Assembly: GCA_010093605.1 (NCBI GenBank)
Contig: MU004184.1
Span: forward strand, 188,179 to 252,178
Length of the DNA stretch: 64,000 nucleotides
Direction of reading: 5' to 3'
Source: Lophium mytilinum
Lineage: Eukaryota
Notes under the pieces: model-generated
Database searches by the model: none
What the model was told of the DNA's origin: nothing
The model's input: only the letters and a program-made list of their open reading frames with translations
Part shown: positions 1-64,000 of the stretch, in pieces
Layout: each line of letters opens with the position of its first letter
Position numbering within the stretch: the first letter of the stretch is position 1
Made by a program: the position numbers and the translations under genes

Positions 1-2352
1 GGACGAGAGGACGCCTGGCGTTTGTGGCATGGCCATCTAACCACAGATTAGTGTCAAGAAGAGCTGTGAGAGGCCTCCGGAGGGGAGTGGTGTGGTCATC
101 CGAGCTGGCTTACATCGCCCGACGGCATCGAGTCAGCAACCGAAGCTGGCCTGAGGCGCCGAGCGATGTTGAGTCTGCACAGTAGCTCAACACCACGAGT
201 TCTCTGTGGAAGCCCTTGCCAATTGTATGACTAAGACCGTGCTGAGGCCACGTCGCTCAGATGGATGTTGTCCCGTATGCCTCCTCTCGTCAACCAGGTT
301 CTTCCCGACGACAATGTCCTGGCAATTTCCCAGCTGTGTGACGGATAGCATCGAATCGGACTGTGTTTGGATGATGAGGGTGGATATGAGGAAGAGGGTC
401 GGAAGGTAGAGAGTTGGAAGGGTAGAGGGTCGGAAGATAGGAAGGGGCTAGCGGAGGTCTAGTCGGTATTTTCGAATGTCTGGTATAGACGTGGTGTCAG
501 TACGGCTGGATGTTGAGAAAACGAGCGGTCGGACCTACTGGAATGTAACTCGATCTTCATTCGCCTACGCAAAAAGTCCCTGTGATCAATTCGAGTCGCG
601 CCGTCACGATGCAAGGAGCACCCGAGGGCTAAGAGAGAAAGCTTTCGATTTCAACTACCCAGACTCCCTGACCCTTCTACCGCGAACGGAAATCAAGAAA
701 AGCTCATCGCTAAACGCATCGGGCTCTCTCCAGTTCTTGATCTCGACTCGGTGGGCGCCGAAGTCAGAGTCAGCCTTCTTGAACATGTCAGACTGAATAG
801 TCTCCAGGAGTGCTGGGATGGCGTCCTTCAGGTCTGAGCTGGCTGTCTCTCGAGCTCGGTCCTTGTTGTCGATATCGCGGCGGGAGAGTTTCCAACAGCT
901 AGCAGAGGTATCTTCTAGTAAGCTTCGAAAATTGGTTTGATTCCGGTGGGGCGCACAACGAACGCTCGGCTTGACTGGGGTGTTCAGAGGGAGGGGTCGA
1001 GTTGACTGTAGGAACGCGGCCAGGGCAGTGGGCGCTGGGGTTTGGCGAAACCGACTCCTTGTTTGTTGACCGACAGGGTATGAGAGCGAGCGCACCACCT
1101 TTCGAATAAGTCTCTGGTTAAGGATGGAGACGTAGGAGAGCGAGCGCACCGCATATCGGACGGTCTTCAGGTTGTAGGAACCCCATAGCTTGCTCTTGCT
1201 GGGTTACAGAGGACAAGGCGCTCGGAGCACAGCAACCATCACACAACTTCTTGATACGACGCTACACATCGATGTTCTTGTCGTTCACGATGTAGACTGG
1301 AACATGAGGGCGAGAGGTGAACTTGTTTCTAGACACGAGCATCGCTGTATCCCTGTTCTTGTCGTTCACGATGCAGACCGGAACATGGGTTCTGGCTCAC
1401 GATGGTGATCTAGCGACAGTCGTTAGTAGGTCGTTAGAAGCAGGAGATGGAGTGGACTTACATCATATTGATACGTGGGCTTGGTGGGACGTACCCACTC
1501 CCGCCGCCAGTTCATCACGTCGAAGAAGAGGAACCGACCCCGCTCCTATTGCTACGAGATGCGGATTGGCTGTGGCAGCTCGGGGTCCTTCATCACCCAC
1601 TGCCGTAGGACCTTGTGCCACCGCCAGTCGCGACATGAGGGTGACGGCAATCTCCCGGCTCATCCTCAGAACCAAGCTCTGCCGGAACGTTTCAAAGGGT
1701 CAGCACCAAGAGCGGAGGTGCTCAAGGCAAAGGCTGTACATCAGGTCCGTGACACTCCGATTCGAGGAGAGTATCCCCATCGGCATCTTCCTTGCCAACC
1801 ACGGTGAGATCTCCGTGCTCGGAAAATCTTCACTTCCTGCAAGCGATTATGCTCCTCCAAAGGCACCCGGAGTCTGGACCTGTGGAGCGGGGGTGCTGGA
1901 TGTTGACGGCGAAGCTTGGAGAGGCGGGCAGGGCACGTATTGGTCGGTTGGCTGTGGGAAGTGGAAGTCGCTGTTGCTGGCGTCGCGGTAGCAGACTTCC
2001 TACAAGCGTCGGAAAGGGTTAGCATGGATCTGAAAGGTTGATGAGGGAGACATACCTGAGATGCGGGCTGGATAGACGCCGCGTTGTCATTCGCAAGTAG
2101 ATCACTCACTTCCGCTCGGCAGGGGCCCGAGGGCTAGAAGGGGGACAGGGTTTCATTGAAGCTCAAGCTACGAACGAAAACGAAAACGGCAAGCCCAAAG
2201 CACCTCAATCCTTCCTCCGAGTCCAAGAATCTGAGGGTAGTTGCCGCGTGCTCCCAAATCTCTCGATCGCCAACATTTCTGTGTAAGTTGTCAGTCAAGA
2301 AGCTCCTAGGCAGTCGCTATAGTGAGGCGAAAGTGAAGTGAGTTCTTCTTAC

Positions 2353-2412
2353 CTCGCGAACATTAGCCAATCCTCCCATGAGATTCTCGTTGCTCGGCAT
2401 GTTGATGGCCTG
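2353..2412 (-). pseudogene. GBP2: GBP2/HRB1-like RRM protein fragment (end of RRM1)
   Basis: Reads QAINMPSNENLMGGLANVRE (family [20 protein letters not shown]). A GTAAG donor follows at 2352, the same intron position as in the 60855-60948 copy. Confidence 0.75.
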
Positions 2413-2562
2413 GGTGGGGGTGCTCGACGCGTCCAGCATCATCGCGTCCTCAGACGTTACGGAAGACATTGTGGAGGTGAGAGAGGTGAGATTGTGGGGT
2501 GAATTAGACTGCCTGATGCAAGCGATCGGCCTCAGGAAGGTGGATGAGGGTTGGTGTTAAGG

Positions 2563-2622
2563 CAGCAATCCGTCCACAAGGTTCTGGTTGCGGAGAGCGT
2601 TGACGGCATGTTGGCGCAGCTG
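2563..2622 (-). pseudogene. GBP2: Second GBP2/HRB1-like RRM1 fragment
   Basis: Reads DQLRQHAVNALRNQNLVDGLL, matching [19 protein letters not shown]. Confidence 0.65.
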
Positions 2623-5600
2623 ATCGGCTGGACAAAGATGTGTCCATTGACGCACAAGGACCTTACTAGTCAGCAATCTGTTGAATCTTTGGGAGGGCAG
2701 AGACGATCTCACCTGCATGACGGAGAAGGAGTCTTGTTCGAGCTCTGCGCACCGACGAGACCGCTCCTCTCCTACGGAGTGAAGAGAAGAGGACCGGAGA
2801 AAGACGACGCAGAAGCCTCACTTTGGCAAGCCGAGCTTACCGACGGAGGCTTTCGAGTAGGGTCAAGGCTAGTAGGCTAGGGAGACCGAAGCGTTCATTT
2901 TCGGTCATCTCCGACAAACGCTTGTGCTGCGGTACCTGCTGACTTGGAGACTGGACGGCATCCGACCTAAAGCTCTGATCCCACTGGGTCTGCTGTGTCC
3001 GCTGGGTAGGTCAAGTTCGCCCATGCGACTCACCCAGTCTTCGTTGGGATAGAAGCTGCGAGCTTGTCCGTTGTGGCCGGCCACTTCTGGGCCGAACGAT
3101 GACGCGGTGTACGTCGGATATGCAGCGGACATAGACGTAGGCAGAGTTGCCTGTTGGGTTTACTCGTCCATATTGAGGGTTGGTCGGCATGTTCTCACGT
3201 CCACAGGAAGCATTGGCCACTACTGGCGTCCGTCCGTACGAAGAATTGAAGGCTGCATTTGGGGGCGACAGGACTGTCAGCCCGGCTAGCGGAGATGGTC
3301 GCGAGAGGCCGGAGTAGTTTCCTGGGGGAGGAAACGAACCCATTGACGGCCTAGAGGGTTGTTGTGGTCAGCATGCAGGCTTGGTTGAGAGACGTCGACT
3401 GCCTGGCACTGACGCAGCGGGCGGCTCGCGACAAGACCGGCTGCAGTGGGCCAGCTCAAGCGGACGAGGAGAACAGATGAAGAGAGTAACGTACATAAAG
3501 CCGAAGATCATGTCTGCCATCTCCCTGAAGAGCGGGCGAGGTGGTGAGGATGGTTAAGGCGGAGGTGAGGTAGGTAGAAGGTGAGGTTGAGGTGGGGCGA
3601 GGCGCTGGATATCAACATAGTGGGGCGGAGGTTGCCGTTAGCCACAGCGGCAGCAGCTACGGCAGGTCACTCGCAGTGAGAGCGCCCGATAAGGTCTGCG
3701 AAAAAGACTCATTGAGCAAAGATTGCAGTGCACTGGAGCGGTCGACGCCCTGGTAAGCAAAGAAACCAGGGACGTCCGCAGAACATGTCTTAAGGCGGGG
3801 GAATTCAGTTCTTTAGGCACTTACTGTACGCATTGTATTTTTAAATAGAGTATAAGAGACAGTGGACACTAATGCCTATGAGTTGGTCGTTTCGATTTGG
3901 CTTTCCGCTGGCGATTTTGGCGTGCTTGTGAACCATGGCACCGCGAGGGCCAACCTTGGAATGCCATACTCTATATCAACGTCACGAGTGCTAAACAGCC
4001 TGCAGAGAATGCCATGATTGAATTGAGTTAGCATCTATAGTTTACAAAGATATTGAGTGGTCAAAGACGCATTGCCTACTCAGTGAGGCATGGCACAGAA
4101 ACAGCGCGTTCGCTTTTCCTGTGAGCATTAACTATCCACGCCACGGCGGAGAATGCACATGCTGAGGATGTTGCGGAGGTTTAGAGCCTCTAGAGCCCTC
4201 TTTTTCGTGTATAGGTAGGGAATTGGCGTGATGTCTACTCAGTGAGGGACGGGCGCTGCTCTACGCAGCCATTGCGGGCGGGGCCAAAGGCGGCGATGTC
4301 CCCGCTATGCGGCATTCCAGAGACTTGCGCTCGTCCTCCTCCACAACCGCCTCAAACCCATACCGCGACGGGCCCTGAAGCCTCTATGTATCCTCCGAAT
4401 GCCCTCTGAAGGATGCTGACCACCCTTATTTCGGCTCGGAAGCAAAAGACATCGTCGGCGCCTCGATTACGAGCACCACCTTGAGCCCCCAACCTCTTAA
4501 CATGCGTCCAATGGCGCTCTGCAGAGCTTTCCGAGAGTAGTGACGTTCAAGTCTTCCGTGTTACCAAAAGTACTGACCAAGAGCTCTGTGCCTACTAGTA
4601 GACATCATCAGCAACGCCCCTTCAGCGTGAACAAAACCGCTCCTCCTCCGTTCTACCCCTTCGAACCTCACGATCACGGTGTCAGAGACCCAAAAGCCCT
4701 TCCCCAACCCAGACAAGCTGCGTACGACGATGGACCACCCGTAACATCCTCCCTGACATCTCCACCACCAGGACCCAGCCCCATGGGACCTTTTTTCTGT
4801 ATGCGTTGATCCTCAGGATCCACCCAGCCAGCTGTCCACACCCTCCATCAACGCACATCGACCAATGCTTTGCTGCACATTCCGGAAAAAGGCCTCTGAG
4901 TTTGCTCAAGGCAAGAGCAAACAAAGTCATGGATCGAGGTGGACGGATTTTCATCACCACCCACGGCATCGTGGAAAGAGCTAGGGCGAGTTTTATCAAA
5001 GCAGAGCACCCAGAACCATAGCATGTCGCGCAGGCTCGTTTGATCCTTCCCTCCCCGCAAGGGGCCAGCAGACATTCTAGCTGCCTCTTAATATCCTTGA
5101 CTCCCTGGCCACCTGTTCACCCTCGCCGGATGGAGGGGGCGGTGGTTGATTCCTGGAGAAAGGAAGTTGAGGGCAGGTCTGGGGGGCCTTTTATACCTCG
5201 CTGGAATGGCGGCAGGGAGGCAAGCACGTGGTACCCGTGGTACTTTGAGGGCTTCCAGAAGGATCGACGCCAGTTGAAGTAATTCACTGAACGATGGCAA
5301 ACACCAGGCCGGCGAGAGAGGGGAAGGTAAGAGCCGGTAGCATGCTATCGCGGAGGCGGAAAGCAGACGCTAGAAGCATACATTCTCGGCTTAGCACGTA
5401 GCAATACCGAAATCTACTCCGTCGTGACCACACGTGCAGACCCCGTGCCACTAAGCCGCCGCGGCAAACTCTTTTCTTGCTGGGGTATAAAAGACTATCC
5501 TGGAGCTCCAAGAATCCTTCTTCGGCAGGCAGGGCAAGACGAGGAAGAGGAGGACACTGGGGTGATCAAAAAGGCGTGGCTGGACTGACCATGAGGGCTT

Positions 5601-6183
5601 AGTGTGTTTGTTCGAACAGCAACACGCGAGCCCATGCATGGAAAGTACAGTCGTGTCTTTCGATCAGTAAACTTGTGCATGAGCTTGACCATGTCGATCA
5701 AATGTGGCAGGCTAGGTCTCACATGGGGGCTTCGAATAGTGGTATCCGTGGACCTCATGGGAGATCAAAGCTGTTATGGAACATCATCATGGAGGCAACA
5801 ACAAGCAATTGCAGCCGCCGTTATGGGAGTTGGAAGCTCGGTTGGGAAGACTATCACGTCGGCGGTGTTGGTGAAACACATGTGGCCGAGAAGGCCGATG
5901 GGTAGCGGGGGTGCCTTTGGGCTGGTGATGAGGTCAAGCAACGTTGATTGATGGTGGAGGATACTGAGAGCAACTAATGATGGCGTACATGTGGAGACAG
6001 AAATAGTGGGTTTGTAGAGGAGAGATTGAACATCTAGCGAAGATGGCTATAGTGAGAGATTGGCACATTTGATACGAAATGGTGATGCGTGCAATTATCA
6101 AATAATGTATATTGGAAGACAGTTCACCGCACTTGGTTCGTAAACCCGTAACAGCCTCCTACATCGTCACTCTCGTGACTAGT

Positions 6184-7917
6184 CTATGGAAGGGATCTTT
6201 GAGACTTCGACCAGTGGTACTCGGGATCTATAATGATATCAGTAAATGCGTAACGCTTTTCAGGAGCAAGTGTCGTACTGCATTGTTCATAGGTAACGCG
6301 ATAGTGGTCTTGATGCTCGGCTGACCAGACCCACGGGTTTTCCTTGCCGCCACCGCCGAAACCGTGGGTCTGCCGATCGGCTACAGTATTTGAGTCTACG
6401 TTGTACAAAAGAGTTACGTCGTCCGTAGCTCTCTGGAAGGGCGGAGCCCCTATTGGAGGTACCGAACTGGGTCGAGCCATGGAAGGCGTATTGCGGGCAA
6501 CGGAGGGCGTGGTACGGGCAACGGAGGGCGTAGTAAGGGCAACGGAAGGCGTAGTACCGGGTCTGGGAATGAACGGTACTATCGGCAGGGTCGTTTCGAT
6601 CTCCTGTACACAATGATTACATAGGCACTTTTCAGTGTAATCTGCCTTCATGTCCTTGGCAACGGTCTTGAACAGCTTGGTCGCACTTGGCCGGAGTCTT
6701 GGTTGCTCTTGAATTAGGCTCTCGATCCATCGGAAAGGTGCATCATCTGAGTTTCCTGGTGGAGGGATGGTAAACCAACCGTCTGCATCGTCTGGACTTT
6801 CCTCTCGAATAATATTAACCCATTTGGTAAGCCCTTCGAGGTTTAGTGGGTACTGTGAGTTGGTCGTCCCGTTATTCTTCAGATACGATCGCAACCTCGC
6901 AACAGACTGTTGGGCTAGGACAGTGGCAATCTCCAGGAAAACAACCCCGAGAGACCAAAGATCGGAAGACGTATTACGAGGTGAGGAATCTCTGACCTCT
7001 GGAGCCGCGTAATGTCTCGTGAAACCTCGCGCTTCGCCTGTAGTTGTACTCCCTGACCCCTCGAAGTCGAACGCAAGACCGAAATCTGTGTAGTATGGTA
7101 TGTGGCCTCGGAGGACAATGTTCTCCGGTTTGATATCCTTGTGCCTCAGGCTAGCGCCGTGAATTGCTTTTAAGCCAGATGTAAGACATACGAACAATGA
7201 CCTTAATACCTTGGAATCCCGCGAAGGAGATACAAGATAATCGGCCAAATTGCACTCTCCTACAGTTCCCATAACAATGCCAAAATAGTCAGTATCTGTA
7301 AAACTTGCGGTAACTCGAACAACGTGATGATGCTGAACTTTTTTGGCGCTTTGGAGCTCAACCTCAAACTTTCGAAGAGTTTCCAGGTCTGTGTCGAATA
7401 TTGCTGCTCGATGCGTGAGCTTCATGGCGTAGCATTGACTGTTCTGGGAGATCTTGCGGACCTCTGCGCTCTGGGCGCCTCTCCCCAGACGATCTCCAAT
7501 CCTGATTTTCAGGTCGGAGTATGATTGGACATTCAGATGCTTCCCGCTGGACAAATCATTTTGGGTGCTCAGAACGTGTTTCTGAGCATAGAGAAATCTG
7601 GTTTTCAAAATTTCCGTCTTGAAAGCTCCCGGGAAGCTCTTGCTATCATACGGGAGACACATGTCGTTCACGCCTCTCTTGACGAATTCGTCCATTTCGT
7701 CTTCCTCGTTGATGGTATAGAGAGCGATGTAGACCCGAGGGTTTCTACTCCATTCATAATGCCCATCTGTTGCCAGTACCACTGAAATTGTTTTGATTTC
7801 CTCTTCTGAATAAGGGCGAGGGCGCTTCCGCATTCCAGGCTCGTTCCGGTGGAGTAAGCCGCTTAGCGCCAGCTCCATGATCGGCTGTGTTGCACGGTGT
7901 GGCTCAGCCAATGCCAT
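6184..7917 (-). CDS. Ser/Thr protein kinase, non-RD (HKD) fungal lineage-expanded type
   Basis: 577-aa ORF with LGRG, AMK, HKDIKPEN, DFG, APE and DLWSLG motifs. TTPSVAR repeats in the tail. Probable in-frame 51-nt intron 6278-6228 (GTACGA..ACTGAT..TAG). Confidence 0.9.
   Translation of the reverse strand: MALAEPHRATQPIMELALSGLLHRNEPGMRKRPRPYSEEEIKTISVVLATDGHYEWSRNPRVYIALYTINEEDEMDEFVKRGVNDMCLPYDSKSFPGAFKTEILKTRFLYAQKHVLSTQNDLSSGKHLNVQSYSDLKIRIGDRLGRGAQSAEVRKISQNSQCYAMKLTHRAAIFDTDLETLRKFEVELQSAKKVQHHHVVRVTASFTDTDYFGIVMGTVGECNLADYLVSPSRDSKVLRSLFVCLTSGLKAIHGASLRHKDIKPENIVLRGHIPYYTDFGLAFDFEGSGSTTTGEARGFTRHYAAPEVRDSSPRNTSSDLWSLGVVFLEIATVLAQQSVARLRSYLKNNGTTNSQYPLNLEGLTKWVNIIREESPDDADGWFTIPPPGNSDDAPFRWIESLIQEQPRLRPSATKLFKTVAKDMKADYTEKCLCNHCVQEIETTLPIVPFIPRPGTTPSVALTTPSVARTTPSVARNTPSMARPSSVPPIGAPPFQRATDDVTLLYNVDSNTVADRQTHGFGGGGKENPWVWSAEHQDHYRVTYEQCSTTLAPEKRYAFTDIIIDPEYHWSKSQRSLP
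6480..6560 (-). repeat. 21-bp coding tandem repeat (about 4 copies, TTPSVA[LR])
   Basis: GGCAACGGARGGCGT recurs at 21-bp spacing inside the kinase ORF. Confidence 0.85.
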
Positions 7918-9670
7918 CAGTATTTGGGCCGCGAGAAATGTATAGAGGGGCTCAGTAGTTCAAGGAGCTCGGAGGGGTTCAGGATGTTCCTCGGGTATGA
8001 GCCTGCGACAAAGAAATACGACCTGTGATGCCTCGACAGCCGATAAGGTTAGCATAGAAGACGTTGGAGCTTGAGCAGGTCTCACAAAGCCGAATTCACA
8101 GTGAACGACCGATCCCCAGGAAGCTTCCGCAACTAGACTGAAGTATCGGAGCTAGATTTCAAGTCCGCTGCCCCTCCCAAACAAGGCTGAATTGGATGAG
8201 GCGGCAGCCTCCACGGCTCTGGGGACGTAGGGGATACTGAAGGCCTTCGGCGGCAATCCGTGAAGCGAACACTAAAATACGACGTGCAAGAGATGGTCCC
8301 GGTAACTGTGGTGAGGAGAATGAAGGGATTGAATGAGCCTGAGGGCTGGGTGCGGGGATGTCCGGAGAGGCTGAAGCGGGATGCGACGTGGCCCTGCGAG
8401 GCTGAGAATAGCTGCATGGTGGCGCTCTGGGCGTGGGGGCCAAAGCAGAAACGACCGACCAATGATACGAAGCTACAGAAAACTAATCCATCTGTATTTC
8501 AACATTGTCTGCAAGCAACGAGTGAGCTCTGACGGAAGGTTTGGGGAATGCCGAAGACTGCGGCACGCCCGGGCGGTGACCTATGTCTACCAACCACGAC
8601 TTTCTGAGTATAGTTTAATACATACTCCTTGGATTGGAACATTTGGCCTGGAGCTCTAGGAGTGCGTTGAAGCCCTTCAGACGGTAGCATTTGACCGTCA
8701 GAATGGAGTCGATTCGACCAAGATATGCAAGGTGAGTCTAGGTTTCATTACTGTCTGATCCGTAAACGATGTGATTGTCATTTTGTATTGACTTCTTGCG
8801 ATATGTTGAGGTCCTACAGACGAATGGAATGGATGATCTTTCGCGATGTGAGCTTACATCAATCTGAGGCATTATCTGATATTGAAGAGAATGAGGAATG
8901 CTTCTCACGGTGACCTAATCTCCGCATAACGGCGCTTTGCATCCCACCAGAACTTCCGGGAGCAGGGTGAGGTCCTGCAGACGACGGCGAGCGACGATAA
9001 AGGAAGATGCGATCTCACCCCGGTCTCGACCGTGGGCCGATATTCTAGCGAATAACTAATACTTGTACCGACTATCTGATATGCGCATTTCGGAGCCTGA
9101 CATCTCATTTGCAATTCTGGAAGCATGTTGAGGCCCCCAGACGATGCTGAACGCGACCCAATACGACTATAAGCATGCAACGATCTTAACAGTGATGTGA
9201 TATAAACAAGATTATCGGATACCTTTGACCAATGTCTAGTTCACATCTATGTGGCCACGACATCCAATTCTGAGCGGCGGGAGGGTATTGAGATCCCCCA
9301 TACGACGTTACCAGAGCGTTAGGAAATTTTTTACTTAGCCATGATCCGTATACAGAGATAAAAATCAAGGGAATGAAACGTAGAGTGAAGATCTTCCTCA
9401 AAAGTAGTTCCAATATTGAATCATGCAGAAGAACGGAAGTTTAGTTCGAGAGAAGATACCCTGTACGGGGCCTGATAGTGTAGAATTACTATCGATCAGG
9501 AGACGTCCAAGACTCACAGAACCACCAAAGCAAACAACAACTCCAGTACCGCCGCCACCCAGTTATCCCACGACAAGGCCAAGGGAGCACCACCAAGGAC
9601 TTCCGTGACTACATCACCTTTGAGCCCCGCGACGGTAGCCCCCGTTCGCTAGAAGCGCTACTAGGACCCA

Positions 9671-10430
9671 CTACCGCCGGTTGATCGAGGCTCGCATGCG
9701 ACGCAGCCGCATCACATCCTTAGGATGCTCCCCCGCCATGTACTGCCACAATGGCCGCGTGAGGGCGCCGTTCCCCGAGAAGACGGGCTTCATCTCCTCC
9801 TTCTCCTCCTCTGCCGCGTCCGCGAGGACGTGCTCGGCGTATCGCCGCCCGCAGAAGCTGATGACGAGGGAGACCACCGTCTCCGCGTGCTCCTCGTATG
9901 GGGAGTCTTTGACGACGCGGAGGTCAGGCTGCGCAGAAGGCGTGTCAGTATGTGTGGTGGAAGAGTCTGATAGATAGAAACGTACCGCGCCGTCTTCCTT
10001 CGGGACCATGTAGTCCTCCGCCGCCTTCTCCTCTACCCACCGCAGCAGGTCCTCCCTCACGTCCTCCATCTTCTCCTCTTCCTTCCTGTACAGATTTTAG
10101 CTACGGCCAGAGAGACTGGTTACAGCAAGCGGAAGAGGTGTAATTACTCCAAGTCCTCCAGCTCCTTGTCGAGGGTGAGGACGTCTCCCCACACCTTCCT
10201 CAGCTCCACCGGCGTCTCCTTACTTGCAGCTCGCAAAGCGGCATGCGGGTCGGCGTACTGGGCGGTGTACCCGGCGATGAATACCTCGATGTCCCGGAGC
10301 ACTTCCAGGACTTCTGGTGCTGCTGATCCAAGATCACGTTAGAACACTCCCGCACCACGTTGAAGTGACAAACAGGCTTACCGGCTTCGTCCTTCTTGCC
10401 CTTCCCCTTCTGGCCTCCGCGTGTAGCCAT
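9671..10430 (-). CDS. Hypothetical protein, 3 exons, 212 aa
   Basis: Exons 10430-10382, 10322-10148 and 10085-9671 are joined by GTAAGC..CTAAC..CAG and GTAATT..GCTAAA..CAG introns. Splicing gives one uninterrupted frame with GC-rich codon use. Confidence 0.75.
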
Positions 10431-11059
10431 TGTAGTGAATTTGTGAGTGTTGGAAGGCTATGTGTGTGAATTAGCGTGATGCTGTTGGCTGAAAAGGAAG
10501 TCTAGGAGGCGACGCGCTGACGAACTGGTGTTGTGGGCAGAATTTCCAAAACACGTGACGTGGCTTGGCGTACGCGCTCATGTTTTGTTTCTCAACGAAC
10601 CGCGTCTTCTTACACCCCGCACTCCTTCAAAAACATATCAACAACTCGCCATCTTCTGTCACCCTTCGCGCCCACCGCATTCGTCCTACTTTGGCCTCTT
10701 GAGGTAATGGAAGCGCCTCCTTTCCGTTTCACAAGGAAATGGCCTGGTACAGCTATCGAGCTGCGCCGGTGGTGAAGCGGATGAAGCAGCCTCTAGCAGG
10801 TCTCCGGCCTCTTGTCGTACGTACGCCTGTTGCTCCGAATATCATCGCATCTAACGTCGCTATTTCCAAGACCTGCTGAACTTCACTGAATATTGTACAA
10901 GGCTTCAGATTACGGAGTCACTCCCTTCTGAGTCTCCTCAGCGATGGAGCACCTCTCTGAGCTCTGACCGTAAAGCGAGAACTACTCCATTCTCGGACAT
11001 CAATTGCAGGTATGTTCAGCTCGTTAACCCTCAATTGCCTTCATCAACGTACATTCCAC

Positions 11060-11990
11060 ATTCCTCGAAATTTATGAGCGTTTCACTCCCGGCAACGACC
11101 AATCGGGGCAGATTTATCACTCTGTTCTCTGTCTCGATGAAAGGTCGTCTCGTCGCTCCCCGGAGCAGAGAGACTTCCACTCATGGCCAAGATCAACTTG
11201 CTCCTCGACTGCGAGGCGTGGTGGGCCATCGGCCAGAGCTACCGAGTTGCGCGAGGTCCTTCGCCGTTCGGGGCAAAGGCCACGTACATGCTCCTTCTTA
11301 CCGACTTGATCTCAAGCTCACGTTGTTGACTTGGAAAAAAGGAATAAGTTAACGAAGAGTACAGACATTCACTTGGTAAACTATGCCTATCTCCTCCCCA
11401 CAGACCCCATTCTCCTTCATGCGATCCCACGTCACTGGCCACGACCAATCGAGCTATAGTCAAGCCTACCTTATCTATCTCGATTGGAGGTCGTCTCGTC
11501 GCTCTTCGGAGCAAAGGGACTTCCGTTCACGGCCAAGATCAATTTGTTTCTCGACTGCATACCGTAAATAGATGACTGACGGCGCGGGGTCCTTGGCCGC
11601 TCGGTGTTTTCAATTACGGACATTTACCCTTCTTTCTTCCCATTTCGAAGGTTTTCTTGTTGACTTATAAGCTAGTAATCGTTATCAAGTATCACGTCTT
11701 GAGCTGGTAAGCTATTCTACTTTTCAACAGACTCTGCACTCTTGAATACAGCCCCACACTACTGGCCACGACCAGTTGAGGTAGAGTCATGCCTACGTTC
11801 TCTATCTCAATTGGAGGTCGTTTCGCCGCTTCTCTGAGCAAAGAGACTTCCATTCAAGGCCAGTAACAATTTGTTCTTCGACTGCAAACCGTAATTGAAA
11901 ATCTGACGGCGCGAGGTCTTTGGCCGCTCGGTGTTTACGTTACGGACATTCCCCACTCACTGTTCCCATTTTGAATCTTTTCTCAGTGGT
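11060..11990. repeat. Diverged tandem repeat, 3 units of ~327-346 bp
   Basis: GGTCGTYTCGYCGCT..GAGCA..GACTTCC..GGCCA anchors at 11143, 11489 and 11816. Confidence 0.85.
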
Positions 11991-12534
11991 TCATCGGCTG
12001 ACCATCAATATCAGGTATCGGAAGTAAGTAATCAGGCTATCTCACTCCTCTACCAAATTCGCGTCATCGAAAACCTCCCCTTTGTGCCCTTGTCTACACT
12101 CGTCTACAATCCTCCCATTTAGAGATTCTGTGCATGAGGCGATGCGAATCTCGACTTTTTGGGAAGGCACCGAGCCTTCCGGACAGATAACGCTCTTCAT
12201 GCACCTGTCCGGTCGAACAGCAGGGTCCGCCAGCATGGTGTGTTTACGCTTCGGCGAAGAACCTAAGTGCTGTGCTGGTCTCCTCTGCTCATCGCCGAGA
12301 AGAAGAGGGGCCTCCGGGCCGATCACCTCATTGCGTATCGTAAAAGGGCATCGTACGAAACCTCCCCGTAGTACTCTGCAGAAGATACCGTCATACATAA
12401 TTATCGCTTTCACTTCTCCTGCCTGCACTTTCAGAGGATTGCAAAGGGACGTGCTAACAGCGTCACAGGACAACAGTTTACTAACCACGCTTTCCCACAC
12501 AGATGTGCAACGAGTGTTTCATGATTAGGTGTCC

Positions 12535-12660
12535 GGCTTTGGCGACATCCAAAGCTCGAAGTCGATCATCGATCTGAAGACGAGCCTCTGCAAAGGGTAA
12601 GCATCTTTTCCATACTCACAGTCGTCAGCTGCTAACTCGCAGCCTCAGATTTGGCTTCAC
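12535..12660 (+). pseudogene. MSSP/Spo5-like RRM protein fragment (RRM1), copy 1
   Basis: Reads GFGDIQSSKSIIDLKTSLCKG|FGF with retained intron 12597-12648 (GTAAGC..GCTAAC..CAG). Confidence 0.8.
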
Positions 12661-12762
12661 GTTTGGGGGTGTCGGATTTCCTTCGAGTCTTCACCGGCAC
12701 TACTATTGCTCCTGAGGATGCGTTTGATCCTTCTAAATGACCAAGTTTGACCGATTTCCTGG

Positions 12763-12942
12763 TTCTGGAACATCCAGAGCTCGAAGCCGATCATCGACTT
12801 AGAATTCATCCTCCGCAAAGGGTGAGTGACTTTTCCTTCGCTCCACGTAACACGGGTGACTCGCGCTTTCAGATTCGGCTTCATCAAGTACCACAACTTT
12901 GCGGATGCTGAGCACTGCATCCGCGGCTTCCACGATGTGGGT
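12763..12942 (+). pseudogene. MSSP/Spo5-like RRM protein fragment (RRM1), copy 2
   Basis: Reads NIQSSKPIIDLEFILRKG|FGFIKYHNFADAEHCIRGFHDVG. Intron 12822-12872 is at the same position as in copy 1. Confidence 0.85.
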
Positions 12943-13899
12943 TGTGTCGGAGGCTTAATCAATGCTTAGTTCCTGTCGATCATCCTGCTTTCATTGGATG
13001 AGCAAAGTTCGCTTACGAAAACAACATCTGCTCCGGGGATGTTGATGCTGGTATGCTGGGCTCATGCACTATCATTACTAAATGCAACAAGTGTTATCTC
13101 ACCCAAGGGATTTCATAGTAATATTTCTAATTTTTAGGATCGGATGAGTGGAGAAAGGTACAAGACAACTCTGATGCTCACAGCCACACTTTCACATTGC
13201 GCAAAGACGTTGAGACTCTCGCTAGGTACGTCACGTCACGCTCTACCCACATCGACCATTCCTGCAAAGCCCCCGACTGATCCAGTGTTACAGCGCGGCT
13301 CATTTCCGCTGCCTCTCCATCGTCTGATCCCAAATTCCCCTCTCGCACCCCAGCAGCATCTTCCCGGCGAGACCCACACTGCTCTTAAAGACAAAACGAA
13401 TAACAATGTGGGCAAAATGATCAAGTACACTGGCGGCGAAGGCATCGATAGGTTAGGAAGGATAGTAGGAAGACCTGGCAAGACCGTGTACCATGCTCTG
13501 TCACAGAGTGCCACTTCCCGTCTCTGCTCATTGCCTTTTCTCCAACCCGTTCGCATCCATCTTCCCTCCCTCCTTAGCCCGTGGGTTCTCTTCTGCCACA
13601 TATCACCTCCAGTCTGGCTCCGGTAACCGTGGCAGAATTCCTTCACGAGCCTGTCGGGGTAGCCAGAGCCTAGAGCGATGCCGCCATCTCTTCTCGAGCC
13701 TGGCTGGCAATGAATTCTCCAAATTGACCACAGTGCTAGAATGGGCCTGGGAAGCCTGCTCCACGGAGGCGGATGCAGTGGCACTGGACCCGTACGGCCT
13801 TGGTGGATGTGGCCCGCCCGAGGAAAGGCTTAGGCGGTAGGTTATTCGACTCATACAAACTCAGGTGAATGTCTGGTATGCGATTCATCAATTTCAGTT

Positions 13900-15300
13900 A
13901 ATTCGTCTTCTTCTCGCCTCCTTCACTCTTATTTGCTGTATCTTCCACGTCGGCTTAGCTGCCTACGACTTAGCTTCACCTATGGCGCTGTCATTGGACT
14001 ATGCGCAAAAGCCAAGAGCAAGGCCGCCGTCTTTTCCGAGACGTGCTGTCCGTGTATCTGAATCAACCACGGCGCTTGCACATGGCCCACGAGAGCGGAT
14101 GCTGTGGCGCTGGAACGGCTTTTCGGGATTGTTGTCGCCGGCAGGTATATTTGGCTCATACAAATCTAAAACCCTCTCAATGGCTATTATTCGATACTAA
14201 TCCATTTTCCTTCTGGGCCATCTTCAAGCATCATGCAACACAGCTTTCCCCCTCAGCCTAGCTACCCACGTCTCGCCTTTCACCCATGGACAAACCATTT
14301 GATATGGGCACGAGCCTAGATCATGGTCGCTACTTCGCCGGAGTGAGCTGGCTATGGGTTCCACACTGAGAATGGCGCTAGAAGAATGGAATGTCTCTGT
14401 TGAGCAAGGCAGTAAATGTATCCGGGTCTCATCTCCCCATGGACTCGATCAATCGAGCGGTACTGTAGCCGTACGGCCTGGGAGAAGGTGGCGCGCCACT
14501 GGAAAGGCTTCGGCGGCAGGGCTGTTTTGCGCTTGCATCCCTAGGTATTCCTTCGTCATTATTGCAGTATCATGCTAACCCTCATGCAGCTCCGATTATC
14601 TCCCGTGGTTGCCTTCACCCCATTCCGCGAGCACCTTTGATGCTTACACCAACGCCTCTATATTGGTTTCTCTCTACGACGGCGCCACTGCCTGCGGCAT
14701 GGTCTCCTCGCGAGCTTGTCGTATGCAGGCTGAGCCAAGATCAAAACCGTCGCCGTCCCTTCGGGGACTGGAAGATAACCGCGACGCTGAACGGGACCCA
14801 ACGCTAGAAAAATGACATTGGTAGTGGCTTAACCAATGATCGGCATCAGGGGGGTGCTGGTGCAGTGGCGTCGTGATCGCAAGGTGAACGCAGCAAATGT
14901 GTACTTTGCGGATGGTTGTTCAGCTCGTAAATCCCTCCTCGGGTATCGATATTTCGCAATATACGATTTTCATTTTCTCTTTTCGCCCCGCTTCCCTTCT
15001 GCTCCCTCTGTTTTTCACTCGGTGACGTGAATGCTATTCTTACGGCTCCCCCGCCTACGACTTGAACTTCTCGCGAGCTTGTCGTATGGGGGCTGCATAC
15101 TGCAGCGAGGCCCAATATCGAAACCATCGCCGATTCTTCGGGCATAACTAATAACCGCGCACCCCAGCTAGCCCGGCTAAACAGGCACTGCCCTTTTTGT
15201 GCTGGGGGCGTTGGCTCACTAACGCTAGGAGTCTTGCACCTAGACGGTTGGTTGCTGGGTCGTACATCTTCTTCGGTGTATCAAGTTTATAGCAATTTGA
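13900..15300. repeat. Diverged tandem repeat, about 4 units of ~364 bp
   Basis: GCGAGCTTGTCGTATG at 14710 and 15073. CCTACGACTT at 13962 and 15054 (3 x 364). Weaker copy near 14343. Confidence 0.65.
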
Positions 15301-16699
15301 ATGCTCGATTCTCGGATTACATTTTCTTCTGCTTCCAGTGTGACTCGCATCTCGATATTGATAAGTGATCTACGACTACGCAGCGTCCAGACTCTGCGGC
15401 TCTCGATATGGCTTCCCCGTGAACTTGCTTAGGGTCAAAGGCTGTCGTGAAGCAGACCAATACGATCGTTTCTCTACGAGGTTCACAACAAATGACCACG
15501 CCAGAATAATAACTTCAAGAACACACCAGCAGACTGGAACGATACGTCATGAATGGCTTTGTTTTGGCGCACAAGGTGTCTGGCTCGCTCATCTATAGGA
15601 AGCATCCGCGCATATTATTATTAAACTATTTCCTCACAGCCTTCTGCACTCTTGCGATGGGTGAGCATTGGACTCTGCGGTGTACTTGGTGATATTCTTA
15701 AGATTCCTTTACCAACTAACGACCCGTGAGGTCCAGACCGAAGGCTGGAGGCAAAGGGCGGGCAAGGACAGCGATGGGTGAAGGGATGGAGACTTTTACA
15801 TTCATTCCCTGTACGACACCAGCAGGGATGGCTGGACGTGTTTGGACAGAGTATGAGCTAGACAATTTAGCCGATCACTTTTTACGCAAAGCAACGACCA
15901 ACCCTCTACTCAGACGCTCAGACTCGCTGCTACGCAGGCACTGCCGCCATGGAGTCGTAGAAGAATCTCAGGCTTACAGTCCGAAGACGTGAAGCTTTCG
16001 TCTCGAAGAAACCGGAGGCAGTTCCTCTTAGCTATGCTCTCGACAACGCGATCACAAGGACGGCCACGCAGAAAGGCAGCTAAGCAAGCGCTCAGTGTAC
16101 AGAAGACGCATATCTCAAAGTTCGAAGAGTAAGAACATGATCAACATTGTAATTATCACTGTGCGAATCTATCTAAGAATGGAAATGTATGAGCCAGACT
16201 CCACCCAGTCAACGGCCGTCACAGCAACAAGCCGTGATCCGTGATTCCGTTGTGGAGTGGTCTAATCTGCCACTCACCCGTCACCGACCCCCCGGGGGAA
16301 TGAGTAACCCTCGGGGCACCATGCGACGTAGCCACCATTCCCGCAAGAAGTGGCGGCTTTCGATCTAGGCTTCTGGTATATACGACAAGCTCGCGAGGAG
16401 GCCAAGTCGTGCTCTATCAAGCCGGAGTAAAAGCACAATGAGAGGCGTAATTGATACAATCATAAGAAAGAGGGCAGATGAATTGATGTAGGTTAGAGAA
16501 GACGTGTTACTTACTTGAGCATGATGAGAAGATGTATGAGCCAAAGATCTGAATGTGCCGAGAAGATTAGACAAGTCACTATGCAAAGAAAGAAGAGTCC
16601 GTTTCCAGATGTCGCAAAAGCAGCAGACCGCGCAGTTCAAATTGTGAGGCAGAGGGTGCGCGCGCGGAGCTACCATCCAGATCTTCCAGCCGACGTCCT

Positions 16700-16948
16700 C
16701 TACTCCTCTGTGCCCTCCTCGGTGCCAATATTCGGGTCGATGTTCTCCTTGTCCGCCACCTCCGGCGGGCCCCTGGCGTCCCTCAGCCTGACACCCAGGC
16801 GAATCCTCTCCCGCGCCTTGTCCTCCCCGTTCCTCATGAACGCGCTGATCTCGCCGAACGCAGGGTCCTCTTTGATCTCGAACTTCCAGCCCTTGGGCGT
16901 GTACTCCTCCGGCTCTAGGGTCTTCACGGTCCACCGGTACTTCGACAT
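16700..16948 (-). CDS. Small hypothetical protein (82 aa)
   Basis: ATG-to-stop ORF with strong GC3 bias. Probable 5'-UTR intron (GTAAG donor at 17136). Confidence 0.55.
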   Translation of the reverse strand: MSKYRWTVKTLEPEEYTPKGWKFEIKEDPAFGEISAFMRNGEDKARERIRLGVRLRDARGPPEVADKENIDPNIGTEEGTEE

Positions 16949-17439
16949 GGCTCGTAGGGCGGCGCGGTTGTGGTGGAGGTTTTGGCGCTGGCGGCTGGTG
17001 TCGGTGGTGTGGGAGGAAGTGGTGGTGATGAGATGGATATGGAGGGTGGTTCAAAACGCAGTTGTACTGGTAGTTGTGATCTAAGATACTAGTATTAACA
17101 TTGGACGCAACATTGTGAGGTGATTCCAAAACTTACCGTGATCGCGAGCTGTGTTGCTGGAGAGTTGAGGTTTTGGCCCGGGGCTCGATAAAAGAAGGAG
17201 TGGGCGCTTTAGCCGTGCCCCCCTCACTTCACTCGTAGATGCCGCAGATATTGAGTCATATGAGCCTTGAAATTCTTCACTGTTGGCCGCACTATGGAGG
17301 CTCCGAAGATCTGGAAGAATCTACGGCGGGAAAATGATAGCAACCCCATTCACGGCCTGCACGCAACTCAGCCTTGAAGAGGGCTAGATATAGGACGGAT
17401 ATAGATACATGCTGCTACCGGCTACTATGATATGCCATG

Positions 17440-18000
17440 ACTTTGGGGTCCCACTGATATAGCGCTGCCTACGCTCTTCTCATGCTCGTTTGACACCACT
17501 GTAAAGAGTACCCCAGTCAAGAGGTTCTTCATCAGTCAAAAGCATGTGTGTGGAGTAAAAAAAGCCCACAGGTGCACCCCTCACAGTGGTAAAGTAGAGT
17601 AGAGGTGGCGGTGCAACGACAGTCTAATATCCAATGTATATGTCGTCTCTTCAGATCTAGTAATCCAGATATCTATTAGTCCTAATTGGATGCGGTCAGG
17701 ACTTCCACTTTGCCGTCTTGACACCACCGCAGGGGGGACCCCAGCTAAAAGCTTCCTAGGCTGTCAGAAGTAACATATTTGGAGTTTGGAAAGCCCACAG
17801 GTACACCCCAGGCGGTGGCAAAAAAGAGTACAGGTGGCAAGTTAAAAGATAGTTCAACATGTAATGCATATGTCAATTCATCGTGTCCAGTGCCCGAGAC
17901 ACCCAGTAGTTATGAACTAGTTCGACGGGACTTCTACTTCGTTAACTTGCCACCACAGTCTGGAGAATCCCAGATATGAAGCCATCAGCAGCTCAAGCCT
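17440..18000. repeat. Diverged ~229-bp tandem array (2.5-3 units) with internal inverted arms
   Basis: TTG(A)CACCAC-like anchors at 17490, 17718 and 17947. AAAGCCCACAGGT at 17561 and 17790. Confidence 0.85.
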
Positions 18001-18570
18001 TGATCTATCATGCAATGTATATGTATTTACGTTGTTTCAGAGTCTGGAAAACCGTTCGGCGATGAATCAACATACTCGGGCCACTCTCTTGTCGTCCCGA
18101 TACTAGTGTAAGGGGGGATCTCGGCCACCGAGTTCTCATTCGTCCAAAAGGATTGTATCCGAAGATAGGAAAGCCTGTAGGTACACATGCAGTGGTAATG
18201 ATATTGCAGAAGCAATGCAGTCGATAGCCGGAAATGCAAGGCATCCGACTTTTCATCGTTGTCCGAGTCTTAGAAATTAATTCTTCACGAATAGAAGTAC
18301 TCGGTGTCCTCTTTTGCTGTCCAAATAGCAGTGTAGGGAGGCCGCCAGCCAACATTTTCTCGGCCAGTCAAAGAAATCGCATTGGAGAATACAAACCTGG
18401 AAGGTCCACCCCATGCAGTGGTATTTGAAGTGCAAAGATGAAAGGTTTGGTAGTAAAAATCGCATTGCGTTCGCCTCTTCATCGTTATCCATGTCTGAAA
18501 ATCGTAATACCTATCAAGAAGAGTACTTACATAGCCCATTTGACGTCTCGATACCAGGGTACGAAGACTA

Positions 18571-19507
18571 CTAGGCACACTCACCAACAGACCCCTCCTG
18601 TTCGGTAAAACTGCACGAACAGTTATCTCCTCTCCAATCCCAAGCCTTGCTCACCACCCGTGTCTGCAGACCTCGCCCTGTAAACTTCTTCTGCATCCAT
18701 TCCACCACGTTGCTCGAGATATATTTACCCCAGCTGATCCGCCGAACAGGGCGTCCCTTTTTCATATCCTCTCTCTCTCCCCACTCTCTGAACCTCACGG
18801 GCTCGTAAAGCAGGCGTACCTCTTTCAAGCTACGGCACTCGAACAGCCCCTTGATATCGAAATCATCCATCGTCTCATTGCAGTCGCGCCGAACATCTAT
18901 ATCACCGACATTGATCTGGGCTAGGACGCAGCAATTGGTCTCGCGTAGGTCGAGCGTGAGAGACTCAAGCTGCAAGCAGCGCGCAAGGAACTTAAAATCA
19001 GTGTTGACCCCTGTCGGACGACACGCATAGTTCATGGCGAGCCACCTGTTATAATCCCACCTCCACGAAGGTGAACGTGGCGGATGGCGTTAAATGCAGC
19101 GTTGATAGGAACGATATCGAGGTATCTGGTTAGGGCGATGATGTCGCTAGGGCTATCGTTCAGCACCAGAGTGAGTCTGCGGACGACGTGGGATGTCGCT
19201 TCCTCTAGCAGTTGCTTGGAGACGGTGCACAGGGGCGGGAAGTGGTCCGCAACTTCGCCCCTAACGAGGTCGATTTTTAGCATGGGCTGCTCGTCCGATA
19301 TGCTATTGCTGGCTGCGGCGATGGAGACGGTGCAGTCGTTGTTTTGGTTGCTGACGGCATTTGGTTCCTCTACTACGGGCAGAGCGAGGACGTAGACAAT
19401 CTCCCGGATCTCGCGTGGAAGGCAGAGGAGGGAGGGCTGCGATGGGGGGTTAGCGGTGTGCGGAATGAGGGAGGCTGGCGAGCACCTACTTGGTTTCTGG
19501 TGCTCAT
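18571..19507 (-). pseudogene. F-box-like (LPxEIRxxIY) hypothetical protein with one frameshift
   Basis: Exon 1 19507-19490 (MSTRNQ), intron 19489-19437 (GTAGGT..GCTAAC..CAG), then PSLLCLPREIREIVYVLAL. The frame switches near 19060 into ORF 18571-19035. Could be a sequencing indel. Confidence 0.65.
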
Positions 19508-21039
19508 GACGAGCTAGTAGACTGCTGGGATAAAGTCGAGGAACGGGAACGAATTACAAGGGTGTTGGGAAGGGGTGTTGTGGTTGATAGTGGGGGATTG
19601 TGGTGCTTAGGAGGCGTGTAAGACCGAGTGCAAAGGATAAGACGTTGGGCCAACGGTTGAAGGGTCTTTACATATGGGCGCCGCGATAGACTAACTCATG
19701 TTGGGTGAATGTCACACTGGCTGATTGGACCTGGCAAATCACTGGCATATGAGCCAGGAGCGAGTATAAATTTCTTGCAGATCCAACTAAACATGGACTG
19801 CGGTAGACTAGATTGACAATATGAATTAGGAGCATCAAAACGAGCCGGGTCGAGGATGATGATCGTGTGAGCGCCGGGAGGTGGCTTCGGTCTCGCAAAA
19901 GTTGGGGTTGGCAACCTTGATGGGAGTGGAGGCTCTGGTCCGGCAACCTTGTATGGCGGTGATAACTACCTTGTTCTAAAAATGTACACTTATTACAAAG
20001 CTAGAGGATTCGGAGATTGAAGAATAGTATTGATCTAGGAAGCACATAAGAAGCTTTAAATATATATGTTTGAGCCAAACAGTCCCAGCAGGTCCCTTGT
20101 TGAACGTCACCCCCGAAAAAACGGGTCGACTACGGTAGAAAGAGAACCCCCCATACCGCTCTAAGCCCATGCTACAACACCATTGCAGAGCCAACACCCA
20201 TCGTTCCTAACAGAAGTAGGCAACGTGAAATGCCATTGTTCTAGCGTTGTGCGCTCTGTTTGTAACAACTCATGGCATCGCTACACCCGAAGGATAGCAA
20301 TATTTTGCTCTTGGCCAGGCTCTCTACAACGGGCTCGCGAGGAGATCAAGTTGCTTGTAAATGGCCGATGTGATATCATGATCTGAGATGAGGGATGAGG
20401 TGGTAGGATGAAGAAGAGAATAGGGATAAGGATGGGTTGGTTCGGCATCGAGGTGAAGCAAATGCGGGGAGAGAAATGCCAGGCGCACAATGAGACAACA
20501 ATGCAGAGATGGAAGGTAGGAGCTTAGAAGAAGATGGAATTGAACTACCTCGTACATACGAAAATGTCAACCTAGACGTTCGGAGCAAGGACATTGACGT
20601 TGCAGAACCCGCGTTATAGTCCGGCTTGTTGATCTTGGCTGAGTTTGACCAAGCCTGCCATGGAATAGCAGACCGGTGTCTACTCAGCCGACAGTGTGTG
20701 ATACATGAGCAATCCCAAAGGCGTTGCTGTGTACCATGGTGTTATCGTGACAATCGTAGTGTCAAGGTAGGTGGGATCGAGTTGGGGAGGAACCGGCGTA
20801 GACGGACGAGGTATTCGAGGACGAGCCATGCCATGGAAGTGCACCCCGGAGTAGTCAGTAGCATAAGGGATGCTGCTAGTCGATCAAATTGAATATTAAC
20901 TAAAAGGAGGGCTAATCCTCTGTGGATGGTTAGCCTCGATGAATATTTTGCGGTGGATGAGCATACCACTTATCAAGTCCGACGCCGTACTCCAGTGTCA
21001 CTAAGCTAGGCAGCATTACACGCTTCCCGATGAGCACCA

Positions 21040-21450
21040 GCAACGCCTATGCCGTATTCGGCAGTCCTGAACTGACGTCCTGCCGCTGTCTGCTGCTTCA
21101 GCAGCTTCTGCTCGTGGGTGTCGAAGTAGCAAATCTGAATGAGGTGCTCTTCGCCCCGGGCTTCGACACCGGGGTGTTGTTGAAGTTGCGAATGATTTCC
21201 TCGCAGATCTCGCGGGTCTCGAACCTGTTATAAGCGTGTCAGATGAGCACAAAACTTGGATCCATAAGAGGAGGAGACGTACTGAGCGAAGCATACAACC
21301 ATTGCCGACGACATCACGAAGAATCACGCTTAGCCCGACCTTGTGTGGAGAGAAAATCGAACCGAGCGAAGCCAGCACCATGTCCGATGCCGCTGCTGTC
21401 ACGGAGGAGTCTGCTCGAGCAGACTTTGTGTGGAGAGAAGATCCCCATAT
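21040..21450 (-). pseudogene. MSSP/Spo5-like RRM2 fragments (tandem partial copies)
   Basis: First copy reads IFSPHKVCSSRLLRDSSGIGHGAGFARF. Second reads IFSPHKVGLSVILRDVVGNG..FA, intron 21282-21225, then FETREICEEIIRNFNNTPVSKPG/EEHLIQICYFDTHEQKLLKQQTAAGRQFRTAEY. Frameshifted. Confidence 0.85.
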
Positions 21451-22009
21451 TTCCCCTATTGCGACGTAAGCAAATGTAAAAGATGGAACAAGGATGGATG
21501 CTGCGTACTTTCTGGGTTCGTCAATCTTCACATCAATCTGAAAGGCTATGCTGCACGTGCCATCCTTCTGCTTCTCTAGTACCTCAACGTGGCTGGAGAC
21601 GACGGACGTAGAGGTGACGGAAACAGCCCTAGGCAGCTGGATCACAACGCTGGTGACGAGGATGGTGGTCTTGCCATAGGCACAGCGGGTAGGAGGGGGG
21701 TCCTAGGGGCTGTTAATCGTGATGATGCAACAAGTGAGGCGGAATAGGCTTACGTGGACTACGGAGTTCTTCGCGAACCAGAGTGGAGGGGGGAGCCATG
21801 GGCAAGGTCGTTGACGGGCCGAGACGCTCTGTGCGTCGTAGATTGGGTGCTCAATCCAGAACTCCATGATAGGCGGAGGCGATGTGGATGAGGAGGAGCG
21901 TGGAGGGGGAAGCTCAGCAAACGCGTCGTAGTAGTAAAAGGACGCAAAACTCGCTAACACTAGCGCGTTTTCACCACATTTACGTCACTGAACACGAAGT
22001 GGCAGTACA

Positions 22010-23040
22010 GTTTGAAGCCGTCTGAGGTGGCCTAGGGAGCTTTTGGGCTTGCGAGAACAGTCGTTTTTACGCATTTGATGCTGTGTCAGAGAACCTCAAG
22101 CGGTGTCAAACGAGGTGTAGTTCATACTAGGAAGGGCGTGTACTAAATGTAGCAGTAGTTTCATAATAAAGTCATTCATTCGACGACGGCACACTACAAC
22201 GAGCCCTAGCTAGTCCCGTTTGAGACCGTCTGAGCTGGCCTAGTAAGCCTTTGCGCTTGCCAAAACTGTCAATTTCATGCATTTGATGCAGTGTCAGGGG
22301 ACCTTAAGCGGTGTCAGACAATTGTACTTCATACTACAATAGCCGTGTACTGAATGCATCGGAAGTTCTATGATACAATTAGTAATTCGCTGACGGCACG
22401 TCACCACGAGCCCCGGCTAGTCCCGTTTGACGCTGGTTGAGGCGGTCCACAGTGCTATTGGTCTTGCGGAAATATTCGTTTTCAAGCTTTTCATACAGCA
22501 TCAGGGGACCTCAAGCGGTACTAAACTAGTGTGCATCATAGTACGATAGGCGGGTGTTGAATGTACGGGAAATTATACAGCATAAGCAATAGTTTGCAGG
22601 TGAAACTTTGTATGACGAACCCTGGCTAGTCCTGTTTGACGCTGTCTGGGTTGGCCCAGAGAGTTATTGCGATTGACAAAGCCGTTCTTTATAAGGTTTT
22701 GGTACCAAATCAGAGGACCTTACGCGGCGCCAGGCAAGTATACCTCATCCCAGAGTCGGTTCATACTTAAGTATTGAATTTGAAGAACGCAATCATAACT
22801 TCATAAACTGCCACGTTTTATTCAAGCACACTTAATTAGCATTGTTTAATCCCGTTAAAGGTGGCCCAGAGAACTATTGGGTGTAGCCAAACTGACGTTT
22901 TCAAGCTTTTGATACCGTATCAGGCCATTTCATGCAGTGTTAAACAAGTCTGCATATCTCTTGAACAGGTGTGTATCAAAAGTCTCTAAGGTTTTGAAAT
23001 ATCGTCAATGATGTGTTGAATGCTACTTCTTGTTTTGACA
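22010..23040. repeat. Diverged ~208-bp tandem array (5 units), units with an internal ~19-bp inverted repeat
   Basis: GTTTRA unit starts at 22010, 22218, 22425, 22634 and 22844. In unit 1, arms 22010-22028 and 22093-22111 match 15/19 as reverse complements. Confidence 0.9.
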
Positions 23041-24886
23041 GCCTCCCGCGCCGACCAGGGAAGAAATGGTTTACCCCTCAAGAACTCCGTCCTGTGTAGC
23101 CGTTGGCACATCGGCGTGCCGGGACTTGAAGTGCTTCAATGAGACATCACCTGGCCCCAGTTGAAAAGGCTTTGTCTTGTTGAGGCTCCCGAAATTGCGT
23201 TGCAGCTCCGCCAAGCAGTGGTGCACACGCGGACACACTTCCGGCAGCTTGTTTTAGAAATTAGAGTGCCACCATTTTTATGCCCACATTGACTCCTCCG
23301 CTTCTTGAAAATTTTTATGTCACCGGAGATGACAGCACAGTATAGGTCTCGGCTTCGAGGTCTTGAATTTTTACGATCTCCGCTCTCTGACCGTCCCAAT
23401 CAAAACAGCAGGACCGCAAGTCCAGTATCCACCACGACGGCCACATAGACGCGCGGAGACAACTCCAAAGACCACGTAAGTATCTTAATTACTCCGTCCC
23501 TAACGCGGCAGCATCTCCTCATCATCAGCAGTCTCCTCATCTGAGCCCACCGGGCCGCCCTTTCGATCCCCTGCGTACCGCGACTCGACCCTCCCAGCGC
23601 CAATACACCGCGACACTGGCTCTGATTTGCATAACCTGACGTCGCACCTGGTGTACGAGCTCTGGCATTGAGTACAGGCCAGCGTATAAGCGATATGCCG
23701 AACCCGTCCTCGCGCTCTTTGCTTGCTTCCCCAGCTTCAAGACCAATGCCCGCGGCACCACTCTATCGGCCAACGTGCACGGGGCGAGCTTCCTGGTGGC
23801 GGCTCTTCCACGCTTCCGGAGGACTGTGTATGTAAAAGCTAACAAGCAGTAGCCGCGTGCTGAATTTAACCTAGAGGCCAACCTTGAGCAACATAGACAC
23901 GAGAAGGAGGAGACGGTGCTGGTGATACGGCGGCATCCGGGGACGTTTGCTGCTTCAGATGCAATTTGGAGGCAGCAACATGGCTGCGGAGCGTGTGGCG
24001 GGGAGCGAGGCAGTGGTGTGAATGGTATTTTGAGTAAGTTTGGGCGAGAGCAGACGAGGCGTCGGCTCATTTGGTCCCACAAGGCAGAAGGATGTCCCTT
24101 CCATGTAACGCCGACGCGTATACTTTACCCCCTGGCGTATGGGTAGTAGGTGGGTAAAGCTTGAACAAAGGACGGCTTTGGGAACCTCGACTGATTATAG
24201 GTCGACTGGGATAGGAAGCTAACCTTCCAATACCATTTTGAAGCGCATATCATCTTCTGGAGAATTCAGGGATCTGGCTGAGGTGACTCGATATACAACT
24301 CTTCGAGGCGGAGTCATTTGGGGATTGACAATGTTCTTTCTTCAGTCCATTTTCTGGAAAGATTTCAAATGCAAGCCGCAGTCTATGTCCTCATGAATCT
24401 TCACAGCATTACAACATGGACTAGAGCGTGGAAGTGTATTCTATGAGAGCTTGACACTTTTAATTGTGGTGACCTCTATATAGCTGCAATTAATGGAAAC
24501 ATGGTGTAAGAGCACGAAAGGGGTACACTCGCCGAATGGAGCCTTGGTCCGTTGCCAGCCTGCTAAAGTTGCACGAGGCTGTTCATTTATACGAAGAAGT
24601 CACGAAAGCAATCTTAAAGGTCGCGTAACATAAATCACGAGTTACTAGGACGGGAGCTTGTAGTTTCAAGAGATAAAACTGTGGTAGTTTAGATTGACTA
24701 TGCGATGGCGCCGCCTTGGGTACCTAGATGGGACGTTAAGGGACTTAAGGGGAACATGGAGCTCATTCAGTCAACGCTCGGAGATCGACTTGGGTATTGA
24801 ACATCCCGCCTACCAGCCCCTCGGATTGCCTCAATAAAGAAGACATAATGCGTTTGCAGAGATACAATCAAACGCCTCCAGAAAAC

Positions 24887-25762
24887 CTACTCCTTCTTCT
24901 CCTCCCACTTCCTGATAGTCCCCAACAACGCCTCCTTCAGTGGGACCTCCTTCTCCAACTCACCATAAATCTCATGCCAAAGCGCCTTATCCTGGGCCGC
25001 TCGCCACTTCTTCCGCTCGTCGCTCATCCCCTTCTCTGCCCCCATATCTCTACGGATCTTGTCCTGCCGCTGCAACTCAACCAGAATACCTGTGATGTCA
25101 GTGAGACTGCGCGTAGCAATTCGCAGCTGATTCGTGACTTCTGCAAAGATAGTCCCAAGACGCTCTTTGTCAGATGGAGTCTTACCGTCTTCGTTGCGGA
25201 CGATGGACTTCAGCGCCGCGTTGGCCATCCGCAGCTCGCCGAGGTAGAGCTCGCGGATCTTGAGGACGTGGGGAAGAGGCGGGGGGTGGAGGACGCAGCG
25301 GATCGTGAAGCGCTCGATGGGGTTGGGGGTGCGCAGGAGAGCGCGCTGGGTCGCGTCGCTCAGGTCTTGGTAACGAGGCTCGAGCTTGTCGTAGCCAGAG
25401 ATGAGGTTGTTGCAGCTCTCGCGTAAGTTGATGTAGGTATGCATGTTGGGGTAGTCGGGGGTGCCATCGGCGTTGATGATCTTCGGCTGGCCTGGGAAGT
25501 CTTTGGGCTTGTCTTTGGTTGGATGGGACTGGGGACGTGGATGGGGTCGCTCAGGATGGGAATCTTCGCGAGCTTTAGGGCGATGAGAGGGGCGCCGGAA
25601 CTCACCCTTGCGCTCATGTTGCTCTCGGTGAGAATGGTCTCCACCTTTGCCCTTTTTGAATTTATGCTCTACGCCATCGATGATTTCTTCGATAGGGTAT
25701 TGTCGAGAGGCGCGCTCGTGGTCGCCCTTTTGGGAACCGTGCCGATGGGTGTTCAAAGGCAT
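24887..25762 (-). CDS. Hypothetical protein (291 aa): low-complexity N-terminus, helical C-terminus
   Basis: Uninterrupted ATG-to-stop ORF with coding-like codon bias. No family recognised. Confidence 0.7.
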   Translation of the reverse strand: MPLNTHRHGSQKGDHERASRQYPIEEIIDGVEHKFKKGKGGDHSHREQHERKGEFRRPSHRPKAREDSHPERPHPRPQSHPTKDKPKDFPGQPKIINADGTPDYPNMHTYINLRESCNNLISGYDKLEPRYQDLSDATQRALLRTPNPIERFTIRCVLHPPPLPHVLKIRELYLGELRMANAALKSIVRNEDGKTPSDKERLGTIFAEVTNQLRIATRSLTDITGILVELQRQDKIRRDMGAEKGMSDERKKWRAAQDKALWHEIYGELEKEVPLKEALLGTIRKWEEKKE

Positions 25763-27248
25763 TGTGTCGGTGTCTAGACGAGCGTCGAAGGTGTGGTGTG
25801 TCTAGCCCTTTCCCGTGGAGTGTGGGTGTGTTCCGATCTTGTGCTGGTTGGAAAGCTTGAAATATCGATGCCGGCTAGAGGCTTTTGAATCCCCCAGTCT
25901 TTATCTGAGCAGCGCGTTGAGATACAATGTAGCGTCATAAAGTGAATCCCAAGTTCGTACCCTGACAATGTGAATGAATTTCAAATAAGATTCCATGATA
26001 AACATTGTAGATGTCTAATATGGGCAACGTCGACTATGAGAAGGAATGGAGATGTTATTTTGAATATCTTGAGCGTGTTCAGAGCTGAACTATTTCCATG
26101 CACTTTCCAGTGAACGAGACGAGGGAGAAGATGCGAGTTGCTAGTCGAGTTGAATGAAATATTGGAATAATGGAATATCAGCATCATGCTCTTTCTGTAC
26201 CTAATAAACGAAACAAGAATACATGTCAAGCTGGTCGACTCTTATATTTCATTCTCTACACACCAGGTAGCTCTTTAGGATAACTCACCGAAGGAGCCTG
26301 GATTTCTAGGAATCGCGAAAACAACCGGCACTGAGGCTGCATGGGTATGGGTCGCTTCCAGGGGATACTTTTATAGCTTTTCCTAGCCATCTAGGTCTCT
26401 TCCCTGTAAAGTGGTGGCTTGGAAATGCATCGTGCTGCGGTGCGGCATTATGAGGCGTGCATATATGCTGCCAGGACGGTTGGCTCGGTCAAGTATTTTT
26501 CTACATTGTTCTACTGGATCGGAGTGCTGTTCCAAGAGGCCTTTGACGCTTAGCACCCACATCTTGTCCGCCGTTTCACGTCCGGGTATCAATGTTCGTA
26601 TTATCCACAGCGTCTTCTGAAGATCGGACCTGTTTATTTAGAAATGGCCTATCTTCTTTTTTCGCTTGTCCGACTCCTTGTCTTCCTTGACCTGGGTCTT
26701 TTTGCTCCTCTGGCGTCCGACAGCTCTTCATAAACAGCCCTGGTATCTCTGACCTAAACCTCGCCGGCGTGGACCCGTTGTGCGGCCTTTTCATCCAGTA
26801 GAGCTCCCTGCTGGCGACGTGGGCTGCCCACTCCTCCTACAGCGTGGTGTTCTCCTAGACTCTTTCCAATTCCTCGGCGATGAGTTCAGCCAGGCTAGCC
26901 GGTCTCCTTCAAGGGCTCTGGGAGAACCGGGTGGGACGAGGCTAGATAGGAGCGGTTCCTAATGCTGACTCCGCATTCCCGGTCTGGCGGTTGCGATCTT
27001 TTGATTGCGGGCTAGGCCCTCTATATATAGCTTTGACATAGAGAAACGTACCTGACACGTATTCTACTTCGTCATCACCTATATATATATATGTGTAGGC
27101 TGGAAACGTGTGATGGAACTTCTACGTGTCCTATCCACTCTTTCTATGAGGCGTACGTAGCCTCTTGAAAGAACCTATATAAGCTCACGGAGTCTCTTCA
27201 ATATAACATCATGTTGAACTTCAATAACTCCGTTCTCTGCCAGCAATC

Positions 27249-27373
27249 ACCTTTGAAGACCCAGACAGCAGGATGAAGATCAATCATGCGGATCAAGTAG
27301 CTCACTGTGGCGTAGGTGCCTTCGCCGAGCCTCTCGAGCTGCTTAAAGAGCTTGGATGCTTGCGGCTGTCCAT
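27249..27373 (-). pseudogene. PHO85: PHO85 CDK fragment: exon 1, intron, start of exon 2
   Basis: Reads MDSRKHPS(S, -1 frameshift)FKQLERLGEGTYAT, then intron 27305-27261 (GTGAG donor, acceptor mutated to TGG), then VFKG. Confidence 0.85.
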
Positions 27374-30133
27374 CGTGATCTGCTAGCCTCCGCCAAGAAT
27401 TCTGGCCTAGATGGACCAGTCGTTTCGCGAGTTCAGCGAGGGAGTGCCTGGGTGTGTCCAATGGAGCGTCCCTGGGACGGACGAGAGGCGTACTTGGGGT
27501 CCCGAAAAACAGCGCTGGCGGTGGTGAGATGGTTGGCGATGGCAAGTGATGGTGGGGGTGTGTTGGAGCGTGACGCCGGCGCCCTGCGGTATTTAGTCCT
27601 CTCTTTCGGGTCGTCCACTACGGCGATAGGGATATAGTGCCGCCGTGCAGGAGCCGTACCCAGCGGGATGCTTGAAAAGTGCTGGCTCCGCGGATGTGAT
27701 CCAGAAGCGATTCGCATGGTTCGCGAACCTTGGAGGATGGTTCTAAGCACGTCGTCACAGGCGTTTCTGACGGATAGGAACGAGGCATATGTCGACAATC
27801 CGCCCTTTAACATACTAGTGTCAATCGTGTGGCCCTTCTTTATGAGAAAAGAGTGGGAAGGCCAATAGCTGAGCGTAGCAACGGGTATCGCCCAGGGAGG
27901 GTCAACTTGTCGAAGTAGGCGTCACGCGTTTCGATTCTGCGCTGCGGGATGCATAGAAAGCCTGCTTGAAGAAGACAGAGGAGGACTTCGGCAATTTCGC
28001 GATCGGGGACCAAGGATCGTGGATCGGGCATGGAGGTTCACGCGACGCGCTTTCACGACCGCGAGAAGGTCGGGGAACCCTTCAAACCATTCACTGCAAG
28101 CACGCGTCTCCTCTCATTTTAGGGAGACGCATAGCTACTTGACGCTCTGTGAATGTGCCACCGCACCAAAGACTCTTCTTCAATCACCCGCGCAAGGCGA
28201 GCCGATCAATGGAAAGATTGTGTGCTCAAAGAGCGGGCCAGCAAAAATTACGCCAGTGAACCAGCCGAAGCCGACCCGATAGCGGACCCTCGCCACAGTG
28301 TGCAATGCAGGAGGTTCCACTAGGTGATCGGATCCATGAGCTCGATCACCCTGACAAGGTAGTGTGTGTGGAGGAGAAAGAGGTTCAGAGGGGAAGCGAG
28401 CTTATAAAGGTGGGCGAATGTCTGCCAAGACGCTAGCAGCTAGCGTATGGAATTTGGTGGATGGTGAACGCGGTTGCTGCCTGGCGTCTAGCGTCATGGG
28501 TGAGATGACTAAGGGAGAAAAATGCTCGGGATCGTGCTTGGGGACCACGTGTACAGCGTAACGAGTAGGAGAAAGCGTCACTGACGGGATGTTAGATGCT
28601 ATACCGTCATAGTAGAGGCCCTTGGAGAGTGGCATATCATTATTACAAGCAGCGGCAACTATCTTGAGCTATTGCTGAAGCCTGGCGTAATTCGTGGGTC
28701 ATGATGGCGCTTTGGAAAGCACAGCCAACGCTTGCTGAGCAACGAGTTCAAGCCTAGCACAGGGGCCCAAGCTCCGGGCTCTAGAGTAGACTAAGGCACG
28801 ATCTTATACATGACTGGCACATCCAAGCTTCATACGTTGTGGCACGGGAATCGGGACGTTTGACATTCAGTGACGGAGGGAATCCCGCAGGCAGCGAGGC
28901 CCAGCGCGGAAGTGTCAAGTTCGGGCCGGATAGTCACCAATCATCGCCACGTATACCTAGCCGAAGATGCCGTACAACCAAGAATCTTGTTAGAAAAGTT
29001 GCTATCCAACGTCACCATTCATTCTCGATTATTCATTCACTGCGGAAGACGAGGCCTACCCCTGCCATCCCACCTCGATCCTAAAAACTCCAGTTCGGGC
29101 GACCCCGCCACGTTTCAAAGAAAACCCCCCTCTTTCGACGGTTTGGGCTCATTCTTGGATTTTAGCTCTCAATACCGGGCCAGCTTCAAGACCTGCTATG
29201 AAATGGGGAGGCAATTGAGCTTTTGTTCTTTGCTCGCCATAACCTAGAAAGTGCTTCATAAAGGCCGCAGACATTAACGCGGAGCCTGAGCGAGTTTCCT
29301 AGGATGTCTTCCAGTGAGCATGAAAACATCCTCCGGCTAACCCGTTGGCTAGAGAACACCCCAAGCTCATCGAGATGGTCCTGTCGCTAGGTTGCATAGT
29401 TGACATGTTAAACTCGCCGGGAAGGTTCTGTAGGTGGTGTTAAGATGCTCCTTTGAAAGCTGTGACATGTATCGGCTAGACGTACAGAATGGAATCGAGG
29501 ATCATAGATTTCATTTTATTTATCAAGCACAAACTCATAGACGTTACTTAATCCCGATCTCCACTGGCCGACCTGTCCCGTGCTTTTAGTCAAATTGCTA
29601 TGCCCAGTCGCATTCATCGAGGACATCGCCTCAGATACTGTCAATGGCAGCGCCCAATGGCGAAGATACCCGGTGCTCTCAATCCGACCGCAATTGCAGG
29701 CAAGATCTACCCCGAGTCACCCATATGCCCCGCTAGGCCATCATCAATCTTACCAGCCCAAGGATCGAAAGTGTCCGAGGGTAGTGTCTCGTCAGCTGTC
29801 AGGTATCTTCTTCGAGCTCGGCCGCTTCCAACAATTCTGCATTGACAAAGCTCCAGGACCAAGTCTTCGTTAATCTCGTTGACTGGGAGGAGGATAACAT
29901 CTAGCGTGGGACTTTTGCGAACATCGTCAATAGGTCAAGCGAGAAAAGCCCGTAGGTTGTGCTGGACCACGGGCGCACTCACCAGTTCGCGCAGAAAGCC
30001 GAAAAATAAACTCGGTGGCTGTCTTTATTGGGTCCATTCCATCGCATCTCACTCCGGCAGAAGGCCATGACTTCATCTTTCTTTTAGTCACCACGTAGTT
30101 TGCTAGACCGCCTGCTCCGAGAGGATCACACCA

Positions 30134-30260
30134 CTGCCGCGTGAAATCTTTCAGGTGATGCCATTTGACATCGTAAGGGAGGTTGCCGACGTAGACGCGG
30201 CGATTCTGTTGTAAGGACTCCCGCGGAGACTGCATCATCTGCTTCTTGGCCTGCTTGTCA
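30134..30260 (-). pseudogene. GBP2: GBP2/HRB1-like fragment (start of RRM1)
   Basis: Reads QAKKQMMQSPRESLQQNRRVYVGNLPYDVKWHHLKDFTRQ. Confidence 0.9.
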
Positions 30261-30382
30261 AGAAATTTCGCTCCTCTTCACGTGGTTTGGAATCCGCCGC
30301 TGCCCGCACTTGCTCAGGCCCTCCAGCTAGATCGTGAGGGCATGTTCGAGCTGCTTCGTATGCGATTCGACAACGAGCTGCC

Positions 30383-30470
30383 GGTGATACTATAGCCCTT
30401 GGTGCCGAAGCGACCAGCCCGTCTAACAAAAGTGCAGATACGAGTCAGAGTCGTTCGGGAGATCGTAGTA
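30383..30470 (-). pseudogene. SUB2: SUB2/UAP56 helicase fragment (motif VI)
   Basis: Reads YDLPNDSDSYLH(frameshift)VRRAGRFGTKGYSIT. Confidence 0.85.
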
Positions 30471-30639
30471 CGCGGGGACCTTGGTGGCTCTGCGAAACGG
30501 CGGGCAACATGACTGGCACAGGCCCCCAAAACCTCCAGGAAACTTGTGCCCCGCCGCATGCCATCTTCCGATTTTGGAGCTGGAGCGTTTTGTCATACGC
30601 CATCATCGGCATTAGCGTTCAGGCCTTCTCGATGGGGTT

Positions 30640-30864
30640 GTCGCCGCCTAATTCTCTGATGATTTCGTCAGCGTGATCGTCAATGTTCCAGGGGTCTGCT
30701 TACTCAAGAGACATAGCGAAGTGCTTCTTGATGGACTTCAGAACCTCCTCATCTTCGGCGGTAGCGAAGAATCAGATACAAAGATCCTTGGTGCTGAAGC
30801 GATCCGCACGTCCAACACGGTGCAGATACGACTCAGAGTCATTCGGCAAATCCTGGCCGATAGC
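30640..30864 (-). pseudogene. SUB2: SUB2/UAP56 helicase C-terminal fragment
   Basis: Reads [52 protein letters not shown], then intron 30703-30656 (GTAAGC..GCTGAC..CAG). Confidence 0.85.
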
Positions 30865-31099
30865 ATAGCGAGCAGTGTGCTAGCGATTCTTTCTTGCCGC
30901 TGCGAGTGCGAGGAATGGTCGTATGCGCGACAGCGGAGAAGATGTCGAGCGGGCGCTGCTGAGTGGGAGTGAACACCAGCGGACAAGCTCCTCCGCCTGC
31001 CCTTTTTCGTGCACGCAGATCTGGCGTGAAAACGGAAAAGCTATACACGGCAGAGAGGTCCCAACCACGCCCCAGCGTTATTTCATCAGGGGCTGGACG

Positions 31100-31357
31100 T
31101 GCGGTAGGCGGGTCGAGTTGGCTACGGTCGCTTCTGGAGTCTGTATACTTCAGATCCTTGTCCACGTACTTGAAGACAAGCATCCACTTGTTCTCGGTGT
31201 GGGTGATATCGTGCAGTGAGACGATGTTCACGTGTTTGAGTTCCTTCATCAGCAAGGTCTCGCGGATGGCCGTGGACGGGGTGCCATCTTCAGAGTCCAA
31301 GCGATTCTCCTTGTGAGCGACGAACTCGCCGGTCTAGCGTTTGCGACCTTTGGCGAC
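31100..31357 (-). pseudogene. PHO85: PHO85 CDK fragment (exon 2, PSTAIRE region)
   Basis: CAG acceptor, then [70 protein letters not shown]. The stop is TAG where Q is expected. Confidence 0.92.
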
Positions 31358-31523
31358 CTGGGATTCAGGGAGTATCTGCCGCAGAGCTCATGACCATGTC
31401 ATGCTTTTCAGGCATTTTTTTTTCTTCAGACGGTTCAGAATCTGTTGCCGTCCGCCCTTGCTCAGACCCTCTGCATAGCACTGCTTGAAGTCCCTCAGCG
31501 TATTCTTTCCACAAATTCTGAGC

Positions 31524-32304
31524 CTAGTTTCGCCCGTCCAGCTTCCGCGTCTTACTCACCGGCTCTGCATCCTCGTCCGGCTCCAGATCCTCGCTCTTCA
31601 GCTGCTCCAAGCTAGCTCGCTTCTCCTTGGCGTGCTCGAGATAATCGAAGGCAACAGCACCATCTTGAGAAGAACCGACGCTGCCGGGTGGGTATAGCTT
31701 GTCCCAAGCCTCCTTCGGCAACTAGACCAGCGCTTCCATCTGGCTCTCCGGGAGCATTCCAACCACCCTAAACTCGAGGTCGTCCTTCATGTTCGTTGCT
31801 ATGGCGCGTCCGAGCTGTATCCCGTGCGACTCGGCAACGGCTTGCCAGTGTGCCTACCATGCTGTGGTGTCCATCTTCGCGAGTTCAGGCCCTGGAAATA
31901 GCCGCCCCTTGGAGTTCGTCACGGTTTTGGACGTCCCGTTCTCCCTCGCCTCTGGAGGCGTCCAGATTTCTTGTTCGAGTCCGCCATACGGATTGGGCTG
32001 TCCTGCCCTTCCGTAGGCTTTCCATTCGTGTGACTGGCCCGTCTCAAGACACGGGAACAAGGAGTCTAACATCTGTGCGAGTGTTTGTGGAGTCGGTAGG
32101 TGAGGTGTAGGCTTCCGCGACGGTTTCGCGCATGGCTCGGTCGGCTGGTTTCGGACGGTCGTGGGCTTGAAGGGGCCGAGATGATATCGTTGCTGCAAAT
32201 TGGAACGAGGCGAAGTCGAGGAGAAGGATCGGGGCGACGGGTACGCTGACTGGGTAAATTGCGTGCGGGACGGCGGCAGTGGCGAAGGCCGGGGTTGTGA
32301 CCAC
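31524..32304 (-). pseudogene. Pseudogene of an unknown protein
   Basis: ORFs 31854-32198 and 31524-31721 share a frame and are separated only by in-frame TAG stops at 31856-54 and 31724-22. Confidence 0.55.
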
Positions 32305-32836
32305 GCGTCCAGTGTGTGAGTGGTCAGGTGAAGAGGGACTTCACTTGCAAGGCGGGAAATGAGGCGAAGGTGTTGTTCGCTACGTTGGTCTTGGCCGCAA
32401 GGTAGAAAAAGGTGAATAGGGAAAGAGGGCTTAGCGTACTCGAAATTCCCTCGGATTTCTCATTTATTGCTCTAAGTTCTAGGACTACTAAAACAACGCT
32501 TCACTTTGCAATAGGAAGTGAAGAGGTAAGGAGTTGTAATGACTAAGCCGCTGATTTTGCTATTACGCTCTGGTGTGGGATCGTATTTGTTGCTGGGACA
32601 GACAAAAGAATGCTTGATATGTACTAGATTCCCCGCAGCGATGATGTCAAGACTTTCTATTATCTATCCAAGAGATGCGTGGGCGTTTCTGATGGGATCT
32701 ATAGAAACTGCCATATGCAACATCTAAAGCTCTTACTTATAATTACTTGTAAATGTTTGCTCTTAGCCTACCCAAAATATAATTCTAATATCATCAGCAT
32801 CTGCATGGACCTTTCTTAAGCCGGCCGAGGCTGCCC

Positions 32837-32896
32837 AGAACACATCGCGCTGAACATCATCCTGTTGCTCAGACGTCGCGTGGAAGATCCTTGGAC
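32837..32896 (-). pseudogene. SUB2: SUB2/UAP56 fragment (before motif III)
   Basis: Frameshifted VQxIFHATSEQQ(V)MMFSA, compared with family VQEIFRATPxxKQVMMFSAT. Confidence 0.6.
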
Positions 32897-33129
32897 TATC
32901 GTAACACACTCACGGCATACTTCCATCCCTGCAGACGGCTGGTGGCTTGAAGAGCCGCGACCCTTTCCGACCTCCTTCGCTTCCTCCATCACTGACTTCA
33001 TCGATACTTGTACAAATGAGTATGGAAGCGAGGGAATTTGAGGCGATCGAGCGAGTGGAATATACCTGTGCCAAATCCATTGTTGTATCTTCCAAGCTGC
33101 CAAGAGACATTAGCCTAGCCCTACGGAGA

Positions 33130-33610
33130 GGTCGTGCACGATGGCCATCGAGCGCAATATCTTGCCCAGGATGGATCCTAGATACTAATTCATGAACGTC
33201 ATCGCACGTGTCCTAGTCGGATGTAGGCATCGTCTGGGAGTTGACTGGGAGCTTCTGTGGGATCCGGAAGAACTTGGACACGGTCTCGTGGATTTTGGGC
33301 ATCTCCTGCTTCACCCACCAATCGGCCCTACCCGAGTGACGGAGGTTGCTTGCTTGGACCCATATACCGTGGAGAATGCGACCTTCTGGCTATGGAGCCT
33401 GGCTAACTTCGAGCTATCCTTGGTGAGATGGTCGCAGAATCATACTATCTGTGAACTCAGAGCAGTGAAGTCCAGCAGATAGTTGACGGATTGCATATAC
33501 CCGAGCGTCTGGCCTAGGCCTGTGGACAGCTCGTGGACAATGGCCATCGAGCTCAACCTCTGATCTAGGATGTTCTTTAGATACTGATTCATGAACGTCA
33601 TGGCGCCTAT
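33130..33610. repeat. ~75-bp direct repeat, 400 bp apart
   Basis: ATGGCCATCGAGC..AGGATG..TAGATACTRATTCATGAACGTCAT at 33140 and 33540. Confidence 0.8.
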
Positions 33611-36600
33611 CTTGACGGGCTGGATAGATGAACAGAAGCGGTCCCTTCATCCAGAACTCACTCATGTGGTCTATCAAGATCAAGCGGCTGGTGATAAACA
33701 GATACTCCGCAGACTGATTGACGGGGGTGGGTGGCATGTATCCTCTTTGATCGAGACATGAATCGAGACGGCGGACGGCTTCCTGTGGGGAATGCTGGAC
33801 AAGCTTGAGTTCTTCCTGGTGTTCCACTACACGAACGGCGCCCAGCTTGCTCTGCTTTCCTCTTGATACCGCCCTTCCACGTGAGAGTTGCTCGCCTTCT
33901 CATTCGGTAGACTCGTGAGGTTCCGAAGACAGGGTTCCATGCTTACAATAGACGCTTTTTCCATCTTAGATCTTCCTATCGGAGACTTGTTCTCTCGAGC
34001 TTGAACGTGTCGTTAGAGCGTGTCGTCGCCGGTCGGGATGACTTAGTGTTCGCGAGTGGGTTGAAGTATTTCTCGTACTCCATTCTGAGAGTAGCACGAG
34101 TTGTTTTCTTGGCGTAGGACTTCTGGTGTCTTGTCTGGGCGTGAACTCGGTCGTCGCCTTAGCCATACCAGGTTCTGCTGTGAAGGGCACTGCCGAATTC
34201 CTCGCCCAAAAGCTCCCGACACGACCATCGGAGTTGCCTTCGTAAGAACATTGGCCTTGAGCAGCATTCTCGGAGCGATCTGCATTGGAGCGTTCGGGGA
34301 GTGGAGTTGCGGACAGCTTGACAGATGGGTCCTTCGATTCAGAAAACGCGTCCCAAAGCGTGCTGTATGCTCGGGACCTTCCAGTCGACTTGTTGATCCC
34401 ACCAACGTGCTCCGGGTAAAATTCGGATCAGATAGGACGAAGACGCTATTCTGCAATATACTGAGCGAAAAGAGAGTGTGCTCATGGTCCGGAAAGTGGA
34501 GAGAGCGCAAATGATGTGCTGTGCCTTCGCCGCGACGATATCCGAGTACTGCCTCCTCCCGCATCTCAAGTGTTTGTGTTCGATGAGTGTTTCCTAGATG
34601 TGGTCCCTAGTTCCATCTTGAAAGCAGCGAGTACCCAGTTCTTTGCCCTGGACGCATATCAGCTTCGCACCCTCACATGCTGACCCCTCCTACTCATGGC
34701 GACCCGGTACCCTTGCAGGCCTTTAGTATACGGTATCGGCAGATCGATAACTACTAGAGGAGCTGGAGCAGCGGTAGCGGTGATCGTCATCGTCTCCGCT
34801 AGGGGAATGGCGAGTGTGACGTTGTCGCTTCACATGGTAAACCTCGTCTGAGCTGGGATCGCTGATATGGTCTTATAGAGAACTGGTAAAGGAGGAGGTC
34901 GTACTGGAAGGTCTCCGCGGTGAAGATGCTGGTCTGGAGCTGCAGGTCTGGAGATGCTTCCGCGAGCCCGCTGTAGAAAGACATGAGGGGTCAGCGCGGC
35001 AAGAAGGACTCACCCAACCAGGCGGAGGAGGAATGAAATACGATGTATGAAGTATGTACCGCGGTGAGGTTGTTCCAGAGCTGACAAAGACGGACCCGTC
35101 TATCACATCCCCTGTGGTTCGGCCAGAAATTGAGAACCCCAGAGGCCAGGATTGGACAAGCACTAGAGCGTGCGAGCGATCAGAGTCTCGGCTGACGCAG
35201 CGTAAAGTGAGAGAACAGTCGTTCCAAGAACCACAATGATAGGGAAGACGAAAGGGGAGCGAAGATACCCGCTTTCGAACTGCAGGGCGACGGCGCTTCG
35301 CGATTGTCCGTGATGCCCTATCGTAACCTTCATTACTCCTGCCCTCGACGTGTACCTTTCGTCGCTCATAACTTCGTACGGCTCCTCCTTTTCCCATGTC
35401 TAAGCTCATGCCCCGATCAATTGCCACTCCTGTTCAACTAGTCCGGAGCCAAGATGTTGCCATGTACGGACCCTGCTCGATGTCATGCTGTTTCTTCGAG
35501 TCGCGATCCTTGATCACCACGCCTCGAGACATCAGACAGTCCAGGTTTGGACTGTGCTTCGTGGTCTCGGTAATCATATAGAGTTCCTGAACGAGACGCG
35601 GAGGGCGACGAGAGACTGGACAAGAGTCTAGTGGCGATTTCGAGGAGATATGAAACAGCATTCTGGCCGTGGACACGCTGATCTGATCGCCGTAGGAGCG
35701 TACTAGATGGCCAGAGCCGCAAAGTATGCCGAAAAGTCCAATCACAGACCGAATTTGCGCGATATGGCATCGATGGAAGGCTAGGCTCGGAGAAGCGAGC
35801 TTTTCTCTCTGATCTCCTACCATAATGTCTTCCATCTCTGCAGACCCGGCCGGTGCTGGAAGTGCTGTTGGCGTGGGACGTGGAGTTTGGTATGGGTTTG
35901 TGTGTTGTTCTTTGGTCTCAGCATTTTGAAACTTAGTCAACGATATATCGAGGGAACATGCAAAGCATGGAAGGCCTACGCATCCAGCAAGATCGAATGG
36001 GCGAGCCCATGAGGTCCTAGACACTTGTCTAGCTAGACGGCAAGTGGAAAAGATGCTATTAGGACGGCCTCACGACCAGTTCTAGCTGTCCGCGCTGGCT
36101 GTTGGAGACCTTGAGCGAGCGAAGAGATTGTGAGCGGGAAAGTCGTAGAAGCATAGGGTTGAAGCATCCCTATTGCAGCCCGAGCCAGCCCTTGTAAATA
36201 AAACCACGGCGGATCAGGGAACAAACATACCGATTCGTCAGTTAGTCTGTAGTATCGCGCCAGGAAGTGGAGTGAACGCCGCGTGCGCAACTGTGACGCG
36301 AGATCGGTAGAACCTCGTGGTGAAGTCTGAGATGCTCATTTCTGGAGTTGAGGACAGATGTCATTGACTTCGGAAATTGTGCGAAAGAAAGAGATGCCCA
36401 TCCCATACGCGCAACTTAGCAACTAAGAGCGGCTCTTTCATTCGTTCAAACTGCGCCAGTCTTGGTTCTACCCCTTTGGAAGCAAGCATGGCGTTTCGAC
36501 GCGTCTCTATCGAAGTGGAAGGCCAGCGACACGCGTCGTTACAGCATGCCTATAGGGCAAGGCGGGGAAAACTCTGCCCGGCAGCATCAACAACAACAAC

Positions 36601-38649
36601 AATACGTCACGTCACCACACAAGATAGCTTTGCTTGAAGCGAAGGAGCATTTCTTCTTCGAAGCCCCAGACAAGCTGAGGAGTTCAATGAAAAAAAAGTT
36701 TCGCGTCGGCCCGAGGCAGTGCAATACGAGCGACACTGTGTCCCTGGACATAAGCAAGCCCAGCGGCCCAGGAACGGTTTCCAAAGAGTGGATTAATCAG
36801 GGAAGGCCCCGTAGGACCGTTTCAGAGATTAAACTGAAAAGAACCTGTGAAGATGTTAGTGATGGAAGCAAAAGGACGGCAAGAAAAGAGGAGAGAAGGA
36901 GGAGACTTACAGATACTACTCTTGATCTAAGCCAAAAGGCACTGTGATGGTTGTCAGTGATGATCGAGTGAAGGGTGGATGCGAGTGAGTGATGGTGAAG
37001 GAAGGGAAGTGGGAAAGGATGGGGAGTTGGAGAGGATGGGGGTGGGGTTGGAACTTACAAGAGAGCTGAGGTTTGGAGACTGCTCGAGGCTGAGCTTTTG
37101 TAGTCGACAGACGGCGCTAGTCTGGCGTGATGACTCATCAGCGCTAGACCGTTTAACCGAGCAGGATAACGGGGCCAGAGACCTGGGCGAGTGCTGCCTA
37201 GGCTCCAGTAGCTCGAGAGGGAGGTGGAGCGACTCGGCTACCGGCCAGACGCTTTACACGTGACGAAGGACTTTCCTGTCTATGCCGCCAACCCTGCGCG
37301 CGCTAAGTTCTACATTACGAGGGCAATTCCAATTATGGCCAAGATTCAAGGAACGGGTACTATGCTGGGTGAGCACACGTTATCTGAGGTGACGATGCTT
37401 ATCTGCATTCTCCGAATCTTTCTAACGCCCTTTTCTGAAAAGTGTTACTGTACCTATCTACTTAGGGAACATCAGGCTCGGAGCTGTATGTGAAGCTCGT
37501 CTCCACATTAAGACAAGGACGGCTGATCTGTCAAATCTTAGGAAGCATCTGACGGTAGGTGCAGCCCAATACGTACCCCTCGGGTCCATCAGTTGTTTGC
37601 TACAGGATGCAAGCTTTGCGTTACTTCCTTGCTAGTCAACTCTACGTAGCTTCTAGAGCGTCTTAGTACGGAGAGCTGGTAGATTTACGCCATGGAGAGG
37701 CGCCCCGGCTGTTCAGTACTGTGGACCCGTCTCCCCAGAAAAGAATGGCCACACGGTATCACAATGTTGGCTTATTGCTCCCAAGCAAAGACATTCACCG
37801 GCGGATCAACGTTGCAGTCGCCATGCCTGAGCGCCTGATTGACTCCTTCCAGCAGACGTACAACCTCCAAGTTGGTTCACACGCATCATCTGGAGGGAGC
37901 GGCCGCTCACTTACAATCAGGGTCGATCCACTCCTGGCGATGAGATTAAGTGGTACCCCTTCAGCTACTGCCATCCAAGTGAAGTGGCACAACAAACTGC
38001 GCCCTACCGCGATCTCGCTTAAGACTTCGCTCACCTCAGCCAACCTTCCAACTCGTCACCTTGCCTACTACACCACTACCAAAGCTTGCCCTCAGAGCAC
38101 GAGTCGCAAGGCCTTGTTACGGACCTCATCTCCCGTCGAAGCCCTTGCTTGGCGACATGCCGTGTCGCCGCGCGTCTCCAAGTGAAAGAGTGAATTCTAG
38201 TAAGCAGAACCCCGGACGGTACTACTTCACCCGCCACCTACGAAGTGAAGAGGTCTAACTACTTCTAGATACCGCAGTATTCTTGCTGTAGACCGCCCAC
38301 AACGGACCTCATCGCCTACGCCTTGCTCTACGCGTCGTAAGCATTCCGCGAGCAGACCGCCACCCGAAGCCCGACAAAACGCACGCGATGGCATCGCGTC
38401 CTGGCTCTGCGGGCGGTGCCGTCATTCCGCTACTTTCCGCGCCTTTTTCTCGGGCCAGCTACTGGGCCCTCACTCAATCTTCGCTGGGTCCACATATCTT
38501 CCTCCATACGCTTGATGGCTCTCCGATCGTAAATGGCAGCTGGACACTAGAATCTCTGAAAGTAGCTGTAGCTCAGCGGTGAAGTCGCCCGCCGTTGGGA
38601 GTGCGAACTGGCAAAGACAACAAGGCTGGCAAAGACGAAAAGTTTGGCA

Positions 38650-39030
38650 AGACGACGAGGACCCTTCAACCGGGTGGTGAGTTGTTCTCGATAACATTTC
38701 TCACTACCGTCGCCAACAAAATCTTAAGGGGTTATCCGCGAGACGTGTCTGGGTCGATACTGGGGGGTGCTGGGTGGCTCCGACAGGGGAAGCGCATTCA
38801 GCCCCCCAAAAGACTTAAAGCACCATCGTGAAGTTTGTGGTCGACCCTTGTCACATCCCCGAGCGAGAACAGTGTGTTTCGGCCACCCGGCGGAGTAAGT
38901 ACCACTTCATCACATTCCCTTACCGTGGCTAACAGAATATTAAAAGATTGATCGCGAAACATGCCTTGTCCGATGCTGGGGGTGCTGGGTGGCTTCCGAC
39001 ACAGGAGGCGCATCCAGCCCTCACAAGGCC
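38650..39030 (+). repeat. Tandem duplication of an exon-intron-exon module of unknown origin
   Basis: Two GTRAGT..CYAAC..AAG intron-like segments, each followed by CGATRCTGGGGGTGCTGGGTGGCT..GCGCATYCAGCCC. Confidence 0.7.
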
Positions 39031-39047
39031 CCCGTACCGCAAATATG

Positions 39048-39491
39048 CAGTTCAACGGATACGACTGGCAAGGCCGCCAGCTCGAGGTTCGCGAGGATCG
39101 TTTTGCCCAAGGTCCCCCCGGCAGAGCTCGGGAGAGCTATAGGCTGTTCACCCTAGGGTTGGACAACCCACAAGGATAGAGTGCCACCAAAGGTTTGGGT
39201 CGACTCTGACCCAAGCCCAGAGGCGCTTGAATGCGTCTGGCGTGCGGCGCATGGACTCAACCCTAAGCGCTGTCCAAGACCTGCGTAACGAGACTGTTGA
39301 CTGTAGACCAAAACACTTCCCAACGACTTCACCGACTTCGCAACCTTGGGCGGCGAGGTAAGTGAAGTCATCCACGTCCGGAATGTAAGTGGCGTGACTC
39401 CTCCCTTCTATACAAGAGACCGACCGCACTCAGCTCCCGTGGTTAACAACCAACGAGAACTTGGTAGAGCTGTTCAGGACTAGGGGCAAGG
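39048..39491 (+). pseudogene. GBP2: GBP2/HRB1-like fragments (end of RRM2; linker and start of RRM3)
   Basis: QFNGYDWQGRQLEVREDRFA at 39048-39107. Then PNDFTDFATLGGEVSEVIHVRN, intron 39385-39433, LPWLTTNENLVELFRTRGK. Confidence 0.9.
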
Positions 39492-39643
39492 CCCCCCTTC
39501 TCAACGAACACCCGCTACCCTGCCAGTGGCTCTGTTGGTCTCGACAATCCGAATGTGTCCCACAAGGTCGAAACACCCGTCCAACAGGTCATGATTGTTC
39601 CGGAAACTATGCTTGGGGGTCAGCCGCGCCGAGATCCAGTGCG

Positions 39644-39768
39644 AAGCAGGGATGATGTTCAGCGCAACTCTCTCTGAGGACATCCGTCCCGTCTGCAGGA
39701 TGTTCATGCAGAATCCGCTCGAGATCTACATCGACAACCAGGAGAAACTCACTCTCCATGGTCTCCAG
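39644..39768 (+). pseudogene. SUB2: SUB2/UAP56 fragment (motif III and downstream) embedded in the GBP2 mosaic
   Basis: Reads KQ(V)[39 protein letters not shown]. It is directly preceded by GBP2-like VSRAEIQCE (39619-39645). Confidence 0.92.
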
Positions 39769-39814
39769 CCGATGCCCGTTCCCGTGGTACTAATGTAGTC
39801 CAACTCGAGAACCT

Positions 39815-40163
39815 AGAGGGCCCAGCTACAGCACGAAGCCCACGATCGCCCCTATAGTACTGTTGCGGTTCAGCTGGAGAAGCCAGAGGATAGAGTTACT
39901 GCCCGAAGTGAACGGTCGCTCCCGTGGTACTAGTGTGGTCCAGTCCGAGAAAGTGGAAGATGCAGTCACAGCTATCTGTACGTCGTGTCCTGTCAGCCTT
40001 CGAGATACCATCTAACCATTCCACAGCCAAATGCACTGGATATCAGTACGGTAGTCGCCCGCTTGGCATCTCTCACGTCCGCTACACCAACATCTCCAGC
40101 GGAGGCGAGGCTATGGAGGGAACTGAGGCTACTGGCGGTCTTACTCAGGATCAGATCATGTAG
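39815..40163 (+). pseudogene. GBP2: GBP2/HRB1-like RRM3 C-terminal fragments up to the native stop
   Basis: Duplicate piece RAQLQHEAHDRPYSTVAVQLEKPEDRVTA. Then EVNGRSRGTSVVQSEKVEDAVTAI, intron 39978-40026, SKCTGYQYGSRPLGISHVRYTN..GGLTQDQIM*. Confidence 0.9.
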
Positions 40164-43100
40164 AGCGCTCATTGGCTTAATGTTATTTTGAGATTTGGCG
40201 AGGTCAGCGAAGTGGACCTGTTCTTGACGCTAAGCGTAATAGTAAAAGTTTTATTTTCTGACGTCGTCTTCTAAATGAATGTGTCGCTACTTGTCCGTGA
40301 AGACTCGCCCTTTACGCATACCTATATGACTAACCAGCTCCGTCCAGCTAGTTGTAAGATTGCCTGCTCAGCCACATTCTCTATATTTGCGATACCAGAC
40401 TTCACTTTTAGAACATTGGCGGAGTAAGCTGGACCTCATCTGGACACCCTTTGACCCCTCAACTTTCGAGCTCTGAGAGCGTTGTGGGTGAGGAGCTGCC
40501 TCCACCGTTAGGCGCGACTACATTAGCACTGCAACACTAGTATATCCGAAGCGGCTGGAGGGACGGGACCACTACAAGATGGGTACGGTAATACTTCATG
40601 TGAACGGCATTATGACGTACCTTACTGCCTCTTCTTCGCCGAGGCAGCGGTGGTCAAGTGTAATCTTTTTGCATCGAGGCTGAAATCAACATATCCCAGT
40701 TTCAAATCCTAGCTATGCGTGCTATGTAGAGATATGAGGTATAACCCTTCGCAGCTCCCGACGGGCGGTATGCATCCTGCTATCCCTTGGGCCTCTAGCT
40801 CGCTGCTCCATTTTATCATCGAATGCCCCCAGCCGTTGCCTCCAATAATGCGTCATCACGTCCGCCATCCTCCAGCTGTTATTTGTCTTCCGTTAGACGA
40901 GCCTCCACCGCCACTACTCCGTGAGGCAATTGAATCCGACTTGGCACTCGAGTGTCGTGGGCTTCGAGGTGGAGTCGGTCGAGAGGGTAGGCGTGGTCGG
41001 CGACTCTTTAGTGGGGGGAAAATCTATCTATCATTAGCGGCAAGGCCCAAGGCAAGAAGCACCGGCGCTAAGAGTCCTGCTTACCCTCGTCGCAACAGTA
41101 GTGAGGAAAGCCGGTATCTCACCCTCCGCTCCAGACGCTCCACAATTGCTATTAGATCTAACTCGCCAGTCTTCGGACGTGAAAATCTGTAACCGTGGTT
41201 GATGACCGCCGCGTCTGTATGATCCGCTCCCGACGACGCCTTTTCGGCTTTCTTTCGGTCCTTTTCGACGGCATTCGACTCGTAAAACACTGTTCATACT
41301 CACTCTGGTTTCTGAACCAAGGACCAGGAGACATGGGGTCGCCCTCCTCTTCACCGTTGTTTTCAAGTTTGGTAGCCATCTTCGAGCTCTGGTGGCTCCT
41401 CACATCGTCGAAAGAATGGCGTCTCGAATGAGAGTCAAAGGGGCCGCTGAAACTGAGCAACGTGGTCAGGTGAGGTTTCTTCGGACTGTCCATGATGCTA
41501 GTATCGGTCGAGATGCGGTGGAGGTCGGAGCCGAGACCAATGGTATGCTCGCTATAGCGTTTGTAAGTACACAGCTCCGTGCAGCCCCAAGCCTTTCTGA
41601 AGTGCTCCTCTGCGACATGTGACGTCTTGAGAAGCGCTTCTTCCAGATCAAGAATGGTGCGAGATCAGGAGATTGCTATCTCGACAGGTTGAACGAGGCA
41701 GGACGAGACGACGATATATGTGAGGAGCTCGGCTGTCGTCGTGGTCTTTCTCTAGCGCTAGTGCGTACACTCGGAGCTCTTGTAGGTAAATTCGAGGAGG
41801 AGGCTCTGTAGGCGCACTGTGGTGTCGATGGTGAGCTCTACAGTGGTGGGTTGGAAATCATGGCGTACAATATGGGAACACGGGCCACGAGTAGGAACTT
41901 TTCGAACTAGGAGGCGAAGGTGTAGTTGAAGGTGGTGACGCGGGGCGAAAAGTCAAGGACGAGGACGAGAACTCTGAGGTCGGGGTCTAGGACCACGGGT
42001 CTGAGACTACCTATGGGGTTGGTCATTGACGTGAGTTGAGAGAGAGGGATGACAAGGGCAAGATGACTTACGGGCCTCTTTCCCACTGCTGGAAGCTCCA
42101 TACGGTATCTTGTGCATGTCTTCTGCTTGACTGACCGGCCAATGTGATCCTGTTCGCAGATTGGAAGCCTGGATTCCTCGCTGCCGCGCAGGATAGCGCT
42201 GGCCCGTTCTGGCTTGGAAGGACGGTGCAGTGGTACATTCAAGCGGCTGTCCTTGAAGCAATCGCGCCATTGCCAACGGCTCATGGTGGGGATGTGCTGC
42301 TGGCTCTCATGGCGGATACGAAGGATGCGGGTTGATCCATAGCTTGACACCAGTTCGCCTTCGGGGTTACTGTCTCTTCTGATACGGTACGTTGTCCACG
42401 ATCCATGTCGTCGTTGATGGGTGCGTGGCTGCTAGCTAACAGACCTTCGTGAAGTAGAAGATGCTCGGCTAAGCTGGAAGTGTCCTTCGGTGTAGGGCTT
42501 TCGTCTACAAGGATAGATTGTTGCTTTCTCTGCTCTTCACGGCCCGATCTTCGATTACTGCGGTATATATCACAAGTATATATTGACTTCGACTGGAACA
42601 CCTTGGGCAATAACAGGTCATCCTTCGCTCAGCGCACTCCGACGTGTATGGTTGGGTAGAACAGCCAGACAGTTCGACTCGTCCTTCAGAGCCCTGGGAT
42701 CACTGCGGAAGCAGTAGCGTCACATGTCGAGGGCCTGGCGAGGTTGGCGGCCGTCATAGTGGGCTTCACGCTCAACAGTCAAGAGGAGGAGAAAGTCCGA
42801 AGCCTTTGGATCTTTTCAAAACGTGGCGTTATACGCTCAGAGGTTTCGGTGGGGTAGACTTTCTGTGGGCAAGTTCGCCATTGTCCTGCGCGAGTTGCCT
42901 TTTTGGTTGGGTTTAGGAGGGTTCTGGCGGACGAGAAGCTCGTCAACACTAATTCGGAGGTTGAGCTGTGCGTGTCGACTGAGAAGGGAAAATTGAGAAG
43001 CTCCAAGGACTACGCTTCTAATCGAACAGTTGGATTGTGGTGGGCTTTTCGATGGCGCTCGACTTTCAAACATCGAGCTCAGTTCCGAATCGAATGTCGG

Positions 43101-45381
43101 TACCTGTTGCTTCCTCGCTCTTGAACCTTTCGTGTCTTTGTTTCGTTTGGGGGTCGTGAGGGAATTTGTTCGTATTTTAGCCGTCTATATTTCGCTTCCT
43201 CGTTGCTGTTTGGCATACTCGTGACAGTTGCAGGCTTGAAGAACAGGAGTCTCCCGTCCAATTCTCCAAGTTACTCTTCTCTGGCTGCATGTAAAAGGCC
43301 TGCGGGTATACCGGGACCTTACTCTCGTCTCTGACCCCGATAGAGGGCTTCCGGAGGTCTCGAGTGGGTTCAGTCTTCTTTATTTTCGAGAGTTGGCTCA
43401 GCTGGTCCCTAAGGTCAGAATAGATTATAGCAGATCCGACCGGCCATTAAAGCAGTCTCAACTCGCACTATTCACCATGCCGGCTCTCTCTTCTCAGCCT
43501 TAAATGCTCAGGACGTGGCCCAGCTGACAGACTTGCACTCGGGTGGCGAAGGCTACTTGACATGCTCGTTCCGAGGTTTAGAGAAGAGCGGGTTTTTTCA
43601 ATGCTTTAGCGATTCCGGCATTGCCCAGCTCCGCCAATGGCGTTAGAGGGCTCGACAGTCCTCAAGGGGGGTCGATAACAGCATCCACCCAGTTGCAGCC
43701 TTGGTATTCAGTCCGCGGAGAGCATCGTGACTTCTAACAGCCTCCACAGGATCTTCCGCATGTATGCCTAGAACCGGTGGGGTGAGGGTCAATCGTGTCC
43801 ATCGCACTGAGAACAGCATCAACCACGGGATGTTCTCGCTGCGGGTACCATTGAGCTGCGAGTCCCTGAGCTGGAGCGCAAATTTGGCTGCCGTCCTGAA
43901 TTTTGGTCTTCCTGCTTCGCCTTCCCCGGCTCCGGTTAGATGGTCCCATCAGCGTCCCTATGCCAAACAGCGCTCAGGGCCGAGTGTTTGAACAACTTCT
44001 CAACCGTAAGCTCGGTCCGGTTGAGAGCATACTGCCTCGCGCGATCTCCGGTCTGTGTGTCCGCGTCCGTCAATTCGGCTTGCTTGGGGTCCTAACGGAA
44101 CGATCGGACGTGGAGCTTCGGCCGTTGTCTGCGTTGCCTTTCTCGCAGTCCAAAGCGATACAGATCGAGGACATCTTGCGATGAAGTGTCGCTGTGATTG
44201 GTGACGGAGATCAGAGTAGAGGTAGGGTAGGTTTGTCGTAATCGTCGTAGGAAGGCATGACAGCTTGGGTGAAAGATTCATCGTGGCAGTAGAGCGAATG
44301 TAGGCGTTGACCTGCCCTTCCTTTAGAAAGAGTAAGTAGTGTATCTTAGATCGGGTTATGAGGATTCTGCAGGGCCTCACTATCGATGAGTTAGAGAAGC
44401 TGAACGGGATGTGGTGAAAGCTTGAGAGGACAGGCGGGTTATGGCTCGAGGGACAGCGCCACTGAGCTCACGGCCGATACAGGCAGTAATCCTCTAGGAT
44501 GGATCATCTGGAATGTAGTCTTGCTGCTGGCGCTAAGCGCGTGGAGCGTGTTGTCTAGCTCGTCGGAACCTCAAGACCGCTGTCATCTGGTCTCCGGAAG
44601 GCAGGTGTGGGCATCTGCGAGCGCCATGTGATAGGAGGAATGGCCTACCAGCGTTCATAGGTGAGTCGAATGAATCAAATGCGCCTTCAATGAACGAAGG
44701 AAGGCGTTCATCGTTGCGCGGGTGAAGCAATGATAGAGTCTCGCAGGGGGAGAAGGCAGTTGTGCGTCTACCGCAGAGGCAACGAGAGAAAGCGAACGGG
44801 GAATCGCAAGAAGGAAGCGGTTTGAATGGATGCACGAAATGCGGAGCGCGATGTTGCTACTTCAGAGCGCGCGGTAGGCGGGTAGAAATGCGGAGTAACA
44901 TCACGTGCAGAAAGTGCTTTCCCAGCCTCGAAGTTGGCCGTCGGAACATCTGACAAAAGACATGGAAAGCTCATGTGTGCTAATTATGAGATGCAAGATG
45001 CATGATAGTTGGCGACGGCCCATCGCGAGAAGGGGTGTCGACTGTGTGAAGTTTGCGACCGAGTCTGGACAATCATACCCAACAATGCACTCGAGAGCTT
45101 CGTGCGGCGACCTTGGGGGCAAGATGTTTGTCCAAATGGAGCCCGGCTCGAGCCATCGAATGCGAAAAGGAAGTGCGGTGCTTGTTGGAAACTTAGGTGA
45201 AATGTATGTGAGATTAATGACTACAAAATCTGGATGCACTAAAAACCTGAGATGTTGACTATGAATAGTAGAACACTGTCTAAGTAATTACAGCGGTCGA
45301 TAGCGGTCGGAGTGTTTTCCGGAACTGCCCGTGGTCACCTGCTGGGCGGGAAATCTGGAAGTGGGGCGCACTTTGTTTGGG

Positions 45382-45398
45382 TATATATTTACTATAAA
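45382..45398 (+). promoter_or_regulatory. TATA elements of the U6 (Pol III) promoter
   Basis: TATATATTT and TATAAA lie about 15-30 bp upstream of the U6 5' end. Confidence 0.7.
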
Positions 45399-45411
45399 TT
45401 CAACGCACTTC

Positions 45412-45515
45412 GCCTTCGGGCATTTGGTCAATTTGAAACAACACAGAGAAGATTAGCATGGCCCCTGCACTAAGGATGACACGCTTTATCAAAGAGTAGC
45501 TTCAAAATTTTTTTT
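45412..45515 (+). ncRNA. SNR6: U6 spliceosomal snRNA
   Basis: 5' GCC-TTCG-GGC hairpin, TTTGGTCAATTTGAAAC, ACAGAGA box 45443-45449, GATTAGCATGGCCCCTGCACTAAGGATGAC and a T-run terminator. Confidence 0.96.
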
Positions 45516-45541
45516 GTGCTTTTTGCGCACGCTAGGGTTGC

Positions 45542-45553
45542 GAGTTCGAGCCC
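45542..45553 (+). promoter_or_regulatory. Downstream Pol III B-box of the U6 gene
   Basis: GAGTTCGAGCCC about 30 bp after the terminator. Yeast U6 (SNR6) is known to use a downstream B-box. Confidence 0.75.
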
Positions 45554-48500
45554 AAGGGTGGACCTATTTTTTTTGCCCATGGTACAGTCTTTTTGCACTC
45601 GCGTGGCAGCAGTTAAGATTTGATTTTGCTACAACATACAGCTATGAAACGTATACCATATGTTCCTGGCTTATTTCGCACGTCACTGTCGCTCGAATGC
45701 TAAAACCCTCATTTGTCCGCTTTCCTTGGGCCATCAGAACGAACGCCCAAAAACATCATCCCAACAACGAGCGCCCCATTTGAGCGCATAAGATCTCACA
45801 TGTTGATCCTAGGTCCATGCTAACTTCAATTTGGCCTTCTGAGGCGTCACTTCGGGCGATACCCTCCTTTAGCAAAGATAGCGGCACTGTACATCACCTT
45901 GACTTGCGCGAGTCACTCTACCTCTCAACCTTCCAGCTTTCCCTTTAAGAAACCCTGTTGAAGTCCAGTCTTGTCATAAATCGCTAATATGAGATAATTT
46001 GTAGCTTCACGCGTTCTACCGCACGCACCGCCGTCCAGAACCTCTCGTCCCCCTCCCCATGTTTGTCTCGAGAACATCATCCTTAACCCGACCCTCACAC
46101 TTCTCTTCTTCCAGTCATTCGGTAGCGCCCATAGTGTCGCCTCCAACTCCAACTCTACCATTACCGCTCCAAAAAGAGAGTAGACCGCACGTCCCGCCGT
46201 GAGACTACCAACTCGCCCGCTCTCAAAGACGACTGCCACGTCTGCCAACAGGACCCCTGACTCCTACACTCATCCGCCCATTTTATCGTCTGGCAGACCG
46301 CTATAACACCATCCTCGTCGCCCCTCAGAAACCTCTATTGCGTCAAGTTCCGACTCTGACTTTCGGAACTCGCCAACGGTACCCCCGGCACAATCTCCTT
46401 GTCGCCTCCCACGCTGCCTTCGTCGCCTCGCACTAGTTCCTCTTCCGTCAAGTTTCGAGTTCGAGTCCCGGAGCGACCACCGACGCCCTGGGTACGTTCC
46501 CCTGACCTGTCGCTCAGCCTGTGTATGAGGCCACCGCGTCTTCCCCTTTGGCCGGAATCCGACTTGGAGCCCCTTGATGGTCCACCAGTCATTATACAAG
46601 GCACCCTAGGAGTAGCTTCAGCCAAATACATCGTGCGCCTACAAAGCCACCTACGTCCGACCCTTCTGGTAACTTCCAGCACCGGACCTTCATGTCGACC
46701 AACGCGTTTGCCTACGAGGCAGTCTCTCCCCATCAGAATCGTGTCGAGTGTATCCTCCGACACCTCCTAGAGCCCCGAAGCGCCCTATCTCACGATCACA
46801 TATACCGTTCTTCAGGCGTTGTCGATACGGCTTTTCAGAGACTGTAGGTGAGGCTGACAAGCTTGGACGAGCGTAGACTCGAATACGTGGTGTAACATAA
46901 AACGTATGTGAGGGTCAATCAGCGAAGACCTCTGGGTGCCCATCTGCTTCCCGACCCCAAGACAACTACCCCAAAGCAAGCGTTGAGGCCGTTTTGGACG
47001 CCAAGCGAGTTGAAGAGGAGCCGTATCTCCGCAGGGGCTACTTTCAGCCGCCGTCGATTACAAGGTGGCAGAAAGGAAAAGCAGGGGTCCCTTTTGCGTC
47101 AGGAGCTGGTATTCGTACGAAGCATCTGGTCGGCGACTCGTAGTTCCGTCGCGACGATCCTCATGAGTTCTCGAAATTCGAGATCCTCTTTGCAGACGAG
47201 CGTGCAGTACCTCTGGATCATGATGAGAGCAACTACAAGGCAGTCAAAGAGGAACTGCTCGATAAGATCCCCACGGAACTAGGCACTCCCATCGTGCACC
47301 TGAGGTTCGGAACACTTGGTTTCCTCGGCCGAGTCGCCATTGATGTTGTCATTGAAGTCAAAGCTACACGGGAGGGGTTCGTTGTGGGCGCCTTGCGCAG
47401 AGCTCGGAGTAGGTTCTTCTTCTAACGCCTCTTCCGTAAGAGGTGGGTATGATCGGGTGGTACTTGGCAGTGCTATTGGAAGTACTATAGGCCATTGAAG
47501 GCCTTCGTGCGGCGGTTGAGAAGCCAATTTGTCTCTCAATAGTCGACTTGCCGTGTCAACAACACCCTTGTCTCAAAAATGTATGAAAACTCATCTCCGT
47601 TCACATTGATTTTGTAGTGCGAGTTTCTTCTGCTGTAATGATCATGCAAGATATCTCTAGCCCATAGCCGGGATCTCGCGTATGTGAAGTCGTTGGGCGT
47701 TTGGGACAGCTTATAAATCCATGGATATGAATGTTGCGCGAGGTGCGAAGAGGGACGTTTGTACTCCTTGCGAGTATGCTGGCGTCTTGGAGTTTCATGG
47801 GACGACTGGATTCTTAGGTGGCAATGATAGAGGTTTTATCAGCACAGCATAATGATAGCCCGAAGGTCACTTCTCTGGGCTTATGGATGAGAGGTAGGTC
47901 CCCTGTGAATTGCGAATGTGAAGGTAAGCCACTAGGCTTGCTAAGACATTATATCGAGCTACATCGACAAAGCTCCCAAAAGAAAACTCTCACGTCGACT
48001 GGCTTTCAATGAAAGTTGCTTCAATTCTGCTTGCGGGGACTTGTTACTAATCTAAGACACCTCCTGCAGTGTGATGGATTTGAAATTGACATCTAAAGCC
48101 CGTAAACCTCTGGCCAAGCTCTGATGACCGCGTAACTTCTTCTTCAACTTGCAATGTAAGGCTCGGGACTGAATTAGGCTCTTGTGACTGCACATCTCTT
48201 GGACGGCGCTCTTTCCGTGTGCTCTTGAACTGTAGCTATGCACTTCAGACAGCATCCGCGGATAGATGGAATGGAACTCTGACGCCTGGTCCTCCGCAAC
48301 AATCGCCATAAGTCATCTCCACTTTCTTCCTACTTCCCCTCATCGCTACGTTCCCCAGCCCCCAGTCAAAATCGAATAACTCTCCGCCCCAAAGCAGCCT
48401 TGCCATGCTGCCTTTTCTCGCTACAGTTTCCAATGCGAAGACGGCGACAAACGGGCAGACTCAGGCAGATTGAAGGCATCTTTTACTGAGACGATGAGTA

Positions 48501-50689
48501 GGAGAGAGATGAGCAAGTGGTACGTACCGTATGGGCCTGACGTGTGACCCCTAGATCAACCGGTCAATGGCCACTTGGATCAGGCTATCTCGATGCGCCC
48601 TATATATAGTGAATTTCGTCTAGGTCTCGAATGCAGGATCTTTCCGAGCCAGGAGCTTGCTGGTGTGCCTCCGGTCTCGTCTTCAGCAAGTCTACACAGT
48701 AAGTAGATCTGGTGGTGGGCACTGTGCACGGCTGCGTTCCCGGCCGCATCGACGACTGTGATGAATGGGAGAAGCGAGTTGTCCTTGTGAGAGCGGGATG
48801 CTTGAATGCGGTAGTAGAAGGGGGAGCCATGCTTTGGCCTCTTCGAGACGGAGAGGCCTGGGAGCGTCCAGCCTTTATCCGTCCGCAGCACCCTGTGAAA
48901 ACACGTTAGTAGCTGGTAGTTTCTTTTGCGGTTGCCAACGCGTTCATCAGTGTTCCCACCTCCGCGTCCAGCGTCGATGGCCATTTCAGTGTGTTCACAT
49001 CCGGATAGTCCAGCAAAGAGAGGATCCGCTATCCTGAAAAATACCAGGAAATGGTAGGTAACCTAAGCGCTTCCCCGAGAACTTGGAAATGCTAATCTCC
49101 GGGTCCTTCAAGAAGCTGGAAGGCCCTGAAGAACCCTCGAAACGAGCAATACCTTTGATCAATGGTGGTTCACTAGCCTTGAACTAGTAAATTGGCCTCA
49201 TGTGTCAAAGAGGGATGCACAGCGGCTTAGGAGACCACCTGATGCGCTGAAAAAGCCAGAGTGTAGAGGAAAAGAAGCCGGCATACTGGTAAGAGTATTC
49301 AAGGGTCAATTGGCAGGCCTTGGCCAGGGAGACGGAGAATCTTGATCAGAATGCGTACGTGCAAGTGCACCAGAAAGTGTTTGAAATGGGCGAGACACAC
49401 GGTTTCCCCAGTGAGAGACGAGGGCTCTCTTCTGCATATGTGATTTTTTATACCGCTTAAGAGGACGAGAGTGACACAATAACAGACAAAAGGAGACAGT
49501 TCAGAATATAGCGACGGTTAAGTCCACAGAAGAAGACATAATTCCAGCCTTCTGGGGCGACCTCATCGTACCCTTTTCCAAATTTGACACTGATGTAAAT
49601 GATGCCTACCTCAGGGCTGAAGCGAGCCCTTATTTCTACCGTCATCCTCGTCAATATAGTATCTCAAGCATGACCGGGCACCTTCTTGCACAGCCAGATC
49701 CCGCGAGCTCCAGACTCGTAGCCATAATGCCTGTCGATGACTAACTCGGCTGGTAGCTGGATCGATTCCGTGTGGATGTAGAAAGATGATACCAGTTCGC
49801 AAAAGACAAGAATTTCCGCTCTTGGATTGTGACGATGGCACACCCGCCTTCTCCATGCTGATCCACGGCCTCCCGAATCAGCGCTTTACGAATTGCCAAC
49901 AGAAAACCCGACCAGCCTTGTGAGGCAATAGATAATGGGTCCCTTCATGCCCCCGGACTTCCATCGTTGCCGTGGCTGTCATAACCACAAGGCCCAATTA
50001 CGCTGTCTCCCTGGTATGTTTTCGATCCTAGACGCCGAGACCTCGGGTCTTCAAATTGGTTTCGGGGGTATCACAGGTCGTCGAGAATGGCGCGGTGGAA
50101 TTCTGCGCCATGTTGGACACCATTAGAAAGCTTTGTGCTTTTGTGTTGTGGTCGAGAGGAAGGAGTGCCGCCGGGTACTGGCTTCGAGATCCTGGACGTA
50201 GCCAGCCGTGACCGAGAACCTACCCCAGTGAGTTAGCTCAGCATGATCTCAAGTCGCAAAGCCTGTATGGCTCCGTCCCTACCTTCTAGGGTCCAGTGGT
50301 AGCCCCAGCGTCGATTAGAAATGTGGTGTTGAGCATGGCGAGCCCGACGGGTTTGGGAAATCCCGTGGACCGGGCCCGCCACGTCGCGCCTCTCATTGAG
50401 TAGATATGACAGAAGCTCGGAGGTTTGGTCTCTTTGGACGTCTCAGCCATGGAAACGAATGCTGATGTTGCTCGGTCACAGCCGTACGCTGGCTCTGTTC
50501 GTAGTGGCTTCGTCTCCAGCGGTTATGAGGCGCGGTCAGCTCGTCCTGTCCCATCAAGATCCGCCTTGATGAAGTACTAAGAGAAAGGTCATGAAGTAGA
50601 AGTTCGAAGGGGAGAGGCACTTTGGGTTGTCTGTAGCCTGTTGGATCTTGTCGGGGGTGGCAGTCTTACCTATGAAGCTGGCTGGCAGC

Positions 50690-51250
50690 CTTTTCGACAT
50701 CGCGTTCTAGAGCCACGTACCGCAGTGACCCTATATGATGGGATCTCAACGTGTACGCCACTGCCGCTTGGAATACGGCTTAACGGCCTCTTTTCCACGC
50801 CCCGCGTGGTGTTGATGGACGCGTCGCGTGCATTCTCGCGGGAGAGGTACGCTGGCCACGCCCACCACAAGTTGCCCCGTAGTGACTGGGATTGATCAGA
50901 TCTTCATTAGGTTGTCTCCATGAGTGACTCAATAACTTGTTTGATGCTCCTCGAGGGCATCCGTGGCATCAGCAGCGCGCCGCGGGACAGGCTTGCGTGA
51001 CAGCCTGCTGTGCGTGCCCACCACATTAGGTCCCGTAGTGTGTCGCCATGATAGATATCACGTAGGAGGAGCTCCAGCTCAAGCTCCAGAGTCTCTACAG
51101 TGCAGCAGAGCCCTCCGCAAGCCGTAGGACTGGTGTCGTGACTACAGATCTCTCAAAGGGCTGCTGGCCGCGCTCACAGCTACGCCCGTCGCCCATAGGC
51201 TCTCCCAGTGTCACCCTAAGGCAAGCCCTCATTGAAGATCATGATTATAG
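50690..51250. repeat. Diverged ~156-bp tandem array (3-4 units)
   Basis: CCGYAGTG at 50720, 50877 and 51033. GCCCACCACA at 50860 and 51016. Confidence 0.65.
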
Positions 51251-52589
51251 ATTCATCTGAGGCTTTGAAGCAGGCTCAGGGCGTCCAGAGCGCTGCTCCC
51301 TAGCCTCCATGGGGATCCCAAGTCCAGTCCCATTGCCTGCGACCTGCATCTACGGCGGCCCATACAGACCAAGTCGGCAGTTTCCTACGGCCATTTTAGA
51401 CTCCTGCACCGCTCACCGGCTAAGTCACATGACTTTCGGCCAATGAAAGACACGCGGAGCTCTGAGGTCCGGCCTCCTAGCGCCTTGGCAGGAAATTTCC
51501 GATATAAGCAGAGTCGCCCGCTCCTTCTTCCTTCCTTCTACACTCAACTTCCTTCATTCTCTCTCCTCCCAAGGTTTGGGTTCCTTCTCCTCCTTGGATA
51601 TTATTCTCCTCTCTCACCTGGGTCTGGGTATGGAGCGCATGCGAGACCGCCCAGGCCCAGGGCCTTTCAGCCTTCGGACTTCAGGTACGTCCTTTCCTTT
51701 GTCATTGCGTTGATTTCGGCACGGCACGGCGACGGTGATGGCGACTCTGTTCTCGATGGCTTCTGCTCATGCCGCCTGAAAGTTCAGCATCAGGTATGTT
51801 GTTGTTTTTCTTCTCCTGGGACGCAGCAGAGTTGGACTTGAGCTTGCTCTTGACCTGGATACTCTGGTTTCCTGCGATCAGTCGGGAGGGTTGGGCCCGG
51901 CTGCACTTTTTTTCATTGATGCATTCGCCTTGTGCGGGTCTTCGAAGAAGAAGTTCTTTTATATCATCTTGATCTATCTTCATTTTGACTTGGTGTTTTG
52001 GCTTCCTTGCCTCTTGTGATCTATCTTGACTTCGCCTTGGTGTTGTGAGACCTCCCGTTGTGTAGCCCACCGTGACCTGCGGCTTGGTGTTGCAAGCCCT
52101 CTGCCCCTCATGACGCCGCACCGCGCTCGCGTCACGCGTCGCGTGCCCTTGTTGTTGCAAAGACAGCCCGCTACCCCACCACTATGCATGCTTGAGGCCA
52201 CGCAGCCACACCATTTTACTATCACCGCATCTCAACGTGGTGTTGACGTTTCGCAGCAAACTTAACGCCTGCCTGCACCCTCATTTGACGCGACGCCGCC
52301 ACATCGTCACATGCACTGCAGCACGCAATGATTCAAGCATGATCCTGCCGCACTTCCTTTTGGCTATCTCTTGGAAACGTTCATCACCATGGCAATATGT
52401 TGGTGTTGAGTTCGCCGTGCCGCTGAAGGCGCGTCTCAAAGCGAACGGCGAGGCACGTCGGAAGAGCACAGTCGGAGACACCCTGCCGCTTTTGAAGATC
52501 TGCTAGACATACTTGCATCACTGCATTTGCATTGTCCCTTACGGTGTTGCATTGTGTCGCGCTCCGAGTAGTTGACGCTGGCGCAGCCT

Positions 52590-53170
52590 AGATGCAACTG
52601 CCAGAGACCATGACTTGGTGTATTTGATATTCTTTCATATCCCAAATGAGCAGGATTGACGTTAGCAAAATGTATTTCCACTTTGGAGTCGTTTAGAAGA
52701 TTTTGGATTGATGACTTCTGTGGTTTTGCCCCACGGGGCCATTTCCAGCCGCAAGACGCATCTGCCAGTGAGCATCGACACATGTAGAGGGCAGCACCAC
52801 GGCATGAAAAATGCTCTTTCTCATACTTTTAAGCTTCTGATCACGCCGTGTGATAATTATAGGGCTTCAAAATCAGAGAGAATATGCCTGTCGCGCGTCA
52901 TCGAGATGTCGACGCGGCGAAAGAGTGTCTGCCAGTGAGTAGCGACAGCCGCAAATCTCCACACCAGACATCCAATCGTTACTCTTCTAAGGCAACTTGA
53001 TACCTCTTCCCACCGTGTTATGCTACTTTAGCTTCAAAGCCAGCGAGACTAGCTTTTGCGTCTCTTGGAGGGGGTATCTGGCTCCACCGAGGCGCCTCTG
53101 CCAGTGGACAGCGACACCAGCAAGACGCATCACCACAGCCGCAAAGACAGGCAACCTTCTTCCCATGAGA
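52590..53170. repeat. Diverged ~167-bp tandem array (3-4 units)
   Basis: CTGCCAG at 52598, 52762, 52929 and 53098. GCTTCAAA at 52864 and 53030. Confidence 0.7.
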
Positions 53171-53671
53171 GGTATCTCTTATGAGTATATCTCTGTCTAG
53201 CCTAAAGACCTCCTTCGAATATGGCGGTGGCTCTACGTGGACCATTATGCAACCTGCTGCCAAGACAAGATATCCGCCACAAACATGAAGGTCGAAACAT
53301 CGCCGGAACCTACCAAGACACCTGCCAGAACACCATCAACCAGTGCCAGAACACCATAAACCCGACAACACTCAAAGATCATCACCGCCCTTCAAGATCA
53401 AAACGATTGCCGCTCTTCCCGCCCCTCCAAACGTCAACGCCTCCAGCTCCACGAAGAGCGAAACCTCCTCCACGAAGAGCGAAACTTCGACGACCTCCGT
53501 TCCCCTGGTGATGACGCTGGAACACGCCACCTGCGCGTCTCCGTTCCTTTCCTCCTTGCAGAACACACAGCTACTCTCTCACCTCAGCGCCACCTAGTCG
53601 ACGATGAATCGAGAGCCGGACTATGTTCGCATTGACTTCGAACCCCAACATTGCGTCAATGCGTAACCTGG

Positions 53672-53833
53672 CAGCACGTCAACATCGTCTCCATGTACGA
53701 CGTCACCCACACCAAAAATAGGCTGATGGTCGTCTTCGAGTACATGGACAAGGATCTGAAGAAGTATATGGACTCCAGAGGCGACCGTTGCCAACTGGAC
53801 CCAGCCACGATCAAGGCCTTCATGTTACAGCTC
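53672..53833 (+). pseudogene. PHO85: PHO85 CDK fragment (subdomains IV-VIa)
   Basis: Reads [54 protein letters not shown]. Confidence 0.9.
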
Positions 53834-54063
53834 TCGGTAAACCGGGCATGAATCAGGCGGCACTTCATCCTATGCGCAATGGGTCTTGAGCCCTACCAAT
53901 GATGGTGGACAACAAAGAGACTCTGCTCGCGATTTCGATCCTGGCAGCGATGGCCAGTTCCCCGCTATGCTACGTCCCTGGACATGGCCCCTTCGACAAT
54001 TTCGCGAATGCCAATGTTGTTATCTTCCGTCATGATCATCCCATCCACCACGAGTGTGGCCCC

Positions 54064-54180
54064 GGTGACTGTGACAAGTCTGGCTCCGGTCACTGTGAGA
54101 AGTCTGGCTTCAATGGCTACGACAAATCTGTTTCCCGCGGCTACGACACTTCCAGTCTGAGCGGGTACGGAAAGTCGCCT
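54064..54180 (+). repeat. 24-bp minisatellite (about 5 units)
   Basis: GGTGACTGTGACAAGTCTGGCTCC and decaying variants, translating as GxCDKS/GYDKS. Confidence 0.7.
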
Positions 54181-54253
54181 CTCTGGACTACCTCGGCCCT
54201 TGTCCTTGTACCTGTTCTGTCTCAGTTTCGCCGGGCACCAGACTAGCATTTGT

Positions 54254-54346
54254 GGCTTCGACGCAGGAGTCGCATCCAACCCCTCCAACGACTTCACGGG
54301 ATTCGCAACCTATGGCGGCGAGGAGAGCGAGTTTTCTACGTTGCGG
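54254..54346 (+). pseudogene. GBP2: GBP2/HRB1-like RRM2-RRM3 linker fragment
   Basis: Reads GFDAGVASNPSNDFTGFATYGGEESE, paralogous to 39319-39384. Confidence 0.75.
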
Positions 54347-54499
54347 CCTGCAGAGGCTGCTTCTCGAGCCTCAAGTATACGGGAAAGAGTCATTGAAGCT
54401 CAGCTGCGACTGTCTTCAGCAGCTCAGCTGGTTGAAAGAGTTGGTTGGAGTGAGACGAGCTTCCACATTGGAACGCTAGACACAAAAAAGTAGACCAAT

Positions 54500-56040
54500 A
54501 CAAAGTAAGCCACCTCATAATCGTCCTCAACTCCTTCACCTTCGACACCGCCATCCAAACCCCGCCGACTGCCTCATAGTCGAGCGCTCAAAGGCGGTGC
54601 CAAGATTGAAACCTGTCCCTGATATGGCAAGAGAGTTTTCTGCTCACGTATCATCTCTTGACCTATCTGTGGATGTGACGCGCGGGCAAGTTCCTCGACT
54701 CCAAATACCACCATGGAGAGTCGAGCGACAGCTGGCAGCTGGGTTAAGACCGTTCATGGACGCCCGGCTCAGACATCTTCTTCGGCAACACCGTCTTTCT
54801 TACACAGATACAGAAGCATAGCTAACCACGTAAGCAGATCCCGAGTCCAAAGCTCTACCGGTATCCCAGAAGAGTACACCCCCACAACCTCCTCCATCCT
54901 TCCAAGACCTCCCATCCCAAGCACACCGAAACATGGCACCGCCATCCGAACCACGCCGACTTCCTCATAGCTGGGCTCTGGAAAGCGGCGCCAAGATTGA
55001 TACCCATTCTGCGATATGGTGCAGACGACTCGACTCACCTATCCGGGCGAACTGACGCCGTAGGCAAGTTCCTCAACTCCTAATGCTACTATGGAGCTTC
55101 GGGAGGGCGACTCGAGGTCAAAGTATCCACCCAAGAATCGTCTATGGACGCCCAGCTCAGACATCTTTTATCACCCCACCACGTCTTGCCTGCGTTACGG
55201 TAGCATGGCTAACAAGTAAGCAGACTTGGGGACAAATCTATAGCCCAGCTCGGACTTGAGTACTATACCAGTCACACAACAAAGTACGTCCACCCATTCT
55301 CCTCCTCCATCCCTCGACCGCGCCCACCCAACCACCCAATACCCCGGCACCGCCGTCTCTCCGTACCAGCTTTCTCATAGCCGAGCGCCAGACGGCGGCG
55401 CCAAGATCGAAACCCATTCCGCGATATGGCAGAGATGGTCACTCTAAAGTATCCGGGCGAGCTGAAGCACGGGCACGTTCCCCGACTCCTAATGCCACTA
55501 TGGAGAATCGGGAGGACGATGGCAAAAACAACACGGCCAACGGGGTATCGTCCATGGACGCCCGGCTCAGACATCTTTTCTCGCACAGCACATTCGTTGT
55601 GCATGTTGGAGTAGCATAGCTAACTTATAAGCAGGTTCAGACACCAACCGGTGGTCTAGCTCAGTTTCCCAACAAAGGTACGTCCACCTGGTCTTTCCCC
55701 CAGCCCTCCAACCCCATCCCACCGACATCCCCCCCAATACCCCGGCACCGCCGTCCCTCCGTGCCGGCTCCCCCATAGCCGCACACCCAACCGCGGTGCC
55801 CATATCAAAACACACGACATGCGTCGTAGTTCCGGGCCGCCGCCCTCAGGAGCAGGGCCGGTTACGTGGAGCGGGAGGCTGACGCAGGAATGCCTCAGGC
55901 CTTGGACACACGCAAAAGTCGTTGACGCCAGAGCATGTGCCCCCTCCCTGTGTTCCAACCCGTGGGATTGGGGAGGACCGATGGCCGCTAAGGTCCATGG
56001 ACGCCTGGCTCAGACATCAATTAGGATTGCGACATCTGCC
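54500..56040. repeat. Diverged ~390-410-bp tandem repeat (about 4 units)
   Basis: GCCAAGAT-type anchors at 54599, 54990, 55400 and 55798. ATGGACGCCNRGCTCAGACATC occurs four times. Three units carry GCTAAC..AAGCAG (branch/acceptor-like). Confidence 0.9.
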
Positions 56041-56239
56041 TTCCTAGGTCACTATACTAACTTTTTGATTTTGTAGCAGCACGTGGAACTCCGCTCTCGG
56101 GGGTATTGGGCAACATATCAGGAAAGGCTTCAGGAGGAAAAGGGGTGAAGCTGGCACATAAACGCGGGTCGGAGGCTCACTACTTTTTTGTCTACCACAG
56201 CTTCTCATGGATACAATGCAGATTATATTATTCTACTCT

Positions 56240-57130
56240 CGACCATCGTTTGACTACTCTTGGACGTGCTGGCTCATGCTCTCCTTACAGTGATGTCGCG
56301 CGAGCAAAACAGAAGCTCAAGTATGACCGTTCATCGCTACTGGCGTTCAACCACTCTGACCGCCATGAAGGAGTTCAGGAAGCGGGAATGAGACTACCTC
56401 TTGACCGCATCACAGACTGGTAGCTAGGGCGCTCTTTACAGTGATGTCAGGCGCGCAAGAGGGAGGTATAAGGATGCCAAGTCATCGGTACCGGGTTTCC
56501 TGGCCTCTACGGAGGATCGAATTCTCGACGCATTGGACATTAGACTGTCTCTTGACCGAATAGTTTTCTTCCAGCTAGGGACCTCCTTGCAGTGGTATCG
56601 ATCGAACAAAGAGAGAGCTTAAATATCTCGATTCATCCGTACTAGGTTCCAAAGTCCCTTATCCAGATTGAAACGCGGGTGCATTGGGAATTAGATTATC
56701 TCTTGAGCGAACTGCTACTGGTATGTCGAAGGACTCCTTGCAGTGGTGTCTGAATAGCAAGAGAGAAGCACGGGAACACCAATTCATTTCTGAATGGTTT
56801 CACCGGCATTGAGTAGGATGGAAAGTTTGCTGCGCTGGACATTGGACTTGCCCTTGACCGGATGGCTACCTTCTAGGTAGGGCCCTCCACACAGTGGTAT
56901 GAGTCGGTCAGAACTGGAGCTTGAAGAGATTCATTCACCGCAAATAGGATGTGCAGACACTAAATCGGATGACAGGGTGAATGCATGAGGTATCAGACTA
57001 CCTTTTGACCAGCTCGTAACCCTCTGCTTAGGCTACTCCCAACAGTGATGTTGAACGAGCAAGAGCAATGCCCGAACATGGAGATATTCATGCTCCCATG
57101 ACGGCAACTCCACAGAATAGATATATAGCT
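56240..57130. repeat. Diverged tandem array with exact 151-bp period (6 units)
   Basis: CAGTG core at 56288, 56439, 56590, 56741, 56892 and 57043. A conserved GACT..CYCTTGACC block lies about 45 bp upstream in most units. Confidence 0.92.
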
Positions 57131-57311
57131 ATCTTCTAAATAGGTAATGATGTGCTTCGTGAGGTTCTCTTCACATTGACGTAGAGCAAGAATGGGTGTC
57201 ATTGAAGAATAGCATACATGTGGACCCAAGCTAAGGACCCACTAAGACATATTCACAAACCCGAAGCATCTCTATCACCAACTTGAACAACTATACCAGC
57301 GCGAAAAGTTA

Positions 57312-57509
<198 letters not shown>

Positions 57510-59419
57510 TCAGTTGGCGTCCGACATTCTCCTCCAGGACTTGGTCACAAGCCAGATCTTCCCGAAGCGCTGGAGCCTCACCAACCGCAAGACAACCTCC
57601 CGCTCTTCTGGTTCCTGGGCGGTGGCGGCCGCGCGAAGAGCGGCGGTCAACGGGACGACTATAAAGCATTAGTTGTTTTGTTCGAAGCCGCTCAGCAGGA
57701 ACGAGGGGAACTCACCCAGCACACGGATCACGCCGAGGGCCAGGCGACCACGGGCGCGGACGGCAGCACGGGTGTCTAGGAGAAGAGACGTCAGTAAGTA
57801 TGACATTTGATGCACTCAGGACAAGAAGGCGTACTCCACGTCGTCGGCATCAGGCCGACGGTCTCTAGCAAGACTCCGAGGCCGAAGCCCAATCCCAAGA
57901 AGGCAGCAGTTCTGATCGCGGCGCGGTCTAATACAGAGTTAGCTATCAAACCGGTTGAGTGACAGGGCCTAGATCAGCCTTACGGTTGGAGAGAACGGCA
58001 CCCATGTTGGCGGCGTTTGGAGCGCCTTGAAGAGAGATGATGTTGGTGGAAGAGGAGGCTGTTGGCGCTCGATTTGCGGGATGAGGCAGAGAAGACAGCG
58101 GACGCGTGCGAGTTTGTGATGGTTTTGAAGGCTGTGCGACGGTGGTTGTAAAGTGGAAAGATCTTAGGCTGTGTGAGCAGTGGTGAGAGAGAGGATTGAC
58201 GCTAGCCTGATGGGGCGTAGTACATGGAAATAATTGAGTGAGCATCCCACCCGAAGGTAAAACTATGTCTTCCTCAACTACATCCTACAGTATGACGTCG
58301 ACACCAAGTTGGAGTCTGAGCTACCTTGCAACGACCATCATGCCACAGAGCTACGACACCAACAGCGACAGCAATTCTTCCCTCCGACGGAAGATCCTCT
58401 CTTCCACCAGCGAAGCCCTTGCCTGCCTCTCTCTCACGCAGCCTCTACCCAACCCGCAATCACACCGTCCTCCCCTCAAAGTATGAAACGATCAATGTCT
58501 GGGATCATCGAACTATTCCTGGCGTCAAGTAGCTTACCGGGCACCAGGGACCCGCCAACGCAGTTCAACCCCGTGGGGACATCCTCGTATCTGCATCAGG
58601 TGACGATACCGCGAAAATGTGGAATCAGATGCCCGCGTAAACCGACTTCCTCAGTTTTCAGGGAAGCAGACCTTTCGTGACCGAGATCTTCTATCCCATC
58701 ATGCCTCGACGACGGCAGATGAGATGACGACTAAGAAAAAGATGTCCTTCAAGGGTCCGAAACGGCACGACAGAGGTGGTACAGTTGCTGTCGATACAGG
58801 AGGATCAAGAGCGTGCATGGCCGCGACTGGGCCCTCTACTTCAGAGCCGACAAGGAAGCTCCCAAGCTTCCTCAGAGGTAGCTTCGGACCTAGGACGGCC
58901 GAAGTACTACCCACCAACACTTCCCTGAAAGCATCAAGGCTTCTCGCATGCTCGACTACCTCAAAGGTGGCTTCAGACGCGGTGCGGCCGACTCGGTAGG
59001 TGTACTGCCTGCTAACACTCTTCTGTTTCTGAACGGCACACGATACCCTGAAGGTCTGGTCTAATCTTTTCTCAGCCGAGTTGATCTGAATTTCCGCGAT
59101 ATCTCTACGACTGTTGAATTCTTCGATGCAGGCTAGCACCCCCGTAGCGCCCGACAAAGCACCTCCGCCGAGTTCTTTGACACTAGAGAGATTACCTTTT
59201 GGTTGGGCGAGAACCTGCCCCCGTGGCCGCTCGTCAAAGTGGTGTCAAGAAAGCGGTAGTACGGCGTATATCGCGAGGCCTTGGCATACAAAAAAAACCG
59301 ATCTGGCACGCTGATAGATCAGCGGGTATAGCAAGAGGGAGGAAGAAGATGGGTTCAAGACACCCGGACATAATGCGTTTCGAGGTTGTATTCCCTCTGC
59401 GCAAGGCCGAGTGCGTCCA

Positions 59420-59555
59420 CCGCGCCCACCTCTGCGGCCCCGCCAGCAATGATGGCGTACGAGCAGAATGGTATGACGTACTACTACGATCCGTCGCAGA
59501 TGCACCAAAAACCAGCAGAAGGGTACGCGCCGGCGAGCTACACAGTACCGAGTTC
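59420..59555 (+). pseudogene. Probable fragment of a fungal CASC3/Barentsz (Btz) protein C-terminal region
   Basis: APPAMMAYEQNGMTYYYDPSQM..YAPASYTVP resembles the (A)xExNGMVYYYDxSQ motif I recall from fungal Btz-domain proteins. Not verified by search. Confidence 0.5.
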
Positions 59556-60779
59556 GAGGCCTGTTAGGGGAAGCTCGAGGGTAAGGAGGCAAATCTGGCG
59601 GAGCTTGGCTTGTTCCGGAGCACGGCATGGAATTCTGAGGAGCTTGAACTGGGTAGGACAATGTACAATTGACTGCTCTATGGAAAATACACGCCAGAGG
59701 GCAAGCTGGTCGCAGTAGCATACATCAAAACGCAATGTGGGAATTGCTAGCATTCACCGCGTCATGCGCTGTTTCACGGTTCCGCGTGGAGGTAGTGAAG
59801 ATACACAAAGTGAAGTTATAGGTCTGTGCATTCATTTTCTTTTCATATATTGAGACAAGGTCGACTTCTCTATTTCCTTTCGTTGTCCGAAAGCAGCAGC
59901 GTTTATAAGACGTACTATTCATCATCACAAATTCACATCCATCAAATCAGCAACCACCACCATGACCTCTGCTACCGCCATTCACGATCCATGCGCCCCG
60001 ACGCCCAATCATCCCGAACACCCAGCGAAAAAAGCTTTCTGGAAGCGGATTTTAGAGGCGGAGACCTGGTTGACAAAAAGAGCGGCGAGAAGGCGGCGAG
60101 GAGAGCAAGGAAAGATCACCCTCGATGAAATGAAGGCTAGATTCTCCGAAACTTGATGGTATGTTTAGAGACCTGTAGTGACCTTAACAGATTCTAACTT
60201 TAGCAGAGATCGAGAAAACTGCTTGAGATTTGGTAGTTCGAACAGTTATCAGGCTATGCGAGAATGGGAATAATTCCTTGCGCGGAAGAGGTCACATAGA
60301 GTTTGCTTATTTGAAGGTCCTCAATGAATACTAACATTCTCACACTACATGGTCTTAAGTCATAATCTACTCTTTGATGCGTTGCATCGTACCTGATATG
60401 AATTCCCTTGATCTCACCCCTCTCGCCCTACCCCTCATATCAGTCACAACACAAGAGTCTTGATGAGTGTACACAAGCATTTTAGATCTCGGGCTAAGAC
60501 ACTGCTCCTCTAATACCAGTGCGAGATGCGGCTTGACTAATAGGTCCCCGGTCGATCAAACGGTAACTTCATTTTCACTACACCGACTTCTACACCGTGG
60601 AATCATCACGTGCACAGTTAACAGCACTGTGAAGAGAAGCCCAGCTAGTGGTTTTGTAGTAAGTAAAACGGTAGTGTAATTCTTGCTGTGCAGGGCTTGG
60701 TAATGTATTCTCTGTGTTCATCCTAGCATATGCCGCACTCCTCCCATCCTCCATTCCAGAATATGTGCAGAATGACTAG

Positions 60780-61010
60780 TGGTTCGGCCTCGCGGTCCTG
60801 ATTATTCGATTAGTATTGGTGCGCTGGATTACATGTAGGGGGGAAGATTCGTACCTCGCGGACGTAGACCAGTCTGCCCATCAGGTTCTGGTTGGAGAGA
60901 GTGTTGACGGCCTGTTCGGCTTGTTCCCTAGTCGCGTACTCGGCAATTCTGCCGTGCATGTTAGCTGTGTGGACTAGTGAGGAGGAAAGACGGAGAACTT
61001 ACCCGAATCC
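60780..61010 (-). pseudogene. GBP2: GBP2/HRB1-like RRM1 second half with two retained introns
   Basis: GFG, intron 61002-60949, [31 protein letters not shown], intron 60854-60798, DREAEP. Confidence 0.92.
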
Positions 61011-61253
61011 CAATGCACCACGGATTACGTCCATTCCGCAACTTCAAGATCTCTAGCATCTGAGCCCACGGCGTGGAGGCTCGCAGTGGTTCTGACATAG
61101 CCGAGGTTCCATGCTCCTCCCTCACTGCGCTTCCTCGCGCTGCAATTCTTCCTCAGCATCCAGATGTGTTCCCCTCGGCCCTTCGAGCTTTTATATCAGA
61201 AAGAAAGCGTGGGAAGGAACAGGGGATGGCGGGCAAAGCTCAGCGGAGACGGG

Positions 61254-61331
61254 CTTGGTCGGGAGTGCGGGTCCACACGCCTTGGTCGGGAGTGCAGGGT
61301 CCACACGCCTTGGTCGGGAGTGCGGGTCCAG
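61254..61331. repeat. 27-bp minisatellite (3 units)
   Basis: CTTGGTCGGGAGTGCGGGTCCACACGC, about three copies. Confidence 0.9.
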
Positions 61332-61340
61332 CCGTGGTGG

Positions 61341-61445
61341 TCGGCAGTGCGAGAGTTGGAAGATCTCAAACGCGTCCAGAAAGAGAATTTCAAACACCAT
61401 CTCGGTGAGGATCTGGATGCCCATGACCTGCTTGGTAGCAGGACT
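61341..61445 (+). pseudogene. Possible highly decayed PHO85 pieces
   Basis: SAVRELEDLKRVQKENF resembles TAIREISLMKELKHENI. NTIS..AHDLLGSRT resembles NTFSNEV..APDVLLGSRT. Confidence 0.4.
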
Positions 61446-64000
61446 GAGATCTTTAGCATAGGAGCCCACGGCGTGGAGGAAGATTGAAGGAATTGCAGTA
61501 TGTTGTTGAGGGCGTGGCTGGAAAAGACATTGGTAGGACGTGTGTTGTAAGAGAGGTGGTGCGTGTTGAGGACTCGGAGAAAGTTGTGTGGTTTTAGATA
61601 AGCGAAAAGGGTTTGACTTGGCAACACGACTCCTAGTGTTCTGAGTCTGAGTACCAAGAGATGCTTTTTGTAGACATTAATCGTGTGGATTGAAATACGA
61701 AGGCAGCCAGTCAACACTGCGAACCGCTGCGGCAGGCTAATGCTCCGCGTTTGCCACGGATCTTTTTGGCTTTTTTTGCCCTTTTCATCAACACTACAGC
61801 TACGGAGTGCGTGTTTTGGGTACATACGGTGCTTTGAATATCAATGATAGAGAGGCAAAGAGTATGCCTCAAGTTTAAAAAAATGCAAAAGAGTATCCCC
61901 CACGCCAGAGAATACTATTGAAGAGTAAACCTGAACGTGGGGACTAATCTCTTTGTCGCCGTGCCGTGCCGCTCCGGGGCTCGAACCCAGAATGCTGCCT
62001 GTGACGTACCTGTTGTGCCTCTCTCGGAGTACCCGATCCTCCCACTCCGCCACCCCGAGAGGGCGAGGGGCGAAAAAATAAAGCTAATTATATGCCCCAC
62101 TAAGCGAAGTTCGCATATCACATGTTTCCCACGTCCGTCACTTCCCCACCGTTATTATTTCTGCTGGCGCATCTTACCAGCGAACCGTTCAAAGACGTCT
62201 TCAGATTCCTACCTATCGCTGCACTTCTTCAATTCGAGTGCTGCGCGCACCGCCGATCACGCGTCACGCGTCTCACCTCCGCACCACTTCCGCACCACCT
62301 CCGTGAATCAACATCACGGTAGCTATCTACCCCTAGTCATCCAAGCCGATCTTTCAATTGCGCCCTTGGTACGCATGCTAAAGCTTCTGTGTCTGAAATG
62401 CCCCATCCCCAATATCCCGTAGTCTTTTGACACACCTGACACACCTTCAGCTCTCACTTCAGGTCGCTATGAATCAAGCAGATGGTTTCTGGGGCGCATA
62501 CTTGCTCCCCTGCCGCAAGAACCCCCGTCACAATAGATGGGGTTCGTTATGCTTGACAGGCGCGCCAGTCCCCGCCCCGGCTCCCACACGCACCATCTGG
62601 AGAAGATCTTCGGCGCAACGATCCAGTCGATCTGCCCTTCGACGTGAAAGCTTCAACTTTATCGAGAATCATACACTAGACTAGGTCGTCGCCGAAGCAC
62701 GCCAGCTTTCACACCCTCCACCGCCTACTCTTTGCCCGCCAGAAAACCCTTTTTGAATACCAGCACCGTTGAAGGAGACTAGGATATTGCGGTGGAGTTA
62801 TACCAGATATAAGTCTTCAGGATTCATGTTTGTGGGTGCTCTGTGATCGGTATAACATTCAAGAGCAGCATATGGCACAGGTCTCAAGAGACTAGGGAGG
62901 CGGCAGTATTGTCCACGAAGAAGTCATGTTTCACAGATTTCCAAGACCGGCTCCATCAACAAGTCTTCGATTCGAATAGCAAATAGTACAGCTGTTGGAT
63001 GAAAAAGCAAGCCCGTCTAAGATTTGGGGGACCGGAAGATAAGCGATATTATAAGTCTCCAAAGACAGCGGCTCAAAGGGTCGAGGTGCGGCCTATGGGC
63101 ACTGCTACTACTGCCCTTTGCTCCCTGTCGGTCGCAAGTACCGCCGTCTGGTCCTGCGAAGAACACTCATAGTTCTTCCTTCAATTTCCTCAGTAAGGAA
63201 ACGGTCTATCTTGGGGTCCGAAACAACTACTAGGCGTCCACGGAGAGCGCAAGACGATGTTCCGACCAAAGCTCGCTGCCAGTGTGGAGCGAAACGAAAA
63301 CAGGGCTAGACGGCTGGACATTTGCTCCGGCAAAGAGGCGCAGCTTGGGCTACGGTAGGGGCCAGCACCTCTTCTATAAAGCCTTATGTACCTGTAGCCC
63401 TGTTCGTCCTCTCTACATTATCATCCTCATGAGAGGATGGGACCGAAATCGCAATGTTCTGAGAAAGACCACTTTCTTATCGACGGCTACAAATGCTCTT
63501 GGCGTATGATCATCATGATACTAGTGTTTAGGCGTTCACAGTAGAGCCGATCCCCCGAACGAACAAAACTACAAGACCCCCCACTATTGTAACTACGAGA
63601 CCAGCAGCAAGAACGTTCATCTCTCACCACCTAGAGCGCGGGTTTACAAAGGTTTCCCATAACAGGACGCCATCTCGAGACGATTCACCAATCAATGGCG
63701 CGACCGAGCAAGGACGAAACACACGACGACTCATCTTTACACCTTCGTAATACTCCTCCGAAACGGCATCTTGGGCTTAGCGCCCACATCTCGAAGGAGA
63801 TGCTCCACGCTCCCGCTAGTAAGATCCAACAAGTCTTTCTTCCAGCACCAGATTCCTCAAGACACCAGCCCTCTTTTTTCTCCTCGCATCTGTCGCCAAC
63901 ACCACGAGATCAGCCTCCACTTCCTACGATACATTCCTTCCTGAGCCAGCAATTGGAGGCAGCCTAGCCATTCTTCACCTCGACGCGTCTTCCTTTGCAA

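Follow-up and report, generated by a model that had tools for sequence, protein, structure and literature searches.

Extra copies of core genes lying outside their original context have been described in two fungi. In the reports concerned, the redundant genes of the Zymoseptoria tritici dispensome are presented as copies of core genes without synteny (PMC3111534), and 44 core genes are given 104 copies in the Fusarium poae supernumerary genome, with up to 11 for a single gene (PMC4994206). The window, by which the whole 64,000-nucleotide stretch analysed here is meant, resembles these systems in that its gene-poor DNA contains additional, non-syntenic copies of core genes, some of them copied many times, but its copies are exon-intron pieces of 45-300 bp, scrambled at a sub-kilobase scale and intermixed with snRNA pseudogenes; set beside the dispensable-chromosome systems, it also carries a neighbouring gene with an orthologue in another species. 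[quoted passage not shown] The window would share with them the copying of short distant stretches from donors that stay intact, and it shows a like combination of several fragments, two inverted fragments of one locus and signs of slippage, the yeast events being associated with slippage or microhomology. The yeast insertions were, however, experimental somatic events at a single break, ranging for the most part from less than 100 bp up to about 1.5 kb as described in that report (PMC11724301), unlike the window, which would hold fixed germline products distributed over 60 kb, separated by unique DNA and with donors reused. Capture of gene fragments by Helitrons, fungi included, has likewise been reported (PMC4289320, PMC5148889). 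Multi-gene exon-intron fragments, grouped and co-oriented, are common to Helitron or Pack-type capture and to the window, which differs in that no terminal inverted repeats (TIRs), Rep/helicase or transposase remnant, or repeated backbone were found among its 622 ORFs and cluster flanks. LINE template switching is known to produce chimeric retrocopies containing U6, both in mammals and in a fungus. In such retro-pseudogenes, too, copies of snRNAs stand beside pieces derived from mRNAs, all in one orientation; unlike them, the window pieces retain introns, and neither a poly(A) nor a reverse-transcriptase trace turned up.

The window is gene-poor and comes from a chromosome of a Dothideomycete related to Mytilinidion resinicola. 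It contains partial DNA copies, scrambled and in decay, of a small number of housekeeping genes that are not linked to one another, and these look like the debris of error-prone DNA copying and repair. Homology was searched by tblastn with full-length orthologues and by family HMMs, built from 26 PHO85, 24 SUB2 and 54 GBP2-like orthologues, against every six-frame ORF of 12 aa or longer, and the matches are far beyond chance (Table 1). Statistical confirmation was obtained for 12 of the 19 places listed in the first-pass annotation (PHO85 4, SUB2 3, GBP2-like 5), and additionally for U6; its core observation of about 20 pieces of few genes is real, but that count takes in local tandem copies, and its interpretation as a whole is partly supported. 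The recurrent donors are a PHO85-type CDK, the SUB2/UAP56 helicase and a three-RRM GBP2-like protein, whose parent genes are intact, transcribed and spliced elsewhere in the same genome. The pieces are 84-92% identical to these parents, and other contigs of the genome, of similar depth, align on them at 80-92% identity. The pieces are DNA-level copies in which introns and upstream sequence are retained, and most of them carry stops or frameshifts.

Table 1. Gene-derived pieces, RNA genes and context gene in the window (evidence as E values, scores or alignments)
Feature	Position	Strand	Evidence
Old, decayed GBP2-like RRM1-end exon (aa ~157-186)	2323..2415	-	tblastn E 0.011; HMM E 1.2e-3 (2329-2415)
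Second, weaker GBP2-like RRM1-end exon piece	2563..2614	-	blastn only: 78% over 51 bp to 60868-60918, E 0.003
Two tandem RRM-like ("MSSP-like") pieces	12528..12966	+	weak RRM_1 and local repeat
Context gene, intact, single-exon, tiny lineage-restricted family	24890..25762	-	3 matches in 1.84 billion proteins
PHO85 N-terminal extension plus first coding exon; intron 1 kept over >=31 nt	27273..27567	-	tblastn; parent transcript; parent DNA contig
U1-like snRNA pseudogene	28221..28365	-	Rfam U1 32.5 bits, below gathering score 69.5, E 1.8e-4
GBP2-like RRM1 start, aa 86-125	30113..30256	-	tblastn 85% identity, E 3.8e-16; HMM E 1.6e-19; Pfam RRM_1 E 0.005
SUB2 C-terminal piece aa 368-395, frameshifted	30374..30470	-	tblastn E 1.2e-5; HMM E 0.017 and 0.12
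SUB2 aa 308-418, internal deletion and stops	30703..30999	-	tblastn E 4e-19; HMM E 1.6e-9
PHO85 last ~7 nt of intron 1 and exon 2 to aa ~107	31097..31359	-	phmmer E 1.8e-28; tblastn E 1.7e-34; HMM E 2.6e-35 (31100-31333)
Piece of another transcribed gene	33250..33429		2578-nt RNA-type contig aligns at about 80% identity
U2 snRNA pseudogene	36695..36887	-	Rfam U2 75.3 bits
Mosaic partial copy, 3' half of GBP2-like gene	38490..40178	+	tblastn, HMM, parent-transcript joints
GBP2 aa 269-304 (part of mosaic)	39015-39122	+
GBP2 aa 373-395 (part of mosaic)	39313-39384	+
Retained GBP2 intron	39385-~39431	+	sequence reading
GBP2 aa 395-413 (part of mosaic)	39431-39490	+
SUB2 aa 220-269, embedded inside GBP2 copy	39619..39771	+	phmmer E 1.1e-15; tblastn E 9e-19; HMM E 9e-23 (39622-39771)
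70-nt triplication of GBP2 aa ~420-445	39777-39972	+	repeat family D1, 70-nt spacing
Retained 49-nt GT..AG GBP2 intron	39977-40027	+	parent-transcript joint ("skips 49, GT..AG")
GBP2 aa 446-490 and 18 nt of 3' UTR (part of mosaic)	to 40178	+
U6 snRNA, full-length	45412..45511	+	Rfam U6 86.5 bits, gathering score 44, E 1e-20
ORF with fragment of 6-phosphogluconolactonase/glucosamine-6-phosphate isomerase family gene	47144..47422	+	Pfam Glucosamine_iso E 7.5e-9
PHO85 aa 63-116, open frame	53672..53833	+	tblastn 78% identity, E 9e-23; HMM E 1.6e-27
GBP2-like linker piece aa 363-393	54245..54346	+	tblastn E 3e-8; HMM E 8.5e-3 (54245-54340)
PHO85 aa 119-143	57411..57485	-	tblastn; HMM E 1.8e-11; Pfam Pkinase E 5e-8
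Whole GBP2-like RRM1-end exon, well preserved	60822..60965	-	phmmer; tblastn E 3.9e-13; HMM E 5e-18 (60837-60956)

All four places firmly assigned to PHO85 (27.3, 31.2, 53.7 and 57.4 kb) were recovered by tblastn, and those at 31.2, 53.7 and 57.4 kb by the family HMM as well, while neither of the two offered as possible ones (29.3 and 61.4 kb) gave a match at E<1. The 27.3-kb copy bears several frameshifts and stops (27303-27567(-), tblastn summed E 4.5e-15 to P0001, aa 10-98); the parent transcript covers 27304-27543 with 36 mismatches and 2 gaps, and the parent DNA contig extends to 27273. The 31.2-kb piece carries one stop and one codon deletion and is covered over 31107-31352 with 39 mismatches and 3 gaps. 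In a contig of run X3, which represents the spliced parent, 27304 and 31352 are separated by only 3 letters, and in DNA contigs 11 letters separate 27273 from 31359; from these joints it follows that the parent has an intron of about 46 nt, which splicing has removed in X3 and of which the window pieces keep a part. The order of the two pieces is permuted relative to the parent ("goes back 4087"). For 53672-53833(+), the best PDB match was yeast Pho85 2pk9 (E 1.2e-9). This piece is 74-81% identical in nucleotides to the 31.2-kb one, and the overlap noticed earlier between PHO85 pieces is real, aa 63-107 being present twice. The two overlapping copies have two derived residues in common (E>V, I>T), of which chance alone would account for about one; this pattern hints at a copy-from-copy history. 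The 57.4-kb piece, identical to PHO85 in 22 of 22 residues over aa 119-140, ends in a 29-nt tandem repeat of 2.4 units (57370-57438) and is inverted relative to the 53.7-kb piece, the two being near-abutting in the parent (aa 116 vs aa 119). No trace of PHO85 aa 141-330 was detected in the window at E<1 by tblastn or HMM. Run X3 also contains a second PHO85-like contig of low depth that differs from the parent. Elsewhere in the window, an intact 591-aa ORF (6187..7959(-)) encodes a protein kinase domain (Pfam Pkinase E 1.3e-30); its identity to PHO85 is only 26%, and it was rejected as a PHO85 copy.

SUB2 had been placed at four positions, of which 30.4, 30.8 and 39.7 kb were confirmed and 32.9 kb gave no match. 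The 30.4-kb piece (30374-30470(-)) is a local tandem copy of part of the 30.8-kb one, with 82% nucleotide identity to 30786-30852. The latter was matched by the HMM at 30775-30867(-) (E 1.6e-9) and 30706-30771(-) (E 0.015), and the parent transcript covers 30707-30846 with 21 mismatches in 140 nt. On 39652-39769 the transcript shows 9 mismatches in 118 nt, and directly 3' of this piece lies the triplication, exact and of 70-nt period. SUB2 aa 1-219 left no trace in the window at E<1 (tblastn, HMM).

The GBP2-like assignments held at 2.4, 30.2, 39.0-40.2, 54.3 and 60.9 kb, the one at 2.6 kb being weak (tblastn E 1.6). The 2.6- and 2.4-kb pieces, which have a derived R>G change in common, were probably separated by a local tandem duplication; the 2.4-kb copy is 72% identical in nucleotides to 60848-60914. 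Five pieces detected by HMM at 39030-40160(+) (E 2.6e-12 to 6e-4) are parts of one partial gene copy, which ends 18 nt past the stop codon, where the parent transcript continues over 255 or more further letters. The 54.3-kb piece has 77% nucleotide identity to 39312-39377. The 60.9-kb exon is flanked by intron sequence on both sides (exon limits inferred), keeps an open frame and matches the orthologue in 29 of 31 exon residues. The claimed recurrence of one segment stands for GBP2 too, with three copies of the RRM1-end exon and two of aa 373-393, and GBP2 aa 1-85 is without trace in the window at E<1 (tblastn, HMM). Moreover, 34 of 38 residues of the 60.9-kb piece are identical to the C-terminus of M. 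resinicola P0171. This protein is probably a spurious gene model, because its N-terminal 392 aa have no counterpart in the window and no Pfam domain was found in it. It lies on the same M. resinicola contig as the orthologue of the context gene, whose protein is 70% identical over 291 aa.

The statement that no other conserved genes were present proved wrong, since U1-like and U2 sequences, a 6-phosphogluconolactonase piece and two more transcribed genes occur in the window; consequently, the donor set is not closed. U6, reported earlier at 45412-45511(+), was recovered and is possibly a working gene, to judge from its sequence. The bin of the U1-like pseudogene shows extra DNA-contig depth. 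The U2 pseudogene has an altered branch-point-binding region, and many other U2 loci of the genome align on it (depth 1606 vs about 121). The 6-phosphogluconolactonase donor, missed in the first pass, is represented by profile positions 55-91 of 225 only. The transcribed piece at 33250..33429, without a Pfam match, adjoins a local duplicate with 399-bp spacing (33111-33225 / 33510-33624). Among the places called MSSP-like, 21.2 kb gave no match, and those at 12.6 and 12.9 kb are weak: 12826-12966(+) matched RRM_1 with E 0.003, below the Pfam cut-off, and PDB HuD with E 0.44, and 12528-12659 and 12753-12883 are local tandem copies with 68% identity. The 622 ORFs with a length of 55 aa or more yielded no Pfam match supporting a CASC3/Btz piece. 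The donor survey by Pfam at E<=0.01 missed all confirmed pieces at 39-40 kb and is non-exhaustive.

The same three genes do recur, as was claimed for repeated sampling, but several recurrences are local tandem duplications (SUB2 at 30.4/30.8 kb, GBP2 at 2.4/2.6 kb, the triplication, the RRM-like pieces at 12.6/12.9 kb) and others are parts of single copies, so that independent acquisitions are few, at least 2-3 per gene. The supposed archive would then amount to roughly 2-3 partial copies per gene, later multiplied and scrambled; 14 local duplication arrays make up about 15% of the window. The parents are not neighbours, their three orthologues lying on different M. resinicola contigs (3.07, 1.96 and 0.42 Mb), which makes a single shattered neighbourhood duplication unlikely. 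Amplification of one composite cargo finds no support, the flanks of distant copies lacking similarity, and neither does an undescribed gene-fragment system, as the pieces carry stops and frameshifts and no transposon or system hallmark was found.

The best explanation, to which an about even chance is given, is an origin by templated insertion or template switching in few founding events, followed by neutral decay; what we infer in it is that repair did the copying, that the founding events were few and that the decay is neutral. The region would have taken in a few short partial DNA-level copies of unlinked, still-intact genes, when a broken or stalled DNA end was extended by copying short segments of distant templates; the local tandem duplications (29-400 nt periods), one inversion and one permutation would stem from this error-prone process or from subsequent ones, and the pieces would now be decaying neutrally. 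Copy-paste repair is favoured by the DNA-level, intron-bearing copies of extant parents and by the parent-abutting PHO85 pieces, permuted or inverted, and a multi-donor mosaic with slippage by the SUB2 piece inside the GBP2 copy, the triplication, the 29-nt repeat and the local duplication arrays; the yeast insertions provide a precedent (PMC11724301). The pieces at 27.3, 30.8 and 31.2 kb are 84-85% identical to their parents, those at 39.7 and 40.1 kb 91-92%, and differences between distant copies, by codon positions 1/2/3, number 26/16/32, close to uniform, which together with the stops, frameshifts and codon deletion speaks for decay. The absence of mobile-element or RIP hallmarks also favours copy-paste repair: none of the 622 ORFs matched transposon families (Rep/helicase, transposase, reverse transcriptase and integrase included), and no TIRs flanking the clusters and no RIP signature were found, changes being symmetric. 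Against copy-paste repair count the hundreds to thousands of bases of unique DNA that separate most pieces, unlike the abutted yeast insertions, the recurrence of the same three donors, for which random capture by itself gives no account, the copy-from-copy hint in PHO85, and the far better preservation of the 60.9-kb exon and the 57.4-kb piece than of their neighbours. One-off neutral debris, moreover, does not predict the stray exon on the M. resinicola contig, which counts against that reading.

An unlikely but second-placed explanation is that a few larger duplications, of genes or of multi-kilobase segments with PHO85, SUB2 and the GBP2-like gene, were reduplicated locally and eroded by deletions, insertions and inversions to scattered exons. 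The 39.0-40.2 kb GBP2 copy is indeed colinear over aa 269-490 with two introns kept, PHO85 pieces adjoin one another when placed on the parent, the pattern expected of two halves of a single copy, and a single inversion accounts for the 53.7/57.4-kb pair. Pieces of GBP2 and PHO85 lie together at 27-31, 53.7-54.3 and 57.4-60.9 kb, and of GBP2 and SUB2 at 30 and 39 kb; the 72-81% pairwise identity of distant copies fits one burst, and the core genes described as copied onto the F. poae supernumerary genome offer a precedent (PMC4994206). However, such duplications leave the traceless parts of all three parents to be explained, as well as the SUB2 piece within the GBP2 copy; the 27.3/31.2-kb permutation would need two precise deletions, and the flanks of distant copies are unrelated, though neutral decay should treat exon and flank alike.

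It is decidedly improbable that the pieces were carried by a non-autonomous transposon of a Helitron-like or Pack-type kind, which would have captured exon-intron pieces of several genes as its cargo and then been amplified and decayed. Their grouping and co-orientation (six minus-strand pieces at 27.3-31.4 kb, all plus at 38.5-40.2 kb, two plus at 53.7-54.3 kb) would suit such cargo, but besides the missing protein families and TIRs, the clusters have no common DNA outside gene-derived parts, the window's own contigs have single-copy-like depth, and few or no other genome contigs align between the pieces at >=80% identity.

Chimeric retrocopies made by a reverse transcriptase switching among nuclear RNAs (unspliced pre-mRNAs, U1/U2/U6, rRNA) are highly improbable, since the snRNA pseudogenes, the sense orientation of every piece of a cluster and the transcribed donors are outweighed by three retained introns, no poly(A) tracts seen at piece ends, no reverse-transcriptase remnant among the 622 ORFs and a GBP2 copy end (40178) that is not at the polyadenylation site.

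A functional archive, in which the pieces act on their parents as antisense or small RNA sources or decoys, or the stray exon is part of a real gene, has an equally slim probability, and the window does not look like a purposeful gene-fragment system; its pieces look mostly like neutral repair or duplication debris. A function would fit the open frame of the 60.9-kb exon with its M. resinicola counterpart, the intact residues at 57.4 kb, the low-depth PHO85-like contig and, between distant copies, a slight excess of third-position differences (NG86 dN/dS 0.16-0.44), values that come from tiny counts (33 differences for PHO85) and carry a bias from the way in which the pieces were detected. Most pieces are disrupted, however, P0171 is of doubtful reality, and gene conversion from the parent explains the well-kept pieces equally well.

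The fragments that the first-pass annotation had assigned to PHO85, SUB2, GBP2-like and MSSP-like genes were checked with full-length orthologues, retrieved by searches with three of the pieces and then mapped back with tblastn, and with family HMMs run over the ORFs of ≥12 aa in all six frames of the window. Out of the 19 places listed, 12 were confirmed, three were weak and four found no support. The four firm PHO85 claims all stood and the two "possible" ones fell; three of the four SUB2 pieces were recovered, the one at 32.9 kb having no match in either search; and five of the six GBP2-like pieces were recovered, the 2.6-kb one being weak, its sole support a 51-bp match of 78% identity to the copy at 60.9 kb. 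The MSSP-like group fared worst, as 12.9 kb was at best a weak RRM-like piece, 12.6 kb its local tandem copy, and 21.2 kb gave nothing. U6 was matched over its full length, and no CASC3/Btz piece was found. The original observation is real and non-random but was over-read: the window holds scrambled pseudogene fragments from a donor set that is small but open, and a targeted gene-fragment system does not emerge from them.

The nature of the pieces was revealed by contigs of three public sequencing runs aligned on 27001-41000 at ≥80% identity. Each fragment in this interval was overlain by other contigs of the same genome, of similar depth and 80-92% identical, which represented the parent genes, the intact spliced genes lying elsewhere. 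The copies measured 45-300 bp, and the same genome supplied both DNA contigs and spliced transcripts of the parents. In one run (X3, labelled "RNA?"), a contig joined 27304 to 31352 with 3 letters between, whereas in DNA contigs 27273 and 31359 were joined across 11 letters; this run lacked ~46 nt present in the DNA, indicating that it contains spliced transcripts and that the PHO85 parent is interrupted by a short intron 1, parts of which were kept in both the 27.3- and 31.2-kb pieces. The GBP2 copy retained two introns, and the 60.9-kb piece corresponded to one whole exon with intron flanks on both sides, as seen by comparison with exon-plus-intron ORFs of other fungi. This retention of introns demonstrated that the fragments were DNA-level copies and not retrocopies. 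Most were no longer intact, showing stops, frameshifts, loss of a codon or an internal deletion. RNA-type contigs were absent from 14 of the 30 bins of 27001-41000, and no RNA run was listed as containing 30001-40000, which was not taken as evidence on expression. A separate observation concerned the ~75 residues upstream of the usual PHO85 start, which were conserved at the protein level between the window copy at 27304-27567(-) and a Pseudovirgaria gene model (P0001, the orthologue used as tblastn query), and this conservation suggests that Dothideomycete PHO85 may have a real N-terminal extension.

Much of the recurrence was local. The SUB2 pieces at 30.4 and 30.8 kb were 82% identical and spaced by 389 bp, the adjacent GBP2 pieces at 2.4 and 2.6 kb had a derived R>G change in common, the RRM-like piece occurred in two copies at 12.6 and 12.9 kb, and the 57.4-kb PHO85 piece ended in a 29-nt repeat of 2.4 units. 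The pieces at 39.0-40.2 kb made up a single partial, colinear copy of the 3′ half of GBP2, into which a SUB2 piece (aa 220-269) had been inserted, followed by the triplication of a GBP2 exon piece. In all, 14 local duplication arrays, with spacing of 105-800 bp and identity of 55-80%, occupied ~15% of the window, and the whole region seems prone to local tandem duplication. Old duplications were also seen at five sites without recognisable genes, and two degenerate, non-genic tandem arrays were inverted relatives of each other (53-57% identity), one of them directly adjoining the 57.4-kb PHO85 piece. Since much of the recurrence was local and distant overlaps were few, the minimum is ~2-3 partial copies per gene.

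Coordinates of gene-derived pieces, retained introns, open reading frames and repeats in the window
Feature	Position	Differences or description	Identity
PHO85 piece	27.3 kb	38 mismatches and gaps in 240	84% to parent
PHO85 piece	31.2 kb	42 mismatches and gaps in 246	83% to parent
SUB2 piece	30.8 kb	21 mismatches and gaps in 140	85% to parent
SUB2 piece	39.7 kb	9 mismatches and gaps in 118	92% to parent
GBP2 piece	40.1 kb	14 mismatches and gaps in 152	91% to parent
Distant overlap, PHO85 aa 63-107	31.2 vs 53.7 kb		74-81% (nt)
Distant overlap, GBP2 exon	2.4 vs 60.9 kb		72% (nt)
Distant overlap, GBP2 aa 373-393	39.3 vs 54.3 kb		77% (nt)
Intron retained in PHO85 piece (27.3 kb)	27273-27303		
Intron retained in GBP2 copy	39977-40027	49 nt, GT..AG; skipped by the RNA-type contig only	
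Second intron retained in GBP2 copy	39385-~39431		
GBP2 exon piece in triplicate	39777-39972	exact 70-nt period	
U2 pseudogene		single occurrence	
U1-like pseudogene		single occurrence	
6-phosphogluconolactonase-family fragment	47.1-47.4 kb	single occurrence	
Piece of a 2.6-kb transcript without assigned gene	33250-33429	single occurrence	
Possible further piece	~31.47/31.94 kb	contig covers only 21 nt on one side of the joint	
Kinase ORF	6187-7959(-)	591 aa	
Tandem repeat within C-terminal part of kinase ORF	6481-6557	21 bp x 3.7	
Orphan ORF	24890-25762(-)	intact, single-exon	
Old tandem duplications without recognisable genes	8791-9309, 11084-12080, 13662-14546, 21974-23023, 54510-55814	2-5 copies, spacing 160-800 bp	57-70%
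Degenerate tandem array	17475-18577	period ~228 bp	
Degenerate tandem array adjoining PHO85 piece	56230-57122	period ~151 bp	
Dispersed non-genic repeat, ~150 bp	14634-14874, 15042-15159, 16329-16466, 20174-20354	both orientations	

Rearrangement was evident among the PHO85 pieces. Those at 53.7(+) and 57.4(-) kb abut in the parent (aa 116 vs aa 119) and are inverted in the window, consistent with a single inversion that broke in intron 2 or close to it. The pieces at 27.3 and 31.2 kb have the same orientation, but their order is permuted and they come within 11 nt of each other in intron 1. Such a permutation requires either a circular intermediate, templated copying that diverged from a single entry point, or a tandem duplicate that underwent two precise deletions. 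Local alignment gave no sign of an overlap of these two pieces beyond the intron (score of 26 vs a shuffle mean of 25.6), and ~11 decayed exon-2 codons discerned by eye after the intron at 27.3 kb were without statistical support.

Whether the distant copies arose from one another or from the parent was addressed by several comparisons. In the five distant copy pairs involving fragment clusters, the match was confined to gene- or snRNA-derived parts, which argues against the amplification of a composite unit. The two overlapping PHO85 copies shared two derived residues at positions where all the listed Dothideomycete orthologues have E and I, about what chance would give, as around one coincidence is expected; the pairwise identity of the PHO85 copies would agree either with star-like descent from the parent or with a split early on. 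Codon positions 1/2/3 accounted for 26/16/32 of the differences between distant copies, not significantly non-uniform, and these copies were near-neutral with a mild third-position excess. The NG86 dN/dS values between them ranged from 0.16 to 0.44, on changes too few for a test of selection.

The other donors contributed once each, compared with three to eight pieces per main gene, and PHO85, SUB2 and GBP2-like were still over-represented among the donors in a survey that was partial. Most of the short pieces confirmed by other means escaped the Pfam searches of the ORFs, so a blank in those searches does not indicate that nothing is there. The PDB read-through search of 41-56 kb (X at stops) returned nothing at E≤0.05 in one frame, and in the PHO85-bearing frame the best 60 of 83 matches were without exception CDK-type kinase chains, leaving no room for others; since this search covered two of the six frames of that interval, the survey for other donors is incomplete. 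A stretch of ~44 nt at 32044-32087(+), from which a contig of very high RNA-type depth ran on, may be large-subunit rRNA, and Rfam gave no LSU match there. The 3′ flank of the U2 pseudogene (36600-36696) was 66% identical, in inverted orientation, to 51907-52000, with no U2 beside the latter, and this similarity suggests that 51907-52000 may be another fragment of an snRNA locus.

Distant templated insertions have been seen in cancer genomes and, in yeast, at induced breaks. Here, the donors were intact elsewhere in the genome, the copies short and partial, and several donors were joined at one site with local duplication or triplication, as expected of such insertions. A report on DNA breaks in yeast describes distant templated insertions and template switching, including complex insertions to which one locus had contributed two fragments in inverted orientation (PMC11724301). 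The window has in common with these cases short intron-bearing copies of intact donors, several donors joined at one site beside a triplication, slippage repeats at the ends of pieces, and donor-adjacent pieces that are inverted or permuted. Because of this likeness, the favoured account, with about an even chance of being correct, is that error-prone copy-paste repair would have copied short intron-bearing stretches from intact donors, and that the copied pieces would then have undergone local duplication and neutral decay. Changes relative to the parents were symmetric (A>G 41, G>A 45, C>T 33, T>C 34), and no RIP signature was found, TpA/ApT being 0.77 and (CpA+TpG)/(ApC+GpT) 1.16, with index thresholds of 0.89 and 1.03.

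The main rival to copy-paste repair holds that a small number of larger gene duplicates, of the kind known from supernumerary chromosomes, were eroded; two reports on duplicated genes in such chromosomes provide a precedent (PMC3111534, PMC4994206). The first-pass annotation had named adjacency of the parents together with one clade per gene, as in a single segmental duplication that shattered, as a finding that would speak against its reading; in relatives the parents are not neighbours, the M. resinicola orthologues lying on three contigs (3.07, 1.96 and 0.42 Mb), and in Lophium mytilinum itself SUB2 and the GBP2-like gene lie on contigs of 2.48 and 2.04 Mb. Transposon cargo is less likely: neither an element protein nor a repeated backbone, as expected of Helitron- or Pack-type capture, was observed. 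among 622 ORFs read from stop to stop and ≥55 aa long, Pfam assigned none to a transposon family at E≤0.01, a search that short or badly decayed remnants could escape; none of the nine inverted-repeat pairs in the window brackets a fragment cluster; the DNA between the pieces (27-41 kb) had little or no cover by other genome contigs at ≥80% identity; and no shared non-genic backbone was found among the fragment clusters. RNA-mediated chimeras are likewise less likely, as neither intron-less copies nor 3′ poly(A) with target-site duplication marked the pieces as retro-pseudogenes; the GBP2 copy ended 18 nt past its stop codon (40178) with no A-run, and the parent transcript runs further. A functional archive is also less likely.

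The window is gene-poor, has a G+C content of 50-56% without any N, and contains no telomere repeats or tRNA genes, and the best protein matches of its fragments were Dothideomycete, Mytilinidiales foremost. The sole full domain protein detected by Pfam among the 622 ORFs was the kinase ORF, which carries a short tandem repeat. The second real gene, the orphan ORF, had three relatives only among 1.84 billion representative proteins, those of Glonium stellatum (38-41% identity), Lepidopterella palustris (36-37%) and M. resinicola, the last one being 70% identical across all 291 residues. This orthologue argues against strict lineage specificity of the region. A patchwork of this kind in Mytilinidiales was not found described in the literature, which is weak evidence of absence.

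The M. resinicola orthologue (P0286) also supplied a cross-species clue. On the same 693,503-bp contig, 39 accession numbers apart, lies P0171, a 430-aa protein without Pfam domain that ends in the GBP2 exon of the 60.9-kb piece, with intron flanks, indicating that the counterpart neighbourhood of that species also carries a stray GBP2 exon copy. This copy looks much younger. Its exon differed by one residue (R>Q) from the genuine GBP2-like gene of the species (P0276), and 34 of the last 38 residues matched the window 60.9-kb copy, while the N-terminal part of P0171 had no counterpart in the window. Moreover, a partial protein of Lindgomyces ingoldianus (P0166) contained two tandem copies of the same RRM1. 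Judging from these sequences, the stray exon could reflect an old shared patchwork in which gene conversion renewed the best-kept pieces, selection acting on the exon itself, or recurrent copying from a favoured donor to a favoured region. It is an unlikely, though not negligible, reading that the window is a conserved recipient region of Mytilinidiales genomes, repeatedly copying short stretches from the same few donors in more than one species; alternatively, gene conversion or selection may have kept the stray exon.

What merits further attention is the repeated use of the same donors, together with the counterpart in M. resinicola. On the ordinary reading, patchworks like this one give rise to spurious gene models, of which P0171 looks like an example, make gene families seem larger than they are, and interrupt short-read assemblies precisely where the fragments lie. 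If the recipient-region reading were true, the locus would preserve, on an evolutionary scale, a natural record of distant templated insertion, with a recipient hot spot and donor hot spots, such as transcription-linked fragile genes. Should the reuse of both donor and recipient be real, it would become testable in nature whether distant templated insertions also shape germline genomes, and the locus could show which genes are preferred donors.

Additionally, the four occurrences of the ~150-bp dispersed repeat shared a common core containing CTCGCGAG, and this repeat may be a small non-autonomous element.

Follow-up and report, generated by a model that had tools for sequence, protein, structure and literature searches.

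Do tandem arrays of different period that lie close together on a chromosome share a common core, and what might such a core do? The question arises from three arrays with periods of 229, 208 and 151 bp in a 64-kb stretch of DNA (the window, by which we mean the whole of the stretch analyzed). To judge from its U2 and U6 snRNA genes, which are positioned between the arrays, and from a kinase that is 64% identical to its Mytilinidion resinicola counterpart, the window derives from a Dothideomycete fungus. The region is gene-poor and tandem duplication is common in it, since approximately 9.3 kb (14.5% of the window) sits in 12 degenerate long-period arrays; the lag scan that detected these recorded 35 lags reaching threshold in the real window and none in any of three shuffled windows. 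Among 300 scanned open reading frames (ORFs), the only fragments recognizable by Pfam are three kinase-domain pieces, and the scan placed no Pfam-bearing gene around the arrays.

A tandem-repeat family with a 151-nt unit

The periods given in the first-pass annotation all hold. Core-to-core distance in the 151-bp array is exactly 151 nt five times consecutively (56281 to 57036); the corresponding spacings are 228, 229, 150 and 225 in the 229-bp array, and 208, 207, 209 and 210 across the five copies of the 208-bp array. Likewise reproduced was the match between the reverse complement of 17488-17514 and 56426-56452, which are identical at 21 of 27 positions with all six mismatches being transitions. 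Profile comparison indicates that this 27-nt match understates the relationship between the 229-bp and 151-bp arrays. These arrays and two smaller loci that go with them are as follows.

56206..57111, plus strand: 151-bp array, six head-to-tail units starting at 56206, 56357, 56508, 56659, 56810 and 56961
56281-56297, 56432-56448, 56583-56599, 56734-56750, 56885-56901 and 57036-57052, plus strand: 17-nt core boxes of the 151-bp array
57130-57187: possible partial seventh unit of the 151-bp array, a weak match (E 0.35)
17433..18490, minus strand: 229-bp array, five units at 17433-17660, 17661-17889, 17890-18040 (a 151-nt form without insert), 18041-18264 and 18265-18490
17492-17508, 17720-17736, 17949-17965, 18099-18115 and 18324-18340, minus strand: core boxes of the 229-bp array
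18493-18577: weak sixth unit of the 229-bp array (E 0.058)
17545..17620, minus strand: 76-78-nt insert as seen in unit 1 of the 229-bp array, shared by units 2, 4 and 5 but missing from unit 3
60456..60707, minus strand: two further copies of the unit, spaced 108 nt apart, with core boxes at 60512-60528 and 60620-60636
59189..59254, plus strand: probable solo copy (profile columns 35-100), core at 59230-59246

A profile of the six 151-bp units, searched with nhmmer, matched the 229-bp array in five units, all on the opposite strand (E 4.2e-13, 2e-10, 2.3e-8, 1e-6 and 5.8e-3), with matches spanning 70-117 profile columns, and the reciprocal search of the 151-bp array with the 229-bp profile gave E values of 9e-7 to 8e-5. 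The best E in 30 dinucleotide-shuffled windows was never below 0.016; the relationship is, by these profiles, far above chance and far longer than 27 nt. Furthermore, the 17-mer consensus of the core occurs six times in the window when up to three mismatches are allowed, against 0.08 expected; none of 100 shuffles reached six, and every occurrence falls inside a family copy. Alignment of full units with MAFFT resolved the 229-bp unit into a whole 151-bp unit plus an insert of 76-78 nt, from which one unit (unit 3) is free. The insert is placed by this alignment after ATTAGACT and holds an inverted partial copy of the core, found in unit 5 at 18403-18440 on the plus strand (profile columns 70-107, E 0.0018) and as a weak match in unit 1 at 17571-17590 (E 0.58).

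At the level of homology, then, we have shown the 229-bp array, the 151-bp array and the two-unit array at 60.5 kb to belong to a single tandem-repeat family, non-coding and lineage-specific, whose basic unit measures 151 nt. The two-unit locus was matched by the 151-unit profile at E 7e-6 (60488-60594) and 4.4e-5 (60611-60683). The solo copy at 59.2 kb probably belongs to the same family: the 151-unit profile finds it at E 0.0033, with none of 30 shuffled windows below 0.01, although the 229-bp profile gives no better than E 0.15, and its core carries three mismatches to the 17-mer consensus. Within the window the family thus comprises four loci in both orientations, with regular head-to-tail periods of 151, about 229 and 108 nt and one solo copy; the arrays are small, at 2-6 units. 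A pattern scan of metagenomes returned no loci. Hence the idea of a dispersed array family with a common core survives in its four loci, different periods and both orientations, whereas the notion of separate constructs assembled around one site does not, because the whole unit of about 151 nt is homologous over its full length.

We have also shown by phylogenetic comparison that the units are old and not homogenised. In a tree of the 11 array units, branch lengths add up to 4.4-5.1 substitutions per site (kappa about 3); the topology is star-like, and terminal branches measure 0.26-0.58 substitutions per site. Units resemble one another at only about 50-60% and do not group into clades by array, which argues against recent homogenisation. 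Such a pattern may reflect an ancestral 151-nt unit that was amplified in tandem and then established at a number of places close by. Within one array, the insert would have been acquired by a unit, and the insert form would have spread by unequal exchange, leaving a single unit of the old form; the later divergence of the copies would have proceeded by point substitution only.

Movement as part of a transposable element offers a different account of the dispersal. The unit would have been an internal or subterminal tandem repeat in a DNA transposon that has since decayed, such as a Tc1/mariner-like element (ends TA|CAGTG) or a Helitron-type element that carried both arrays and pieces of genes, and each array would be the trace of an ancient insertion. 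In Tc1/mariner elements the terminal sequence following the TA target is CAGTG, and the ends of fungal mimp MITEs begin CAGTGGG beside such a target. The family core contains the string TA|CAGTGG, with TA preceding CAGTG/CACTR in 5 of 14 copies; the insert of the 229-bp unit creates an inverted pair of cores some 70-80 nt apart, as in a mimp-type element; and kinase-domain fragments are present in the region. Occurrence at four places, in both orientations and with flanks that are not detectably alike, is what would be expected of a unit that moved without its surroundings, but flanks as diverged as the units would escape detection, so that their unlikeness is weak evidence. Against this origin, homology extends past the motif in both directions in all copies within the window, the dispersed ones included (profile spans 10-116, 29-101 and 35-100), so the motif is not the end of an element. 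Nor does the 151-bp form possess a terminal inverted partner; no target duplication was seen, and none of the 300 scanned ORFs contains a recombinase, transposase, integrase, reverse transcriptase or helicase domain. We therefore reject a MITE or transposon terminus for these copies, and consider a transposon-derived origin improbable.

The 208-bp array and the kinase fragments

22004..23047, plus strand: 208-bp array, five units, a non-member of the family by the absence of any cross-profile match

The third array had been assigned to the same group. A core common to the 229-bp and 151-bp arrays is borne out (E down to 4.2e-13), but homology along the unit does not extend to the 208-bp array: its profile found no match outside its own array (best E 0.39), the 151-bp and 229-bp profiles found nothing inside it up to E 10, and the 151-bp and 208-bp arrays have no exact word longer than 10 nt in common. 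What links the 208-bp array to the 229-bp array is a single 13-mer, GGTGTCAAACGAG, which is indeed present at 22102-22114 in the former and at 17485-17497 on the minus strand of the latter, in unit 1 of each. This word is not conserved among the five 208-bp units and occurs in just one 229-bp unit. It is shared with the 208-bp array by 4.0% of 2000 random non-array segments of equal size, and 16 of 500 random segments share an exact word of at least 13 nt with that array; with about 12 arrays to compare, an event of 4% is expected. The 208-bp array is, on these comparisons, an unrelated tandem duplication and one of about a dozen in the window.

In favor of the proposal that all three arrays are built on a recognition site, CAGTGGTGTCAAACGAG, serving the collection of gene fragments stand the exact 13-mer, a word of a length that only 3-4% of random segments share with the 208-bp array, and the position of one kinase fragment (57312-57509) about 200 nt from the 151-bp array. 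The 13-mer belongs to the conserved part of neither array. The block that is conserved in the family is instead CTCCTTACAGTGGTGTC, and the AAACGAG tail of the proposed site is variable. The remaining two kinase fragments are separated from the nearest family copy by about 2.4 kb and 12.5 kb, leaving one fragment adjoining a family array, and the suggested part in accumulating gene fragments finds no partner among the ORFs in the form of a recombinase or transposase domain. We regard this proposal as extremely unlikely.

Conserved boxes and a fixed register

Conservation within the family unit is uneven. The 17-nt box CTCCTTACAGTGGTGTC (columns 76-92) is 81% conserved, compared with 53% for the rest of the unit, and a second box, CTyTTGAC (columns 43-50), lying 26 nt upstream of it, is 77% conserved; because the dispersed copies and the alignment of the 229-bp units were found or anchored by the profile, the apparent conservation of the core is inflated. 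When all copies are considered, none of 10,000 column permutations reaches the observed clustering of conserved columns in a 17-column sliding frame. The sole test free of this bias uses the six 151-bp units, whose boundaries were set by the period, independently of the profile, and here too the conserved columns cluster (p=0.0014, column-permutation test). It is the same 17 columns that are best kept in the six 151-bp units and in the remaining family copies. Allowing rates to vary among sites improves the model by 10.4 log-likelihood units, with empirical site rates that differ modestly (0.71 for the core and 0.87-1.15 elsewhere). Transitions outnumber transversions in the box by 1.6-2.8 to one, against about 0.9 overall, as expected if the box is less saturated. 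The box is conserved above the rest of its monomer, as a protein-binding box would be.

The six units of the 151-bp array are in perfect register. Their MAFFT alignment occupies 151 columns with no gaps at a mean column identity of 68%, and all eight unit segments are most alike at shift 0 (0.35-0.78, versus 0.13-0.35 at shifts of 1-3). The terminal branches of these six units sum to about 2.4 substitutions per site, or roughly 360 changes, without a single change of length, whereas the 208-bp array, which is less diverged, has changed in length (208, 207, 209, 210, with several gaps); the comparison is a rough local calibration. Fixed spacing is not a rule of the whole family, since the 229-bp array has changed in length outside the core (228, 229, 150, 225).

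Selection on a site and on its spacing would explain both the uneven conservation and the missing length changes. Conservation alone would suggest that the boxes act at the level of DNA, as a candidate site for a sequence-specific DNA-binding protein, and the first-pass view of the core as the site of a single factor may be right insofar as the box changes more slowly and the spacing is fixed. The explanation that we put first, albeit tentatively and at somewhat less than even confidence, joins these elements: an old 151-nt family, diverged by substitution, whose boxes are a putative site for such a protein. It is tempting to speculate further that the 17-nt box and its upstream partner are a selected protein site, that selection keeps the 151-nt register, and that the arrays serve as functional chromosomal landmarks, for instance in chromatin organization, pairing or segregation; this fuller reading we consider unlikely.

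A neutral history is another possible account. The family would then be the relic of an old tandem duplication without function, and, in place of selection, a small sample of related copies, mutation that varies locally or earlier gene conversion would have produced the pattern of boxes and lengths. The abundance of degenerate arrays in the window accords with such a history, as do the lack of anything functional nearby, the modest contrast in site rates and the fact that the unbiased clustering test has six units. It sits less easily with the retention of the same 17 columns in the 151-bp units and in the other copies, with some 360 changes free of length change beside a younger array that shows several, and with the higher transition:transversion ratio of the box. 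We treat a neutral relic as a serious, if somewhat less likely, alternative to the protein-site explanation.

Several conserved boxes that keep their distance from one another while the stretches between vary could also be the promoters of small transcription units (RNA polymerase III A/B-box-like, for example) encoding a short RNA with a variable body. The location of the U2 and U6 genes between the arrays would fit, as would the resemblance, which we presume, of CAGTGG to part of a tRNA A box and, more loosely, of ATTCATC about 35 nt downstream to a B box. However, ARAGORN found no tRNAs, Rfam gave no matches to the 151-bp and 229-bp arrays at E up to 10, and the T-run of the upstream box is broken in most units. 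Folding was equally negative: the RNAalifold consensus contained no pairs for one strand and reached -0.26 kcal/mol for the other, and 12 single units folded no better than shuffles (z-scores -0.87 to +2.0). These results lead us to reject a structured RNA gene, be it an Rfam family, a tRNA-derived SINE or a snoRNA, and make small transcription units very unlikely. Coding sequence is rejected too, as stops number 28-34 in every one of the six frames when 14 units are read, and conservation is flat across codon positions (0.57, 0.59, 0.57).

Relation to known repeats and meaning

The family most resembles satellite and minisatellite families with monomer-length variants, with which it has in common head-to-tail non-coding units, an insertion variant that has spread within its array, and short arrays at several loci in both orientations. 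It departs from them in units that are so dissimilar and not grouped by array, and in counts of 2-6 units per array, not hundreds. The CENP-B box of primate alpha satellite, a 17-nt box kept in otherwise diverged monomers of nucleosome-like length, is a possible working analogy; yet the family arrays measure about 1 kb, no 10-bp WW or SS periodicity of the nucleosome-positioning type was detected, there is no evidence of a centromere, and we claim no membership. A second parallel is with the short euchromatic arrays akin to the Drosophila 1.688 (359-bp) satellite, in which small groups of satellite-like units are dispersed over part of a chromosome; the present family is known from the sequence of one 64-kb window. 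To our knowledge, neither CENP-B-box-like nor 1.688-like logic has been described in filamentous ascomycetes.

A fungal host, tandem duplicates and a 27-nt match differing by transitions only would recall the duplications mutated by RIP in ascomycetes. RIP would leave differences that are almost all C:G to T:A transitions, a raised TpA/ApT and a depletion of CpA+TpG. The 151-bp units nevertheless show 546 transitions and 601 transversions, and the transition:transversion ratio across whole units is about 0.9-1.1. Against the usual RIP index thresholds, TpA/ApT (0.71 in the 151-bp array, 0.86 in the 229-bp array) and (CpA+TpG)/(ApC+GpT) (1.28 and 1.17, respectively) are not RIP-like, and at a G+C content of 47-49% the family is not AT-rich. 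RIP products were rejected on the whole-unit substitution ratio and these indices.

An introner-like element is recognized by GT...AG ends and a branch site; it sits within a gene and folds stably. The family has no consistent GT...AG ends on either strand (judged by eye), and this identity was likewise rejected, given the lack of Pfam-bearing genes around the arrays and of a stable fold. Introner-like elements of Dothideomycetes (PMC4457414) share with the family the fungal class and the character of a short, non-coding, multi-copy sequence; the family differs in lying outside recognizable genes, in its ends and predicted folding, and in having tandem copies. Among the titles and opening lines of abstracts retrieved on satellite DNA and tandem repeats in Dothideomycetes, nothing relevant was found.

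Taken together, our findings replace the idea of three arrays sharing one site with one old repeat family and one unrelated array. Should the box prove not to be selected, the picture of this region is still tidied, with no sign of repeats that collect gene fragments. If, on the other hand, the box is a selected protein site, the family would be a rare example, among fungal satellite-like repeats, of a conserved functional box kept strictly in register over a long time, and would open a way to learn how a filamentous fungus reads such repeats.

A repeat family with a long and a short unit

We have identified one old, non-coding 151-nt tandem-repeat family together with an insert-bearing 229-nt variant, and the assignment of four loci, in both orientations, to this family is firm. 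The loci are listed here with the 208 array, which had previously been grouped with them.

56206-57111 (+): the 151 array, six head-to-tail units of 151 nt
17433-18490 (-): the 229 array, five units
60456-60707: two units with 108-nt spacing (E 7e-6 and 4.4e-5, 151 profile)
59189-59254: probable solo copy, judged by its profile match (E 0.0033, 151 profile)
22004-23047 (+): the 208 array, five copies spaced 208, 207, 209 and 210 nt

The first-pass annotation had proposed that all three arrays share one core motif, citing a 21/27 match between the 151 and 229 arrays in which the six mismatches are all transitions. This match is present as described. Furthermore, a profile of the six 151-nt units matches the minus strand of the 229 array (E 4.2e-13, 2e-10, 2.3e-8, 1e-6 and 5.8e-3). 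The matches span 70-117 profile columns, and together they contain a single 1-nt indel. The reciprocal search with the 229 profile recovers the 151 array at E 8.7e-7 to 7.8e-5. These E-values are trustworthy because 30 dinucleotide-shuffled windows gave no better than 0.016 (lowest E 0.031, 0.078 and 0.016 for the three profiles). Whole-unit alignment reveals the 229-nt unit to be a complete 151-nt unit plus an insert of 76-78 nt placed after ATTAGACT. Within the insert lies part of the core in inverted orientation (18403-18440, E 0.0018); unit 3 of the array (17890-18040) has no insert. In the 151 array all five core-to-core intervals are exactly 151 nt; in the 229 array they are 228, 229, 150 and 225 nt. 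A profile of all copies detected no additional clear member within the window.

The units are highly diverged. An ungapped comparison of the six 151-nt units finds 51% of 2265 site pairs different, by 546 transitions and 601 transversions. Maximum likelihood joins the 11 array units in a star-like tree in which units of the two arrays intermingle; its branches total 4.4-5.1 substitutions per site, the terminal ones measuring 0.26-0.58. Repeat-induced point mutation (RIP) was rejected as the main cause of this divergence: the overall transition:transversion ratio is about 0.9-1.1, G+C is 47-49% and the dinucleotide indices, set against generally known thresholds, are not RIP-like.

The claimed kinship thus holds for the 151 and 229 arrays, on reciprocal profile matches and whole-unit alignment, but not for the 208 array, which as judged from its sequence is unrelated. 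Outside the array, its own profile matches at best with E 0.39, and searches with the 151 and 229 profiles give no match inside it up to E 10. The 151 and 208 arrays have no common word longer than 10 nt; the string common to the 208 and 229 arrays is one exact 13-mer, in one unit of each, and it lies neither in the most conserved columns of the 208 unit nor in the family's conserved block. A 13-mer was shared with the 208 array by 4.0% of 2000 random non-array segments, and 16 of 500 random segments shared an exact word of at least 13 nt. With about a dozen arrays to compare, a coincidence at the 4% level is to be expected. On TpA/ApT the 208 array scores 1.11, and no other array in the window has a RIP-like value for that index; its other RIP index, 1.06, is not RIP-like.

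Beyond the window, a pattern scan of metagenome contigs returned 0 loci, a search of the satellite-repeat literature found nothing relevant, and a literature search with a 10-mer gave, among the matches listed, primer-type papers only. Among the sequencing runs listed, two DNA runs from a single sample, possibly the source of this DNA, carry matching sequence; no RNA run is listed with them, and a run presumed to be RNA contains almost none of the words of 16500-24500.

Genomic setting

The region is gene-poor. Its single clear gene encodes a protein kinase (6187-7959, minus strand), the top named relative of which is a Mytilinidion resinicola protein (64% identity, 75% of the query covered). 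This places the window in a Dothideomycete fungus. We scanned 300 stop-to-stop ORFs against Pfam, namely every one of 95 aa or more across the window (160 in all) and 140 of 55-94 aa, these with start positions confined to 14-25 kb and 52-63 kb. Nothing exceeded the cut-offs except the intact kinase and three kinase-domain fragments; two additional matches, RRM_1 and Peptidase_M29, fell under the curated cut-offs. Transposase, recombinase and reverse transcriptase domains were absent from these ORFs.

Kinase-domain fragments
30842-31333 (-): Pfam Pkinase columns 23-88
53636-53848 (+): Pfam Pkinase columns 55-107
57312-57509 (-): Pfam Pkinase columns 109-132

The intact kinase is not the source of these fragments. 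The first two are inverted duplicates of each other (31110-31234 and 53675-53802, 81% over 128 nt), and the catalytic-loop fragment adjoining the 151 array contains a 29-nt tandem duplication (57370-57438, 2.4 copies, 90% matches). It had been suggested that the arrays help to accumulate gene fragments; we find no support for such a role, and only one of the three kinase fragments lies beside a family array.

Rfam at gathering thresholds, applied to the whole window, identified full-length genes for U6 snRNA (45412-45511, plus strand, 86.5 bits) and U2 snRNA (36695-36887, minus strand, 75.3 bits) and no other match. Both sit between the 151 and 229 arrays, in surroundings that are otherwise almost domain-free. 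A 46-nt direct repeat (39320-39365 against 54285-54330, 83%) suggests duplicated exon pieces; its first copy ends in GGCGAG followed directly by GTAAGT, resembling an exon end and 5' splice site. A 47-nt direct repeat spans 58 kb (2566-2612 against 60870-60916, 81%), with weak similarity at the ORF level. The longest orphan ORF (24890-25801, minus strand, 304 aa) has no usable relatives in the ESM Atlas and a poor model there, from residue 14 on (mean pLDDT 0.44); it may be a spurious gene prediction.

Tandem Repeats Finder detected the 208 array alone of the three, the 151 and 229 arrays being too diverged. A lag scan recovered both of these along with some nine other degenerate arrays of long period; three shuffled windows gave no arrays.

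Further tandem arrays, none matched by the 151-family profile
8754-9317: period ~161
11011-12080: period ~327/346
12478-12860: period ~225
13722-14602: period ~679
33044-33690: period ~399
38617-39081: period ~216
39720-40021: period ~70
52732-53077: period ~167
54462-55887: period ~400

Together the twelve arrays make up ~14.5% of the 64-kb window (about 9.3 kb).

Alternative identities

Several identities for the repeat were considered and rejected. A coding repeat is contradicted by 28-34 stops in each of the six frames over 14 units, and family conservation has no codon-position pattern. For a structured RNA, RNAalifold finds no structure on either strand, twelve units fold no more stably than their own shuffles (z -0.87 to +2.0), and Rfam gives no matches on the 151 and 229 arrays at E up to 10. 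Strings resembling A/B boxes or 5S sequence, picked out by eye, were without support for a tRNA- or 5S-derived unit, there being no Rfam match and 0 tRNAs found in the window. The core resembles a 3' splice site when read on one strand and a 5' splice site when read on the opposite strand; inspection by eye found no matching partner site kept across units, as a spliceosomal intron or introner-like element would have. Nor is there a nucleosome-positioning signature, 10-bp periodicity being absent for WW (p=0.85) and SS (p=1.0) dinucleotides. The family was also set beside the CENP-B box, the 1.688 repeats, the ends of mimp elements and introner-like elements.

A transposon-derived origin of the family is, in our estimation, improbable. 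A possible RSS/Transib-like heptamer-nonamer was considered; CACAGTG is exact in a few family copies only. The string TA|CAGTGG resembles Tc1/mariner ends. Homology extends on both sides of this latter string in every copy, and it is therefore not an element end. A search for larger duplicated segments around the arrays, by self-blastn, all-against-all blastp of ORFs and local alignment of 400-nt flanks, yielded nothing clear; the observed flank score was reached by 4 of 200 shuffles for the upstream pair and by 141, 46 and 60 of 200 for the other pairs.

Conservation, register and history

Conservation across the family is markedly uneven. The 17-nt core, profile columns 76-92 (CTCCTTACAGTGGTGTC), is 81% conserved and an upstream box, CTyTTGAC in columns 43-50, 77%, against 53% for the remainder. 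No permutation of columns in 10,000 matched the clustering observed for all copies in a 17-column sliding frame; the same test on the six 151-nt units alone, free of profile bias because these were cut by period, gave p=0.0014. A rate-variation model fits better by 10.4 log-likelihood units, and the transition:transversion ratio inside the core rises to 1.6-2.8, in keeping with lower saturation there. The recognition site of the first-pass annotation therefore needs shifting: the conserved part takes in bases 5' to CAGTG, and the AAACGAG tail varies.

The 151 array is also in perfect register. Gapped pairwise alignment at mild gap costs introduced compensating gaps into its units, and a register test was used instead: all eight unit segments were most similar at shift 0 (0.35-0.78), the values at shifts 1-3 being 0.13-0.35. 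Summed over the six units, the terminal branches come to about 2.4 substitutions per site, or roughly 360 changes. The 208 array, though less diverged, has several length changes; taking from it a yardstick of about one length change per 50 substitutions, a rough estimate and not a measured rate, some seven would be expected in the 151 array, where 0 are seen. The 229 array, too, has changed length outside its core. The upstream box, as CTyTTG (columns 42-47), and a downstream CAArAG (columns 100-105) bracket the core 52 nt apart (for example 56398-56403 and 56456-56461); 65 of 84 cells are complementary, and sliding lowers this to 35-50 of 84. A stem between them was rejected as a structure, the pairing being a consensus-level 6-mer with little covariation.

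It is tempting to speculate that the core is a protein-binding box acting at the DNA level, with both its sequence and its spacing under selection, and we tentatively favor this reading of the conserved columns and fixed register. The main rival holds the family to be a neutral relic in DNA where tandem duplication comes easily, and we consider it somewhat less likely. As to how the family arose, the most likely history begins with the amplification in tandem of a 151-nt unit, which would then have been seeded at nearby places. One unit would have gained the insert, and unequal exchange would have carried the insert form through its array. Point substitutions would then have driven the copies apart over a long time.

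Follow-up and report, generated by a model that had tools for sequence, protein, structure and literature searches.

A likely mosaic pseudogene of GBP2-like and SUB2 pieces in Lophium mytilinum

FoSTeS/MMBIR, that is, microhomology-mediated template switching, and the complex templated insertions at chromosome breaks of yeast dna2 mutants have been documented in laboratory mutants, in human disease alleles and in tumours. To our knowledge, tracts of pieces of unlinked housekeeping genes have rarely been described in compact fungal genomes. The dispensable chromosomes of Zymoseptoria tritici (Mycosphaerella graminicola) are, in the consulted part of their description, separate small chromosomes that carry mostly whole genes (PMC3111534). 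Among the listed papers naming Lophium mytilinum, judged by titles and the beginnings of abstracts, we found no account of the tract described here.

We analysed a stretch of 64,000 nt of L. mytilinum DNA, called the window below. At 38.7–40.16 kb it contains an intron-retaining, disabled, partial DNA-level copy of a GBP2/HRB1-like gene with three RRMs, and this copy carries a piece of SUB2. The locus is probably a non-functional, non-processed (DNA-copied) mosaic pseudogene.

A GBP2-like copy with retained introns

As the original prediction had it, the GBP2-like pieces stand in their native order. In tblastn with the 490-aa parent P0123, all the elements described were found where they had been placed, on the + strand and collinear with this protein. 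The GBP2-derived tract does not start at 39048, as had been claimed, but begins further left, at about 38.7 kb. The GBP2-like label of the parent is fair, since the third RRM of P0123 matches the RRM3 structures of yeast HRB1 (E = 7e-20) and GBP2 (E = 2.9e-17). Both P0123 and the Sub2 protein P0001 (434 aa) come from L. mytilinum, and the functional parents reside elsewhere in the same genome, the parental DNA and RNA contigs aligning to the window at 80–92% identity. The features of the locus are as follows.

38705–38804 and 38921–39020, + strand: two 100-nt direct repeats, 77% alike (self-blastn), each ending in a weak match to the GBP2 linker end (GGFDAGGASNPPND)
39015–39122, + strand: GBP2-like, RRM2 end, parent aa 269–304 (tblastn against P0123, 72% of 36 aa, E = 8e-12)
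39123–39318, + strand: stretch replacing the glycine/arginine-rich linker of the parent (no parental alignment at 80% identity or more)
39319–39384/39387, + strand: GBP2-like, linker end and RRM3 start, parent aa 373–394/395 (tblastn, 83% of 23 aa)
39385–39433, + strand: retained intron-like 49 nt, GTAAGT..CAG, between VRN and LPW (sequence; the RNA contig ends at 39384)
39434–39490, + strand: GBP2-like, RRM3, parent aa 395–413 (tblastn, 74% of 19 aa)
39491–39618, + strand: 128-nt filler splitting the parental GK and VS, its right part overlapping a putative decayed SUB2-like remnant at 39585–39626
39619–39647, + strand: GBP2-like VSRAEIQ(Y>C)E, parent aa 414–422, ending in GAAGC (translation)
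39643–39769, + strand: SUB2-derived insert, 127 nt, parent aa 228–270 (PDB, tblastn, mRNA contig, blastn)
39767–39977, + strand: three head-to-tail 70-nt copies of the GBP2 RRM3 core, (Y)EANGRSRG..VTA (repeat search, tblastn)
39978–40026, + strand: retained GBP2 intron, GTACGT..CAG, 49 nt (the parental RNA contig jumps from 39977 to 40027; ends GT..AG)
40027–40163, + strand: GBP2-like C-terminus, parent aa 446–490, and stop codon (tblastn)
38961–40163, + strand: annotated four-exon model P0121 of L. mytilinum, 186 aa, 'hypothetical protein', with exons 38961–39086, 39221–39357, 39817–39977 and 40027–40163 (joined exons translate exactly to P0121)

The weak tblastn matches in the 100-nt repeats lie at 38773–38814 (57% of 14 aa) and 38998–39021 (75% of 8 aa), and the repeats probably reflect one more partial re-copying, on the left side of the GBP2-derived tract. 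The parental GBP2 mRNA contig aligns at 39051–39126, in the RRM2-end piece; the parental DNA and RNA contigs then jump from 39126 to 39318, and the mRNA aligns again at 39318–39384, ending exactly at the exon edge. As the next exon piece is too diverged for the RNA contig to align, the intron at 39385–39433 is deduced from its letters. At the VSRAEIQ.E site, P0123 reads VSRAEIQYEANG. The copies of the RRM3 core, at 39777, 39847 and 39917, make up repeat family D1 (100, 64 and 73% identity). Their period of 70 nt is no multiple of 3, and the third copy, the best kept, reaches the exon end; the parental mRNA aligns to it at 39904–39977, and again at 40027–40178, with 14 differences in 152 nt. 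In tblastn the C-terminus is 87% identical to P0123 over 45 aa and 91% to the Mytilinidion protein P0122. A Pfam search of three frames of 38401–40502 gave no family at E ≤ 1, as the fragments are too short, and the C-terminal ORF had no match in the PDB.

The window keeps stretches that the parental RNA contig skips, which indicates that the copy originated at the DNA level. The locus has the properties of a non-processed pseudogene: a parent elsewhere in the genome, retained introns, and disabling lesions. Frameshifts result from the 70-nt units, the first 268 aa of the protein are absent at the locus, and stops occur in every reading in the GBP2 frame. A retrocopy, or processed pseudogene, was rejected, as the introns are kept and no A-run follows the stop at 40163. 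We also rejected RIP: among the differences from the parental RNA contigs (X3 counts), 47 put A/T in the window in place of parental G/C and 47 are the reverse, and the window's G+C is about 0.52 (0.50–0.56 throughout). The mosaic appears to be genomic debris with no working gene, and the deposited 'hypothetical protein' P0121 would be a gene-prediction reading of this debris. Exon 2 of the model is read out of the GBP2 frame, and the SUB2 insert falls within its intron 2 (39358–39816) and is hence left out.

The SUB2 insert and its junctions

The insert spans SUB2 from motif III (SAT) to the end of the first RecA-like domain. The ORF at 39595–39798 matches solved SUB2 chains (PDB search, E = 6.1e-16), and 37 of the 39 residues at 39652–39768 are identical to L. 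mytilinum Sub2 P0001. The parental SUB2 mRNA contig aligns at 39652–39769 with 9 differences in 118 nt, and blastn against related SUB2 loci covers 39643–39769 with one gap; the insert carries a 1-nt deletion at 39651. The donor is intact, with the full-length P0001 and a 1359-nt mRNA contig both covering the inserted stretch. The edges of the insert are not exon edges: aa 225–275 are uninterrupted in 77 of 80 related loci, the other three being cut by contig ends.

The claim that a SUB2 piece lies inside the GBP2-like skeleton, joined at a short shared string, was borne out by the junction strings and by the matches of both parents. The left junction string is GAAGC, at 39643–39647. The loose end of the SUB2 parental contig reads ..GAAGCAGGTA before ATGATG, and the window reads GAAGCAGG-G at 39643–39651. 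The GBP2 side of this junction is read from the tandem units of the copy rather than from parental nucleotides: the two other units carry GAAGCC and GAAGTG at the site of the left junction, with GAAGC at 39835 in unit 2. From these units and the SUB2 loose end, GAAGC appears to be common to the two sources. The right junction lies on a shared AGC, at 39767–39769, with AGCC at both 39767 and 39837. The GBP2 sequence is unbroken across the insert, with no base lost or doubled. The insert has the properties of a microhomology-mediated templated insertion, with short donor and target strings at both junctions, the GBP2 nucleotides being those deduced from the copy, and with an intact donor. The junction 25-mer had no match in metagenome contigs.

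The insertion had also been described as in frame. This is true of the left junction but not of the right side, where the GBP2 core lies in another frame; the open frame ends at 39796–39798, nine codons past the insert, in frame-shifted GBP2 sequence. These observations bear on the possibility that the SUB2-derived stretch is a used exon or a small ORF (49–67 codons) under selection, as in a young chimeric gene. Such a gene would agree with three observations: the 67 open codons share the reading frame of GBP2 VSRAEIQ.E, silent differences are in excess (see below), and a gene model is annotated at the locus. However, this model omits the stretch, the frame ends nine codons past the insert, the stretch makes up only part of a RecA-like domain, and the flanking exons are decayed. 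A functional chimeric gene at this locus is, in our judgement, very unlikely.

As for the QVM-like SUB2 remnant suspected next to the insert, at 39585–39626, it is plausible but weak. It has the same left edge as the main insert, and its score was reached by 8 of 4000 random window stretches when scored against a proxy of the parental SUB2 edge, but by 161 of 1000 shuffles at the protein level. Scored against the 30-nt loose end alone (2544/3000) or the insert start alone (412/3000), it was not significant. Across 37.5–40.4 kb there are further weak SUB2-like matches, which are no more than suggestive: 2 of 150 shuffles reached the sum of their five highest scores, 5 of 150 reached the highest score, and the best match overlaps a genuine GBP2 piece that is read in a different frame.

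Short-read graphs break at shared words, and contigs end at 39681 and 39080, as would be seen if an assembly artefact had joined reads of the true SUB2 and GBP2. Against this, the pieces are 8–15% different from the true genes and must therefore be sequences in their own right, the contigs that belong to the window match it with 0 differences and at single-copy depth, and the decayed tandem units and the filler have no counterpart in the parents. Moreover, one contig connects GBP2-like sequence with the SUB2 insert, which it enters by 30 nt. This contig of DNA run X1 (39135–39681) shows 0 differences at a depth of 150, compared with 140–169 for its neighbours, and its 30 nt across the left junction fall one short of a rule of 31 for crossing; among the contigs listed, none lies across the right junction. 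We consider an artefact extremely unlikely. Sequences like those at 38547 and 40090 are joined on another contig of this genome, which means that at least part of the composite is present twice. In run X3, presumed to be RNA, the bins over 39100–40251 have depths of 391.8, 963.6 and 942.1, which come from the two parental contigs alone and are uninformative on expression; no RNA contig of the mosaic itself aligned, and no RNA dataset is listed as containing the stretch. The DNA runs may be the source of the assembly itself.

Other gene pieces in the window and their unlinked parents

A second interleaving of SUB2 and GBP2, predicted at 30.1–30.9 kb, proved to be real in tblastn, at 30.1–31.0 kb on the minus strand.

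30134–30253, − strand: GBP2-like, RRM1 start, parent aa 86–125 (tblastn, 85% of 40 aa, E = 4e-16)
30383–30467, − strand: short second SUB2 C-terminal piece, aa 369–396 (tblastn; repeat D3, 88%; blastn, 82% of 68 nt)
30619–30999, − strand: SUB2 3′ part, aa 309 to stop (tblastn, 46% of 111 aa, aa 309–419 at 30999–30703, E = 2e-19)
31097–31357, − strand: PHO85-type CDK, aa 134–221 of the Mytilinidion protein (PDB PHO85, E = 9.6e-22; tblastn, 75% of 88 aa)

The GBP2-like piece gives a Pfam RRM_1 fragment (E = 0.0049), and the short SUB2 piece is a degenerate re-copy of 30786–30852. The SUB2 3′ part, which matches SUB2 in the PDB (E = 1.1e-9), is interrupted by an internal stop and a gap of 12 aa and still has its last intron (30703–30656), a 48-nt GT..AG stretch at whose position the mRNA continues without a break; the intron of its relatives lies at about aa 419. 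The mRNA contig aligns at 30707–30846 with 21 differences, and its loose end continues as EEFPEAGVDP. Directly upstream lies the PHO85 piece (Pfam Pkinase, E = 1.9e-7). PDB searches with three minus-strand frames of 29.5–41.5 kb found only PHO85/CDK and SUB2; a repeat at 33.1/33.5 kb had no PDB match, and its protein Atlas scores were below 0.9.

The window as a whole holds one intact gene, scattered and partly duplicated pieces of PHO85, SUB2 and GBP2, and a piece of 6-phosphogluconolactonase. The PHO85, SUB2 and GBP2 pieces occur in both orientations and in scrambled order, together with many old local tandem duplications (self-blastn), and Pfam families at E ≤ 0.01 were found in 8 of the 432 window ORFs of at least 65 aa. 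The two interleavings had been attributed to two independent joining events. They use non-overlapping parts of each gene; later shuffling of resident copies is an equally good account, as the 64-kb tract is full of further pieces of the same genes. The differences from the parents amount to 9/118 and 14/152 at 39–40 kb versus 21/140, 27/187 and 39/246 at 30–31 kb, a gap that hints at different ages and is not significant by a rough estimate.

Adjacency of the parent genes had been named beforehand as an observation that would speak against the prediction. It was rejected as the source of the interleaving, as contig placement and 80 SUB2 loci show that the parents are not neighbours. SUB2 and GBP2 of Lophium are on different contigs, the SUB2, GBP2 and PHO85 proteins of Mytilinidion resinicola are on three different contigs, and no GBP2 or PHO85 relative was found near SUB2, up to 10 kb on each side, in any of the 80 related loci (27 of them of at least 8 kb). 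The tract is on a 2.48 Mb contig that appears to carry the true SUB2 too.

Capture of intron-bearing pieces of several unlinked genes is a hallmark of transposable elements, as if a Pack-MULE-like element, a hAT transduplication or a Helitron had taken up and carried the GBP2 and SUB2 fragments. The joint of 38547-like and 40090-like sequence on another contig would agree with this, and transduplication is reported, in the consulted part of the source, from another Dothideomycete (PMC3538342). However, no inverted repeat pair of at least 25 nt is present in 28–42 kb, where shorter or decayed ends may still lie, no transposase, reverse transcriptase or integrase family was found by Pfam among the 432 ORFs of the whole window, and the window contigs have single-copy depth. 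Moreover, microhomology lies at both ends of the SUB2 insert, and the GBP2 target is not duplicated. Such an origin appears quite unlikely, although a carrier may have been a non-autonomous transposon without coding capacity.

Origin of the mosaic and comparison with known systems

Preservation of the SUB2 insert (92% nt, 95% aa) far exceeds that of the neighbouring pieces; the tandem units are 64–73% alike. The 9 nt differences of the insert from the resident SUB2 go along with 2 amino-acid changes, so about 7 of them would be silent, which is not predicted by simple copying followed by neutral decay; under that model about 15 amino-acid-changing differences are expected (P about 5e-5 under equal rates). 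In the GBP2 C-terminus, the 14 nt differences go along with 5 amino-acid differences, and the copy keeps TNIS like Mytilinidion where the resident Lophium gene has TNVS. The PHO85 piece at 57482–57417 is identical to the Mytilinidion protein in 22 of 22 aa. These three best-kept pieces (SUB2 39643–39769, the GBP2 C-terminus and PHO85 57482–57417) might conceivably derive from diverged functional donors still under selection, either lost paralogues or DNA of a related fungus, and be stitched together on integration, the younger pieces having decayed little. The tract would then be a long-lived capture site at which microhomology-guided template switching or end joining pasted in, re-copied and rearranged the pieces, as their scrambled order and both orientations would allow.

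Several observations speak against diverged donors. The silent differences in SUB2 were deduced from totals and not from a site-by-site comparison, and the older pieces look neutral (silent versus changing, 4 vs 8 and 6 vs 11). The same three genes recur, unlike in a random sample of a foreign genome. The closest sequence to the insert is the resident SUB2 mRNA (92%), the best of 80 metagenome SUB2 loci reaching 80%, and protein searches found no second SUB2 or GBP2 protein of L. mytilinum. We therefore hold this origin to be unlikely. If it were true, the tract would resemble a scrambled transgene array that arose naturally, the fossil of a fungal event akin to chromoanasynthesis. A silent excess that holds up would point to lost paralogues or foreign DNA as the donors, with a bearing on how fungi gain and lose duplicate genes.

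For the mosaic pseudogene copied from DNA, which we prefer, we infer the following repair or replication mechanism and order of events. A genomic copy of the 3′ two-thirds of a GBP2/HRB1-like gene, introns included, would have landed in a gene-poor tract. This copy would have been partly re-copied, giving the 100-nt repeats at 38.7/38.9 kb and the threefold 70-nt tandem of the RRM3 core, and would have acquired 127 nt copied from the middle of SUB2 via short matching strings at both ends. Either a DNA end under repair or replication may have switched templates, or a free fragment may have been added by microhomology-mediated end joining. In the former case, the strand would leave GBP2 at GAAGC, copy SUB2 from GAAGCAGG.. 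to ..CTCCAGC, and re-enter GBP2 at AGCC. The SUB2 insertion fits one microhomology-guided copy-and-paste event beside the threefold 70-nt re-copy. Events of the same type could have built the surrounding 64-kb tract from PHO85, SUB2, GBP2 and other pieces, with drift afterwards. The locus would thus show, under natural conditions and in a filamentous fungus, a copy-and-paste insertion that has shared strings at each of its two junctions and tandem re-copying next to it, set in a TE-free and RIP-free tract of pieces from unlinked housekeeping genes.

Like the products of FoSTeS/MMBIR and the insertions of dna2 mutants, the SUB2 insert is a copy-and-paste of about 0.1 kb from a distant locus with strings at both junctions, and, also as in those cases, there is no target loss and tandem re-copying is adjacent. 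In contrast to them, the Lophium event would be old, fixed and decayed, and its mechanism is read from the junctions alone. The tract differs from the dispensable chromosomes of Z. tritici, so far as the consulted part of the source describes them (PMC3111534), in consisting of sub-genic pieces on a 2.48 Mb contig. With transduplication and Pack-TIR elements, as presented in the consulted parts of the reports on Pyrenophora tritici-repentis (PMC3538342) and animals (PMC8277862), it shares fragments of several host genes, with their introns, in one unit; unlike in those elements, no terminal repeats, transposase relatives or multi-copy depth were found in the Lophium mosaic. The human pericentromeric duplicons differ in that the Lophium pieces are of 60–300 nt, in a compact fungal genome, and that no large duplicated blocks were detectable, self-comparison of the window giving only local tandem repeats and exon-sized matches. 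Nevertheless, in the consulted part of their description (PMC13122177), the chimeric pseudogenes of these duplicons resemble the Lophium locus both in the juxtaposition, at the DNA level, of intron-bearing pieces of unlinked genes and in being disabled, clustered where duplications are frequent, and in some cases annotated or transcribed.

The SUB2 insert and its GBP2-like skeleton

Matches to the GBP2/HRB1-like parent confirmed, along 39015–40163, the native order of pieces described in the original prediction:
39015–39122, GBP2 aa 269–304
39319–39387, GBP2 aa 373–395
39434–39490, GBP2 aa 395–413
39619–39645, GBP2 aa 414–422
between this piece and the next, three 70-nt copies of the GBP2 RRM3 core
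40026–40163, GBP2 aa 446–490 and the stop codon
The GBP2-derived tract had been placed from 39048 onward, but it extends further left, starting with 100-nt repeats (38705–38804 and 38921–39020) that end in weak linker-end matches. The C-terminal copy (40026–40160) reads TNIS as in Mytilinidion resinicola, whereas the resident Lophium parent has TNVS; the GBP2-like copy shares VSRAEIQ and PNDFTDF with Lophium. This mixture places the branching of the copy later than the separation of the two genera, yet earlier than part of the changes that the resident gene has undergone.

The 67-codon ORF 39595–39798 matched solved SUB2 chains (E = 6.1e-16), and 37 of 39 residues encoded by 39652–39768 were identical to those of P0001, the resident Sub2. 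Since blastn alignment to related SUB2 loci spanned 39643 to 39769 with one gap, the SUB2-derived stretch is 39643–39769 with a 1-nt deletion. The predicted in-frame insertion held at the left junction but not on the right side, where the GBP2 core that follows has a different frame and a stop codon ends the ORF at 39796–39798.

Upstream of ATGATG, parental SUB2 reads ..CAGCAGAAGCAGGTA (the loose end of a contig), and the window reads ..CAGTGCGAAGCAGG-G at the left junction. The insert is flanked by ..TGC GAAGC on the left and AGCC GATGCC CGT on the right; without it the GBP2 text is unbroken (..GAAGC/C GAT GCC CGT, compared with GAAGCC CAC GAT CGC in tandem unit 2). The junction site is CGAAGCC in unit 2 (39834–39840) and CGAAGTG in unit 3 (39904–39910). 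Thus, the proposed joining at microhomology was borne out: the insert starts within GAAGC and ends within AGC, where SUB2 reads ..CTCCAGCAG, both strings being common to the two genes, with the GBP2 side deduced from the copy's tandem units 2 and 3. No target bases were lost or doubled. Together with the shared strings, this points to a microhomology-guided copy-and-paste event, and the tripled 70-nt unit, which begins a few bases upstream of the insert site, is compatible with serial template switching. The ends of the SUB2 piece do not coincide with exon edges: of 80 related SUB2 loci, 77 gave a single uninterrupted match over aa 225–275 (the remaining three being cut by contig ends); introns of these loci lie at about aa 76, 213, 333 and 419.

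The suggested QVM-like SUB2 remnant fared less clearly. Aligned to a proxy sequence for the edge of parental SUB2 (Q229 to R243), the stretch 39585–39626 had a score reached by only 8 of 4000 random window stretches, but three other tests were not significant. A genuine remnant would make the order SUB2 remnant, GBP2 aa 414–422, SUB2 aa 228–270, GBP2 aa 423 onward, and would imply more than one switch between the same two sources.

The true SUB2 mRNA (a 1359-nt contig of X3) differed from 39652–39769 at nine positions and from 30707–30846 at 21. As the nine differences (all within 39652–39768) correspond to only two amino acid differences from P0001, about seven must be silent, a figure derived from the two counts and not difference by difference. 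The stretch contains 22.3 silent and 94.7 changing sites, so that a resident copy left to drift would be expected to show about 15 changing differences per seven silent ones (P about 5e-5 at equal rates; 0.004–0.09 in a plain binomial test, varying with the assumed silent share). The silent excess does not fit simple neutral decay. Among the differences visible in the older pieces, the ratios were near neutral (4 silent to 8 changing, and 6 to 11), and parental letters restored P0001 residues. Preservation of the SUB2 piece is also much higher than that of the neighbouring tandem units. Three readings would account for this: a donor SUB2 copy that had diverged yet still functioned, past constraint on the stretch itself at the protein level, or nine differences that are other than inferred.

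Parental genes and copying from DNA

The true parents are P0123 (490 aa), a three-RRM protein whose RRM3 matches solved yeast RRM3 of HRB1 (E = 7e-20) and GBP2 (E = 2.9e-17), and P0001 (434 aa). Both belong to the same protein set as P0121, a 186-aa Lophium mytilinum 'hypothetical protein' found as the match to the C-terminal GBP2-like ORF. P0121 is the exact translation of joined 38961–39086, 39221–39357, 39817–39977 and 40027–40163, which identifies the window as DNA of this species. The P0121 model relies on a cryptic GTAAGT within GBP2 codons, has exon 2 in the wrong frame and treats the SUB2 piece as intronic. It is most likely a prediction artefact.

Interleaving by local rearrangement of adjacent parents, the alternative raised in the original prediction, was tested, and the parents are not neighbours. 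In Mytilinidion, SUB2, GBP2-like and PHO85 genes lie on separate contigs (1,960,146, 423,135 and 3,067,355 bases), and at E <= 1e-8 neither a GBP2-like nor a PHO85-like match turned up in any of 80 metagenome SUB2 loci (624,915 bases in total, 27 loci of at least 8 kb). The GBP2-like parent of Lophium sits on a contig of 2,039,319 bases. As Sub2 and P0121 are each on a contig of 2,482,353 bases, resident SUB2 and the mosaic tract probably share one scaffold.

Contigs of two DNA runs from one sample, possibly the source of the assembly (X1, X2), and of a run with the same species label, RNA by software guess (X3), were aligned to 29500–41000 at 80% likeness. The window's own contigs in X1 showed no differences (depth 140–169). 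One of the X1 contigs (39135–39681, depth 150) crosses the left junction, continuing from GBP2-like sequence for 30 nt within the SUB2 piece; the right junction was crossed by no contig among the 24 listed of 292.

The true GBP2-like mRNA, a 2613-nt contig, aligned up to 30134 (minus strand) and to 39051–39126, 39318–39384, 39904–39977 and 40027–40178 (14 differences in the last). Because it jumps from 39977 to 40027, over a stretch with GT..AG ends, and halts at 39384, just before a GTAAGT..CAG stretch, the window copy retains introns. Similarly, the SUB2 piece at 30.7 kb holds a 48-nt GT..AG stretch. At this point the loose end of the mRNA continues without a break as EEFPEAGVDP, and an intron is present in related fungi. 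The template of the copies was DNA rather than mRNA.

The second interleaving and the wider tract

The predicted second interleaving was found at 30.1–31.0 kb, in this order:
31357–31097, minus, PHO85-type kinase (aa 134–221 of the Mytilinidion protein)
30999–30703, minus, SUB2 aa 309–419
30467–30383, minus, short re-copy of SUB2 aa 369–396
30253–30134, minus, GBP2 aa 86–125

Further pieces, and one intact gene, are dispersed over the window:
2412–2323, minus, GBP2 aa 157–186
6187–7959, minus, protein kinase, the sole long intact ORF (591 aa, full domain, E = 1.3e-30)
27579–27303, minus, PHO85 aa 39–134
47144–47422, plus, 6-phosphogluconolactonase/glucosamine-6-phosphate isomerase fragment (PF01182 positions 55–91, E = 7.5e-9)
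53672–53833, plus, PHO85 aa 174–227
54254–54346, plus, GBP2 aa 363–393
57482–57417, minus, PHO85 aa 230–251 (HRDLKPQN loop), 22/22 identical to the Mytilinidion protein
60950–60822, minus, GBP2 aa 145–189

The PHO85 piece at 57417–57482 is far better kept than the others (65–87%). Those at 27303–27579 and 31097–31357 share a breakpoint at aa 134 in permuted order, with about 3.5 kb holding SUB2 and GBP2 pieces between them, which looks like a tandem or circular intermediate trimmed later.

Pfam matches at E <= 0.01 were obtained for 8 of the 432 stop-to-stop ORFs of at least 65 aa in the whole window: the intact kinase gene, three kinase fragments, an RRM fragment, the 6-phosphogluconolactonase fragment and two weak sub-threshold matches. 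No transposase, reverse transcriptase or integrase was among the eight, and no inverted repeats of at least 25 nt occurred in 28–42 kb. The intact kinase ORF carries a 21-nt tandem repeat (6481–6557). A weak Toprim match (Spo11/topoisomerase VI-A) at 1178–1405, plus strand (E = 0.0053; 17 bits, cut-off 24), may be another gene fragment.

Nearly all of the 22 self-match pairs were old local tandem duplications (spacing 200–700 nt, 66–82% identity), present all along the window, e.g., at 11091–11983, 22004–22748 and 54546–55814; the rest were three exon-sized matches between dispersed pieces. The 100-nt direct repeat 33113–33212/33512–33611 (76%), in a stretch matching a 2578-nt expressed contig at <90%, received no name from Pfam, PDB or the protein Atlas. 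At 36412–37179, DNA depth was about 9–16 times single-copy, with many joints skipping 62–450 nt. The sequence here is a repeated element, or resembles a minisatellite, with many genomic copies.

Another contig of the same genome joins 38480–38547-like directly to 40073–40157-like sequence, skipping 1.5 kb; the 16 letters at the joint have a single counterpart in the window, at 40073, with two mismatches. Hence, the genome has a further version of part of the composite at another site, with a different build.

Lophium mytilinum is a saprobic Dothideomycete, and the G+C content of the window is even (0.50–0.56). Compared with the parental RNA contigs, the window carried A/T opposite parental G/C at 47 sites and G/C opposite parental A/T at 47 others, which rules out shaping by RIP.

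Nature of the locus and comparison with known systems

The locus is most likely a dead mosaic of DNA copies. Its GBP2 skeleton, SUB2 insert and tandem re-copies would have arisen through joining or template switching guided by microhomology, in the course of break repair or replication, and would have drifted since then; the tract around them seems to have collected such debris. The features of the locus fit the definition both of a non-processed pseudogene and of a templated insertion mediated by microhomology, the latter with GBP2-side microhomology as inferred. They do not fit a retrocopy, as introns are retained, nor RIP-mutated repeats, nor a functional chimeric gene. A gene-capturing transposon would be in line with the second partial copy elsewhere, yet no transposon-family match among the 432 ORFs and no inverted repeats of at least 25 nt (28–42 kb) were found. 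Template-switching models and the insertions in yeast dna2 also serve as comparison systems. The closest parallels described are human chimeric pseudogenes located in duplication-rich genomic regions (PMC13122177), transduplication in Pyrenophora (PMC3538342) and non-syntenic core-gene copies on the dispensable chromosomes of Zymoseptoria (PMC3111534).
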